From Hemiscyllium ocellatum (lineage: Eukaryota), in assembly GCF_020745735.1 (NCBI RefSeq), contig NC_083406.1, positions 99,487,164 through 99,551,163 of the forward strand: a stretch of DNA of 64,000 nt. The letters are read 5' to 3'. Shown piece after piece: positions 1 through 64,000 of the stretch. Positions within the stretch are counted from its first letter, which is position 1; each line of letters starts with the position of its first letter. The notes under the pieces are model-generated. The model saw only the letters and a list, made by a program, of their open reading frames with translations, had not been told where the DNA came from and made no database searches. Both the position numbers and the translations under genes were made by a program.

Positions 1-722
1 TAAACAACGTGGTTAAGATCTGCAGTCTAATACTGGTGGAATGTGCTAGCAGGTATTATGGGATGTTTAGCTGACACCCATTTTGTCAACGATTTTGCAA
101 GACCATGTGAAAGCAATGTTGAACTAATAAAAGGTTTACGCGTATAAATTTAAAAGGAAATTCAAATATCAAAGACTTATGTATTATGCATCAAAAGTAC
201 GGCTTGATTTTGACACTTATGAAATATATTCTTCTTTCAAGCTTCAATTTTTCCTTTGCACTAACTTTCCCTCCCTTCACCCTTACCTTTTCTGGTGTTT
301 GCAAGGTTTTACTCCTTTAGGCTGAATATTTAGGCCGCTGTTTGAGGAGCCTGGAAGTAGGTCAGCCTGGGATTCCACACAGCCAGCCAGACATCTTACC
401 AACATCAAACCAAACCAAACCCAGGCTATTTTGCCTGAGGAGGTAATGGGAGGTCAGCAGGGTTGCTGACAACAAGTGAGTTTAAAGTCTCAGAGGCTGA
501 CTAGAAATTTCCAGTCACCCTCCAGCGCCCCCTCCCAAGAAACAAAGGGACTGCCTTTAGATGGCCTCCAGGTACCTCACTGGGGAGCTCATGTTAGATT
601 TGGAGTCGTCATGCCTTCTTGGCTTCAGCAGCAGCCCACCCTTTCCAGGGGTTTTCCCTCCACACGGTTGGGCTGACTGCTCAGTCAATCTTTTATTTAA
701 TCATTTGATGCTGGGATGTTTT

Positions 723-744
723 GAGAGAGAGAGAGAGAGAGAGA
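723..744. repeat. (GA)n microsatellite
   Basis: About 11 GA units read directly. Confidence 0.9.
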
Positions 745-886
745 AAACCCTCTTTCTTGTTTCACTGAAAAGGAAGTCGCTGTTCCTTCAGTGCTGCAGG
801 GCCTCCTACTGGCCCTCCAGTTTTGAAAGCTTTTCCTTGGACGCTGTTCTCTGGCCATCAATTAGCCAATTTGGGGGAAGAAACTG

Positions 887-1030
887 AATCATAGAACTTT
901 ACAGCACTAAAGGAGGCCCTTCAGCCCAGCATGCCTGCACTGGTTCTATTGCCTATTGCCAAACTTCTGCCTTTTCCCCCAGATCCATGTAGACCCTTTC
1001 TATCCAAGTAATCAATGAATGCCCTCTGTG
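887..1030 (-). mobile_element. CR1 LINE 3' end fragment
   Basis: atcatagaactttacagcact...ggcccttcagccc matches the reverse-complemented CR1 3' tails seen elsewhere in the window (e.g. 29400). Confidence 0.6.
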
Positions 1031-1444
1031 TGACTATTCTGGGGAGATTTCTGAGCCCTGATCGACTCTGATGTTGGAGTCCATTGACAGTGGTAAAAAT
1101 ATTGTCCCTTATTAATGAATTATGGTTTAACCAGTATCTTACCCAATTGGCAAGTACTTAGAGGTGAATTTTGAAGAGACAAGTTACAGCATAGTGCTAG
1201 AATAGTGGTGAAACTCTCCTTATTTCCACATTATGACTTTTATAAGGCTTCTTTTAGCACTCCTTCACTCTCCTGAGATTAGTGAGCGCTGGGACATGAA
1301 GACACCTGTAACTTAATACATTGCTAAGCCCTTATTTTATCCTTCTCTTCTCCTAAAGGGGCTAACACAAATGATGACTATAAAACCCTGAGTGATTGTT
1401 TTCTTCCTTGGCCTAATCAATTCCAGACTACTACTCAGAAGATT

Positions 1445-1592
1445 AGGATGGTTTGTACCCTGGCATGGTCATTATTAGACTTTTAATTCCATTGAATTCA
1501 AATTCTACCACCTGCCGTGATGGGACTGAACCCAGATGCCCTGGATCTCTGGATTAACAGTCTAGCAGTAATACCACGAGGCCATTACCCTC
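1445..1592 (-). mobile_element. Old tRNA-derived SINE fragment (non-HE1 family)
   Basis: Minus strand reads ggtattactgctagact...gggttcagtcccatcacggcag...gaatttgaattcaat; related to 8525-8775 and 43320-43505. Confidence 0.55.
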
Positions 1593-2384
1593 TCTCCCAT
1601 TAAATGTTGGCTCTTAAAAATTACACCCCTGTCTGGGATTGTGTAAGTACAAGTACTTGTAAATCAAATGTTTGTAAATGGGGGATGCCCTGAATAAGAA
1701 TAAGACTGAAGTAAACTCTGTCAGATTAGACTGAGAATCAAACATGGGAACTTAATGTCTAATTGCTCTGCAAAGGTTTGGGCTGCTAATGGTCAAGATT
1801 ACAAATCAATTAATTTTATCAGCTGATACAAATAATGGAAAAGCCAGAAGGCTCTTCTGAATGGAGCCATACTTACCAAGTGTGAATTATGCATTGTAAA
1901 ATTTAACCCAATTTCTGTGCTGTAAGTACTGGAGCATGCCTTGTGTTCTATTTCTAAATTATTTACAGCAGCATTAAGAAGTGTGATCTAAATTCCATTT
2001 CGCTGCTTCAAAACATATGTTTGTACACTGTACTTACTTCATGTTCTTCATGCATAGCACAATCTGGATTAGGGAATGTTGGGTCTGGATTTCTCTTAAA
2101 TTAAATTTTACCCACTGGATCTGAAATAGGTTCTTGAAATTATTAATCCTATAATCAGACAAGATGGGGAGTAGTGAGCTCTTTTAAATGAGCCTCTGGC
2201 TAATGGCAATTAAGATATGAAAATTTATGTGATATTCAGACACGCTCAGTATTAGTTGAGACAATGTTAACTTTAAAGAAAGACTCATTATAGGATCCTT
2301 AGACATTACGTCTGGCATCTAGAGCCCAGGAACTGTTATGGCTCTGGATCTGTTCCAGTTTTGTAAACATGTGGGGATTTTATA

Positions 2385-2650
2385 ACAAGGGGGTCACAAA
2401 TATAAAATAGTCAGTATTCCAGTGAGGAATTATGGGGAAATGACTTGACCCAGATAATGGTTAGAAGTAGAAACTTGCTTCATCATTGAATAGATAATGT
2501 GAATTGCTGAGATACTTTGAGGAGAAGTGGGATGAGGATGCGGAGAATAGAAAGATGTGCTGATTGAGGTTAATAAAGTAAAGTAGGAGGCTTGTGTGGA
2601 GGATAACATCCATTACAGGCCAGTTAGGCTGAATAATCTCTTTCCTTTCA
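2385..2650 (+). mobile_element. Highly decayed CR1 LINE 3' fragment
   Basis: RGHKYKI-like coding remnant followed by CR1-like 3' UTR (ggccagttaggctgaataatctc). Confidence 0.5.
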
Positions 2651-2811
2651 TAAATTGTTTTAATCAGAAAGCATATTTCAGATGAGGTATACTGTCCTCA
2701 CCAACATTTTCTGGAGTAGCACTTCACAATACCCTTTTAATGCAACATGTAGTGGAGAATCAGGATCTATTTTAGATTGTGCTCCAGTTACATAATAGTC
2801 AAGATCTTAAT

Positions 2812-2900
2812 AATAAAATCAGACAGTGCTGCAGAGGCTCAGCAGGTCTGGCAGAATCTGTGGAGGGAGAAACAGTGGTTCGTGTCTAATATGACTCTGT
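2812..2900 (-). mobile_element. Penelope-like element 3' remnant
   Basis: gtgctgcagaggctcagcaggtctggcagaatctgtggag is the reverse complement of the PLE 3' end type at 56044-56170. Confidence 0.55.
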
Positions 2901-3731
2901 GGATATTTCATGTCATCACTACTGGATGTTTGAGAAAAGCACCTGGTTCATTCTGTGAATTGCATTCCTCAGGTGGATTGTTGCCCATTTTACAGTCATT
3001 CTGTTTACAGTTGTGCAGAGCAGTACATTGCTTCACATAGTCACAATTTGAACAAAACATTCTTTGAATTCAGTGCTGTGAATTGCTCATTTTTTTAATT
3101 GAGCTCAGCAGTTTCAGAAGTCCCATTTAGATTTCCTCTCTGCGCTTTTCTGTCAAGTAAAGCTAGTACTTAGTCAACTGGGGAGTGGAACTTATGGTTT
3201 ATGTTCCTGTCTAGTGGTTTTACTGGTAATGTCCAGGCTTTTTTAGTGCAACTAAGAAACATCAATTTGAGGAATTAACTTTTTTTTCAGATGGACCAAC
3301 ACTGACATGAACACATTTTATTACATATTACCCATCTTTGGTTACTCTGAAGTCATCAAAATCAAAGCAGATAGTGTCTGACTGGAATTACGCATACACT
3401 ATACAGTGTAGAACTTGAAGGTATCATTCCCACAAAGGCTTTAGTGGATCAAATATGTTTTTAAATGATAATCCAGCAATGTTCTGTAGCTGGGCCACAA
3501 ATGACCAGATTGCTAAAATTCAGTGTCATCATTCATGTGTTGGGATTTGAACTCATGACCTTTCAGTTCTGAGTGCAGTTCCAAAACCACAAAGATATAC
3601 TAACACAATCCATGCATGCTACATGGGCCGCAATTCATTCCAACATACCAGTCAGCACAGGACTTCCTTCAGATGAGGGACTGTTGATGATATCCTGCAT
3701 TTTCAGTCTGAGAACAATAGAATGGAGATAC

Positions 3732-4047
3732 AGATTAGATTCCCTACAGTGTGGAAACAGGCCCTTCGGCCCAAGAAGTCCACACTGACCCTCCGAAGAG
3801 CAACCCACCCAGCCCATTCCCCTACATTTACCCCTTCACCTAACGCTACAGGCAATTTAGCATGGCCAATTCACCTCACCTGCACTTTTTGGACTGTGGG
3901 AGGAAACTGGAGCACCCAGAAGAAACCCATGTAGCCACGGGGAGAATGTGCAAACTCCACACAGACAGTTGCCTGAGGCGGGAATTGAACCCAGGTCTCT
4001 AGGGCTGTGAGGCAGCAATGCTAACCACTGTGCCACTGTGCCACCCC
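3732..4047 (-). mobile_element. HE1-type tRNA-derived SINE
   Basis: Minus-strand A box TGGCACAGTGG, B box GGTTCAATTCC, conserved body gtgtggagtttgcacattctcc, CR1-like 3' tail. Confidence 0.9.
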
Positions 4048-4059
4048 AGATGATAATAG

Positions 4060-4375
4060 CAACAACAACTTATAATTGCATTGTGCACTTAGTCCCTAGA
4101 CACTTCACAGGAGAGTTATAAAACAAAATATGACATCAAGTCATATGGGGACTTATTGGTCAACGAGGTGGTCTTCAAGAGCACTTCACAGGAGGAAATC
4201 AAGGCAAAGAGTCCAAGAGATGTCAGGAGAGTATTCCAGAAGGCCTCAGTAACTGAAGGCACTGTTACCATCGATTGAGAGGTTAACAAAGGACAAACTT
4301 GAGATGCCCGTATGAGAGGTGTGTAGATATCTCAAAGGGTTAGAGACTTGAAGGAGATTGTCGAAAGAGAGAGGT
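4060..4375 (-). mobile_element. L2-like LINE 3' fragment
   Basis: aacaacaactt...cacttcacagg...ggtcaacgagg; homologous to 50520-51040. Confidence 0.5.
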
Positions 4376-5174
4376 GAAGCTACAAGAGCACTCTCATAAT
4401 TGTCCAACAAATGATAGAACTTGAATAGTTTTATACTTGGCACTCAGCAAAGAGGCCACCCTAAAATCCTCTCCCTTTTCTAAAAGAACAAGCTCATCTC
4501 ACCTGGGAGGAAGTCATGAGGTTACTTAACAGGGCAGCTATGGATGAATAAGTAACTCACCAAAGGATAAGTAATCCAATAACTCCATGTCATATTGCTA
4601 GCTTCTTGCTAAAGAGGCTGCAAATATCCCCAAGTGACAGTCTCTCCATTGTGCACAGCAATGCACCATTAACGCAAAAGTATGAACATAAAAATGAACA
4701 ACATGCCTTAAAATTGCTTATCATTTCAAATTCTACAAAACATTAAAAGAAGTTGCCTAGTAAGTAGAAACAAATGTACTGTTGTACCAGAGGCAGATAC
4801 TGGTGAGAATCAAAGTAATTATTTGAAATATAACTGGTGATAATATTATTCATGTGAGAAAAACACAGTTTATCGCAAAAACATCACTTCTATTTTTCTT
4901 TTGAAGAGTACATAAAGCTTATGTTGCACAGACCAATGAATCAACAATCACCCCATTACCATGATTTTATTATTCAATTCTCCTTCGCAAGATAAGAAAC
5001 AACTTCCTTTACAATGGATATGAAATGTATATGCAGTGGGACCGTGGCTCAGATTTCTGTACAGAACAGGAAACTGTCAGTTTTGATTCCCAGGGATTTA
5101 TTTAGGTATGATTGGGACTGGTGAGGAGACTCAACTGGGCAATGAGAGGATATTTGATTCTATAGCTTCAGCTT

Positions 5175-5514
5175 TCATAGAATCATAGATTCCCTACAGT
5201 GATGGAACAAGCCATTTGGCCCAACAAGTCCACACCAACCTTCCAAAGAGTAACCCACTCAGACCCATTCTCCTACCCAATGAGTCTACATTTCCCCTGA
5301 CTACCTCTGGAACCTGTGGGCAATTTAGCATGGCCAATTCACCTGACCTGCACATCTTTGGACTGTGGGAGGAAACGGAGCACCCAGAGGAATCCCATGC
5401 AGACACGGTAAGAATGTGCAAACTCCACACAGACAGTTGCCCAAGGCTGGAATCGAGCCTGGGCCCCTGGTTCTGTGAGGCAGCAATGTTAACCACTGAG
5501 CCACCGTGCAGCCC
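5175..5514 (-). mobile_element. HE1-type SINE
   Basis: A/B boxes and body as at 3732-4047. Confidence 0.9.
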
Positions 5515-6534
5515 AAAGTTAGACAGGGAGACTTCCTCAGAAAAGCATTTATAAACTGTCATTTCCAAAAATGGGTCATCAATGTCAGGTTACCAAAGTG
5601 AATGAAAATTCTGTCCCTTATGCTACAGTGGATATGCTCCTGCCTGAAAATGTTCTTCATCTTCCTTTTCCTTGGATGACATGTTAAACCTCCACCTCCT
5701 CTCTCCTTCAATAGGGATGGTGTTATGGTTATGGGGAACAGGGAGATAGGGTGTTGCGGGAGCAAAGCTGTGAGATAGAGTTACTGGTGAAATTTCAGGG
5801 TTGAATCTACAGCCAGGGATCCTTACCCACTGGTCACACATCTTGGGTAATCATGGCAAACTGAACAAGAACTTCTGCCCATTAGTCTAATGGACAGAAA
5901 CTCAAAGCCAACCCTGCTAGGGCATCAACAACTTGCATTTATATGACACCTATAACTTGAGCACAAGATGTCACTGTTTGATAAATACTACAATCCTCTG
6001 GTGCAGGTGATGTACATTTAAATATGTTGCTCTGATTAATAGTGTACCAATGGCAGCAAGAGCACTGCAATCCTTCAAGACGGTATATAACCGAGGGGAA
6101 CTATTCACTTTGTATATATGTCCAGGAGTCGAAAGTCTATGAGCCCTTAGAAGTGAAGCTGAAAATGTCGATCATGTCTTCCTGAAGCAATCTGATAAAA
6201 GGTGTATAACTCACAAACCCAGCCTGTTTAGCAAATTGTAAGAGTTTTACAAACAAAATCAACATATTAGTTAGTCAACATTGATTGAATAGAGTCCAAT
6301 CTCACTAAGATAAGTTGACCTGGAATTTGTGAGGAAGTTCCTTTTTGAAAAAGAAGATAAAACATGGAGAAATTCCTGAATTCCCAATGTGGAGGGGTTA
6401 CATCACAAGTTTGAAAATCAGAAGAGTTATCTGCGTTTCACCATCTATTACCCATAAACTGTTACAAGTGGATAATTAATCTACATGGGGTCAAGGTATT
6501 GGCATATCATTGCAGCAAAAACTGAGATGTGCAC

Positions 6535-6802
6535 ATTCCCTACAGTATGGAAACAGACCCTTCAGCCAAACCATTCTGCACCAACCCTCCAGAGAGTAGC
6601 CCACCCCTCGCTGACTAATGCACCTAGTACTATGGACAACTTAGCATGTTGCCAATTCACCTGACCTGCACATCTTTGGACTGTAGGAGGAAACTGGAGC
6701 ACCCAGAAGAAACCTACACAGGCAGTCACCCAAGGCTGGAATTGAACCGGGGACCCTGGTGCTGTGAGGCAGCAGGGCTAACCACTGAGCCACTGTGCCA
6801 CC
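6535..6802 (-). mobile_element. HE1-type SINE with internal deletions
   Basis: A/B boxes present; two internal segments missing relative to other copies. Confidence 0.85.
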
Positions 6803-7834
6803 TATGCAATTCCAGAAAAAACACTGATACCATCTGTAAAGAGAACAGACATGTTCATGCTACAGATATGGACCCTTCACTAGGATAGATTCTAATACCA
6901 CTGTAGCATCCACAGAATTTTGTTTCTAGTTCAAATTTCTCCGCACGTTGCCCTAACATATTAGGCGAATCTATTCAATGACATAAATCATCTTTCTCCC
7001 AGTATCCCCCACCTATTGTCAGAAAAGGGGCCAGCTATGATACAACGTCCACTTAAAAGTATTGCTATATTAATTTGAATAGTAAATAGCTGGAAGTCTT
7101 TGTTTATTAATTCTTTATTCCCAGACTTTAATGAAAACAAAACCAATCTTTTTCACATCACGACAATTCTATGTATTTTGCTTCTAGTCTGAAATCGAGC
7201 CTTTTTAAAGAAAATTATAGAAGATTTGATATTGGATCAAGTGCTGACCCACGCACTGCACAATGAGCACATTAATGCCGAGACATCAATTTACTGTGCT
7301 GGATTTCCTTGTTGCCTGGATACGTGTGGTCTATTTCAAGAGGAAAACTGTTCAGTAATTCTGGTTCTCAGTTACCACAGCTTCAGTGTTATTAACCTTA
7401 CAGTGCACACATATGAACCTTACAACCTAGGAAGAAGATTTAGCCAGAGATGGGAGGGAATGGTGATGCTAGAAAGAACTATATACACATTGTAGTAAGG
7501 TTTAGAAAATGGTGCTTACTGTACTGTGTAAAAACGCTCTCGTTTTGAGCAATTTCTGGAACTTTTAGACATCAGAACTGATGACTGTAAATGTTGCATA
7601 AATAGCTGTGACTTAACTTCAAGTAAATGTACTGATTTTATTTTCTTGTCCACTTCCTCCTATTAGTTACATTTCCTTTCCACCCTATTTAGTCCTGACT
7701 TTATTTCTCAATTCAATTTTCTGTTTTCTCACCGTGGGTATTTACTGGTCTCCCTCCCTCGCAATGGCTGCCTTCTAAAATATTGCTCAAGTATTGGAAG
7801 TCGCTGCTAATTGACCACACATCCATAAAAGGCT

Positions 7835-7935
7835 TCCATTTATATTGGGCCTTTCATGACCTCAGGCCATTACTAAGTGCTTTACAACCAATTAAGCACT
7901 TTTGATGTGTAATCACTGTTGCAATGTCGGAAAAT
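7835..7935 (-). mobile_element. DeuSINE (AmnSINE1/SacSINE1-like) 3' fragment
   Basis: Reverse complement ttccgacattgcaacagtgattacacatcaaaagtgcttaattggttgtaaagcac...gaggtcatgaaaggcccaatataaatg resembles the DeuSINE 3' part as I recall it. Confidence 0.55.
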
Positions 7936-8524
7936 ATGAGTGTTGAATCCTTGCTGAAATTAGTTAACCTCATTACAAATTAAAGATGTATCCTGGGAGC
8001 TTTTAGTTCAATTCCATACTGGCCAACAAATTCACAAACTGGAAAGTGGAAGGCATACAAGAGCAACTATTTTTCCCTTCCTATCTGTGTTTGGTGAAAT
8101 GTTTTACCTCCACTTACCACCTCTCTTGATCAATCAGGTTGACATGAAAGTCTCACTGTTTGATGAATAATAGACTTGATCTAAGCCCTACTAACCTTTA
8201 AAGGCACAGTTTAAAAATTTCAAGTTTGCTCAAATTTGCTTCCTGAGAATGCTACTCCTTGATGAAAATATTAAGTTATGAAATCACCATATAGTTTCAA
8301 AGATCTTCCAGTTATTAGACTTCATGAACTTTCCAAAAACATTTATGGGATGTGGATATCATTGGCAAGGTCAAAAGTCATTGCCAATACCTAATTGTTC
8401 TTTAGAAGGTGACGATAAACCACCTTGTTGAATGACTGCTCTCAATGTGGTGTAGAAACATTCAGAGTCTATTAAAAAAGTAGTTCCAGGATTTTTGACC
8501 CAGTAGCCATTTAGGAATGGTCTC

Positions 8525-8775
8525 AGCAGGGATATGACATAATGGTAGTATCAAAGTGTTACCAATGCAGAGGTTAATGCTTTGGAGATGTGGATTAAAA
8601 TGCCATCAAGTCAGTTGATGGACATTAAGCTAAAATATTAACAAATAATGAAGCAAGTAATGTGAATTGCTGTAAAAGCCTTTCCAGTTCGGTAAGGGCC
8701 TGCTGGGAAGGAAATCTGCTAATCTTTACTGGTCTGGTCTACTTGTGGCTCCAGACAGATGCAATGTGGTTGATA
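8525..8775 (+). mobile_element. Old tRNA-derived SINE (non-HE1 family), decayed
   Basis: gggaaggaaatctgc...ggtctggtctacttgtggctccagac...gcaatgtggttga; reverse-complement match to 60810-60880. Confidence 0.5.
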
Positions 8776-10271
8776 AGCAATTTGTTGGAGGTCTGGCTTC
8801 TGATGAACATAATCTGAGGGTTTTAAAAGAAATGACTAATGTAAAAGTGAATTTCAAATTCGGCGCAGGTTCCATTAAATTGGAAAATGGCAAACATAAC
8901 TCTTTCATGCAAAGTCAGGAGTCAGGTGACATCAGACTACAATCTTTCAAAGCGTTGCCCCTTTGTCAGGTGAAGTGAGAGAGAAGCACACAGGCACAGA
9001 ATTTAAAACCCTCCCAAGCTCTCTAAACCTGATAAAATTGACACTTAGCTGATTTCTGGTAAAACTCTGTCTGCCATTTTAAAATTTCTGCAGAGGTCTG
9101 TACACCTCCATTAAAATCAGGCCCTATGAGGGAGCATTGGCTGCTGTGTTGAACTCCAAAATGGCCCAGGAGTTGTTCAGTCAGTATTATTGACCGACTA
9201 TCAGCATGACCTGTCTGCTCTGCATAGTCTTAGCTGCATGTACTTCAGCCCTTATCAAATCAGTGTCCTCTGTGACATGGCAGAAGTGTAAATATATGTA
9301 TTGGACAACTTTATTTCCCTGAATGGCATCTGTAGCAACCAAACAATAGCATTAGCCCATTTCACTCTCATTATCTTGAAATAATTGATCTTGTATCACG
9401 ATTAAAGTTGTTATAAATTTACATCCAGAGTAATACTAAAGGTCAAATTGAAGTACAGCATTCATCTCCAGGCAACAGACAGTCTGTGTTTGGTTAAACA
9501 TTAGAATGTTACAGACCTTCCTGCTTGTCTTGTGGCTAAACTGTAAAGTTCAAGGTCTCCAGAAATACAAATATTGCAGGCCTTGCGTTTATTTCCTCTT
9601 TAAATTTTCTTTTCCCTTCCCAGTTTTCTTGTCAAAGCACTTCTCCCTTGCTGGACTCTGATTCTATTGATGCAAATCATACAGTTTGCCAGGATTCCGA
9701 ATTGAAAAATCACGGAAAGGTTCCTGTCGACAGGATCTCCCCAGTTTGAAGAACTGATCTTCCCCCAGCCCTCTGTGTTTTAATTTGTTGTCTCTCTGAA
9801 AGTCCAATTGGAAATGACTGTGAGGTAAAAATGGACCTGATCCATGCTGTCACATTGCGATGATGAAATTTAATACTCGAGCCCATCAGCAGCAGCAGCT
9901 ATGTCATATCCTCTGGGGAGCAAAACATGACAGATATTAAAAAAAATAATTTGGCTAATTCTGGGTGAGAAAGATTTACTGAGAAATATCCCCAAGGACA
10001 ATCCAAGCAAATCCCTCAGGGACAGTATGATGATGATTCACACTCCCCAAAATCTCAGCATCCTTTCATACTCACTGAGTTCAGCCAGGAACCTGTCAAG
10101 CCTCTTTTTAAACTAGGTACACAGTGAATTTGAACACAATAGCATGCAGGTAACCTGTTACCAAATTTAATAACCCTCTGTGACCAAAGAAATTCCTGAT
10201 ATCTAATCTAGTCCGCCACTCAATCAACTTACATCCAGATATTCCTGATTGTGCCCTTTGTTATCTAATAC

Positions 10272-10411
10272 CAAAGTTGAAAATCACACAACACCAGGTT
10301 ATAGTCCAACAGGTTTATTTAGAAGCACTAGCTTTCGAAGCGCTGCTCCTTCATCAGTTGCTGATACAACCTCATGAAAGAGCAGTGGTCTGAAAGCTTG
10401 TACTTCCAAAT
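10272..10411. mobile_element. PLE family B short insertion, imperfect inverted pair with minus-strand hammerhead motif
   Basis: aaatcacacaacaccaggttatagtccaacagg core; minus strand 10326-10360 reads CTGATGA-aggagc-agc-gcttc-GAAA-gc-TA. Confidence 0.7.
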
Positions 10412-10725
10412 TTCCCCAAATATTTGAATTGGCAATAGTACTATATGATAATCTTGCTTCTTAAATATATACTAATTTTATTTCTTCACCATTTTTCTGT
10501 AGAAGACAATGGCTTATGCTGACAACTTTTCAGTACCTCACCAAGATATCATTTGTTATTTGGGAGCCAGAAAAGCAAATGCTAATTTGGCCCCCTAGCA
10601 AAACATGGCTATGTAACAAACAGCAGAAAGCAGGACTGGCTTTTACTTTCCTCTTGATGCACTCTTACTACATCTTTAGCCGAGGTAATGATAATGGAGT
10701 AAAGAGTTCAGATGAACTCTAGATT

Positions 10726-10868
10726 ACACAACACCAGGTTATAGTCCAACAGGTTACTTGGAAACACTAGCACGATGTGCTTCCGATTAAACCTGTTGGA
10801 CTATAACCTGGTGTTGTGTGATTTTTAACTTTGTCCAACCCAGTCCAACACCAGTTCCTCCACATCAT
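10726..10868. mobile_element. PLE family B palindromic insertion with unpaired 3' tail
   Basis: Arms ~10727-10770 and ~10776-10820 are reverse complements; tail 10821-10868. Confidence 0.75.
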
Positions 10869-12079
10869 TATCCAGTGCCCACACTGACACAATTTAGTTG
10901 TTTCATAGTTTTAAATACCCCTGTCATATCCCCACACCTTTCCGAAGTGACAAGACATAACTCCCAAAGGTAACTGAGAGCTTGAAACTCTCAATGTAGT
11001 GTGAATATAGTGACCCTGCTCTGAAACCAATGGATCAGCTGACTTTGTGAAACACCACAAAGGAATTTAAACAGGGCACCTACAGGTGGGAAATAGGAGG
11101 GTGCAACTGTACGTTAGAGTCTTGCACCATCTGTGGTGCTCTGGCCCATTTCCTGATTTTATTGTTGGCCAGGGAGCTATTAAGTAGGTTATCAAACTGA
11201 GGCCCCACAGTGTGCAATAAATGTCCCATTTATGGGCATTCACCTCACTGTCATTGCTCTGATGTGGGGTGGGGAGAGGCCTGAGGCCAACTTGTGGCAA
11301 GGTAGGCTAGCCAGTGATGTGGTATGGGGGTACAGGTGGTGCCTTACCCCATCCCCTCACCCCAGCCCCACCCAGTTTAACTTCCCCATGTCCACCTTCC
11401 CCATCCCCCATCAGATTTCCTCATCAAGGCCTGTTAGTCCGGCCACCATCTCTGATTGGCTCCCGTGGGTGGTTGGTATTCTGGGAAAGGGAGCTTGATC
11501 TCCTGGAGATGAACAGATGTCATACTTATTAAAGTGATGTCACATGAAAAGTTAAAGCAGGGTGATCCGGCCAAAGGGAGGTGGCCATGCACTCAAAATG
11601 TACTCTGGCCTGTGGGGGTCCCAACTCCAGCATGTAATCCAGGATCACTGCTCTTCAGGAACCTGCAACCAGAGGGCGATTTCCTGTGCAATTAGCAGCG
11701 CCACCATTTCAGCTAATCCTTCAGCTAATCCTTCATCCTGACCCTGCTCTGGCTGATATGATCTAACTCAGGCCAAAATGGGACTCAAATCTGGGCTCTT
11801 TCAGTTCCACGTAGATCCACAGAGACAAAAGGATTGATCAGTGTCTACACTGGCCAATAGAATAGATTGGAATTTTACTTGAACTTGTAGTTCTGGTTGA
11901 GATCTGTGCACTTTGTGGAGATAAAGGGTGGGGGGAAGGGGGTGGGTAGGTAGAGGTGGAGAGTCTTAACCAGTTCAGGAAGGTTAGCATGAGGAGAATA
12001 ACCCCAAACACAACCTACTGTGAAAGATTATGCATTTTGTTTGAATTGTGGTAGCCTTGGCTGTCTGAGAAACACACCT

Positions 12080-12181
12080 GGATTCTGGATTAGTGGTGCT
12101 GGAAGAGCACAGCAGTTCAGGCAGCATCCAAAATGCAGCAAAATCGACGTTTCCGGCAAAAGCCCTTCATCAGGAATAAAG
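12080..12181 (-). mobile_element. PLE family A 3' fragment with hammerhead motif
   Basis: Minus strand attcCTGATGAagggcttttgccgGAAAcgTCgatt. Confidence 0.8.
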
Positions 12182-12522
12182 GAGAGACAATTTCTGAAGT
12201 TTACTACCTGAAGAAAGAACTGTTCCTTACATTTAAACAATAATTGTTTCCATTTCCATTATTTAGAGCTCAGAAACCCTGCAGCTGAAGAGAGATGGAG
12301 GAGTTGGATCCACCAGGATACTGTGTTTTCAAGTAAAAACACAGCATGCTGGAGAAACTCAAGCAACAAGAGGAGTCTCTCTGCCCTTTAAGCCTGATCC
12401 ACCATTCAATAAGATCTGATTTTAACCTCTACTCTATATTCCTGCAAGCCCCAATAATCTTTCATCCTCTTACTAATCTAGAATCTAGCTCCCTCAAAAC
12501 TAACTAAAGATTCTGCATCACT

Positions 12523-13055
12523 AGTGAGTTTTGAGAAGGTTTTTATTTAGAATCCCTACAGTGCAGTAACACGGCCTTTGGCCCAGCAAGTCCATACTGA
12601 TCCTCCAAAGAGTAACCCACCCAGACCCATTCCCCTATTACTCTACATTTATGCCTGATTAATGCACCTAACCTACACATCCCTGTACACTCTGGGCAAC
12701 TTAACATAGCCAATTCACCTAACCTGCACATCTTTAGATTGTGGGAGGAAACCCACACAGGCACAGGGAGAATGTGTAAACTCAACACAGACAGTTGCCC
12801 AAGGCTGGAATTGAACCCAGGTCCCTAGCACTGGGAGGCATTAGTGCAAACCATTGAGCCACTGTGCTGCCCCAAAGTTTGTAGCTCAGGTTGATGTTCT
12901 GGATGTAGATTTACTTGCTAAGCTGGAAGGTTTATTTTCAGACGTTTTGTCACCATGCTAGGTAACACCATCACTGAGTCTCCGGAGAAGCACGGGTGGC
13001 ATGGCCCGCTTTCTATTTATGTGTTTAGGTTAACTTTCCAGTTGAGGTAATCCAG
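12523..13055 (-). mobile_element. PLE family C (Poseidon/Penelope-type) terminal fragment, itself interrupted by an HE1 SINE
   Basis: Decayed hammerhead on the minus strand (gtgatgg-tgttacc-tagcat-ggtgac-aaaacgtc); 8-bp flanking duplication gcatcact at 12515-12522 and 13056-13063; short inverted remnant 13032-13055. Confidence 0.65.
12548..12873 (-). mobile_element. HE1-type SINE inserted in the PLE tail
   Basis: A/B boxes and body; PLE sequence tttgagaag...tttgtagctcagg is split around it. Confidence 0.88.
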
Positions 13056-13407
13056 GCATCACTGCCTGTTTGAGGAAGGGAATTCCCAAGACTCACAACT
13101 CTCAGAGATATTTATTTTCATCTCTGCCTTAAATTGGTACCTTCTTCTTTTTAAACTATGACCCAGAAGAGGAAACCACCTGCATCTAACTGATCAAGTT
13201 CTCTCAGGAGTTTTAGGTTTCGATTAAGTCACCTCTGACTCCTCTAAACTCGAGAGGATAAATGCCTGCCCTGTCCCACTTCTCCTTGAAAGGAAGCCTG
13301 CTAATTCCAGATATTGGTCTTCTAGACCTTCTTTGAACTGCTTCCAATGCATTGACATCCTTCTGTAAGTGCAGTGCAGAACAGTAAACAGTACACCAGT
13401 TTGGCCT

Positions 13408-14535
13408 ATGAACCCTGTCTAAAACCTGGAGTGAAAATCAATATCCTTTGATAATTATGGACACTTCAATAAAATTTTGGCAGGCAATGGCTTTGGGGAA
13501 TATTATGGTAAAAATAGAACAGCGGTTCAATATTTTACAAGGTAAGCTTACCCAAAGAAATACAATCAGAAAAGGGTTCATATGTTACATCAGAAGTATT
13601 CTGAGTAATATCTAGTTTGAGAATAAAACTATTTACATATTCAGCTTATTATCCACAATTACAAGGAGTATTATAAAGATGGCATCAAACTTTAAAGGGT
13701 ACAATTAGAGGGCATCGTCAGGAATGTCATAATTATTGGGATAAAGGAATTCCATTGTTACTGTTTACCTTTAGGGATACCCTTAATGAGTCCACAAGAC
13801 TTTTGAACTGATATATGGACATGAGGTGAGAGGATCCCTCCAACTAATTAAAGAAAAACTTCAAACCAAAGCTCAGAGAAAATATTTGCAACTTTCATGG
13901 GAAATGTCCAAAAAAAAAACGAAAGCTTATAAACAGGCAATAAAGCATTTGAAAATGCTCATGAAAGGCGAAAATCAGTGCAGGGAAAAAATGTCCAAGC
14001 TTGGTGAAGACAAAGTGTTAGTATTGTTTCCTGTATCTGCAGAACAATTAAAGTCAAGTCTCACTGGACCTTATGAAATCAAAATGCAATACCAATAAGA
14101 AATTATCAAAACAGAATTAAAATGATGTGAATTATCTGGTGAGTACTCCAGTCAGGACAAAAACCAATGAATGCATCATGTTAATATATGATCAAACAAT
14201 GTTACAATGCCATGACAGGAAAGGTAATCAAAACATAAGTGTATTTATAGTGCTGAAAGAAATATGGAGTGAAATAAAAATATCAGAACAATTTGAAAGT
14301 GAATCAAAATTTGAAAATTCAAAAGTTGTCTCTCCAGTAATCAGACTAGTTAACTTGGCAGTGCTAAAAACATGAGATGGAATATTTCTGAGAAAATTAT
14401 TGGAGGTGACTTACAGAAGATACAAGACTCTTAAATTAATTTGTGTAATTAGGTTAAGAAAAACATGGCAATACAGAATGCTAACTTAGGGAATGGCTTG
14501 CCAAAAACTAACATTATTCCATATTTAACTCAGTG
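13408..14535 (+). mobile_element. Decayed Gypsy/Gmr1-like LTR retrotransposon pol fragment (integrase, possibly followed by the start of RT)
   Basis: Manual translation across frameshifts: SENQYPLIIMD, LPKEIQSEKGS, SAYYPQLQG..RWHQTLK, WDKGIPLLLF..RD, FELIYGHEVRG, DKVLVLFP...GPYEI (GPY/F motif), NYLVSTP. Confidence 0.8.
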
Positions 14536-14537
14536 AA

Positions 14538-14977
14538 CTGATGGAGTACAATGTTGGAAAGTGTGAGGTTGTGCACTTCAGTAGGAAGAATAGAGGCATG
14601 GACTATTTTCTAAATATGGAGAAAATTCACAAGTCTGAAGTGCCAAGAGATTTGGGAGTTCTAGTCCAGGATTCTCTCAAGGTAGATTTGCAGGTTGAGT
14701 CAGTAGTTAGGAAGGCAAATGCAATGATGGCAGTTATTTTGAGAGGACTTGAATATAAAAGCAGGAATGTACTTCTAAGTCTTTATAAAGCTCTGGTCAG
14801 ACCACATTTGGAGTATTGTATGTAGTTTTGGGCCCCATATCTCAGGAAGGATGTACTGGCTTTGGGCCGTGTTCGGAGGAGATTCATGAGAATGGTCCCA
14901 GGAATGAAAACCTTAACATTTGAGGAACGTTTGAGGATTCTGGATCTGTACTCAATGGAGTTTAGAAGAATGGGTGG

Positions 14978-15015
<38 letters not shown>

Positions 15016-15300
15016 GGTAGGCGTGGTGCGGGAGGGGTTATAATTGAAACTTACAGAATACTGAATGGCCTGGACAGAGTGGATGTTGGGAAGATGTTTC
15101 CATTGGTAGGAGAGACAAGGACCCAAGGGCATAGCCTTAGAGTAAAGGGAAGACCTTTTAGAATATGAGATAAGGAGAAACTCCTTCAGCCAGAGAGTGG
15201 TGAATCTATGGAATTCATTGCCTCAGAAGGCTGTGGAGGCCAGGTCATTGAGTATATTTAAAACTGTATATTTAATTCCATGGGCAAGTGGCATCAGAGG
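14538..15300 (+). mobile_element. CR1 LINE ORF2 C-terminal fragment (pseudogenised)
   Basis: KCEVVHF, RDLGVLV, LYKALVRPHLEYC, TRTQGHSL motifs; internal stops. Confidence 0.92.
14979..15014 (+). repeat. G36 homopolymer inside the CR1 fragment
   Basis: Counted directly; replaces the short G run of the RRMRGDL codons seen in the sibling copy at 30755. Confidence 0.85.
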
Positions 15301-16286
15301 GTAAGTGCAGTCACCTAATGTGTTATTCAGCCCAATAGAGCGATTGCTGCATGTGTCCCTCTGAGTCAGGAAAAGAGAAAACGCCAACAAATATTCCTGA
15401 AGTACCAACCTGCATGTGACACTTTGGTGGGAACACTGCTATTTACATTTACTGGCAAGCCTGAGTTAATAGCAATCTAAAGTTGTTCCATCCATATACT
15501 AATATGAAGCAATAGAAGGAATCTTGTGTTGCTTTTGAAATCAAGGAAAGCAGCGGACCTTAAGTTGCAAAAATTCAAGCTCCTGATGATAAGATGAGGG
15601 CGTGCAATAAAGATGTTAGAACTTTACAAGCAGGCAGGCCAAGTTTCCCAAAGGCCATTGTCAGAAAGCCCTTTTATATGTATTTGGATCTCATGAATGC
15701 ACATTAAAAGGCCAGCATACCAGCATCAAGTTCCCCTTCTGAATGAACTTCTCCAAGAATGTCTCCAGCAATATGGCTATATTTAAGAAGAAAGCAGCAA
15801 GAAGGTACTGCACTCGTTGGATTTCAGAGTGCATTGCTCAGAATGTTCATCCTCTTTGGAGAACATTTACCAAACAGGGGCATGATTGAGAATGGGCTTG
15901 AGTCAAGAAGGCTGGCCATCTGTCTGGGGAAGTGGGGTGGGGTGGTGGGGTGGGGGTGGATGCGAGAAATGAAGCAGATTGGCCAAGGAAGTGTGAAAGG
16001 GTCAGAATGTTTAGCTGACAGCGTAGAGAGCCTGAGTGATGTTCTTGGATTGCACTGAGTGAATGTCCATCTGAGTGCTCTTTAAGTTGGTGTCAGGACC
16101 CTCTGATTCTGAAAGGTAATGCCTGGGTGTCAACTGCCTGCCATTCAGCAAATTATTCCACATCCATATTCACTGAGAACTATATAACTGCATGAGCAAA
16201 ACCAAATTGACACTCATTTCCACAGCTCACACTGAATCGCGACTGCCGACCACAAGATTCTCACCACTCGGTGAAGCTTTTCTGAA

Positions 16287-16504
16287 AACTAGGAATATCA
16301 GAGTAACTGGGTATATCAGAGTAACTGGGGATGTCAGAGTAACTGGGTATATCAGAGCAACTGGGGATATCAGAGTAACTGGGGATATCAGGGTAACTGG
16401 GGATATCAGAGTAACTGGAGATGTCAGAACAACTGGAGATATCAGAGTAACTGGGTATATCAGGGTAACTGGGGATATCAGAGTAACTGGGGATGTCAGA
16501 GCAA
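16287..16504. repeat. 18-bp minisatellite, about 12 units (atatcagagtaactgggg)
   Basis: Tandem units read directly; gives (IRVTGD)n in ORF 16192-16719. Confidence 0.95.
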
Positions 16505-16687
16505 TAGCAAATGCAGCAAAGTCAGGCCTGGAAGGGCACATACCTGGGACAGATGCTGCCCAGTTTCTATCTTTTAATTTGTCTCTCCTCATGCATCCAC
16601 AGCTTCTCCTCCTCTCGACCCTGGAAGGCAACATGAGTTCCCAAAAAAAACCCTCATCCTACAATGCAGCAGCTGTTTCAAGCAGGG

Positions 16688-16790
16688 GAGATGAAGAGCC
16701 ATTGAGGCCGGAACATTAACTTGCTTTATCTCCATGGATGCTGCCTGACTCACTGTGATCGCCAGCATTTTTTGATTTCAGTACAGAACT
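16688..16790 (+). mobile_element. Decayed PLE 3' remnant
   Basis: gatgaagagcc...ggaacattaacttgctttatctccatggatgctgcctgac resembles the hammerhead-proximal PLE end. Confidence 0.5.
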
Positions 16791-16849
16791 CCTGAAATGG
16801 TAGGTGCAGATTGGTAGGGAAACGAAGGAACCATTCAGAGTAGAACGTG

Positions 16850-17970
16850 GTGTCATGATGACAGAGGAACCTTGAAGTATTTATTTTTAATTCTTAATTA
16901 CATATGCTTTTAAAAAAAATCATACATCCAAAAAGTGTATTGGATTTGAATTCAGTTGTTGTGTAGAGAGACAGAGACACCCTAGGCTATTACACTTGGT
17001 GAGATGCAAAAGAAATTTCAAAACAATGGACTTAAAAGGGAAAAGTGCACTACAAACTGCTCTGTAATCTCCTGGGAGTTACCTCAGACTGTAAACAAAA
17101 TAGGAGAAAAGACAGCAGTCTTGGAAAGATGTATGTTTTGTATCTTCTGCTTTTAAAAATATACAAGCACAGGCATTAAAAGCCACCTTGTGAGCCAATG
17201 GAAGAAGCTGGGCACTCAGGAAGAGGACTCATATACTAGTTAGCGTTCAAGTGCTTGTGAGCTGTGAAGGTCACAGATAAAGAACCATTCACTGTTCACC
17301 AGTGCATTTACGGTTAAGAACATCTGAATGAGCGCTGGAAGTCTGCTAGCCAGTGCTGTCTACCAGAAACTGTCAAAAGAAAACAGGATGAAAGCATTTC
17401 AACTAAGTTGCAAAGGAATTCTGATTGCTCAACTCTCAATATCCACTATTTAATTTCTCAACTGATCAGTATTTCTTTTAATTTTTATCTTTTTCTTTTG
17501 GAAGCATGTCTCATTTCTAATCTGTGCACGTGTGAGTTTCAATCCTTTTTCTTCTTGCACTTTGTAATGAATAAACACAGTCTTTGTTAACTCGAAGATA
17601 CCTCGCCAACTTGACTCCATTCAAAACATCATTTTATTTGTTCTGGGTGAACCTTATCCACAAAGTGGTGTCGATAGTAGTCACGATTTGGAGATGCCGG
17701 TATTAGACTGGGGGTACAAAGTTAAAAATCACACAGTGCCAGGTTATAGTCCAACAGGTTTAATTGGAAGCACTAGCTTTCAGAGCAGGGGTCCGATAGC
17801 CAGTGCTTCCAATTAAACCCGTTGGACTATAACCTGGTGTTGTGTGATTTCTAACATTATCCACAAAGGAGGTGACTCCTTTGTAAGTTAACCTTGTTGT
17901 AACCAACTGAGGCATTAGGTGAGTAATGAAGGGAAGCCAGTTCACCCCTCCTCACCTGGAAGCCGTCAGG
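16850..17970 (+). mobile_element. Possible solo LTR, interrupted by a PLE palindrome
   Basis: Starts tgtcatga, AATAAA near 17570, ends ...gccagttcacccctcctcacctggaagccgtca; no TSD confirmed. Confidence 0.3.
17682..17855. mobile_element. PLE family B palindromic insertion with ~38-nt tail and flanking duplication
   Basis: Tail 17682-17720; arms gttaaaaatcacac... / ...gtgtgatttctaac; ttatccacaaag at 17654-17665 and 17857-17868. Confidence 0.8.
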
Positions 17971-18334
17971 AATCATGATAAGCTGGTGAACTTTGCTTGG
18001 GAACTAGTTGGGACATTAGAAATGTATCAAAAGACAATAGTTAAAACTCAACACTTACACATCACTTGCAATACATCAATGTCAACACTGAGATTTATAG
18101 ATTTTTTTAGGTAAATGGGATCTGGAAGAAATCCAAGTTATTTGAATTGAGATACCAATGAAACAAGACTTAATGGGATGAGAGATTGTGTAGATGGGCT
18201 GAATAGACTATTTTATTTCCTACTGGGCCAATGAGAAGTGTGTGGCAGGAAATTTCCATCCTTGTAAACAGTTTTTGAAGCTTCACTGAGGACCTATTCA
18301 CTCCAGGAACTGAAATTGCCCTCACTCTGTGTTT

Positions 18335-20535
18335 CCTGTAAGGAATCCATTCCATTTTCCCATTTCTCTCTCTCCATTGCACCCGTTCTGATGATGCCAC
18401 CTGCTTTAGGGGTATTTTAAATATGGCACTCCTTTTCCCTGAACTGAGGACTCGCCCCTCCCCTTAAACAAACCCTGCCCCTTCATTGATAGGGCTGTCA
18501 GCCACATCTAAAGTATTTCTCGCACTCCTGCCCTCCCTCCCAAAACAACAATAGGATATCCCTCATTGTTTTGGAGAAGGGTCACTGAACCTGAAACATT
18601 AATTTTGCCTTTCTCTTGACAGATGGTGCCAGACCTGCTAAGTTTTTCCAGCAATTTCTGTTTTCATGTCTGATTTCCAGCATCCACAGTTCTTTTCGCT
18701 TTTTTGTTTGATCGTCATTTTAACTTGCCACTCCACCAGCCTCCACATTCAAGCGATTATCCTCTGCCATTTCTGCCACCACCGGCTGTGTGCTGTCATT
18801 AATCACATTTCCCCTCCCCAGTCAGCAGTAAACCAGGCCCATTTGCCATCCCCCATCCAACATCCCCCCCCATCTACCTACTCCATCATTACTCTAAACA
18901 CTTCATCACCTACCACCCCATGCACCTACCCAAGTAATGATAAAACATGCAGAGGAATACAGATAGGACAAGTGAGTAGACAAGAGTCTGGCGGATAGAG
19001 AACAATGTTGGTAAATGTGAGGTCATTCACTTTGGTAGAAATAACAGGACTACTATTTAAATGGTGATAAATTGCAACATGCTGCTGTGCTGAGGGACCT
19101 GGGTATCTTTGTGCATGAATCATGAAGAGTTGTTTTGCAGGTGCAGCAGGTAATTGAGAAGGCAAATGGAATATGGTCCTTCCTTCCAAGAGAGATGGAG
19201 TTTAAAAATAAGGAGGTTATATTCCAGCTGTGTAGGGTGCTGTGGAGGCCACACCTCGAACACTGTGTACAGATTTGGTCTCCTTACTTGAGAAAGGATA
19301 TACTGACACTGGAGGAGATGCAGAGGAGGTTCACTAGGTTGGTTCCAGAGTTGAGAGGGCTGGCTAGTGAGGAGAGATTGAGTAGACTGGGACAATACAC
19401 ATTGCAATTTAGAAGAATGAGGGGGGATCATATAGAAAACTATAAAATTATGAAGGGAATAGATAAGATAGAAGCACCGAGGTTGTTTCCACTGGTGGGT
19501 GAAACTAGAACTAAGGGGCATAGCATCAAAATAAGGAGGAAGCAGATTTAGGACCGAGTTAAGGAAGAATTTCTTCACCCAAAGGGTTGTGAATCTGTGG
19601 AATTCCCTGCCCAGTGAAGCAGGTGAGGCTACCACATTGAATATTTTTAAGGCAAATTTGGATAGAATTTTGAGCATTAAAAAGAATTAAGGATTATGGA
19701 GAGTGGTGGGTAAGTAGAACTGAGTCCATGAAAAGATCAGTTATTGAATGGGGGAAGAGGCTCGACAGGCCAGATGGCTTATTCCTGTTACTATTTTTTA
19801 TGTTCTTATGTCGCATTTGACCGACAACCACCTCCCTGTCACTGCCCAAAAATTACATTCCAGTTGAAACAGCAGTTTACAGGGTACTTCTACATTTTTC
19901 AACCTAGTCGACTTCATTCACTGCTCAAAATCAGTTTCCATTATATTGGTGAGCCTAAATGCAGACTATGTGACTGTCTTGTGGAACACCTCCATTCTGT
20001 GTGTAGGAATGATTCTGACATTCCATTTGCGTGCTATTTCAATAAACCATCTTGCTCTCATGCTCACCTTTCTGTTTTAGTTCTGCTGTAATGTTATAGT
20101 AATGCTCAACACTAGCTGGAAGAACAGTGTCTGAGTTGTCACTCAGGTACCTTATGCCCTTCAGAACTCAACATTGTGTTTGACAATTTCAGACAAGGAG
20201 TTTTTCTCCATTTGATTGGACAACCTCCCTGTCCAGCCTCCTAGTGTCTTGTTTGAAGGGGTTTGCTCTTAGCAGACATATTTTTGACTATTTACACCTA
20301 CCATGATCAATTATTCCTCATCTATAACTCTCCTCTCCTACCTTTGCCTTTTTCCTGGGCATTCTCCTCATCTGTTCCCCTCCTCAATTGTCAACAGCAT
20401 GAAGAAAACTTTATATTCCAGCCGTCTTCAGTTTGGAAGATGAAACATATTGACTCACAATACCTCTGTCTTGCTGCCAGAGCTGCTGAATTTCTCCAGT
20501 ACTTTTAGTTTTTAATTCCAAATCTCCAGAATCTT
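18335..20535 (+). mobile_element. Old PLE (RT thumb plus GIY-YIG remnant), split by a second PLE end (18572-18705) and a CR1 (18946-19811)
   Basis: Remnants ESIPFS..L....SDDAT, HSTSLHIQAIILCHF, FQLKQQFT, HYIGEPKCRLCDCLVEHL align by eye with the 309-aa ORF at 47705-48634. Confidence 0.8.
18946..19811 (+). mobile_element. CR1 LINE 3' fragment
   Basis: RPHLEHCVQIWSPYLRKD, RRMRGD, TRTKGHSIKI; ends in a ttatgttcttatg tail. Confidence 0.92.
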
Positions 20536-21141
20536 CAATGACTTTGCCTTATGGATACGTGCCTCCTACGCCTGGGAAAATAGGCCTGGAGGCTGCTGTT
20601 ACCTGGAAAATGATTGGAAAACTGAGCCTCAGCCATTTGATTGAGTCCCAGCTGACTTTTCACAGCAGCCTGAAGTTAACGAACTGCTGCAGGGTTCCAG
20701 GGTTTAGCAGCCAGTCCTCCTGCATGGCAAAGGTTGCTGTTCGAATGACAGCAGCAGCAGCAGAAAGTGAACCCTCTTATGCCATCCTTCACATTACTGA
20801 CAGAATGCCATGGTGGGGAGGAAGTGATGGGTATCCCACTCCCATCTGCCTCCACATCCATCTTCCCTCCTAATTTATCCCCACCCGCAGCTCCCAGCCT
20901 ACTCCTGTAGGCCACGTAGGATTCAGTCCAGAGAGTATACTGCATCCTGCGTACATTCATAGTTGGAAGTAAGTGGGTGAACCTCTATTCCCACTGTACT
21001 CACTGCACGTGTATAACTAGGTGCATAAGAAAGCAAAATCCCTCCTTTAATTGCTGTGTAAGCATGTTGCAGATGAAATTGTTCGAGATTAAATTATGGT
21101 AGACTAGAGGACACAGATAGCAGTACTTAAGAACATAAGAA

Positions 21142-22270
21142 TGGTATTGGGGGCAAAGCAATGACTTGGATTGAAAATTAGTTGGCTGATAGGAAACAAA
21201 GAGTAGTGATAGACAGCTCCCTTTCGGAATGGCAGGTGGTTACCAGTGGGGTACCTCAGGGATCAGTGCTGGGACCGCAGCTTTTTACAATATATATTAA
21301 TGATATAGAAGATGGTATTAATAGTAACATTAGCAAATTTGCTGATGATACAAAGCTGGGTGGCAGGGTGAAATGTGAGGAGGATGTGAGGAGATTACAG
21401 GGTGACCTAGACAGGTTAGGTGAGTGGACAGATGCATGGCAGATGCAGTTTAATGTGGATAAATGTATGGTTATCCACTTTGATTGCCAGAACAGGAAGG
21501 CAGATTACTATGTAAGTGGAGTCAAGTTATGTTAAAGGGGCAGTACAAAGAGATCTGGGTATTCTTGTACACCAGTCAATGAAGGCAAGCATGCAGGTAC
21601 AGCAGGTAGTGAAGAAAGCTAACAGCATGCTGGACTTCATAACAAGAAGGATTGAGTATAGAATCAAAGAGGTTCTTCTGCAGTTGTACTGGGCCCTGGT
21701 GAGACTACACCTGGAATATTGTGTGCAGTTCTGGTCGCCAAATTTGAGGAAAGACATTCTGGCTATTGAGGGAGTGCAGTGTAGGTTCATGAGGTCAAGT
21801 CCTGGAATGGTGGGACTATCTTATGTTGAAAGATTGGAGCGACTGGGCTTGTATACCCTTGAGTTTAGAAGACTGAGAGGGGATCTGATTGAGACGTATA
21901 AGATTATTAAAGGATTGGACACTCTGGAAGCAGGAAACATGTTTCCGCTGATGGGTGAGTCCCGAACGAGAGGACACAGCTTAAAAATAAGGGGCAGGCC
22001 ATTTAGGACAGAGATGAGGAGACACTTCTTCACCCAGAGAGTGGTGGGTGTGTAGAATGCTCTGCCCCAGAAGGTAGTGGAGGCCCAGTCTCTGAATTCG
22101 TTTAAGAAAGAATTGGATAGAGCTCTCAAGGATAGTGGAATCAAGGGTTATGGAGATAAGGCAGGAACAGGATACTGATTGAGGATTATCAGCCATGATC
22201 ATATTGAATGGTGGTGCAGGCTCGAAGGGCAGAATGGCCTACTCCTGCACCTATTGTCTATTGTCTATTA
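21142..22270 (+). mobile_element. CR1 LINE 5'-truncated copy (RT C-terminal half, frameshifted)
   Basis: SGVPQGSVLGP, YINDI, KFADDTKL, LEYCVQFWSP, TRGHSLK; (tattgtc)n tail. Confidence 0.95.
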
Positions 22271-22342
22271 AACTAGGAATAGGAATCCAATTATGGCTGA
22301 TCTCAATCCTGGTCTCAACCCCACTTTCCTATGGGCTCCCTA

Positions 22343-22660
22343 CAGCCATTTGGCTCAATGGTTAGCAGTGCTGTCTTATAGTGCAAGGGACCTGGGTTCA
22401 ATTCCAGCCTTAGGTAACTACCTCTGTAGGGTTTTCACTTTAATCCTATGTCTGCATGGGGGTGCTCTGATTTCCTCTCACCATCCAAAAATGTGCAGGT
22501 TAGGTAGACCGGTCATGTTAAATTGCCTGTAATATGCATGCTAGGTAGATTAACCATGGGATATGCAAGGTTACAAGGATAAGGTGGGTCACTCTTTAAA
22601 GGGTTTGTGTGGACTAGATGGACTGGATGGCCTGTTTCCACAATGTAGGGATTCTATGAT
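22343..22660 (+). mobile_element. HE1-type SINE, diverged
   Basis: tggctcaatggttagc A box, gggttcaattcc B box, tail gtagggattctatga. Confidence 0.85.
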
Positions 22661-22821
22661 CATAACTAATTAAACATCTGTCTATCTCCTCCTTAAATTT
22701 ACTCAAAGTTCTGGCATCACCACAATGTATGATTATGAATTCAACACATTCACAGCCCTTTGAGGGAAGCAATTTCTCTTCTGTTTGAAATCTGCTAACC
22801 CTGATCCAAAACTATGACCTC

Positions 22822-23720
22822 AGAGAGTCATAGATATGCACAGCACAGAAACTTGTCCATGCTGATCAGATACCCTAACGTAATCTAGTCCCATTTGACA
22901 GCACTTGGCCTATATCCTTCTAAACCCTTCCTATTCATATACCCATCCAGATACCTTTTATATTTTTTAGTTGTACCAGCCTCCACCACTTCCTCCGGCA
23001 GCTCATTCCATACCATTCGCTTCATGAAAAAGTTGCCCCTTCGGTCCCTTTTATATCTTTCTCCTCTCACTCTGAACCTATGCCCTCTAGTCTGGACTCC
23101 CCCCATCCCAGAGAAAAGACTTTGTCTATTTATCCTATCCATGTCCCTCATGATTTTATAAACCTCTATGAGTTCATCTCTCAGCCTCCAACGCTCCAAG
23201 GAAAACAGCCCCGGCCCATTCAGCCTCTCCCTATAGCTCAAATCCTCCAACCCTGGCAACATCCTTATGAATCTTTTCTGAACCATTTCAAGATTCACAG
23301 CATCCTTCTGATAGGAAGGAAACCAGAATTACATGCAACGTCCCAAAGGCGGCCTTACCACTTTTGTACCTGTACAGCTGCAACATTATCTCCCAATTCC
23401 TGTACTCAGTGCTCTGACCAACAAAGGAAAGCATACTAAACATCTTCTTCACTATCCTATGTACCTGCGACTCTACTTTTAGCGAACTATGAATGTACAC
23501 TCCAAGGTCTGTTTGTTCAGCAACATTCCCCAGGACCTTACCATGAGTGCATAAGTCCTGAAGAAGGGCTCATGCCCGAAACGTTGATTCTCCTGCTCTT
23601 TGGATGCTGCCTGACCTGCTGCGCTTTTGCAGCGACACATTTTCAGCCCTGCTCTAATTTACTTTTCCAAAATGAAGCATTTAACTAAATTAAACTTTAT
23701 CTGCCATTCCTCAGCCCATT
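22822..23720 (-). mobile_element. CR1/HER1-like LINE 3' fragment
   Basis: VQKRFIRMLPGL, LFSLERWRLR, TRGHRF motifs on the minus strand. Confidence 0.92.
23556..23647 (+). mobile_element. PLE family A single-arm insertion in CR1, with hammerhead core
   Basis: CTGAAGA-agggc-tcat-gccc-GAAA-cg-TT; ends at the internal cattttcagc boundary. Confidence 0.88.
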
Positions 23721-25023
23721 CTTTCTAGATGGAAACATTCTCTCTACTTCACATTAGTATCTTATATAGTATCTTTAATATCTTATTTACCTCAATTAGG
23801 GCTCCTCTCAGTCTTCTAGGTCCTAGAGAGCATAAGCCCAAACAGCTCAACCACTCTCTGTGAGACAAACTCCTCATCTCTCGAATCAAACTAGTTAACA
23901 TAATATAGAATAAATCAGGTAAGCCATTCGAGGTTAAATCAGAGTTTCAACTCTTTCAACTGAGCAAACGAGAGTCATTTTATTTTATTTTGCATTTCTT
24001 CATAATAATTTTCAAATTAGTTTGATATCATTTAGCTTTGTTAATCCAAAGCTGTATTCATTCTTGCCTTGATAATAGCAGTAATTAAGTTTGCAGCCAT
24101 TGTGCTGAATCATTGTCTTTGAGCTGAGTATTAACCTATAAGTTGTTGACAGGGCTGCAGTTATTGCTTAAAGGATCATCAACTGATGACACAGCTCCAG
24201 GCTTGTCAATTATTACAAACAAACTCATTCACCTGCATTCACATGGGGAGATTATTTTCCACCAACCCTGAGGTTGTTAAGGCAAACCTGCAAAAAGGAG
24301 AATGCACAATAATAAATAAGGTAATAATTAATACCCATTCCATATAGTTGCACATTCTGAACACTGTACACTGCATATAACAGGAAGTCAGACAGTACTG
24401 AGTCCAGACCAAATCTCAGTGTTCCTTTCAGTTCAGAAGATACTTGTTGATGAAAAAGAATGTTTGTCCCAATTGAATACATCCATCCACTACTCTTCTT
24501 TACACTGCATCTAAATGTTTCTTAAATTATCATATTTTTAAACTACTAACTTCAGCTTCCAACTCATTTAACATACTGTCAAGAACCCAAGTGCTGACAT
24601 ATTTTCAAGGTCCCGATATCCTAACGTCAGAAGGAAAGTACCATACTCCCAAAGAAGTCAGTGATCATCAGGGAAACTGATTCATATGCAACAACACACT
24701 TGATTTTCTTTTTGCTTTCCCATCTGAAATGGAATTATTTAGCAGTGGAATATGAAGGTAACTTGGCTAGGGATGTCCACTTTTGCATCTCTACTGCTGC
24801 ACTGTCCAGCTGGATCTACCTCTGTTTCCATCATAGACAAGCACACTGCCAGAGCCCAGACTGCTCTGTGATTTGGTGAACTGCTGCTACCAATATTAAC
24901 ACTAGAGTCTGCCAAGAGAATGGTGGTGGTGTATACCACAGCAGCAGAAGGAAGATCCTCTCGGGAGAATATCAGAGGCAACAGGTCTGTTGGAGGACTC
25001 ATCTCATACTCTTATATGCCTGA

Positions 25024-25158
25024 TGCTGAAGAAAGGTCACCAGGTTGAAATGCCATCTTTGTTTCTCTTTACAGAGTCATTCTGACATGGAGTATTTTTC
25101 CAGCCGCTTTTGTTTTATTTCAGATTTCCTGCATCTACAGTATTTTGCTTCTGTTTCA
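25024..25158 (+). mobile_element. Decayed PLE 3' remnant
   Basis: ctgaagaaaggtcaccaggttgaaatg...cagatttcctgcatctacag. Confidence 0.55.
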
Positions 25159-25879
25159 GTCCTTTCAGAGGTTGCTTGGCTCATGAAGAACATTGTCAAA
25201 CATTAATAAAGACAGTCATCTGGACTCCTATCCTTTTATCCATGCTGCCTCTTCCCTTTGCTGCTGCACAGCCAGCTAATTTCTGACTGGTAGCAGTGAG
25301 TTTCTGGAGGACTGAGGTAGCAGGACAGAGTCCAACTTTGATGCTGTCAGAAGTAGCTGAGTTGCTCCTGCAGAGAGCTGGAACAGACACAACAGACTGA
25401 ACGGTCTATTCCTGTGCTGTACACATTATTTGATTTTAAAAGCAAAATCAAATTCAGAGGTGGAGGAAAATTCAGAAGTGTCTTGATTGTGGGCATCCTG
25501 TAAGGTTGAGAACTCCAGTGAGCACTTATACCTGATTAACCTGATGCAACATGCACTGTAAAGTGCGAGCACGAGGACATCAGGATTAGACAGGATTGGT
25601 TTGGTTTTTATGGCTGAACACATTATTTGCATAATTGGCCAAGAAATGAATTGGCACTGTTCCCACTCTGCTGGTTTTATTGCACTATAAGCACAGTGAA
25701 AGTCCTGTCTACACATGTAAGTTGGAACATGGACAGCTCTAAACAATTTCCCAGACTTTGTCTGGATGCTTAGTTGGCTAGATCAGATATTGGAGGCCTG
25801 CAGGAGCACATAAACTATTCCCAGTACTTCAAGAGACAAAGAGATAAAATTTGGAAGTATCAGAATGAGTAAGTGGATT

Positions 25880-26035
25880 CGACGTTTCGGGCATGAGCCC
25901 TTCTTCATTCCTGAAGAAGGGCTCATGCCCGAAACATCGATTCTCCTGCTCCTTGAATGCTGCCTGACCTGCTGCACTTTTCCAGCAACACATTTTCAGC
26001 TCTGATCTCCAGCATCTGCAGTCCTCACTTTCTCC
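25880..26035. mobile_element. PLE family A asymmetric palindrome with TSD
   Basis: TSD tgagtaagtggatt (25866-25879) / tgagtaggtggatt (26036-26049); short inverted arm 25876-25907; plus-strand arm carries hammerhead and full tail. Confidence 0.9.
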
Positions 26036-26101
26036 TGAGTAGGTGGATTGCCAGGTTTTGGAAAAAAAACTAGCACTTAAGTAAAATTAAGGGTCAGCCT
26101 T

Positions 26102-27152
26102 GAGGGACACAATGCCACAGTGGTTTTGTCACTGGGTTAGTAACTGGGTTAATGCTCCGAGAACTTGGGCTCAAATCCACGTGATACCAAGAAATGACTG
26201 AAGATGCTGGTTACTGTAACAGCTGTTGGCCCTGTTGACATTCCAACAATAGTAATGATGACTCATGCTCCAGAATTTGCTGTGATCCCAGACAAGCTGT
26301 TCCAGTATAGCTACCACATTTTCATCTGCTCCACAATGTGGAAAATTGCATGTTTTGTATGCAAGAAGCAGGATAAATCCAATCAATTAACACCCTAACA
26401 GTCTACTCTCTAGCATCAGTAAACTGATGGGAAGGATCGTCACACGTGCTACAAGCAGTATTTGCTTAACAATAAGCTGCTCTGTTTGGGTTTTTCCAGG
26501 GTCACTAAACTCATGACCTCATTACAACCTTAGTTCAAACATTGACAAAAGTGCTGAATTCCAATGGTGAGGTCTAGCAAAGCCAGAATCAATGGAAATT
26601 CATTGGGCTCGTACCAGACATAAACAAAAGGGATTGTTGGATCTCAGTCTTCTCAGCTCCAGGACATCAGTGTAGGAGTTCCTCCGGATAGATCCTTGAC
26701 CCAACTATCTTCAGTTGTTTCACCAATGACCTTGTCTCCATCATAAAATTAACCTGTTTTACGGGCCCCACATTTACAGTGAGCCCTTCCATCACCAGAG
26801 CTCAGTAGCCACAGAGCGCACTTTACACAAAATGCACTGCAGAAATTCCCCCAAAGCTCCTTAGTCAGCGCCTTCCAAGCCTACAACCACTACTGTCTAG
26901 AAGGACAAGGGCAGTAGCTACATGGGAACACCATCATCTACAAGCTCTGCTCCAAATCACTCCCCATCCTGACTTGGAAATATATCGCCGTTCCTTCAGT
27001 GTCGCTTGGTCAAAATCCTGGAATAATCTCCCTAACATCATTGGGGGTTTACCTTCACCACATGGACTGCAATAGCTCATGAACACAGCTCACTACCAAC
27101 AAGATGGGTAAACGCTATTGCAGCCAGTTAATTCCTAAACCCATGAATAAAA
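26102..27152 (+). mobile_element. tRNA-SINE head followed by a decayed L2/CR1-group LINE fragment
   Basis: MWKIA..CKKQDKSN...(P)..LLS RT N-terminal remnant; gtaggagttcctc (GVP) region; 3' end cccatgaataaaa. Confidence 0.65.
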
Positions 27153-28933
27153 CCAAAACTGTTATCGAACTTCCAGAAAATGTAACCTAGACTGATAGTT
27201 CATGCCTTTGACAATTATATACAGGATATGGGGGATAATTTTCCCCTCCCTGGTAAGTAGTGAGCATTGGCAAGAACCATTGGGAAGATACAGAGAGAAT
27301 GAAAACTCATAGCTAAATTTTACCAAAACTCAGTTTAGTGTCAATTTGAGGGAGTTTCATGGAGAGTTTCTCTTAGTGAGCTCTTGTAAGTTATCTTGCG
27401 CGATTCTTCACTGTGTCCCATATTTAGTATGCAGCATGCCTTAACGGTGCTTCACTAATGCTATTGTCTTTTCACCAGTGATGGAAGTACTCACTACTCT
27501 GGGGACCGACCAGGATTTTCAGTATCATGTAACGCTGTCTAAAACCCAACCGTATCCAGGCAGTGTTCCTGCTAATTTTGTTTTCCTACTGCATGGACCT
27601 CCAAGATCTGTATGTGGCAGTGACTTCCGGAACCAGATATTGATGCTGCAAATGGTGTGGGCATGCTGATTGCATTCATAAATGTGTAGTTATCTTATAC
27701 TGTTACCTTTCTGATTGCTTGTCATTGTAACTGCAGCAACAAGAATCAAGCTGCAGACCCTCCCTTTCCTGAGTGCCATACCATGTTCAAACCCTGTCTA
27801 AGGCTTTCCCAAAATCCAGTGCAGTCGACCATCTTATCATTGCCCAATGTGGGAACATCACATGTTGGAAAGCCTTCAAAAAGCTGAAAAGTGCTCTCTT
27901 TAATAGACCAACAGTGAAAGCAAAGAAATAAAATAACAAATTTTTAAAAAAGGTACATTTACTTCTGGGGCCAAAGGTACAGTCACTCACTGCAGCCAGC
28001 TCTCTACTATTGGAACCAGAGCTCAATTAAGTCATGTCTGGATTCTTGCACCAATGCTGCATCTCTGTATCATATTGAAGGTAATGTTCCTCCTGCTCTA
28101 TGTCCTCATTTTCCTCCTTGGGAGACTGCCAGCAATCTCTCAACTCTTCAGCATCTACTACATCCCCTCTCCATCTGTTCCAGTTAGACAGGGCACACAT
28201 TCAAAGATTATATTGCACACTTAACTGCTCCCCTTCCACCCTCCTCAGATCAGTCCAAGCACTGGAACCTCATCGCCATTGTGGCTATTATCTGTCACAC
28301 CATGGTCCTGGTGGAAGAATGGACTGCCTTGTATCTGTTCTCAGTCTTAGGTCATGGGGTCATCAGCCATGGCTACAGAGGGTAGTCCTTGTCAGTCAGT
28401 AACGATCCTTCTAAGGCACCTAGCTTTTGAAATGAAGCAGGTACATGAGAGATAGAAAGAACACATGTATCATGACAGCCTCCAGGATACTAGATGGAGA
28501 TTTCTAAGATGTGCCACAAATAATCACAAATGACTTGTTCATTGATTGGTTGAATTTGGAGCCTTGTCATGTTTAGATTGACTGAGCAATAATGACTTGA
28601 AAAGCTTGACACTACCAAATAGGTAGAATATTTTACTTGGCTATGACAAAATGTGTGACAGAGTCAGCTGAGAAGTCCGCCAAAGCTCATCTTAATGTCA
28701 GAAGGAATTTGCACCATCCTTTTCATAAGTGGAAAGGTGGGACTGTCCCCAGGCAGCAGTGAGTTGCCAATTCATGGTGATTCTTGCTTATTGAAGGCCT
28801 TATTAATGGACTGACTCTCCTCTTTAATGTTCAGCTTCTTATCTAACTATACTCACCAAACAAGCTCGATGTGGAGAAAACTCGACATGGAAACCAGAGC
28901 GGGTACCTGGCAATCTGTTTCTATTGCGGAGTA

Positions 28934-29152
28934 CAGTTGGTTCTGCTATAATGCGTGTCTCTTCGATGAGATTTGGCTTTAAAACAATTGAAGAATTTAA
29001 ACTGTTATTTGTAGAACATGAACTTTCCTTATCAGTATTGGCCAAATCACAATTTGGGTCCCATTAATTTAAATGGTGCAGCTATTGCCTGATTTTCTTA
29101 TAGTGCAAGCTCACATGAGAACAGAAGTATCATGTTATATCAGAACCGACTG
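28934..29152. mobile_element. 219-bp MITE, Tigger/pogo-like (Tc1/mariner superfamily)
   Basis: TA | cagttggttctgctataa ... ttatatcagaaccgactg | TA. Confidence 0.85.
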
Positions 29153-29558
29153 TATGTGATGCCTACAATGAGGTATGAGCATGTGGGAGTGCGTGCTTTT
29201 GAAAGCTGTGGTGTTCGGAGGAGACCCATTCAAGCCTGGCAATAGGAAAGCTGTGTTGTCAACTTGAATAGACAAGTTGAGCTTGGAAAGCAGACAAATG
29301 ACAAATTCAACTGATTCTTCTAAAAATAAAAACAAGGTGGAGCGTGGGGGAAGTGAAACATTTCTCTCAGTTCAACTGTAAACTGCTTTGCTACTTGAAT
29401 CTCATACAGTCACAGAGTCATACAGCATAGCATCAAGCCCTTCGGCCCACCACGTCTATGGCAACCAACAAATACCACACTACACTAATTCCGTTTACCT
29501 GGACTTGCTCCATATGCCCTGGCATTTCAAATGCTCATCTAGGTGCTTTTTAAATGTT

Positions 29559-29767
29559 CGAGTAAAAAATGAGGTCTGCAGATGCTGGAGATCACAGCTG
29601 CAAATGTGTTGCTGGTCAAAGCACAGCAGGCCAGGCAGCATCTCAGGAATAGAGAATTCGACGTTTCGAGCATAAGCCCTTCATTCCTGATGAAGGGCTT
29701 ATGCTCGAAACGTCGAATTCTCTATTCCTGAGATGCTGCCTGCTTTGACCAGCAACACATTTGCAGC
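29559..29767. mobile_element. PLE family A palindromic insertion with ~36-nt tail and TSD
   Basis: TSD gctttttaaatgtt at 29545-29558 and 29766-29779; tail 29559-29595; near-perfect arms apart from a small deletion in the right arm. Confidence 0.93.
29683..29718 (+). ncRNA. Minimal type I hammerhead ribozyme (PLE-type)
   Basis: Helix I AUUC/GAAU, core CUGAUGA (29687-29693), helix II GGGC-UUAU-GCUC, GAAA (29707-29710), palindromic ACGU in place of helix III, GUC triplet; predicted cleavage after 29714. Confidence 0.85.
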
Positions 29768-30430
29768 TTTTTAAATGTTGCCTCCACCACCATCTCAGGC
29801 AGCATGTTCCATATTTCTACCACGCTCTGGGTGAAAATGTTTTCTCGCAGATCTTTCTAACTTACCCCTTACCTTAGACTTAGAACTTAATGACCTTTTC
29901 TCAGATTTTCCCATGATCTTTCACGATGAATAAAGTTGTAAATGATAACGTCATTTCATAGTGCTAGATTTTGTTGTGTTGTTCTATTCACCACTTGATG
30001 CTTCCCCGGGTCATGGCTAAAGTTGTGGACGCCCCTGAGGTTTGTACAACTGAAAAACACAGCCAGAGCTAACAGTTTTGTTTCCATATTTTTCACCTAT
30101 CGTCTAGCCAGAATAACCAATAGGTGAGGTTGAGAAATGTTTTTCATCATTTGGATACCTTGCTGACTTACAAAATAAATGTAATAACTCAATGTTATGT
30201 GTTAGCATCACAAAATCATATTCACACTGCTCTTACATTATAAAGCTATTAACCAAAAAAAAATGTAACAGCTGGAAATCTGTTGAGGCTGGATTAGAAG
30301 GCTGTACGTCCTTGTATGATTACCACATTGCAGCTATTCATCTTAACAGGGTGGGGCTGCTTCCACGAGAAAGGCGAAGATAGATGCGTGAGCTGAAAGA
30401 TTTCTTAAAAGTATGAAAGCAGCTGATAGT

Positions 30431-31125
30431 GTTGAGAGTCCTAGTCCAGGATTCTCTCAAGGTAAACTTGCAAGTTGAGCCAGTAGTTAGGAAGGTAAAT
30501 GCAATGATGACATTTATGTTGAGAGGACTTAAATATAAAAGCAGGGATGTACATCTGAGGCTGTATACACCTCTGGTCAGACTACATTGGCAGTATTGTG
30601 TGCAATATATGTGGACCCCATATCTCAGGAAGAATGTACTGGCCGTTGAGCATGTTCAGAGGAGGTTCATGAGAATGGTCCTAAGAATGAAGTGCTTAAC
30701 ATATGAGGAACATTTGAAGCCTCTGGGTCTGTACTCAATGGAGTTTCGAAGGATGAGGGGGGATTTAATTGAAACTAACAGAATACTGAATGGCCTGGAT
30801 GTTGGGAAGATGCTTCCAGTGATAGGAGAGACTAGGACCAGAGGGCACAGCATTCGAGTAAATGGAAGACCTTTTAGAACGGAGGTAAGAGGAGCTTTCT
30901 TCAGCTCAAGAGTGGTGAATCTATGGAATTCATTGCCACAGAAGGCTGTGGAGGCCAGGTCATTGAGTATATTTAAGATTGAGATAGATAGGTCTTGGGT
31001 GTCAATGGTTATGGGAGAAAGTGGGAGAATGGGGCTGAGAAACTTATCAGCCATGATTGAAAGGTGGAGTAGACCCAATGTCTTATGGGCTAATTTCTGC
31101 TCCTATGTCTTATGGTCTAATGTCT
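30431..31125 (+). mobile_element. CR1 LINE 3' fragment (ORF 30429-31289 is its decayed ORF2 end plus read-through)
   Basis: VQRRFMRMV, RRMRGDLIET, TRGHS, RVVNLWNSLP; flanking duplication gcagctgat at 30419-30427 and 31127-31135. Confidence 0.93.
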
Positions 31126-31464
31126 TGCAGCTGATGTGTGACACACCATTAAGCGACAGGTTTATGATGTCAACAATGCATCATGACTTGCGACAATTGA
31201 GTAAACCTTGTAAAGTTTTTACAACAAATCGAATTGCTAAGCTTGAGCCCAGGCACATTGCAGTCTGTAATTATAGTGTATGTCTGTAAATATCAGCCAC
31301 ACGTTAACATTCAATGTATTGTCCAGTGCTTCCTAACCAATGTCTTGTCCTTACATTATGGGAGCCCTATGTGAGTCATAGCCAAACAGTCCTGGGCATT
31401 GGCAATTAAGACAAGGGGCTGAAGTGTTCACTTCCACAAATGGGCGTTAAGAGGGGGAATTCTC

Positions 31465-31987
31465 ATTGCCCTGCTATAGGAAGGATGTTATTAAACTGGA
31501 AAAGGTGCAAAAAAAACAAACAAGGGTGTTGAGGGGGCTGAAAGGTTTGAGTTATCAGGAGAGGGCGGATAGGCTGGGACGTTTTTCACTGGAGCATAGC
31601 AAACTGAAAGGTGATTTTACAGAGTTCTATTAAATTGTGAGAGGCATAGACAATGTGAATAGCAAAGGTCTTTTCCCCAGGGTAGGGAAGTTAAAAGCTA
31701 GAGGACATAGGTTTCAGGTGAGAGGGGTCATTTTTAAAAGGGACATTACATACAAGTTCTTCACACAGAGGGTGGTGCGTATGTGAAATGAGCTGCCAGA
31801 GGAAGTACTAGAGGTGGGTTCAATTACAGCATTTAAAAGACATTTGGACAGGTACATGTATAGAAAAGGTATAGAGGGATATCAGTCAAACACAGGCAAA
31901 TGGGAAGAGTTCAGTTTAGGAAATCTGGTCAGCACAGATGACCTGAAAGGTCTGTTTCCATGCTGCATGCTTTTATGTCTCTATGAT
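31465..31987 (+). mobile_element. CR1/HER1-like 3' fragment
   Basis: YRKDVIKLEKVQK, RGHRF motifs; ctctatga tail. Confidence 0.88.
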
Positions 31988-34900
31988 CAGGAGCAAAATG
32001 ACAGATCAGTGCATTTCCCCATTACATTCTTCCTTGGACTTCTCTTGATGGGGTCTTCCTAGATGCAAATAAGCCTTCTGCTAAAGCCAAAGCCTAGCTG
32101 TAATCTGGAGGCTCCCTGCAGTTGGCCAGGGTGCTAAATAGTTGTCCTTTTAAAGCGCTCAAACCCCTCCCCACCCTACAGGATTCAGAACAACTGCTGT
32201 GGCCAGGCTCATTTTTTTTATAATCCCATAATCCTTCAGAAAATGCCTCAATCATGAGGCACCATCAAGGTTTTCTACCTGCAATACCATCAGCCACTAC
32301 TCCTAGCGTGGCTGGCAGGAGGACCTCACCGTACAGCCTGTGTGTTCCCTCGGTCAGGATGGGGGAATCTGCTTTCCATCATGCAGCGGGGCTCCTGGAT
32401 GAGGCGACTGATGTCCGTGACAGCTGCTGGTGGGTTCTCCACCCAGTATCACAGTCAGCAATGGAATCACAAGCCAACGAGGAAGAACCAGTCCAACAGG
32501 ATTCAGGGATTGAAGTGTAACTGGGTGGCACAGTGCACGAGGGTAGAACTTGATTAAGGTGAGATTGGAGACAGGAAAATGGTGGTGGGGGGAGGAGGAG
32601 GTGAGGGGCGTGGTGCACAAGATTTTGAAATGAAACCACTAGACCTTGAAACTTAATAGTCACAGCAACTGTTCCGAGAATTGCTCTACCAATGAACTTC
32701 CAACTGTAAATCTGTCACGGACAGCATGGATATATTGATCAACTGCAAAAAACTGTCTTCTTAAATCTAATGCACAAACTAAAAAAAAGATAACATTCAA
32801 CAGGCAGATTGCCCACCTGCCACTAACCAGCCTGAAATTCCTTGAAGCTCAGTATTAAGTGCTTATACCTACATCTCCAACCCCGATGGAAGTATGATGC
32901 TGTTAAATTTAGATTTCATCATGATATTTTTTTTTAACAGCAATTTACAAATACGAGTTTTTTTTTGCACTAATGATATTTTAGAAGCTAGCATTTGCAT
33001 GCAAATCTTTTCAGCTGCCGTGAGATTAATTTGGAGGCAAGTAATGAATTCTGTTTTGCTCAGCAAACAGATGGGCTCATTATTGCCTGGGTCAACTGAA
33101 AACTGATTCCATCAATTTGTTTTACCTAACCTATTTACAGAGAGGCAGGGGGCAAAATCTGTAATGTGTGAATAATCAACCAAACCAGCACATGCACTTC
33201 TTAATGTTTATTTCTGATAGTTTTAAAAAATGCTTTACGATTGTTTCTACACATTATTTGACAAAGGTTCAAGGTACAAAATAAATAGAGCTTGCTGGGC
33301 TGGTGCAAAGAAAGACAATAAACAAATTCTGAGCTCAGAGATGTGTAAAAATTCAGGGATAAACATGCTGTACAGACCAATATAATATTGCACAGAGATG
33401 GGAAACTCTATGCTCAGATTTCGCTGTGTTGCCATTTAGTACTCTTGAAGTTAGCTTTACCTTCCTGCTAATTCTGGGCTTGTGGGCTTTGTTAGCAATG
33501 GCAACATTTTGCTATATCCTGAGCTGCCCTGACAAAATTGATGGAGAAACCACTTCCTTCCTGAATCGCTGCAGTCCATGTGCTGAAGCACCAAGTTATT
33601 AACTCGGACATTTCATGATTTTGATCAATGTAGCTCATGTTTGGAGTGGACAGATCAATAATTTTGAGTGCCCACTCTACCCTCTTTAAATTAGCCTTTT
33701 TTTTCATTCCAGCTGATTCCACATTAGGGAGGGGGAGTTGGATGGAGCTGGAAACATGATGTGAAGAGATGCTAATGAAGACAGTGGCGAGGGATTAGCA
33801 GCTAAAACTCTAGGAGGTTCCAGTACCTCAATTTCACTTTGGGATGGCTGTGGGGGCAGGGCATAGTATCAGGTGGTGTGGTGTATTTCTCCATCACTTT
33901 TGTACTGAAATCTTAAAAATAGTTTGAATTTAGCTCTTCAGTGGAAGACTGCCATTGTGTACCTTTATGGGCTAGCCTTTTGATCCTTACTACTATATTC
34001 TCATCATCTGGTTACCCACTTGTTACAATGGGACTCCACACAGCATAGTTACTACTTAATCTCCTGTACATGTAATGTTCTCTTCCTTGTGTTACAAAAT
34101 GAGCTTCTTACTGGATAAACAGCTATGCATCAAACATTGTTGGGCTCAACTAGTGGTCATGGTGTTGATCACACAAGGCACATAAGCTTTTTCTTAATCA
34201 ACTTGTTCATATGTATTATGACACACTTCTGGAGCAAGTGAGACTTGAACCCAGGCCTCCTGGTCCAGAGGTATGGACATGGCCACTTCAATTCCCTGTG
34301 GACAATGAGTTGGCTGGTCTCAGCCAGATTGGTGGCACGCACACGGCAATTGCTCCAGTGTCCAATAGGGTAGGTTAATAAAAAAACAACCTCCTGATCT
34401 CAATCTTTCTGGGAAAAGTGAGGCAGAATAGAATAAGGTTCAGCTGGGATACTCTCAAAACTGACTAGCGTGGTCTTACTCAATGTTGAGGGGCATCCAT
34501 GAATAGCAAACACTTGCAGTCAACACCCTACGAGTGGAAAGTGAGTGGTGTCTGTGACAAAACATGACTGCAGAATGAGATGAAAGCTGGTGGCTCCAGA
34601 AGCTAAGAGTCCTTTATAGCACTCTTGTTGGTCAGGAGGAATGGGAGAGGGAGTGCATTCAGCTGACACCATGCTGATCACAACCACTTTTTAACTCATG
34701 CTGTGATTGCCACTGCTTCAATCTTTTCCCAATATTCCACCAGCCCTGCCTCTTATGGCTAGTTTTCCCATCCTGCTGAGGGCTTGTCTGTCAACTTGAC
34801 TTGCTGCCAAGAAAGTACAGAATAGCAAAATGACCATAAGGTTGTGCTATTAAATATGGCCTAGATCTTTGTGACCCTGCTTTGCCGCGATCTTTGACCT

Positions 34901-36599
34901 TCCTCACACTCTACTGCCTCACTGTAAAAATTGACACCCACATCTGTAGCCTCTTTCTCTGCAGATCTTACTGAGCTGGTTCAGAAACAAACAGGCAAAT
35001 CAACTGATGATTCTCCTGCATTATTGAACTGCATTATTGAACTGCTGATCTGTTATGAATGATATTTGATCCTTAACATCGTTTCCAGCTGTTGCAAGTG
35101 ATGTGTCACTGTGTTTCGTTTCATGAGGTTCAAAGGGCTGAAATACAGTGCTGTCAGATTTCTGACCTGACTGGTACTTTTCACACAAATCTTTTGAGAC
35201 TGTGCAAATGGTAAATTGCTTGCAGGAGGGCAAACGTCAAGTACATCACTGTTGACACCTGACCTACTGGCTGGTAGAATGTGCTTTTAAAAAATATCTG
35301 GCACTGGGATGCTGTTTTGTTGAAATGTTTTCCTTAACAGCCTAGGCCTTTGACCATATCTGGCAGCGAAGCCTCAGCTGGATGTCAACAGGTAGGAGCG
35401 GAAGATTTTAGGCCTAAAGGTGAAACCAGGGACCTTCTGCAGCATGGGGCCCCTCAGCATTCAGAAGAATGGTGAGCGTGGAGAGAGGTGAGGAGTTAAA
35501 TTTATCAGGGGAGGTGGAGAAGCCCCCATCCTGCTCCTTTAGGTCCACAAGGAAGCCAGAAATCAAATTAAAGACATATGAGCCTGCATCTCTCTCTTCT
35601 CTCCCAATTGCCCCCACCCTGCCCAACACTTACCCTGGCAACTCAATGGTAAGGGGAAAATTAGGACCTCCCATTAAAGTAGCAGATCAATACTGCTGCA
35701 GTGTTGAACGCCAACCTGAATGTTGAAACAAGACCCGACCAATTTGAAATGGTTTACCTACTCAAAAGGGCAAAGTAACATTAGGATATGACAGGATGAT
35801 GGTGGAATCAGCAAGGTAAATAATTCCCATGATTATAACCATATCCTTTTCCCTTCAGATCACTGATGGAGGAGACAGGGAGATAAATTCAGGGCCAAGG
35901 TTAGTCAGGCATAGCCAAAATTGCCTTCAATTTCTTGTCCAAAGCAATGACATGTTAAGTGTGACCCTAGCCAATAAATACTGGAGTTACCATAGTTAAG
36001 CTCCAATCTGTCCTCATCTTTATCAACTAAATATTGCTAAGTGAAGGATAGTGATTGCACTCTATTGTCAATGCAGCTGAGATATACTGACATCACAAAG
36101 ATTAGGAATGAAAAGAAATGTCTGGTATGGCTGAATGAAGAGTTTGAGCAAAGTTTGAACCTCCTCAATCATCATTTTGAATCTGAAAATAATGTAAATT
36201 CATATTATACTAAGTTAAAGACAGTAGCATAGTGGATAATTTCTAATCTGAAGGAAATTGTGAGAAGTAACTTGGGTCATCTTGGGGTGAAGGTGGCTCC
36301 ATGATGATACACCTTGTGAAGGAAATTCAGAATAATTTTAGAGCAAGCTACTCCGCAATATCTGAAGTAACTGATAACGAATGTTTCTGGGTAAAGCTCC
36401 TGCCATCCAATACCTTACCATATTGCTGAAGCACATTCACTGAAAAAGACTACAGTGGCTCAAAGTCCAGATCCATCATCAGTGCCCAGAATGGGAGCAA
36501 TGCCGGGACCATCCTTGACCCTGCCTCCTTCCACTTTCTCAAGGGCAAATAATGATCAGTCATAAAGGCCAATCTTGTCAAGAAAAGAAAGTAAAATCC

Positions 36600-37085
36600 A
36601 TCAAGTTTCCACAGAAACGTGTAAGCCTGTCACTCGGTATGGGACTTTTCCTCTTCAGGCCTTCAAAGATGGTGGTCAGTGGTGAACTGATGGTTGGGGC
36701 CAAAGCCCTGCAAGCAGCAATGAAGCCTGGTGTGCCCGATGGAGGTCAGCAGCGGCGGTTGGTGGTGGATGTGAGCATGGGCGGGTGTTAGCTTAGCACG
36801 GAGGAAAGCACCCCTCTTGGGGAAAGCCCTGCTTGGATCATCTGCAAGCCTATGGCTTCAGAATTGACTAATGTTTGATTTGTTAGCTTTTTTTTTTATT
36901 TTTCTACTTTTATACTGATAAGATTGGAGTGCCAAACTTTTAATCTTTTTTTTTATTTTACTATTTCTGCAACTAAGATTTTGTATCTAGGCACTTTGTG
37001 CCTAAGATGGTACTGTGTGTGGTGACATTATACACTTCTCACTGTACCCTGAGTCCACATGAAGATAAAACCTAAATCTAAAATA
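36600..37085 (+). mobile_element. Non-autonomous retroelement with Rex1-like 3' tail
   Basis: 3' end acacttctcactgtac...catgaagataaaacctaaatc resembles the LINE tail at 42485-42530; 5' boundary uncertain. Confidence 0.35.
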
Positions 37086-39644
37086 TGAGTGATTTTGAAG
37101 AACAGGTGGCCTAATGTGCATGGTGCTAATGGTTGGACAAGTAACAAGAAGATGATAATCTTTTGTATTTAGTCTACATTGTTTTAGCTAGTTAATTGAT
37201 GGCACACATGTCTACATTAGACTTGCTCAAGTTAGGCTGCATCAACGCACACGCAATCTCTTTTGATTGAAGGAAGTGGGTGTCTCACAGAGAGATACCC
37301 CGGACAAACAGAGATTTCGAGTGTTTAGGTTCCTCAGTCACCTGATTTTGAGACCGAAACCTAGTGGTGAGTTTCTACACGTGGCAGCTGTCAGACTGAT
37401 CACAGGAAGAAGCAAGCTGTCTGGGAGAGACTGCAAAGTGCCACAATGATTTGTACTTATGCTAAAGGCTGTTGTGGAGCAGCAATAGCAAAATGTTAAG
37501 ATTCTAACCATTTCTTCAGATGAAGCAAAACATTTAGTCCTTGAAAAAAAGAAAGGAAACTAATGACAACAAAGTTCTTAGAATTAACAAAGTATGTAGC
37601 CAAATATTGAAAACCTGAAACACAGCTGGCAATAAACCGAACCTGTTTGAAAAAGACTTGTAAACCAACATTGTTAGGTACAGCATGAAGGTCACAGACA
37701 GCACTTGTACATGCAACAGACTTGCGTCAGTGAAAATTCCTGGCAACATCACTGAGAATTTTGTGCCAGTTAATTTGCAAAGGATGGAAAGTACATTTAA
37801 CTTATACTGACTTCCAATGCACTGAATTCATTTGCTGTGCTTGGCGGCTCAGTGACCGAATGTACGGCCCAGAAATTTAATGGTACATCAGGCAGTTACA
37901 TTGGTCTGTTGTTATGGACAATGTTTGGTGCAATCAGATTTTATTGGTGATGTGGCCTGCTTCAAGGAGAAAGGATAAGATAGAATTTTTTGATTGTCTT
38001 AACATGCTCATACTGCACATCTGTGCGTGCTATTTTTGGCAGGTTTTATCCTGTTTCTTTTACAGTGGTTACTCCCAAATTATGTGATCTTAAGAGCACC
38101 TTGCTGATTGGATGTTCTAACGCAAGGGCTGGTAAAGATAATTGTGCTTCAAAGCCAAATTACTTAACTTATAGAAAACACTGTTAACTCCTGAGATGGT
38201 TTATTGAGTAATTCATTTTATGAATATTGTTTATAAATAGAATATATGTGACAGTGTTTACACAATTGACAAAAGCTAATGAGTATGTATTAAAGGTAAT
38301 AAACTTTAGGTTCATCCTAGCAAATACTACAACTTGAATTACAGAGGACTATGTTAGTGTCAGTCTTAACGAGCTACAAAGATCTATATCTTCACACAGT
38401 CACACCCCCATCCTTCTTGTTCTGTTTCAGCTTAAAGCACCAAAACATTTTCAATGCCAATTCAAATCAGTGTGCTGAGGTGATGACTGACTACGTTAGT
38501 GCATTACTTTGTGGGTTTTTAATTAATTCCACCCACCGTACTGGTGAAGATGCAATCTGAAGGTATTAATCGAACAGAACCACGGCATCAGATCATGACT
38601 TCTTTCGTATAATGTTCTCAATCTAATTATTAAGAAGGGATCTTTTTCATTAAGGTTGTCCAGTATTAAAATGAAAATTCTAACCCTAATTTTTTTTTAG
38701 ATCAATGCATGTATCGTTCCTGTTTGTGGAATAATTGCTGTATACAGCATATTAATATTATCTTCAAATTATAAATACTCAATGACCTAATTTGAATATT
38801 ACTGAAAAACGTCTGGCAGGATAGTTTAAATTGTTCTTTGTTCTACTAATGCTAACCAAACATAGCAATAGTACGTTACTGAAAGGTTCCCAGTCTGCCA
38901 AGTGCAGAGGAATGTCTAGTTCTGGGGTTGGGCCGCATTCTGTGACATGAGGTGGCTCAGGGCCAATTAGACAGCCATTACAAAGAGCTGTCTTTATAGG
39001 CTTTAGAGACAGACCTCTTCCAATAGGTTTGTGGATAGATAAGCTAGTTAAAGGCATAAAGATCAGAACAGATACAAGCTTGATGTCCTGAAAGAGCCGA
39101 TCCTGTTAAGTGTAGGGATGTATCAAGCAGTTCTATACCACTGAACTAAAGAGGGTGGAAATTATTGTACGTGAAGTATTATATCACAACATGAATTATG
39201 GCATTCAAGATAGGAGGAGAAAACCAAGGAAAATAGGTTAAAAATGTTTGGTTCTCCAAACACAAATACAATAGGTTTGCTTTGTTGAAAAAATGTGAGC
39301 TATGCAATGGCGACACTAAGTAGCGAAGATAAATTGACTAATGTTTAGCACAAGTTCAATGCAATAAAAATAATAGCCAGAGCCTGTAGTGATTCATATC
39401 GTTCATGTGCCTGACTGTACAACATTAGTAGGCACAGCAAAAAAAATCAGATGGGAGGATTGCATGCAGGAATAATCCAAACAATTTTTCTGTTCACTTT
39501 AACAAACATGTGTTAAATCAGGATTGTAATCTTCCTCAATCAATTTTCCTTATTGCAGTAAATGTATCCAAATGCAACAAAAATAAATCTGCTCCATATT
39601 GTTGTATCCTGTTAGGTAACTAATATAAGAGCAAAGGATATTAC

Positions 39645-40040
39645 TGAAAGAAGGTGCATTTTGTCAAAGCTTTTCATCTTGCACTCATCAAGACACCTTG
39701 CAAGCATACCTATTTGGGGAAAACCATCAATTATATTACAGAGAGGATAGTGCTAATTATTAATAATTAATTGTAAGGGGACTCTCATCAGTAGAGGCTT
39801 CTGTGAGGAACGCTCCAATTAATGACGATTGACAGTTCATTGCTAGGCTTTGTTAAAATTTTAAACTGACTCTGTTTGGTCAAGGCGTTGCCCTGAGAAA
39901 TGAACCAGCAAATGGCTGACACCTATTTTTCATTTTAAACAGGTGCAGTGTGTGTGTATATATTCTTTCTGTCTGCAAAGAACGGGGCTCGAATATATGC
40001 AGCTTCTAGTGCCTGCCAGTGCACAATAATATATGTACCC
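39645..40040 (-). mobile_element. Possible further PLE-type terminal fragment
   Basis: Minus strand ttgatgagtgcaagatgaaaagctttgac resembles a decayed hammerhead core with palindromic AGCU. Confidence 0.35.
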
Positions 40041-41137
40041 TAAAATAGTTTTTGGTTTAGTCCTCTGTACACTCAGCATTATCAAACAAATGTTGTCCAA
40101 TTGAAGAACTGCATTCAATGTATTACGTTTTGCAACTGTGGATTGATTGGTAATGTCAGTACCTTGCTCGTTTCTTCAAGAGTAGATTCAACCCAAGGTT
40201 GTGCCATTTTTTGTTTTAAAATGTGTTGATAATGCTTGAGTGACAAAGTGTCCCACAAATGAATGAGCCTTTATGTAGGATGTAATTGAATAGATTGATA
40301 ATAGTATTATTAATTTACACTGGGCCCTATGTTGTGCTTGGTCTGACGTGTAGAAATTTCTTACTGCTGGCTTTGACAGCCTAGATTTAGGAAAAGGAAA
40401 CTTGCTACTGAGTCCCCTCCTAAACTTTAATTAAAGGAAGTGTGTGTGTCTGACAATGACAATTCGGCTTATTTGGGATACTCTCTGCAATTGACACACG
40501 GTCGGACAATGTATTTCACACATGGCTGTTTATGAAGTGAGGTTGAATGCCTAAAAGTTGGGGAATAGCACCCAATCAGAATTTTCCAAGGGAAAAGAAA
40601 GCTAAAGAAAATAGACATGAGAAATGCTATGCATTTGCATAATGTCAGTAGTAATCTGCTGATACATCTACCAGCGTCCTTGTTTATCTTGTCTTCACTT
40701 GCTAATAGCCATCAGTCATGTTTAACTCTTGAGATCATCAGTAAAGGTAGGTTATATATCCCTAGGGCCCTAAATAGCTGGTTTTTAATGCAATATCAGC
40801 ATAATATAGCTTAAAAACTGGAGGTATTCAGCATCTGTGCACAGACTTCAACACAAATTTGCAATGTTGTACAGTTATACTTGTCCACTGTTGCTGGGAA
40901 TGGAGATAGGAGAGAATTCCAAATAATAACAACGTGTCATTTACTGACAGCTCCCTAATTCTGTCTAGCTGTCAGACAGGTGTTCTGGCAGTAAAGAGAA
41001 GGCAGGCTGCTTATGGATCAGCACTGTTGAGCTTTCCCTCTGATCTGATTTTACCTCCAGCTAATGTGACAATACTCAGGTTATCCCACCATACCATTAG
41101 AAGCTTGGTGTGGACGTCATGGCATTGAAGAATCTGA

Positions 41138-41370
41138 GCTGAAAATGTGTTGCTGGAAAAGCGCAGCAGGTCAGGCAGCATCCAAGGAACAGGAAATTCG
41201 ATGTTTTGGGCACAAGCCCTTCTTCAGGAATTCCTGAAGAAGGGCTTGTGCCCGAAACATGTTGATGTGATGGTCAAATTTCCTGTTCCTTGGATGTTGC
41301 CTGACCTGCTGCGCTTTTCCAGCAACACATTTTCAGCTCTGATCTCCAGCATCTGCAGACCTCACTTTCT
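41138..41370. mobile_element. PLE family A palindromic insertion with tail and 15-bp TSD
   Basis: TSD cattgaagaatctga at 41123-41137 and 41371-41385; centre of symmetry ggaa|ttcc at 41230/41231; tail 41339-41370. Confidence 0.95.
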
Positions 41371-41524
41371 CATTGAAGAATCTGACCAATATTTATTACA
41401 ATGAGGTATTATGTACAACTATTACAATACAATTGAGTAACATGCTTCCAACTGTATCTTTCTTCAAGTGATCTCCAAGTAAGATGGAGAATGAGACCTT
41501 CCTACCCTCGGGTCATATATATTC

Positions 41525-42532
41525 CTGACAATTCCTGACCCATTGACTGCAATCAGTAAGAATAGGCAACAACATCTCCTCCACCATGACCCTCAACACC
41601 AGTACCCTGCAAGGCAGTGTACTCAGCCCCCCACTGTATTATTTATACACTCATGACTGTGTGGCCCAATTCTGTCCCAACTCCATTTATAAGGTTGCTG
41701 ACAATACCAATATTGTAGATCGGATCTCAAATAATGGAATACAGGAAAGAGATTGAATGCTTTAGCAGCATGGTGTAAAGACAACAATCTCTCTATCAAT
41801 GTCAGCAAAATGAAGGTGCTGGTCACTGAGTTCAGAAAGTAGAGTGAAGGGCATACCCCTGTCTGCATCAATGTGCTGAGGTGGAGATGGTCGAGACCGT
41901 CAAGGTCCTGAGAGTAACAATCACCAACAATCTGTCCTGGTCCATCATGTTGATGTGATGGTCAAGAAAGCATAATAATGTCTCTACTTCCTCAGGACGA
42001 TAAGGAAATTCAGCATGTCCACAACGATTCTTACCAATTTTTATAGATGCACCATAGAAAGCTTCCTATTTGGATACATCACAGCGTGGTGAAGCAACTG
42101 GTCTTCCCAAGACTGCAAGAAACTACAGAGTGTTATGGACACAGCTCAGTCCATCATGCAAACCAGCCTTCCATTCATTGACTCCATCTATACTTTCCAC
42201 TGCCTCAGGAAAGCAACCAACATCACCAAAGACACTCCTACCCTGATTATATTCTCTTCCACCCTCTTCCGTCAGGCAGAAGATGTAAAAGTTTGAATAC
42301 ATGTATGAACAGATGTAAGAACAGCTTCTTCCCTGCTGTTATCAGACTTTTGAATGGCCCTCTCAAATGTTAATTCTGACCTCTCTCTTGACATTCTTTA
42401 CAGTTGTAACACAATATTCTCCAATCTGTTCTGCTACTCTGATGCACTTTATATGGTACAATTTGCTTGTATAGCATGCAAAACAACACTTTTCACTGTA
42501 TCTTGGTATATGTGACAAGAATAGAAACTCAA
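41525..42532 (+). mobile_element. Rex1/Babar-like LINE 3' fragment, decayed
   Basis: Translates as QSVRIGNNISSTMTLNTSTLQGSVLSP...YTHDCVA...YKVADNTNIV, later VKKA..LYFLR and FYRCTIES, typical of Rex1-clade RT. Confidence 0.82.
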
Positions 42533-42950
42533 TACTGAGATACATAAGAACGTCTCTTCAAGGTATATTCGTATACTGACAGTGATGAAAAATACAGCAT
42601 TGTCTGATCACAAGTATCTTTTGATATTAGCCCCTTGAACTTTTCTATTTTTCGAACAGGATCTCCATTCGGAGGTGCCCCTACATCTCCTAGCTTCTAC
42701 AGTGCCTAGCTTTACACTGTGCTTTGGAGCTGCTAACTGGGCCAATCAGACCAGCAGCATAGAAAGCTTGTCATTGACCCTAAAGGATTCTGGGCCCATT
42801 GGTAGCTAGTTAGCAGGTTACCTGTGGCAAAATTGCTGAGGTGGCCTCATTGTCAGTAAGTCAAGGCTTAAGGCCTGCTTTTTAACATGAGGCCAGGGTC
42901 CAAAAGCCCTCAGTAAAATTCAGCCTGTTAATTCTGTCCCAATTCCCACA

Positions 42951-43222
42951 GACAGCATGGTGGCTCGGTGGTTAGCACTGCTGCCTCACAGCACCAGGGA
43001 CTTGGGTTCAATTCCTGCCTTGGATGACTGCCAGTGTGGAGTTTGCACATTCTCTGCATGGGTTTCCTTTGGATGCACCGGTTTCCTCTCACAATCCAAA
43101 GATGTGCAGGTTTGGTGAATTGACCATGCTCAGGGGTAAATGCAAGGGGGTGGGTTGCTCTTTGGAGGGTCAGTGTGGACACTTTGGGTGAAGGGCCTGT
43201 TTCTACACTGTAGGGAATCTAA
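42951..43222 (+). mobile_element. HE1-type SINE
   Basis: tggctcggtggttagcactgctgcctcacag; gggttcaattcc. Confidence 0.88.
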
Positions 43223-43319
43223 GATGCTGAACACTTGCAGCATTTCTGCTTTTATTTCCAATTTAACCTTTGCTTTGGTTCGCCAAAGCACAATTACAAG
43301 GTAACAATATTGGTGTGAG

Positions 43320-43505
43320 ACTAGAATCACTATAGGCCCTACTTGCTAAAGATGTCAAGTTCCCTTTCCTGAAGGATATTAATAAGTTTAATTTTTATAA
43401 TGATCCAATGGTCACTTTTTAGTTATAGCAGCTTTTATATTTGCAACTTCAAAAATTCACAAACTGGCGTGGTGGGATTTGATCTCATGTTCTCCGGATT
43501 TTCGC
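43320..43505 (-). mobile_element. Old tRNA-derived SINE fragment (non-HE1)
   Basis: cccttcctgaaggatatt...ggtgggatttgatctc; same family as 1445-1592. Confidence 0.45.
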
Positions 43506-44453
43506 TTCAGCTCTTAACATCCCAATAAATGATTCTGGTGTTCAAGTGTAAGTGTAATGGGTGTTTTAATGGAACCATGAGTAATGCCACAAATCTGTAC
43601 AATATAGTGCCAGGGGATGAATTTGCAAATGCAAACGAGGTGCAGGGAAATCCAAAGAAAAGCAAGATCCTGAATAATATGGGTTTAAGAGATTGCATTC
43701 AAGCAAAGTAAATAAACACCTTCTATTTAATAAGGCACTCAGTATAAGTGCATCGATGCTGGATTGTTCCTGTCAGCCTGGATCTATTTTCCTCTTGTCA
43801 GATGTTGCTTGCTGTAATCTTTGATGCACTCAACGTTTTTTTACTGTTGAGAAAGCTGGGTTATTAGTGGGAGGAATTCTGAATGTTCTTGATGGGTAAT
43901 AACTGCATATCTAGCAGAGAAGTCATCACCTCCCTTCTCCTTTCATAATCTTTCTGGCAGAAAATCACAATGTCATATATATTTCGAGAGAATTGTAGGG
44001 GACATTTCATCATAGGAGTCAGTTCTCTAGATCACAGTCTTTTGCAATTAGTTGTTTTTGAGCTGGGTTTGCTAAGTGCTTTTTTGCTCCAGTATTCTCA
44101 CCTCTTTTTTTCTGAAGGTGGTAACTCATGCTGTGTAAAGCTGTGTATCTAGCTGCTATGCGTCATAAGAAGGAGTTTGCATTGACAAAGCACGTTTACA
44201 CAGCCTGCCCAAGACACTCTACAGTTAGTGAAATATTTTTCATGTGCTGTCACTGTTGTGTAAGTGCATTCAACTTAATTTTGTCTCCCATCTCTTTTCC
44301 GCACTTGGACACTGCTGTTGGCATCAAGCTGGATGTTATAATATGTGCTAACTCATTCAATAACTGTGCAGTGGCTAGGGAAATCAGTGTCAGTGAAACA
44401 TTTTGTGAGAACAGAAAAAAAGAATTTAGCCTAAAGATGCAAGACCAAATGCA

Positions 44454-44804
44454 AATCATAGAATCCCTACAATGTAAATGCAGGTATTCAGTCCATTGAG
44501 TCCACATTGATCCTCTGAAGAGCATCCCTCCCAATTCCACACTTATTCCCATAACCCCACACCTCCCATGGTTAATCCACTTAGCCTGCACATCTCTGGA
44601 CACTATGTGGCAATTTAGCATGGCCAATTCAACAAACCTGCACATCTTTGGATTGTGGTGGAAACCAGAGCACCTGGAGGAAACTCATGCAGACACAGGT
44701 AGAATGTGCAAACTCCACACAGACAATCGCCTGAGGATGGAATTGAACCCAGGTCATTGGTGCTGTGAGGCAACAGTGCTAACCACATTGTCACCACATC
44801 ACCC
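44454..44804 (-). mobile_element. HE1-type SINE
   Basis: A/B boxes, body and CR1-like tail. Confidence 0.9.
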
Positions 44805-44894
44805 CTCTGTGTTACAGAATGTATTACAAGAACAGGGAGCAGCCACTGCCCAGAACAAGATAAGGATGTATTGGAATGGATTTTTGCAAGTTAT

Positions 44895-45255
44895 CAAAAT
44901 GCTTGCACAGTGGGACCTCAATCATTTATGATTTATATAAATAACTTGGATAAAGGAATCAGTGTACAGTTGTTAACTACACTGATGGTACAAAATAGTT
45001 AGGAAATTAAGTCAAGAGAGAGGGCATAAGTAAGCTAAAAAGAGATATAGATAAGTTAAGAGAGTGGGGAAAATTGTGGCTCATGTAATGTTGGAAAATA
45101 GCAAAAGTGAAGACTGCAGATGCTGGAAACCAGAGTTTAGATCAGTGTGGTGCTGGAAAAGCACAGCAGGTCAGGCAGCATCTGAGGAGTGTGAAATTGT
45201 CCACTTTGTCAGGAAGAATAGGAAAGTGACAGAGGACTTAAATGGAGAGAATGCA
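44895..45255 (+). mobile_element. Decayed CR1 RT fragment with a PLE 3' end inserted at 45100-45189 (minus strand)
   Basis: IYINNLD...TDGTK...NVGK|CEIVHF, split by actgcagatgctgg...gcaggtcaggcagcatc. Confidence 0.75.
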
Positions 45256-45733
45256 AAAAGCTTTGAAGCTTCAAATGTTGACTTAAATGCTGAGATCCAT
45301 TGCCTTTAACTTACAGGCACCCAATAATGCAGAGCCAGTAAATAAATTATTGGTGTGCTGAAAGGGTCTGAAACTTAAAAAGTTTAATTGTATAGGTAAC
45401 TTGGCTAAGTGATTCTCACTTGAATAACATGATATATCCAGAATGTAAGTGAGATTTGATATGACCCACGTGACAAGTTGGGATTGAAAGGAAAATACCA
45501 CATGACATAACAGTAGAGGAAAATGACAAGATTTGGTAAGATTTTCAGTACTTTCCAATGTATTTATTACCAAAATAAAATGTTATTACTCAACTTAAGT
45601 TGGTGAAGTATTGTTTTCTGAGTATCAAGGAGACAATGGGTAAAAAATGAGGTCTGCAGATGCTGGAGATCACAGTTGAAAATGTGTTGCTGGTTAAAGC
45701 ACAGCAGGTTAGGCAGCATCCAAGGAACAGGAA

Positions 45734-45769
45734 ATTCGACGTTTCGGGCATAAGCCCTTCATCAGGAAT
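45734..45769 (-). ncRNA. Minimal type I hammerhead ribozyme (PLE-type), intact
   Basis: Minus strand AUUC-CUGAUGA-A-GGGC-UUAU-GCCC-GAAA-CG-UC-GAAU. Confidence 0.87.
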
Positions 45770-46677
45770 GAGAAGAGTGTGCCAAGCAGGCTAAGATAAA
45801 AGGTAGGGAGGAGGGACTTGGGGGAGGGGTGATGGAGATGTGATAGGTGGAAGGAGGTCAAGGTGAGGGTGATAGGCCGGAGTGGGGTGGGGGCGGAGAG
45901 GTCAGGAAGAAGATTGCAGGTTAGGAGGGCGGTGCTGAGTTGAGGGAACCAACTGAGACAAGGTGGGGGGAGGGGAAATGAAGAAACTGGAGAAATCTGA
46001 GTTCATCCCTTGTGGTTGGAGGGTTCCCAGGCGGAAGATGAGGTGCTCCTCCTCCAGCCGTCGTGTTGTTATGTTCTGCCGGTGGAGGAGTCCAAGGACC
46101 TGCATGTCCTCGGTGGAGTGGGAGGGAGAGTTAAAGTGTTGAGCCACGGGGTGGTTGGGTTGGTTGGTCCGGGCGTCCCTGAGGTGTTCTCCGCTGCACC
46201 CAATGTGGCCTCCTCTACATTGGGGAGACGGGCCGCTTACTTGCGAAACACTTCAGAGAACACCTCAGGGACGCCCGGACCAACTAACCCAACCACCCCG
46301 TGGCTCAACACTTTAACTCTCCCTCCCACTCCACCGAGGACATGCAGGTCCTTGGACTCCTCCACCGGCAGAACATAACAACATGACGGCTGGAAGAGGA
46401 GTGCCTCATCTTCCGCCTGGGAACCCTCCAACCACAAGGGATGAACTCAGATTTCTCCAGTTACCTCATTTCCCCTCCCCCCACCTTGTCTCAGTCGGTT
46501 TCCTCAACTCAGCACCGCCCTCCTAACCTGCAATCTTCTTCCTAACCTCTCCGCCCCCACCCCACTCCGGCCTATCACCCTCACCTTGACCTCCTTCCAC
46601 CTATCACATCTCCATCGCCCCTCCCCCAAGTCCCTCCTCCCTACCTTTTATCTTAGCCTGCTTGGCACACTCTTCTC

Positions 46678-46713
46678 ATTCCTGATGAAGGGCTTATGTC
46701 CGAAATGTCGAAT
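46678..46713 (+). ncRNA. Minimal hammerhead ribozyme, mirror copy with two C>T changes
   Basis: AUUC-CUGAUGA-A-GGGC-UUAU-GUCC-GAAA-UG-UC-GAAU. Confidence 0.7.
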
Positions 46714-47590
46714 TTCCTATTCCTTGGATGCTGCCTAACCTGCTGTGCTTTAACCAGCAACACATTTTCAACTATCAAGGAGACAATATCAAGATACATT
46801 ATTAAAGGCTAATTTTGCAACTTTGTGCTATCTGTGGGAATCTCACTCATCGAGTCATAGAGATGTACAGCAAGGAAACAGAACCTTTGGTGCAACTCGC
46901 CCATGCCAACAAGATATCGCAATCCAATCTAGTCTCACCTGCCAACACCTGGCCCATATCCCTCCAAACCCTTTCTATTCATATACCCATCCAAATGCCT
47001 TTTAAATATTGCAATTGTACTAGCCTCCACCACTTCCTCTGGCAGCTCATTCTATACACTTACCATGCTCTGAATGAAAAAGTTGCCCCTTAGGTCTCTT
47101 TTATATCTCCCCCTCTCATCTTAAATCTATGCCCTCTAGTTCTGGACTCCTCCAACCCAGGGAAGAGACTTTGACTATTTATCCTATTCATGCCTCTCAT
47201 GATTGTATAAATCTCTATGAGGTCACCCCTCAGCCTCCAATACTCCAGGAAAAACAGCCCCAGCCTATTCACCTCTCCCCATAGCTCACATCCTCCAACC
47301 ATGGCAACATCCTTGTAAATCTTTTCTGAACCCTTTCAAGTTTCACAACATCTTTCCAATAGGAAGGAGACCAGAATTGCACACAATATTCCAACAGTGG
47401 CCTAACCGATGTCTTGTACAGCTGTAACATGACCTCCCATCTCCTGTACCCAATTCTCTGGCCAAGAAGGGAAAGCATACCAAATGCCTGCTTCACTAAC
47501 CTATCTACCTGCAACTCCACTTTCAAGAGCTATGAACCTGCACTCCAAGCTCTTTGTTCAGCAACACTCCCTAGGACCTTACCGTTAAGG

Positions 47591-48799
47591 CTGAAAATGT
47601 GTTGCTGGAAAAGCGCAGCAGGTCAGGCAGCATCCAAGGAGCAGGAGAGTCGACGTTTCGGGCATGAGCCCTTCTTCAGGAATGAGGAAAGTGTGTCCAG
47701 CAGGCTAAGATAAAAGGTAGGGAGGAGGGACTTGGGGGAGGGGTGTTGGAAATGCGATAGGTGGAAGGAGGTTAAGGTGAGGGTGATAGGCCAGAGTGGG
47801 GGTGGGGGCGGAGAGGTCAGGAAGAAGATTGCAGGTTAGGGAAGGTGGTGCTGAGTTCGAGGGATTTGACTGAGACAAGGTGAGGGGAGGGGAAATGAGG
47901 AAACTGGAGAAATCCGAGTTCATCCCTTGTGGTTGGAGGGTTCCTAGGCGGAAGATGAGGCGCTCTTCCTCCAGCCGTCGTGTTGCCATGGTCTGATGAT
48001 GGAGGAGTCCAAGGACCTGCATGTCCTTGGTGGAGTGGGAGGGGGAGTTGAAGCGTTGAGCCATGGGGTGGTTGGGTTGGTTGGTCCGGGTGTCCCAGAG
48101 GTGTTCCCTGAAACGTTCCGCAAGTGGGTGGCCTGTCTCCCCAATATAGAGGAGGCCACATCGGGTGCAGCGGATACAGTAAATGATGTGTGTGGAGGTG
48201 CAGGTGAATTTGTGGTGGATATGGAAGGATCCCATGGGACCTTGGAGGGAAGCAAGGGGGGAGGTGTGGGCGCAAGTTTTGTATTTCTTGAGGTTGCAGG
48301 GAAAGGTGCCGGGAGTGGAGGGTGGGTTGGTGGGGGGTGTGGACCTGACGAGGGAGTCACGGAGGGAGTGGTCTTTTCGGAACGCTGATAGGGGAGGGGA
48401 GGGAAATATATCTCTGGTGGTGGGGTCCGCTTGGAGGTGGCGGAAATGACGACGGATGATACGATGTATGTGGAGGTTGGTGGGGTGGTAGGTGAGGGCC
48501 AGTGGGGTTCTGTCCTGGTGTTGATTGGAGGGGTGGGGCTCAAGGGTGGAGGAGCGGAAAGTGGAGGAGATGCGGTGGAGGGCATCATCAATCATGTCTG
48601 GGGGGAAATTGCTGTCTTTGAAGAAGGAGGCCATTTAGGTTGTACGGTATTGGAACTGGTCCTTCTGGGAGCAGATGCGGCGGAGACAAAGGAATTGGGA
48701 GCATGGGATGGCATTTTTACAGGGGGCAGGGTGGGAGGAAGCAGATGCGATGGAGATGAAGGAATTGGGAGTATGGGATGGCGTTTTTACATGGTTTCT
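47591..48799 (-). mobile_element. 5'-truncated Penelope-like element (family A) inserted in CR1
   Basis: TSD ccttaccgttaagg (47577-47590) / ccttaccattaagg (48800-48813); hammerhead core on the minus strand near 47648-47683. Confidence 0.95.
47705..48634 (-). pseudogene. PLE ORF C-terminal part: RT thumb end, Cys-rich linker and GIY-YIG endonuclease (Neptune-like)
   Basis: HIIYCIRCTRCGLLYIGETG..LAERFREH...H...RRLEEERLI..LGTLQPQGMN; linker PCNLKKYKTC...FTCTS; upstream in-frame stop and missing RT core. Confidence 0.92.
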
Positions 48800-50251
48800 C
48801 CTTACCATTAAGGGTAAAAGTTCTGCTTAGATTTGCTTTTCCAAAATGCAACCTTGCATTTATCTGAATTAAACTCCATCTGCCACTCCTCAGCCCATTG
48901 GCCCATCTGATCAGGTTCCCTTGTAATCTGAGGTAACCTTCTTCGCTATCCATTACACCTCCAATTTTGGCGTCATCTGCAAACTTACTAAATGTACCTC
49001 TTATACACACATCCAAATCATTTATATAAATGATGAAAAATAGAGGACCTAGCACAGATCCTTGTGGTACTCCACTGGTCACAGGCCTCCAGTCTGAAAA
49101 ACAACCCTCCAGTACCACCCTCTGTTTTCTACCTTTGAGCCAGTTCTGTATCCAAATGAATAATTCTCCCTGTATTCCATGAAATCTAACCTTGCTAACC
49201 AGTCTCCCATGGGGAACCTTGTCGAATGCCGTACTGAAGTCCATTTGATCACATCTACCGCTCTGCCCTCATCAATCCTCTTTTTTACTTCTTCAAAAAA
49301 CTCAATTGAATTTATGAGACACGATTTCCCACGCACAAAGCCATGTTGACTGTCCCTAATCAGTCCTTGCCTTTCCAAATACATGTACATCCTGTCCCTC
49401 AGGATTCCCTTCAACAACCTACCCACCACCGACATCAGGCTCACCAGTCTATAGATCCCTGGCTTGTCATTATCACCTTTCTTAAATAGTGGCACCACGT
49501 TTGCCAATGACCAGTCTTCTGGCACCTCGCCTGTGTTTATCGATGATACAAATATCTCAGCAACGGGCCCAGCAATTACTTCCCAACTTTCCTAAAGAGT
49601 TCTGGGTACATCTGATCAGATCCTGGGGATTTATCCACTTTTATGTGCTTCAAGACATCCAGCACTTCCTCCTCTGCATTATGCACATTTACAAGGTGTC
49701 ACCATCTATTTTCTTACATTCTGTATCCTTTTCCACAGTAAACACTGATGCAAAATGCTCATTTAGAGTCTCCCGCATCTCCTGCGACTCCATACAACAG
49801 TTGCCTTGCTGATCTTTGAGGGGCCCTATTCTCTCCCTAGTTACCCTTTAGTCCTTAAAGCATTTGTAAAAACCCTTCGGATTCTCCTTAATTCTATTTG
49901 CCAAAGTTATCTCGTCCGTTTTTTGCCCTCCTGATTTCCCTCTTAAATATATTCCTACTGCCTTTATACTCTTCTAAGGGTTTATTTGATCTATCTTGTC
50001 AATACCTGGCCTATGCTTCCTTCTTTTTCTTAACCAAACCCTCAATTTCTTTCATCATCCAGCATCCCCTACACCTACCAGCCTTTCCTTTCACCCTCAT
50101 AGGAATATACTGTCTTTGGACACTCGTTATCTCATTTCTGAAGGCTTCCCATTTTCTAGCCGTCACTTTACCTGTGAATATTTGCCCCAAATCAGCTTTT
50201 GAAAGTTCTTGCCTAATACCGTGAAATTCAATTAAAGTATGCATCTATATC

Positions 50252-50470
50252 CAGGTTGTTCTGCTATAGCACACATTTCGGTAACACAAATTCACTACGA
50301 CACTATTGACGAATTGGAGACACTGTTTCTCAAGTGCAAAATTTTAAAGCATGTGTTGGTTGTAATGCAACCCCATCCCTATTTGTTTAAATGGTGCTGC
50401 TATTACATGATTTTCTTATAACACAGGATTACATGAGAGTGGAACTGTCACGCTATAGCAGAACCAACTG
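50252..50470. mobile_element. 219-bp MITE, second copy of the 28934-29152 family
   Basis: caggttgttctgctatagc ... gctatagcagaaccaactg|TA; shared internal ttaaatggtgc.gctatt.c.tgattttcttata. Confidence 0.82.
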
Positions 50471-50519
50471 TATGCACTGCTCACACAATGCTCCTGTTTG
50501 CTGATTATTCAAAACAGTA

Positions 50520-51040
50520 CCAACAACAACTTATTATTATATAGCATTTTTAATATTTGAAAATATCCCAAGACTCATCACAGGTACATTATATAATAAG
50601 ACATGATTGAGCAGCGTAAGAAGATATTAGGGTAGATAACCAAAATCTTGGTCAACGAGGTAAGTTTAAAGTGTTGTAGTAAAAGCAGAAAGTCAGGTAG
50701 AGAGATGGAGAAATGGAAATCCAGAGCTTTGGCCTTGGAAGTTGAAGACACAGCCATTATTGGTGGGGTGATTAAAATGATAAGCTCTTCAAAGGCCTAA
50801 ATTAGAGAAACTCAGGTTTCTTGGAGGACTCATGAGCTGGAGGAAATTACAGAGATGGGAAGGATGAAGACATGGCCATGTAAACAAAAACAAAAGTCTT
50901 AGGATTGTGGCCTTGCTTAACATGAGTGTGGGTCAGTGAACACAATTAATGGGATAATGGCGTTTGTTCTGAGATAAAACAAGGCAGCATTACTTTGCAT
51001 CATCTCAAATTTAAGATGGTAGAATATGGAAGGCTGGTTA
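50520..51040 (-). mobile_element. L2-like LINE 3' fragment
   Basis: caacaacaacttattattatatagc tail; cttggtcaacgagg; homologous to 4060-4375. Confidence 0.55.
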
Positions 51041-52234
51041 GTATTAACAGCATGTTAACCATATTGCTACCCTGCACAGATAAAGGTCATTGTTTGATTA
51101 AGTGATTAGATGACTGATAATGAGTGAGAGCCAGGACACTGTCTTGGTGAAATGTGTGATGCTGCATTCTGTAAATGAACCTTTAAGTAAGAAAAGTGTT
51201 AGTATCTAATTTCATTCCTTCACATCAAATAAACATCCAACAGATTTATTTTTATTCTGGGTCTATATTTATTGCTCATCCCTAAGTGCCCATGAGAAGG
51301 TTGGACATGGACAAGCCCCTTTGGTCCCACAAGGAAAGGTTAACTTGTTTTATCTTGAGAACTCCCCAAGTTACTTCTGAGAGTCCCTTTCCATGACTAA
51401 TTTGAAAGCTGAGGATCATTCTCTGCACTCTGATGTTGCATTACCATGTGCCAACCAACAGCTTACCAACCTGACCAAATAACATGTCCACTTCAGTTCC
51501 AACCAATTGATTCTTACCTTAAGTTAAAGTCGCGACTTTAATTTCTGATTAAAAGCATGTTAGCTCAAGACTTTGCAGAATATTTGTTTTGAAATATTTT
51601 GTGTTTCAGTAGAGGTACAATGCAATCGGAAAAATATCAAGCCTGGAAAGCGTGGAGACCTGTCAAATGCCAATCAATGTTGAATGCGGATGACAGATGT
51701 CAATGCTGAATGCTGCCATTTTAGAAGGTTGTTGGAGATGGGGAGCATATAAGCAATGGACTCAAAGCATCCCAGGAGGACAATAAAAGACATGAATCTA
51801 GACTTCAAATATGAGGATGCTGTCAGTATGTGCATGAGAGTCAGCAGAACAGTTAAGCAAGTGACATGTAAAGTAATAGCTGCTAAATGTGAATGAAAAT
51901 TTCAATGTCATAAAAGGTGATGCTCTAATAAAGAGTATTCAGGTTGAGGAGGATTGCTTTAAGCTGTGTAACAAATGTACTGCTTTATATATATATATAT
52001 AAGAAAAAAATAATCTCAATAAGAATCCAGGCTTTTGAGAGCTGCTGTTTTCTAGTTCGGTCCTTCTATGTCACTTCGAGTCAGTCATATTAAAACAGGA
52101 TCCCTATAAGAAATATAAAATTGCAACATTGAACATTGACAAGTTTTCTTGCATCACATATGGTGAGAGAAAATGAGAATCCAGAAGGCTCATTCAAAAT
52201 AAGACAGATTTTTGGAAATCGTATCAGAATAACA

Positions 52235-52548
52235 ATTAGATTAGATTACTTACAGTGTGGAAACAGGCCCTTCGGCCCAACAAGTCCACACCGACCCACT
52301 GAAGCGCAACCCACCCATACCCCTACATTTACCCCTTACCTAACACTACGGGCAATTTAGCATGGCCAATTCACCTGACCCGCACATCTTTGGACTGTGG
52401 GAGGAAACCGGAGCACCCGGAGGAAACCCACGCAGACACGGGGAGAACGTGCAAACTCCACACAGTCAGTCGCCTGAGGTGGGAATTGAACCCAGGTCCC
52501 TGGCGCTGTGAGGCAGCAGTGCTAACCACTGTACCACCGTGCCGCCAC
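52235..52548 (-). mobile_element. HE1-type SINE, young (CpG-rich)
   Basis: Retains many CpGs; (attag)n tail; A/B boxes. Confidence 0.93.
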
Positions 52549-52932
52549 CAAGGGACTCTCTCCATGCAGTAAATACTCTATGACTCTGGCAATGCTCTAT
52601 GAAACTCAATGACAGCAGTTAATAAGATAAAGAAAAATACAAATCAGGCTCTGGGTTCTGTGAAGATTAGTTGATGTGACATTTAACCTGATAAATTGGT
52701 AATGCTGGTGTTGACAACAAAGTAGTTGCTTTTGAAATTTTTGGCTTTGAAAGTTAGCTGACAGGCTTTTCCTTTGCACCAGTGACTTCACTCACCTGAC
52801 TGGCAGCACGCAGAGCAGGAGAGGGTCTTTCTTTACATGCAGTGCAGATATATCGAATGGTTGTGCAATTCAGAGCACACTGGACAACACTAACCCATGA
52901 ACACACACAGACCAGGGGTTGTAATTGACTTT

Positions 52933-53110
52933 GAGTCGAAAAGACTGGTGCTGGAAAAGCACAAAGAAGTCAGGCAGCATCTGAGGAACAGGAGAGTTGA
53001 TGTTTCAGGCATTATTCCTTGTGAAGGGCTAATGCCTGAAATGTCAACTCTCCTGCCCCTTGGGTGCTGCCTAAACTACTGTGCTTTTTCAGTACCACAT
53101 TTTTGATTCT
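52933..53110. mobile_element. Older PLE family A palindrome abutting a CR1 5' truncation
   Basis: gtgctggaaaagcac...ttcaggcatta / taatgcctgaa...gtgctttttcagtac inverted arms. Confidence 0.8.
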
Positions 53111-54412
53111 GAAAGGCAAGGACTGTTTAGGGACAGTCAACATGGCTTTGTGCGTGGGAAATCATGACTCATAAACTCAAATGAGTTTTTTGAAGAAGTA
53201 ACAAAGAGGATGATGAGGGCAGAGCAGTAGATGTGATCTATATGGACTTCAGTAAGCCATTCAAAAAGGTTACCCATGGGAGACTAGTTAGTAAGGTTAG
53301 ATTTCATGGAATAGGGGGAGAACTAGTCATTTGGATACAGAACTGGCTCAAAGGTAGAAGACAGAGGGTTGTTTTTCAGACTGGAGGCCTGTGACCAGTG
53401 GAGTGCCACAAGGATCGGTGCTAGGTCCACAATTTTTCTCCATTTATATAAATGATTTGGATGCAAGCATAAGAGGTATAGTTAGTAAGTTTGCAGATAA
53501 CACCAAAATTGGAGGTGCAGTGGAGAGCGAAGAAGATTTCCTCAGATTACAGTGGGATCTTGATCAGATGGGCCAATGGGCTGAGAAGTGGCAGATGGAG
53601 TTTAGTTTAGATAAATGTGAGGTGCTACATTTTGGGAAAGCAAATCTTCTAAGAACATATATACTTAATGGTAAGGTCCTAAGGAGTGTTGCTGAACAAA
53701 GAGACCTTGGAGGGCAGGTTCATAGCTTCTTGAAAGTGGAGTCACAGGTAGATAAGATAGTGAAGAAGGCATTTGGTATGCTTTCTTTCATTGGTTAGAG
53801 TTTTGAGGACAGGAGTTGTGAGGTCATGTTGTGGCTGTACATGACATTGGTTAGGCCACTGTTGGAAGTTTACGTACAATTCTGGTCTCCTTCCTATCGG
53901 AAAGATGTTGTGAAACTTGAAAGGGTTCAGAAAAGATTTACAAGGCTGTTGCCAGGGTTGGAGGATTTGAGCTATAGGGAGAGTTTAAATAGGCTGGAGC
54001 TGTTTTCCCTGGAGCGTCGGAGGCTGAGGGGTGACCTTATAGAGGTTTACAAAATTATGAGGGGCATGGATAGGATAAATAGACAGAGTCTCTCCCTGGG
54101 GTGGGGGAGCCCAGAACTAGAGGGCATAGGTTTAGGGTCAGAGGGGAAAGATAGAAAACAGACCTGAGTGACAACCTTTTCACACAGAGGGTGGTACGTG
54201 TATGGAATGGATTGCCAGAGGAAGTGGTGGAGGCTGGTACAATTGCAACATTTAAAAGGCATTTGGATGGGTATAAGAATACGAAGGATTTGGAGACATT
54301 GGTCAGGTGCTGGCAGGTGGGAGTAGATTGGGTTGGGATATCTGGTCAGCATGGATGAGTTGGACTAAAGGGTCTATTTCTGTGCTGTGCATCTCTATGA
54401 CTCTATGACTAT
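53111..54412 (+). mobile_element. CR1/HER1-like LINE 5'-truncated copy
   Basis: GVPQGSVLGP, FADNTKI, KCEVLHFG, VQKRFTRLLPGL, RRRLRGDLIEVYK; (ctctatga)n tail. Confidence 0.95.
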
Positions 54413-54419
54413 ATCTGCT

Positions 54420-54765
54420 GGGGCTGAGAAGAATAAGTGGGGATCTCATAGAAACCTACAAAGTTCTAATTAGATGAGACAGTGTAATTGTAGAAAGGAT
54501 GTTCCCAATGATTAGGAGGTATAGTTTAAAGACAGGGGCTAGGCAATGTAAGATTGAGATGTGGAGAAATTTTATTGCCCAGAGACTGGTGAGCCTGTGG
54601 AATTCTCTGCCACAGAAAGCAGATGAGGTCAAAAACATTGAATGGCTTCAAGAAGGGGATTGATATAATTCTTAGAGCTAAAGGGAACAAAAGCTCTCCT
54701 GCAAAAACAGGAACAGAGTGTTGAGTTGGATGATGTTTATCCCCTGCTCCTGTATTCTATGTCGC
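54420..54765 (+). mobile_element. Second CR1 subfamily 3' fragment
   Basis: GDLIETYKVL; LVSLWNSLPQKA. Confidence 0.75.
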
Positions 54766-55009
54766 TACCTTTCCATATGTTGATTGTATGTGTATTTTAA
54801 GAATGTTTAATGTATCTGCAATGAATCCTGAATTATAACCCATTGTCAAAACATCATCATTTAGTCAAATTGTGAATTCATGAGAAGTTTCCTTACCGAC
54901 AAAATGATCAGGATGTGGATTGTGCTACCACAGTGTATTGTTACGGCAAGCAAATACCATCTATGTTGATATTGTTGGATTAGGAAGGATGGGATGAGGC
55001 TCAAAAGAA

Positions 55010-55238
55010 CTGAAATGACTGCACAGAAGCTGGTATGCTGTCACCCTTTATTTACACGAGCACAGCAAATGGACTCTGACCAGCTCGCTCAGTGCCAGTC
55101 CCTAGAGTGAGGAGACGCTCTGATTCTCCTGTTTATATCTGTCAGCCAGGACTCTCTGATTGGTCCTGGTTAACAGCCCCAATCAGCGATCTCGTCTGCA
55201 ATGAGATCCACCTGGCCAACCTCATTCCAATCACTGCA
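55010..55238 (-). mobile_element. Probable solo LTR fragment
   Basis: Minus strand starts TG, then CCAAT motif, TATAAA and downstream AATAAA in LTR order. Confidence 0.5.
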
Positions 55239-56043
55239 GGGAGCATAAATATCATGACTAGTTGGACTGAATACTTTACTTCTATCCAGCTTATTTTGTG
55301 TGCCATCCATTTATTTGTCCTAACATTCGCACATTCTTTTATTCTTTGGAACAGATGATGGCAGCCACAATGTGAGCAAATGCCATGTTGCTGTCTACTT
55401 TTTAGGTCTGGCAAAGTACTTGTCCTATTGGCAACAGCTTTAACTTGACTGAAGAAAGATGCATGCAGGAACATTCAGTATTCTGAAACCACCATGTGCT
55501 TCAATCTAAATGGATACACATATTGGATGATGGCCGAATGTGCTTCCTTGACAACAACGTTAGAAATCTGTTGCTGTTACTTTACATGTATCTTTGAAAC
55601 TATAACATTACCGTCCAAGCAGATGCCCATTTCATGGTGCTTTGCATTGTTGGTTCTGTGTGTTTGCAGTTGAATGACAAGATTGTTAATTTTTGAAAAC
55701 TTGTTCCCTAAGATGTTTGTAAATGTTTCATAAAATCAATTCCTGGTTCACAAACAATTTGAAAATACATTAAAATAAAGGCAATTTGAGAGTGTGCTAT
55801 TTACCTTTATGGCACTCTTAGCCATTGGGTACCCAACAGAACATGGTGGATTCCAGCAACGCTAGCTTAACTGACAGCAAGAAAGTAGTACCTGTACCAC
55901 ACCATGAAATGGAGCAATTAGCAAGGCAGCAATTTTCAGGAGGTAACCACATTTCATTCTGACTTCCCTCAAGAATTTGCAAACATGTCACATCATGATC
56001 ATCTCAAACTTCCAGACAGTCTTTAGTTGCTAAAACAGAACTT

Positions 56044-56172
56044 CTGAAGATGGGTCACTGGACCTGAAACGTTAACTCTAATTTCTCTGCACACATGCTG
56101 TCAGACCTGCCGAGTTTCTCCAGCAATTTCTGTTTCTGTTTCTGATTTCCAGCATCTGCAGTTCTTTTTGGT
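56044..56172 (+). mobile_element. PLE 3' end (family A-related) starting at a hammerhead core
   Basis: CTGAAGA-t-gggtc-actg-gacct-GAAA-cg-TT...ccagcatctgcag tail; sibling at 18572-18705. Confidence 0.8.
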
Positions 56173-56524
56173 TTGTAAGGTTTTTAAATTGTAGTCTGCA
56201 TTCCTAGCTAATGGGCTGTAAACCTTCAGTGGGAGGTTTTTGGTTGAACTTTCACTTCCATTGTGAGGGTTTGTCTAACAGCTTGGATCATGTGACTGCA
56301 CACTGCATTAAAGGTGGGGTGAGCAGAGGAGATTAGATCACAGCTTCTATGTGGGTGGGCTTCCCGTCATGATGAGTTTGTGGGTTGTGTTAGGAGCCTA
56401 CACATGTTCCAGGCCGAAATCGAATTCTCTGTTAAATCTATCAGCAAATAGAAGACTAAGATTACAAAAAATGTTCCTTTCTGCACTGATTCTGTAAAAT
56501 TGCCATAGTCCCACTGGATAATGG

Positions 56525-56705
56525 GCCCACTCTCTCCTTAGAGAGAGAGATACCAGGCTTAATCGGAGGGTCAGCACACCTCAGTTGAGGGGAAAATTTG
56601 GGTTATTTGTACTAATCTCACCCAGTGTAGGAGTTGAACCCCACACAGTTAGGCATCACTCTGCTTTGCAAACCAGACACCCAGCCAACTGAACTAATTG
56701 ACCAC
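56525..56705 (-). mobile_element. tRNA-derived SINE of another family
   Basis: Minus strand tagttcagttggctgg (A box) ... ggggttcaactcc (B box). Confidence 0.5.
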
Positions 56706-58995
56706 CTGAGTCTGAGATTGGTTCTTTACTTTTCTTGTTGGTTTTGCAATTATTTGTAATATTAGTTAAAATGCAACACCTCCGAGGTCTTAAATACAGA
56801 TTCAATTTGCAAGGCCTTCTAGTTATGCAAGTGTTTAATTTTTTTCAGAACACTCAAGGCTGGAAATGAACATCCGTCTGTTGTTCATCAGCAACCCTTT
56901 AGTGGCAGAGCAAGTTTCCACAGATTGTTTGACAACACAAGGCATCACACGCCGGATTCAGTCCTCATTTAACATCCACGCAGGGCATGCCGCTGGCTAG
57001 TGATCAGAAATGGGAACCCAGGAAGTTGGGAGTGACAGAATGGAGAGGGGGATGGTGTTGTGGTGGATGTGGGGGGAGGGATGAGGCTGGAGGAGGGGCA
57101 GGAGGGCGGTGGGGGCGAGTGGTAGTGCAAACTAAATTTAGTTTGAATGCTGTTATTGTTGTTTTGGCTGAACTCGGTTAAGTGTGGATCAGGGATTTTT
57201 AAGTCTACGTTCTTCCATGTGTACTAAATATGGGGATCATCACAGATAGAGCATTTGCCCTCTGAGTCAGCTTGAGAGATAGATACAAATCCAAACTCAC
57301 AAAACAAGGATTTGTTTACTTCATTGTTTCGCCCATGAAAAGGTAGCCTTTTGTAACTCTGGTGTTACATTAATTTCCTAATCTCCTATCCTCATAGGGG
57401 TGCTGTCTGTGATTAATGGGTGCAGTTTTGAAATTCACAGACTTTGCTGCATTTTATGTTATTTCTGTGGTGTCTTTGAAGCTGTTCATTAAAAAAACAT
57501 GCTGCAGTCCGGGATTCTGCTCACATCTGGTTTGGCAAAAGATAGTAACCTTATTCTGGAAAATGACTGCTGCTCCCTTGCCAAGTGTGAAACTCCTAGA
57601 ATTCTTAATAACCTCTCAATAATCAGAGGCCTAACTCAAAGGACAGAACTTTATACTTTAGAGGAAGGGACTCCACCTTGGCAAAATAGTCAGTGAACCG
57701 ATTATATTCCGTAAAAACTAAGAGCCACTCTGTTACCATGACAATGATTGGAGAACCGTGCTCATATCCTGGAGTTTTTTTTACAGGGGTTAATATAGGT
57801 CAAACACACTGACTTCAGTTTTGGGTAAACATGGTTGCACCGTTAACCCCTTGCTAACTGAAGCAATTTCATAAAATGTAGATGATGCAAGGAAATGAAA
57901 TGAGCGTAAATGATAAAGTTAGTTTTGATCTCAGCAATTTGTTGTGCAGGAAATTGTGAGACAAGAGGAAAATAACTTGTTCTATGGGTGATCCTGTAAG
58001 CAGCCTCATTCTAGCTGTTTATTAAAAAGTCACTGAAAATTCATTCCCACAAATTTTAATGGGATAAATAACTAATTAATCTGGTTTACTTGTCTGAGGG
58101 AGTAACACTGACCAGGACACAGACAGTGCCATCTCCAATAACTATGTTACTTCTTTCTCGCTGAATTGACTGACTTCAGTTCTTCTATAGCAGTGGAGGT
58201 GCTACAGTTGACACAGGTGATATAAAACAAAGGGCTATCTTCTCACTTCAGATTACAAACCATTGATTACATCTTGAAAGATATGGCTGCCGGTGCCTGG
58301 TTTGGCAGGTACATCCTCACATCTGGCCAGTTGACTGACAGTCTGTTAGCCCATAGAACCATCAAGGTCAGAATCACTGCCTTGGGTGTAGAGGAGCTGA
58401 AGGTAGAAAATAAAATCACCTTGACAGTATTTTGAAGGTCAGATAATTGATAAATGAGGTCTTCCCAATAAGGATTAACAGGTTGCTAACACGAATATGA
58501 TCACAATATTAGTACTAGACACTGCTCCGAGTGAATGTTAAAGGATAGTTTTTAACAATTACAGTCTGACACTTATGTTGACATCAAGTTTGAGAATCCT
58601 GCTGATACCTGCTCTTTGTTTGCAGGGATTTTAGTACAAAGTGGTGGTGGAGTGAATGTAGTACAACACAAAGCAGGAGCCACATTGGCACAAACACTGT
58701 ACTGTAAGTAATGGATCAACTGCCCAAGGATAATTACTATCACTGCAAAATGGGGACGAAGAGCAAGCAGTGCAAAACATGTCAGTGCAATCAATACACA
58801 GTGCTATCATACAGAAACCAATTGCTGCTGTAAAGTCTCAGGCACAGAAATTCTTATTCGTGACAGAGTGGAAAACTAGCAAATCTCAAGTAAGTGGTTT
58901 GCGAAATGAGGCAAACCTTGTTTTGTCCTTTCTTCCATAATAGATAAGTGTGGAATTTTCCCAGATGACCCTTTGTGGTATCTTTGCTACCTTTG

Positions 58996-59560
58996 CCAGT
59001 ATGTGGTACAGAGTAAGGGTTGTTTGAGGTAGTTCCCTCAGTTATTCTTTGTCTTGGGTCTATCTAGTAATTAATGGAAGACGATCTACCATCATAGAGC
59101 TTCTACAGAAGATGCCTTGTTCTTAGACAACAAGAATTGGTTGATGGCAATAAGTACAGCTACATTTGGGCAGGGATAATTACTAAGACTTTAGGGAGCT
59201 GGTACAGATGAACCTGTTCCCTCTGAAATCTAGAATGGAATTCCTTATTTTTTCTCCCATAGAAGAAACATTATATAATCATGTGCAAAGAATATTGCAT
59301 TTTAGGTCCTCCAGTGTGTGGTACTGGGTTTGAAGTAGTTCACTTCAAGAAATCATCTTTTTATTATTTGTTTTATCTTGGGTCTATCTAGTAATTAGTG
59401 CTAAAGGACAAACTACCTACAAAAGAGGCACTCTTCATGGATAACAAGCTGGTAACATGTTCATGACATCAATAAGTACAACTGCATTTGGTCAGGCATA
59501 ATTCCTGGGACCGGAGGGAGCTGATACAAAAACGTCTGCCATCTCTGAAAGCTACAATAT
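58996..59560. repeat. Ancient tandem duplication, period about 315 bp
   Basis: Shared blocks ccagt.tgtggtac, tcttgggtctatctagtaatta, caataagtaca.ct.catttgg, agggagctg.taca, ctctgaaa.cta.aat in the same order in both copies. Confidence 0.85.
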
Positions 59561-60731
59561 TCCATTTACATTAGAATCAGTGGAGTCAATGTGATATGAG
59601 CACAATGTAACCCCTAGAACCAATACCTTATGCCACATAAGTATGAGGTGGTTGATGTGGGCAGAACATTTGCTTAGTTCCCTGTGGCAAAGGATGCAGC
59701 TAGATAAGTCTTTGTACTGATGGGCTACAGATGACAAATAATCGGGTTTGCCTGTTAGTCCGTGGTGATTAGTGCCAGTGAAGTATGGAGCTATGCCTGG
59801 GAATAAGTTGGCACTTTGCTAGAGAGTCGAAGATGACTTTTATAAATTTAAGGGCCATCTTTGAGCATCTGCTTTTAGTACTGGAAGTGCAAATCAGGAA
59901 TTAGAACGCACACTATTGTGCTCTCTCAAGCACAACAGCAGTAAAAAATGATCAGTGTGCTTCAAATTAAGACATGATGTGTTTTAGGAGTGTGTCTGTT
60001 GAACAATGGAAAAGCAAGTACTCAAAAGTCTTTTGGCAAATTTGATGCTTTAACGTATTCAGTTATGAGATGTGAATGTAAGCAGCTGTCTGTGCTATTC
60101 TTTGCTGAGTGTCAGCAGGTTCATCACAGAGAATTCTGATGGTAAGAAGTTGAAGCCCTGATGCAGGTAAAATTGCTGAATGCCACACTAGCTCAGCAGG
60201 GTGTTCAAAGACATTCCCTTCAATGAGGATTTTGTTGCAGGATTACTGAAAAAGAAATGTGGACCCAGCCTGCCGACATGAAAAGCAAGAGAAACAGACC
60301 AGGCCCATTTCAGGTAGAAAGATGCAATGTAAAGGAATCATTTCAGACTTGCCCAACAACGTCAGCCTGCAATTATAATGTTTTGAGAACACTCATTCTA
60401 ATTTTAAACTACTTTACCACAGGGAAAAGATGTTTCCTATGACAGTCATAGCTTTTGTCACTTGGGATTATTCACTTCTTTTTGTGGCAGTTGTGTAAGA
60501 GATTAGGCTCGTCAGCTCTCAATTTTGTATGTTACCACTCTCACTGGAGCTTCACAGTAGTGTCCCCAGCTCATGGAGTCTGGATGGACTGGGGCTAGTA
60601 CCTGTGGAATGAATGGTTGCCAGAAGTATGCAGGATGGATCATGATGTTGCTCAGTGTGTAATGCTGATTGGATACCAGGGTATCATTTTGGATGTCAAT
60701 GCTTCAGCTCACATTACTGTACACAGAGTTT

Positions 60732-61190
60732 GTTTTTTATTCATTTGTGGGACAAGGGCGTTGCTGGCTAGGTCAGCAATTATTGCCCATCGCTAATGGC
60801 CCAGAGGGGAGTTAAGTGTCAGTCACATTCCTGTGGGTCTGGAGTCACGTGTAGGCCTTACCAGGCAAAGATGGCAATTTTTTTTAGATTACTTACAGTG
60901 TGGAAACAGGTCCTTCGGCCCAACAAGTCCACACCGACCCACCAAAGCGCATTTACCCCTTCACCTAACATTATGGGCAATTTAGCTTGGCCAAGTCACC
61001 TAACCTGCACATTTTTGGACTGTGGGAGGAAACCGGAGCACCCGGAGGAAACCCACGCAGACACAGGGAGAATGTGCAAACTCAACACAGTCAGTTGCCT
61101 GAGGTGGGAATTGAACGCAGGTCTCTGGCGCTGTGAGGCAGCATTGCTAACCACTGTGCCACCGTGCTGCCCAATTTCCTTCCCTAAAGA
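60732..61190 (-). mobile_element. Non-HE1 SINE 3' part interrupted by HE1
   Basis: ttttttattcatttgtggg tail; ...aaagatggcaat|ttccttccctaaag split by the HE1 copy. Confidence 0.6.
60884..61172 (-). mobile_element. HE1-type SINE
   Basis: A box, body and attag tail; close to the 52235 subfamily. Confidence 0.92.
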
Positions 61191-61196
61191 GCAAAG

Positions 61197-61372
61197 AATC
61201 ATAGTCATAGAGATGTACAGCATGAAAACAGATCCTTTGGTCCAATTGGTCCATACTGAGCAGATATCCTAAATTAATCTAGTCACACTTGCCAGCATTT
61301 GGCCCATACCCTCCAAACCCTTCCTATTCATATACCCATCCATAGAGTCACAGAGATGTACAGCACAGAAAA
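61197..61372 (-). mobile_element. Two tandem CR1/HER1-like 3' termini
   Basis: gtcatagagatgtacagca near 61204 and gtcacagagatgtacagca near 61347. Confidence 0.75.
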
Positions 61373-61421
61373 CTGTGACAAATTCCTGACTCATGTCTTC
61401 TGGCTGTTATGAAGATACTAC

Positions 61422-61733
61422 AGATTAAATTAGATTAGATTCCCTGCAGTATGGAAACAAGTCCACACCAACCCTCTGAAGAGTAACTCATCCAGACCCA
61501 TTCCCCATATTTACCCCTGACTAATGCACCTAACACTCTGGGCAATTTAACATTACCAATTCATCTGATCTGTCCATCTTTGGATTGTGGGAGGAAACTG
61601 GAGCACCCGGAGGAAACCCACGCAGACAAGGAGAGAATGTACAAACTCCACACAGACAGTCACCTGAGGCAGGAATCAAACCCGGGCCCCTGGTGCTGTG
61701 TGGTAGCAGTTCTAACCACTGAGCCACAGTGCC
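61422..61733 (-). mobile_element. HE1-type SINE
   Basis: Body and tail as in the other copies. Confidence 0.88.
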
Positions 61734-62945
61734 AGCAGATATTTACTGCTTTCCGTTGTTCTTTAAGGGAGCAGTGCACAGATGCTGAGGAACCTTCTGC
61801 TGACTTTCAGGCCTTTGCACAAACCACTCATTCCCAAACTTGAGTGATATTGGTCTTGGGGAATGAGTGAGATAAACTGCTGTGAGAATGAAAAGGGAGA
61901 AGGAAGAGAAAAGCATTCAACAGGAGATCAGGGTATTCAAACAACAATTCTGTCCCTGACCATCCATGAAAAGCAATGACCAGGACATTCCCCTGCTGAG
62001 AAGTAGCATGGCAGATGGTGGGACAGGCAGAAAACCAGGTGGGTTGGTGCCAATGAGATATGTGCCCCCTGCCCGCTGCTCAGAAATTAAGTTCTGGGCA
62101 GATAGGCACATGATCAACCTTCATGACCCGTTGCCCTTAAATAGTTAATTAACAATCTCTTAGAGGCCTCATCCCAACTGGTCTGCAATTACTTTAGCTC
62201 CAGGCTGAATGGGAAAGAGCCAGCCCACCCAACACTATGGGCAGGATGATTTGGATGCTTTGGGTAGTGGGTGAGGGCGTGAGTCTGAGTAAGCATGATA
62301 GACTAATCTGAGGATAGGGTTTGGCCTCTGAGAGCCGCCCCACACTTTCCTAACTTTGAACCCTGACCCCTCTCCCAGCCGCAGCATCTGCAGATGCTGG
62401 CCTCTGATTGGTGGGCAGCTCCAGACAGGCAGGACTTGACTTCTTAATGACTGCAGAAAGTCCGGACTGATGATTGATTCAGTGGGTTTTCTGAATAAGG
62501 TACATAGTGTCTTTCTCTCTGCTTGAATACAGGAAAATCCCGTCCTATGCGTGAGAATTCTGCTCTTCAGTGAGGGTACCCTGACTGAAACGTGCCTATT
62601 GCTGCAGCCATAATGGCAGTGTCAGAGTGGGCCCACGTGGCATTGCCAGTGGCTAATCTGGCAATGACCTTAAACCTACCTAACCTCAATCCACCTGACT
62701 CCTTCCCAGGTTGGAGTTGGAGATGTTTGCAACAATTCACAGTTTTCCGATCACAGTTGCACAAGGGATGTTCAATGAGAGCCACCTGAATTTCATTCCC
62801 CCTCTTGCCTGGGAGAAGCTTTGCTGGGTCGATTGGCTTTCCAAGTCAGAGGGTGACATTTATTGTATGCATGCACTGCATGATCCAATCGCAGAAACAG
62901 ATGGGATTTCATTTGCGCATCAATCCAATGTATGATCATTCACAG

Positions 62946-63152
62946 AGGAGAAAGTGAGGTCTGCAGATGCTGGAGATCAGAGCTGAAAATGTGTTGCTGG
63001 AAAAGCGCAGCAGGTCAGGCAGCATCCAAGGAGCAGGAGATTCGACGTTTCGGGCATAAGCCCTTCATCAGGGCTTTTGCCCGAAACGTCACATCTCCTG
63101 CTCCTTGGATGCTGCCTGACCTGCTGCGCTTTTCCAGCAACACATTTTCAGC
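62946..63152. mobile_element. PLE family A palindromic insertion with 35-nt tail and 15-bp TSD
   Basis: TSD tatgatcattcacag at 62931-62945 and 63153-63167; tail 62946-62980. Confidence 0.96.
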
Positions 63153-63302
63153 TATGATCATTCACAGCCAATCATGCAGTTCATGCCTGATACACTGGCA
63201 GCAGTAATGGTCCTTTGACGTCATTGATTGAATATGCTTACTGTATTTGAATCACCATGGCAAAACAAAACATGACTACTGGATAACGTGAGCTGTCTGA
63301 GA

Positions 63303-64000
63303 TAAAGCGAGAACTGCAGATGCTGGAGAGTCAGAATTAGAAACTGTGGTGCTGGAAAATCACAGCAGGTCAGGCAGCATCCGAGGAGCAGGAGAGTTGA
63401 CTTTTCGGGCATAAGCCCTTCATCAGGAAAGTTTGGGGAGGGGTTGGACGCTGAGAGATATGGGGTGGGAATGGGGCTGGGGTGAAGGTAGTTGGGAATG
63501 CAGAAGGTGGATGCAGGTGGGAGGTGATTATGATAGGTCTGTGGGGAGGGTGAAATGCTTAGGTGGGAAGGAAAATGGACAGGTAGAACAAGTGAAGAGG
63601 GAAGTTCTGAGATGGAGGGTTGGATCTGGGATAGGTGAGGGGAGGGGAGTTTTGGAAACTGTTGGAGTTGATGTTGATGCCGTGTGGCACCCAATGACCC
63701 CATTGCTCTGTCATTGATCACTTCAACCCCCCCCTAAAACTCCACCAAAGACATGTAAGTCCTGGGCTTCCTCCACCGCCAAATCCAAGCCACATGACAC
63801 CTGGAGGAAGAATACCTCCTCTTCCACCTTGGGACTCTTCAACCACAATGTCAATTTCACCAGTTTCCTCATCTCCCCTCCCCCAACCTCCTCCCAGATC
63901 CAGCCATCCAACTCGGCACCACCCTCTTTATCTGTCCTACCTGTCCATCTTCTTTCCCACCTATCCACTCCACTCTCCACATAGACGTATTACAATCACC
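63303..64000. mobile_element. Older long PLE inverted pair, running off the window end
   Basis: Minus-strand copy 63303-~63690 with tail and hammerhead remnant; plus-strand GIY-YIG C-terminal remnant from ~63721. Confidence 0.8.

What the first reader, a model, noticed from the sequence alone, without database searches (positions are those of the whole stretch)
25866..63167. Stereotyped palindromic PLE insertions: full 3' end on one side, fixed internal end ~35 nt short on the other, 13-15 bp TSD
Seen: five insertions (25880, 29559, 41138, 45638, 62946) each consist of two 5'-truncated copies fused at their 5' ends with both 3' ends facing outward, bounded by clear 13-15 bp TSDs. In four of them one arm keeps a 32-37 nt terminal tail and the other stops at the same base (...cattttcagc/caac), with 1-3 nt shared with the target. 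Single-arm copies at 23647 and 47591 stop at that same point. In most copies the two arms share insertion-specific variants. Established: PLEs use a GIY-YIG nuclease for target-primed reverse transcription, and inverted pseudo-LTRs with a short tail are known for Drosophila Penelope. Inference: both staggered target nicks are primed, one at the RNA 3' end and one at a defined internal site. The two cDNAs overlap in sequence, unlike L1 twin priming, and are joined in the middle. That implies two templates or re-use of one.
Basis: partly seen in the sequence, partly recalled or inferred. Interest (0 to 1): 0.85.

Follow-up and report, generated by a model that had tools for sequence, protein, structure and literature searches.

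The report
Head-to-head Penelope retrotransposon insertions in shark
These are real single-event, head-to-head double insertions of a very abundant shark Penelope-like retrotransposon, with a 33-38-nt tail on one arm only; that layout is already a published hallmark of the class, but the copies here show that each arm was reverse-transcribed separately.

Summary
Five insertions are inverted pairs of 5'-truncated copies of one Penelope-like element (PLE), with 3' ends outward and 13-15-bp target-site duplications (TSDs). In four, one arm carries a 33-38-nt tail and the other stops at the same base (position 0). Two single-arm copies also stop there.

The element encodes a C-terminal GIY-YIG endonuclease and a minimal hammerhead ribozyme (HHR). 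Closest proteins come from carpet sharks.

The layout is not new. An inverted 5'-truncated copy with a 30-40-bp tail "often at one end only" is a published PLE hallmark. Frangieh et al. 2024 showed in vitro that a PLE protein cuts and extends both strands from two internal start sites one tail-length apart.

What this window adds:
- In two insertions each arm holds sequence the other lacks, which rules out simple snap-back.
- The arms of one insertion share private variants.
- Centres join with 2-4 nt of microhomology.
- Short arms end at the 5' edge of the HHR (-93 to -95), a boundary also seen genome-wide in contigs.
- The target next to the tail-less end resembles the start of the tail.

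A genome-wide peak at the tail-less end could not be shown. Other first readers of this scan noted the same architecture elsewhere in this genome.

The parts
25866..25879 (.). Left TSD of insertion 1. The right copy is at 26036-26049.
   Evidence: 14 bp with one mismatch.
25880..25907 (-). Insertion 1, atypical short arm, element -88..-61. It has no 3' module. Its 3' end lies 1 nt past the predicted HHR cleavage site.
25905..26036 (+). Insertion 1, tailed arm, element -95..+36. The tail is 26001-26036.
   Evidence: The tail-flank junction also appears in a contig of organism label C (record 16).
29559..29684 (-). Insertion 2, tailed arm, element -84..+38. The tail is 29559-29596.
29685..29767 (+). 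Insertion 2, tail-less arm, element -94..0, with a 10-nt internal deletion. TSD copies are at 29545-29558 and 29766-29779.
   Evidence: The arms are 100% complementary over 53 + 28 nt.
41138..41230 (-). Insertion 3, tail-less arm, element -93..0.
41231..41371 (+). Insertion 3, tailed arm, element -93..+34. It carries a 14-nt insertion 1 nt from the predicted HHR cleavage site. TSD copies are at 41123-41137 and 41371-41385.
45638..46191 (-). Insertion 4, tailed arm, element -516..+37. The tail is 45638-45674.
46190..46772 (+). Insertion 4, tail-less arm, element -584..0. Bases 46192-46255 are absent from the other arm. TSD copies are at 45623-45637 and 46773-46787.
   Evidence: The centre junction shares 2 nt.
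62946..63069 (-). Insertion 5, tailed arm, element -90..+36. The tail is 62946-62981.
63070..63152 (+). Insertion 5, tail-less arm, element -82..0. TSD copies are at 62931-62945 and 63153-63167.
47590..48790 (-). Single-arm, 5'-truncated PLE copy of about 1.2 kb that ends at position 0. It has a 14-bp TSD (one mismatch) and sits inside a LINE.
   Evidence: Paralogous LINE copies run uninterrupted at 53111-54055 and 23151-23720.
47705..48634 (-). PLE ORF remnant (309 aa) with the GIY-YIG endonuclease. Its stop codon lies about 20 nt upstream of the HHR module.
   Evidence: GIY-YIG, E 5.8e-4, below the Pfam cut-off; shark homologues down to E 2.8e-105; homologues carry RVT_1 followed by GIY-YIG.
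23556..23647 (+). Single arm, element -91..0, tail-less. It is inserted in a LINE copy without a TSD.
45104..45189 (-). Single arm of a sister subfamily, element -51..+31 and beyond, tailed.
63301..63676 (-). Tailed arm of a sixth palindrome from a diverged subfamily, reaching to about -331.
63677..64000 (+). Opposite arm of the sixth palindrome, starting at about -487. Its first ~160 nt are absent from the tailed arm. It runs off the window, so its 3' end type is unknown.
52946..53108 (.). Old palindrome of the same superfamily. The arms are 82% complementary and the ends are too decayed to score.

Best explanation
Each palindrome is one integration event of a canonical endonuclease-bearing Penelope-like element.

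Shown or directly implied by the sequence:
- The element's nuclease makes a double-strand cut staggered by 13-15 bp.
- Both exposed 3'-OH ends prime reverse transcription.
- One cDNA starts at the distal start site (tail end, +33..+38). The other starts at the proximal site (position 0).
- Both cDNAs copy the same RNA or sister RNAs from one source locus.

Inferred:
- Most cDNAs run to a common 5' boundary at -93..-95. This is the 5' edge of the minimal hammerhead, about 20 nt past the ORF stop codon. [quoted passage not shown] Others stop earlier.
- The 3' ends of the two cDNAs anneal through 2-4 nt of complementarity, and each is extended on the other. A natural TTCAT/ATGAA inverted repeat at -96..-82 favours this.
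- The result is a head-to-head repeat with one tail.
- Priming at position 0 seems helped by pairing between the nicked target and the first ~7 nt of the tail.
For: Identity as a PLE:
- GIY-YIG ORF remnant.
- Shark homologues with RT followed by GIY-YIG.
- A min-HHR motif with an extra nucleotide after A9, a G10.1-C11.1 pair and a palindromic ACGU at helix III. These are the features listed in PMC4209133.

One event per palindrome:
- A single exact 14-15-bp TSD brackets each pair.

Two separate cDNAs:
- In 45638 each arm holds sequence the other lacks: 64 nt against a 37-nt tail.
- The same holds in 29559.

Same template source:
- Arms are mutual nearest neighbours at 0-5% divergence, against 8-25% to other copies.

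Centre joining:
- Centre overlaps measure 3, 4, 2, 3 and 2 nt.

Genome-wide contig evidence:
- Tail ends are sharp at +34..+38, with about 2,400-3,300 contigs per run carrying unrelated AT-rich flanks.
- A 5' boundary at -94/-95 shows 608 contigs with unrelated flanks and a threefold depth drop.
- Tandem joints run from -94 to the tail end.

Target-tail similarity:
- The target next to tail-less ends matches the tail start at 23 of 42 positions, P about 5e-5.
- Flanks at tailed ends match at 14 of 49.

Literature:
- The anole PLE protein cuts and extends both strands. It starts at two internal sites spaced by the tail, and is predicted to be a dimer (PMC11167929).
Against: - Only four fully scorable palindromes show the tailed/tail-less pairing. 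Under independent choice at p = 0.5 this has probability 0.06.
- The contig survey did not list a peak at position 0. Any such peak is below about 190-400 contigs per position, against thousands at the tail end. Tail-less ends may be rare genome-wide, or blurred by homology with the flank.
- Insertion 25880 breaks the rule: its second arm ends at -61.
- In vitro, no strand difference in start-site choice was seen, and priming was reported as homology-independent.
- The -94/-95 boundary could be a strong stop for the enzyme rather than an RNA end. No RNA data could be laid on it.
- The window length in the target-tail similarity test was chosen after seeing the data.
Confidence: 0.65

Rival explanations
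1. Snap-back self-priming. A single cDNA folds back on itself at the inverted junction and copies itself, so the second arm is a copy of the first. This is the idea raised for rotifer Penelope elements.
For: - The inverted junctions are palindromic, with 2-4 nt overlaps.
- A natural TTCAT/ATGAA hairpin sits exactly where the short palindromes turn.
- In 62946, 25880 and 41138 the shorter arm could formally be a copy of the other.
- Self-priming was proposed in PMC3846280.
Against: - In 45638 and 29559 the arm that carries the loop lacks the tail, and the arm with the tail lacks the loop. Neither can be copied from the other.
- Simple snap-back predicts symmetric ends, both tailed or both tail-less. 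Four of four scorable palindromes are asymmetric.
Confidence: 0.08
2. Fold-back mini-element. The ~200-bp palindrome is itself a non-autonomous mobile unit, like a MITE or SINE, copied as a whole from palindromic master copies.
For: - Turn-round points recur near -82..-95.
- Copy number is very high, with 60,000-160,000 contigs laid per run.
- Several first-stage notes elsewhere in this genome describe a fixed arm + arm + tail layout. These notes are unchecked.
Against: - The centres differ in detail in every copy.
- Arm lengths range from about 28 to 584 nt.
- Each palindrome belongs to a different subfamily that it shares with long or single-arm copies. For example, 62946L is 2.4% from the 1.2-kb copy.
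- Both outer ends coincide with the two start sites used by single-arm copies.
- No parental flank is carried along.
- The -94/-95 boundary also occurs in contigs that continue into unrelated sequence, so it is not specific to palindromes.
Confidence: 0.07
3. Endonuclease resolution. The one-sided tail does not come from start-site choice. The element's nuclease cuts a multimeric or inverted intermediate at its own recognition site at the 0/+1 junction.
For: - Craig et al. 2021 suggest that the tail results from nuclease-mediated resolution.
- The Drosophila nuclease needs the tail sequence for recognition, as summarised in PMC11167929.
- Target DNA next to tail-less ends resembles the start of the tail. 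That would also fit a nuclease preference for this motif.
- Tandem tail duplications and unit tandems exist in contigs.
Against: - In vitro mapping places the reverse-transcription start sites on both borders of the tail, with no need for resolution.
- Exact TSDs directly abut both kinds of end.
- Single-arm copies with either end type exist.
Confidence: 0.12
4. Two independent insertions of separate copies landed by chance at the same site in opposite orientation.
For: PLEs tend to insert into or near their own copies. Two copies entered the same LINE family about 15 bp apart, at 23556 and 47590.
Against: - One TSD brackets the whole pair, and none lies between the arms.
- The arms abut with microhomology and no intervening target DNA.
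- The arms share private variants.
- The pattern recurs six to seven times in 64 kb.
Confidence: 0.02

Closest known systems
[quoted passage not shown] 2013, PMC3846280; Craig et al. 2021, PMC8557442)
   Same: - RT followed by a C-terminal GIY-YIG domain.
- A hammerhead motif in the terminal repeat module.
- Frequent 5' truncation.
- An inverted 5'-truncated copy placed head-to-head.
- A 30-40-bp tail often at one end only.
- TSDs of variable length.
- Tandem units.
   Different: - There is no qualitative difference.
- Here the dominant products are tiny (~200 bp) pairs of the 3' module alone. They turn at the 5' edge of the hammerhead, and copy number is very high.
- The tailed/tail-less pairing is seen in every scorable case, not just 'often'.
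Anole Poseidon (PAc) in vitro reaction (Frangieh et al. 2024, PMC11167929)
   Same: - Two start sites about one tail-length apart, near an AC-rich segment.
- Both target strands are cut and extended.
- AT-rich targets.
- A hammerhead close to the start sites.
   Different: - In vitro, no strand preference for either site was seen, and no homology with the target.
- Here the two sites are used once each per event.
- Here the target at the tail-less end resembles the start of the tail.
- In PAc the ORF starts inside the hammerhead. Here the ATG in loop II (present in only some copies) runs into a stop at +2..+4, and the hammerhead lies just after the ORF stop.
L1 twin priming (Ostertag & Kazazian 2001; from my own knowledge)
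   Same: - The second nicked strand also primes on the RNA.
- The result is an inverted structure.
- Microhomology at the inversion junction.
- A single TSD.
   Different: - In L1 the two cDNAs cover different, non-overlapping parts of one RNA, and the second primer anneals at a variable internal place.
- Here the arms overlap almost completely.
- Here both arms start at fixed sites about 36 nt apart.
Metazoan retrozymes and min-HHR repeats (Cervera & de la Pena 2014, PMC4209133; 2020, PMC7229834)
   Same: - The same minimal type I hammerhead with a palindromic helix III, thought to act as a dimer.
- Short non-coding units derived from PLE terminal modules.
- Tandem units are seen in contigs.
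   Different: - Retrozymes are described as tandem direct repeats that give circular RNAs.
- The units here are mostly dispersed, flanked by TSDs and head-to-head.
- Circular RNA was not tested.
Foldback elements and MITEs (DNA transposons)
   Same: Short palindromic inserts flanked by TSDs.
   Different: - The ends are asymmetric, with a tail on one side.
- Arm length and centre vary.
- TSD length varies (13-15 bp).
- The arms are 3' modules of a retroelement.
- No terminal inverted repeat is shared with a DNA transposase element.

Membership tests
EN+ Penelope-like elements | A single ORF with RT followed by a C-terminal GIY-YIG endonuclease | tested here: met
   - The window ORF 47705-48634(-) hits GIY-YIG at E 5.8e-4, which is below the Pfam cut-off.
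- Its shark homologues (E down to 2.8e-105) carry RVT_1 upstream of GIY-YIG. One of them scores above the cut-off.
- The window copy is 5'-truncated and lacks its own RT.
EN+ Penelope-like elements | A hammerhead ribozyme motif in the terminal repeat (pLTR) module | tested here: inconclusive
   - The sequence motif CTGA(A/T)GA-A-GGGC-N4-GCCC-GAAAC-GTC is present in more than 12 copies.
- It is conserved across three families, with changed but still pairing helix II.
- It fits the min-HHR features of PMC4209133.
- Rfam models give no hit.
- Self-cleavage was not tested.
EN+ Penelope-like elements | [quoted passage not shown] | tested here: met
   - Tails of 33-38 nt sit on one arm in four of four scorable palindromes.
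- A sharp genome-wide end lies at +34..+38.
EN+ Penelope-like elements | An inverted 5'-truncated copy and/or partial tandem forming pseudo-LTRs | tested here: met
   - Six to seven head-to-head pairs occur in 64 kb.
- Tandem joints run from -94 to the tail end in contigs.
- No full-length pLTR-ORF-pLTR copy is in the window.
L1-type twin priming | The two inverted segments are non-overlapping parts of one RNA, and the second primer anneals at a variable internal site | tested here: not met
   The arms overlap by 80-516 nt, and both begin at fixed sites.
Foldback or MITE DNA transposon | Symmetric terminal inverted repeats with fixed ends, and amplification as a unit with shared internal sequence | tested here: not met
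   - The ends are asymmetric.
- The centres are unique to each copy.
- Arms range from 28 to 584 nt.
Metazoan retrozymes | Tandem direct repeats with a hammerhead that produce circular RNA | not tested
   - Tandem joints were seen only as a minority of contigs.

The most novel reading that the evidence does not exclude
The two start sites are not chosen independently. One ribonucleoprotein, perhaps the predicted protein dimer, holds a single RNA whose ~36-nt tail bridges the two ends of the staggered break.

One DNA end pairs with the first ~7 nt of the tail and primes at position 0. The other DNA end primes at the tail's far end. Each site is therefore used exactly once per event, and the same RNA is read twice.

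The two cDNAs are then joined by microhomology, most often at the RNA 5' end beside the hammerhead. Scars within 1 nt of the predicted cleavage site suggest that hammerhead-cleaved RNAs are sometimes used as templates in vivo.
Probability: 0.3. Interest if true: 0.6.

Novelty: new member of a known kind. Interest (0 to 1): 0.35.

Why it matters
How Penelope-like elements integrate is still largely unknown, and only one in vitro study exists.

This shark family offers a very large natural set of young, tiny, complete integration products. Both ends, the centre junction and the target can be read in about 200 bp.

A census of these products could test three things:
- whether the two start sites are coupled within one event;
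- whether both arms come from one RNA;
- whether target-tail pairing guides priming.

The window itself does not reveal a new kind of element. For annotation, these inserts should be called PLE solo-module pairs, not MITEs or microRNA hairpins. Rfam gave weak microRNA-like hits on them.

Tried and rejected
- **Rfam.** Searches at gathering and permissive thresholds found no hammerhead. They gave only weak microRNA-like hits on the palindromes. The hammerhead assignment therefore rests on motif comparison with PMC4209133.
- **Metagenome scan.** A scan for a conserved 19-mer returned 48 loci, all chance matches of 19-26 nt.
- **The look-up of encoding contigs.** Look-ups for two shark homologues returned no DNA because the files are too large.
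- **Read laying, tail-less end.** Both calls show the tail end and the -94/-95 boundary. Neither lists a peak at position 0. I cannot say whether that end is rare or blurred.
- **Read laying, palindrome centres.** Opposite-strand joints at palindrome centres are nearly absent from the short contigs. This is expected, because inverted arms collapse in such assemblies, so I did not use it as evidence.
- **Depth ratios.** Tail-to-body depth ratios of about 0.8 were not used as copy-number estimates, following the tool's own warning.
- **RNAalifold.** It predicts a long-range helix between GAUGCUG at about -43 and CAGCAUC in the tail. That helix would enclose position 0. The energy is only -8.8 kcal/mol and there is almost no covariation, so I treat this as a lead only.
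- **Palindrome 52946.** It might be tail-less on both arms, but it is too decayed to score.
- **RT ORFs.** I first took the RT ORFs at 48717-49525 as part of the PLE. One search showed that they belong to the LINE that was the target.
- **Pyatkov et al. 2004.** The paper could not be read.

Full report
**What is there**

The window is vertebrate DNA. The closest proteins to its PLE ORF come from the sharks Chiloscyllium, Rhincodon and Stegostoma.

A self-comparison finds about eleven copies of one repeat family between 12 kb and 64 kb. I number the element from position 0, the last base of the motif ending CACATTTTCAGC. The tail is +1 to about +36.

The family is a canonical endonuclease-bearing Penelope-like element (PLE):
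- The ORF at 47705-48634(-) carries a weak GIY-YIG match.
- Its homologues have RT followed by GIY-YIG.
- Starting about 20 nt after the ORF stop lies a minimal hammerhead motif: CTGA(A/T)GA, one extra A, a GGGC/GCCC helix II, GAAAC, then GTC.
- This motif has the extra nucleotide after A9, the G10.1-C11.1 pair and the palindromic 15.2-16.2 positions that Cervera and de la Pena list for PLE min-HHRs (PMC4209133).
- Rfam models do not detect it, and cleavage activity is untested.

**Checking the observation**

All five insertions are as described. The exact repeats flanking them are 14 bp (one mismatch), 14, 15, 15 and 15 bp.

| Insertion | Left arm | Right arm |
|---|---|---|
| 25880 | -88..-61 | -95..+36 |
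| 29559 | -84..+38 | -94..0 |
| 41138 | -93..0 | -93..+34 |
| 45638 | -516..+37 | -584..0 |
| 62946 | -90..+36 | -82..0 |

- Four of the five pair a tailed end with an end at exactly position 0.
- The single arms at 23556-23647 and 47590-48790 also end at 0.
- A sixth palindrome starts at 63301 and runs off the window. A seventh, at 52946, is too old to score.
- Arms of one insertion are each other's closest relatives in 29559, 41138 and 45638.
- In 45638 the arms match at 502 of 516 positions, while each is only about 90% like the 47590 copy.
- In 29559 the arms have no substitutions over 81 nt, although the copy is about 15% from the others.

Three corrections:
- The 47590 copy is only about 1.2 kb. 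It sits inside a LINE with its own 14-bp TSD, so the RT ORFs at 48717-49525 are the LINE's.
- The 23556 arm has no TSD.
- The odd arm of 25880 ends at -61.

**What the anatomy implies**

One TSD brackets each pair, so each pair is one event.

With a staggered cut that yields a TSD, each 3'-OH end carries one copy of the target. A cDNA primed on each end gives exactly the observed layout: TSD, antisense arm, sense arm, TSD, with 3' ends outward.

The key point is that in 45638 the tail-less arm has 64-68 nt at the centre that the tailed arm lacks. The tailed arm in turn has 37 nt that the tail-less arm lacks. The same holds in 29559 on a scale of a few nucleotides. In 63301 the arm opposite the tail has about 160 extra nt, though its 3' end is unseen.

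Neither arm can be a copy of the other. Two separate reverse-transcription events are needed, and simple snap-back is excluded for these cases. Because the arms share private variants, both templates came from one RNA or from one source locus.

The centre junctions overlap by 3, 4, 2 and 3 nt in the short palindromes and by 2 nt in 45638. This fits annealing of the two cDNA 3' ends, or a template switch.

**Why the short palindromes turn at the hammerhead**

In three of the four short palindromes at least one arm reaches -93 to -95.

Laying contigs of a public DNA run on 45600-46189 shows 297 + 311 contigs that match up to -94/-95 and then continue into unrelated sequence. Depth drops threefold at that point. 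Contigs also join -94 directly to the tail end of a next unit.

This boundary is therefore a genome-wide property of the template. It is most simply the RNA 5' end or a strong stop, not a property of palindromes.

The sequence there holds a small inverted repeat, TTCAT...ATGAA. This gives two cDNA ends something to pair through. That last step is inference.

**Genome-wide ends**

The family is extremely abundant under three organism labels, with 63,000-114,000 contigs laid per run.

Ends at +34 to +38 are sharp, with roughly 2,400-3,300 contigs per run continuing into unrelated AT-rich sequence.

A matching peak at position 0 is not among the listed rows. It must be below about 190-400 contigs per position.

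The first 7 nt of target after tail-less ends match the first 7 nt of the tail at 23 of 42 positions, against about a quarter expected. The probability is about 5e-5 by sampling random sites in the window. Flanks at tailed ends match at 14 of 49.

Two readings fit. Either the nicked target pairs with the start of the tail and so sets priming at 0, or the nuclease prefers a motif that the element itself carries at 0/+1. The test window was chosen after seeing the data, and n = 6.

**Comparison with what is known**

The architecture is not new:
- Craig et al. [quoted passage not shown]
- Arkhipova et al. 2013 describe the same in rotifers, and proposed self-priming for the palindromic junctions.
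- Frangieh et al. 2024 showed that the anole PLE protein cuts and extends both strands. It starts at two internal sites whose spacing equals the tail, and is predicted to be a dimer.

A full-text search found no paper that links Penelope with twin priming. The explicit statement that each arm is a separate cDNA, with one start site used per arm, may therefore be unpublished, but it is a short step from the 2024 data.

**Verdict**

This is a real, well-described example of a known PLE hallmark in a shark family.

It adds modest mechanistic detail: two independent cDNAs, the same template source, microhomology joining, run-off at the hammerhead edge, and target-tail similarity.

The coupling of the two start sites is suggestive (four of four), but it is not established genome-wide.

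Other first-stage readers noted the same layout in other parts of this genome. I treat those notes as unchecked leads.

Noticed in passing
window 25880 and 41259-41275: Two irregularities lie within 1 nt of the predicted hammerhead cleavage site (C-62 / G-61).
- The atypical arm of insertion 25880 ends at -61.
- One arm of insertion 41138 has a 14-nt insertion between -63 and -62.

Both may be footprints of hammerhead-cleaved RNAs used as templates. The count is two, and the link was made after seeing the data.
   Followed up: partly
window 23151-23720, 47200-49600, 53111-54055: Three copies of one LINE family are present, with RT ORFs at 48717-49525. Two of them were hit independently by the PLE about 15 bp apart, at 23556 and 47590. 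This hints at a preferred target sequence.
   Followed up: partly
window 17666-17857 and 10723-10830: A second, unrelated-looking fold-back family is present. Its arms are 67 nt and 87% complementary. It has a one-sided extension of about 50 nt. The 17666 copy has a 12-bp TSD (TTATCCACAAAG). This is the same arm + arm + one-sided-extension layout.
   Followed up: no
window 2780-2900(-), 18557-18700, 25016-25155, 56034-56176: Older single-arm 3' modules of other PLE families are present. They have the same order of hammerhead, conserved GCTGCC.GACCTGC box and CCAGCATCTGCAG tail motif. Their helix II has a different sequence (GGTC/GACC) that still pairs.
   Followed up: partly
window 25939-26036 and equivalents: GAUGCUG at about -43 can pair with CAGCAUC at +10..+16 of the tail. 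The pairing would enclose position 0 and an inner UGCUG/CAGCA hairpin. It is conserved across families but shows almost no covariation.
   Followed up: partly
contigs laid on window 25908-26100 and 45600-46189: Tandem duplications of the tail alone are seen, with the tail end joined back to +2..+7. Tandem units run from -94 to the tail end. Occasional tail-to-tail inverted joints also occur.
   Followed up: no
window 26015-26100: The tail-flank junction of insertion 25880 is also present in a contig from organism label C, with 4 differences in 85 nt. This insertion appears older than the split of those labels. That agrees with its TSD mismatch.
   Followed up: no
window 29624-29631 versus 29741: The tail-less arm of 29559 lacks 10 nt that the otherwise identical tailed arm has. 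The arms show no substitutions over 81 nt, so this may be a reverse-transcription slip rather than later decay.
   Followed up: no
window 46164-46283, 63036-63097, 52990-53055, 41203-41260, 25886-25933: With permissive thresholds, Rfam reports weak microRNA-precursor-like hits on the palindrome centres. These are artefacts of the inverted PLE arms and could mislead automatic annotation.
   Followed up: yes
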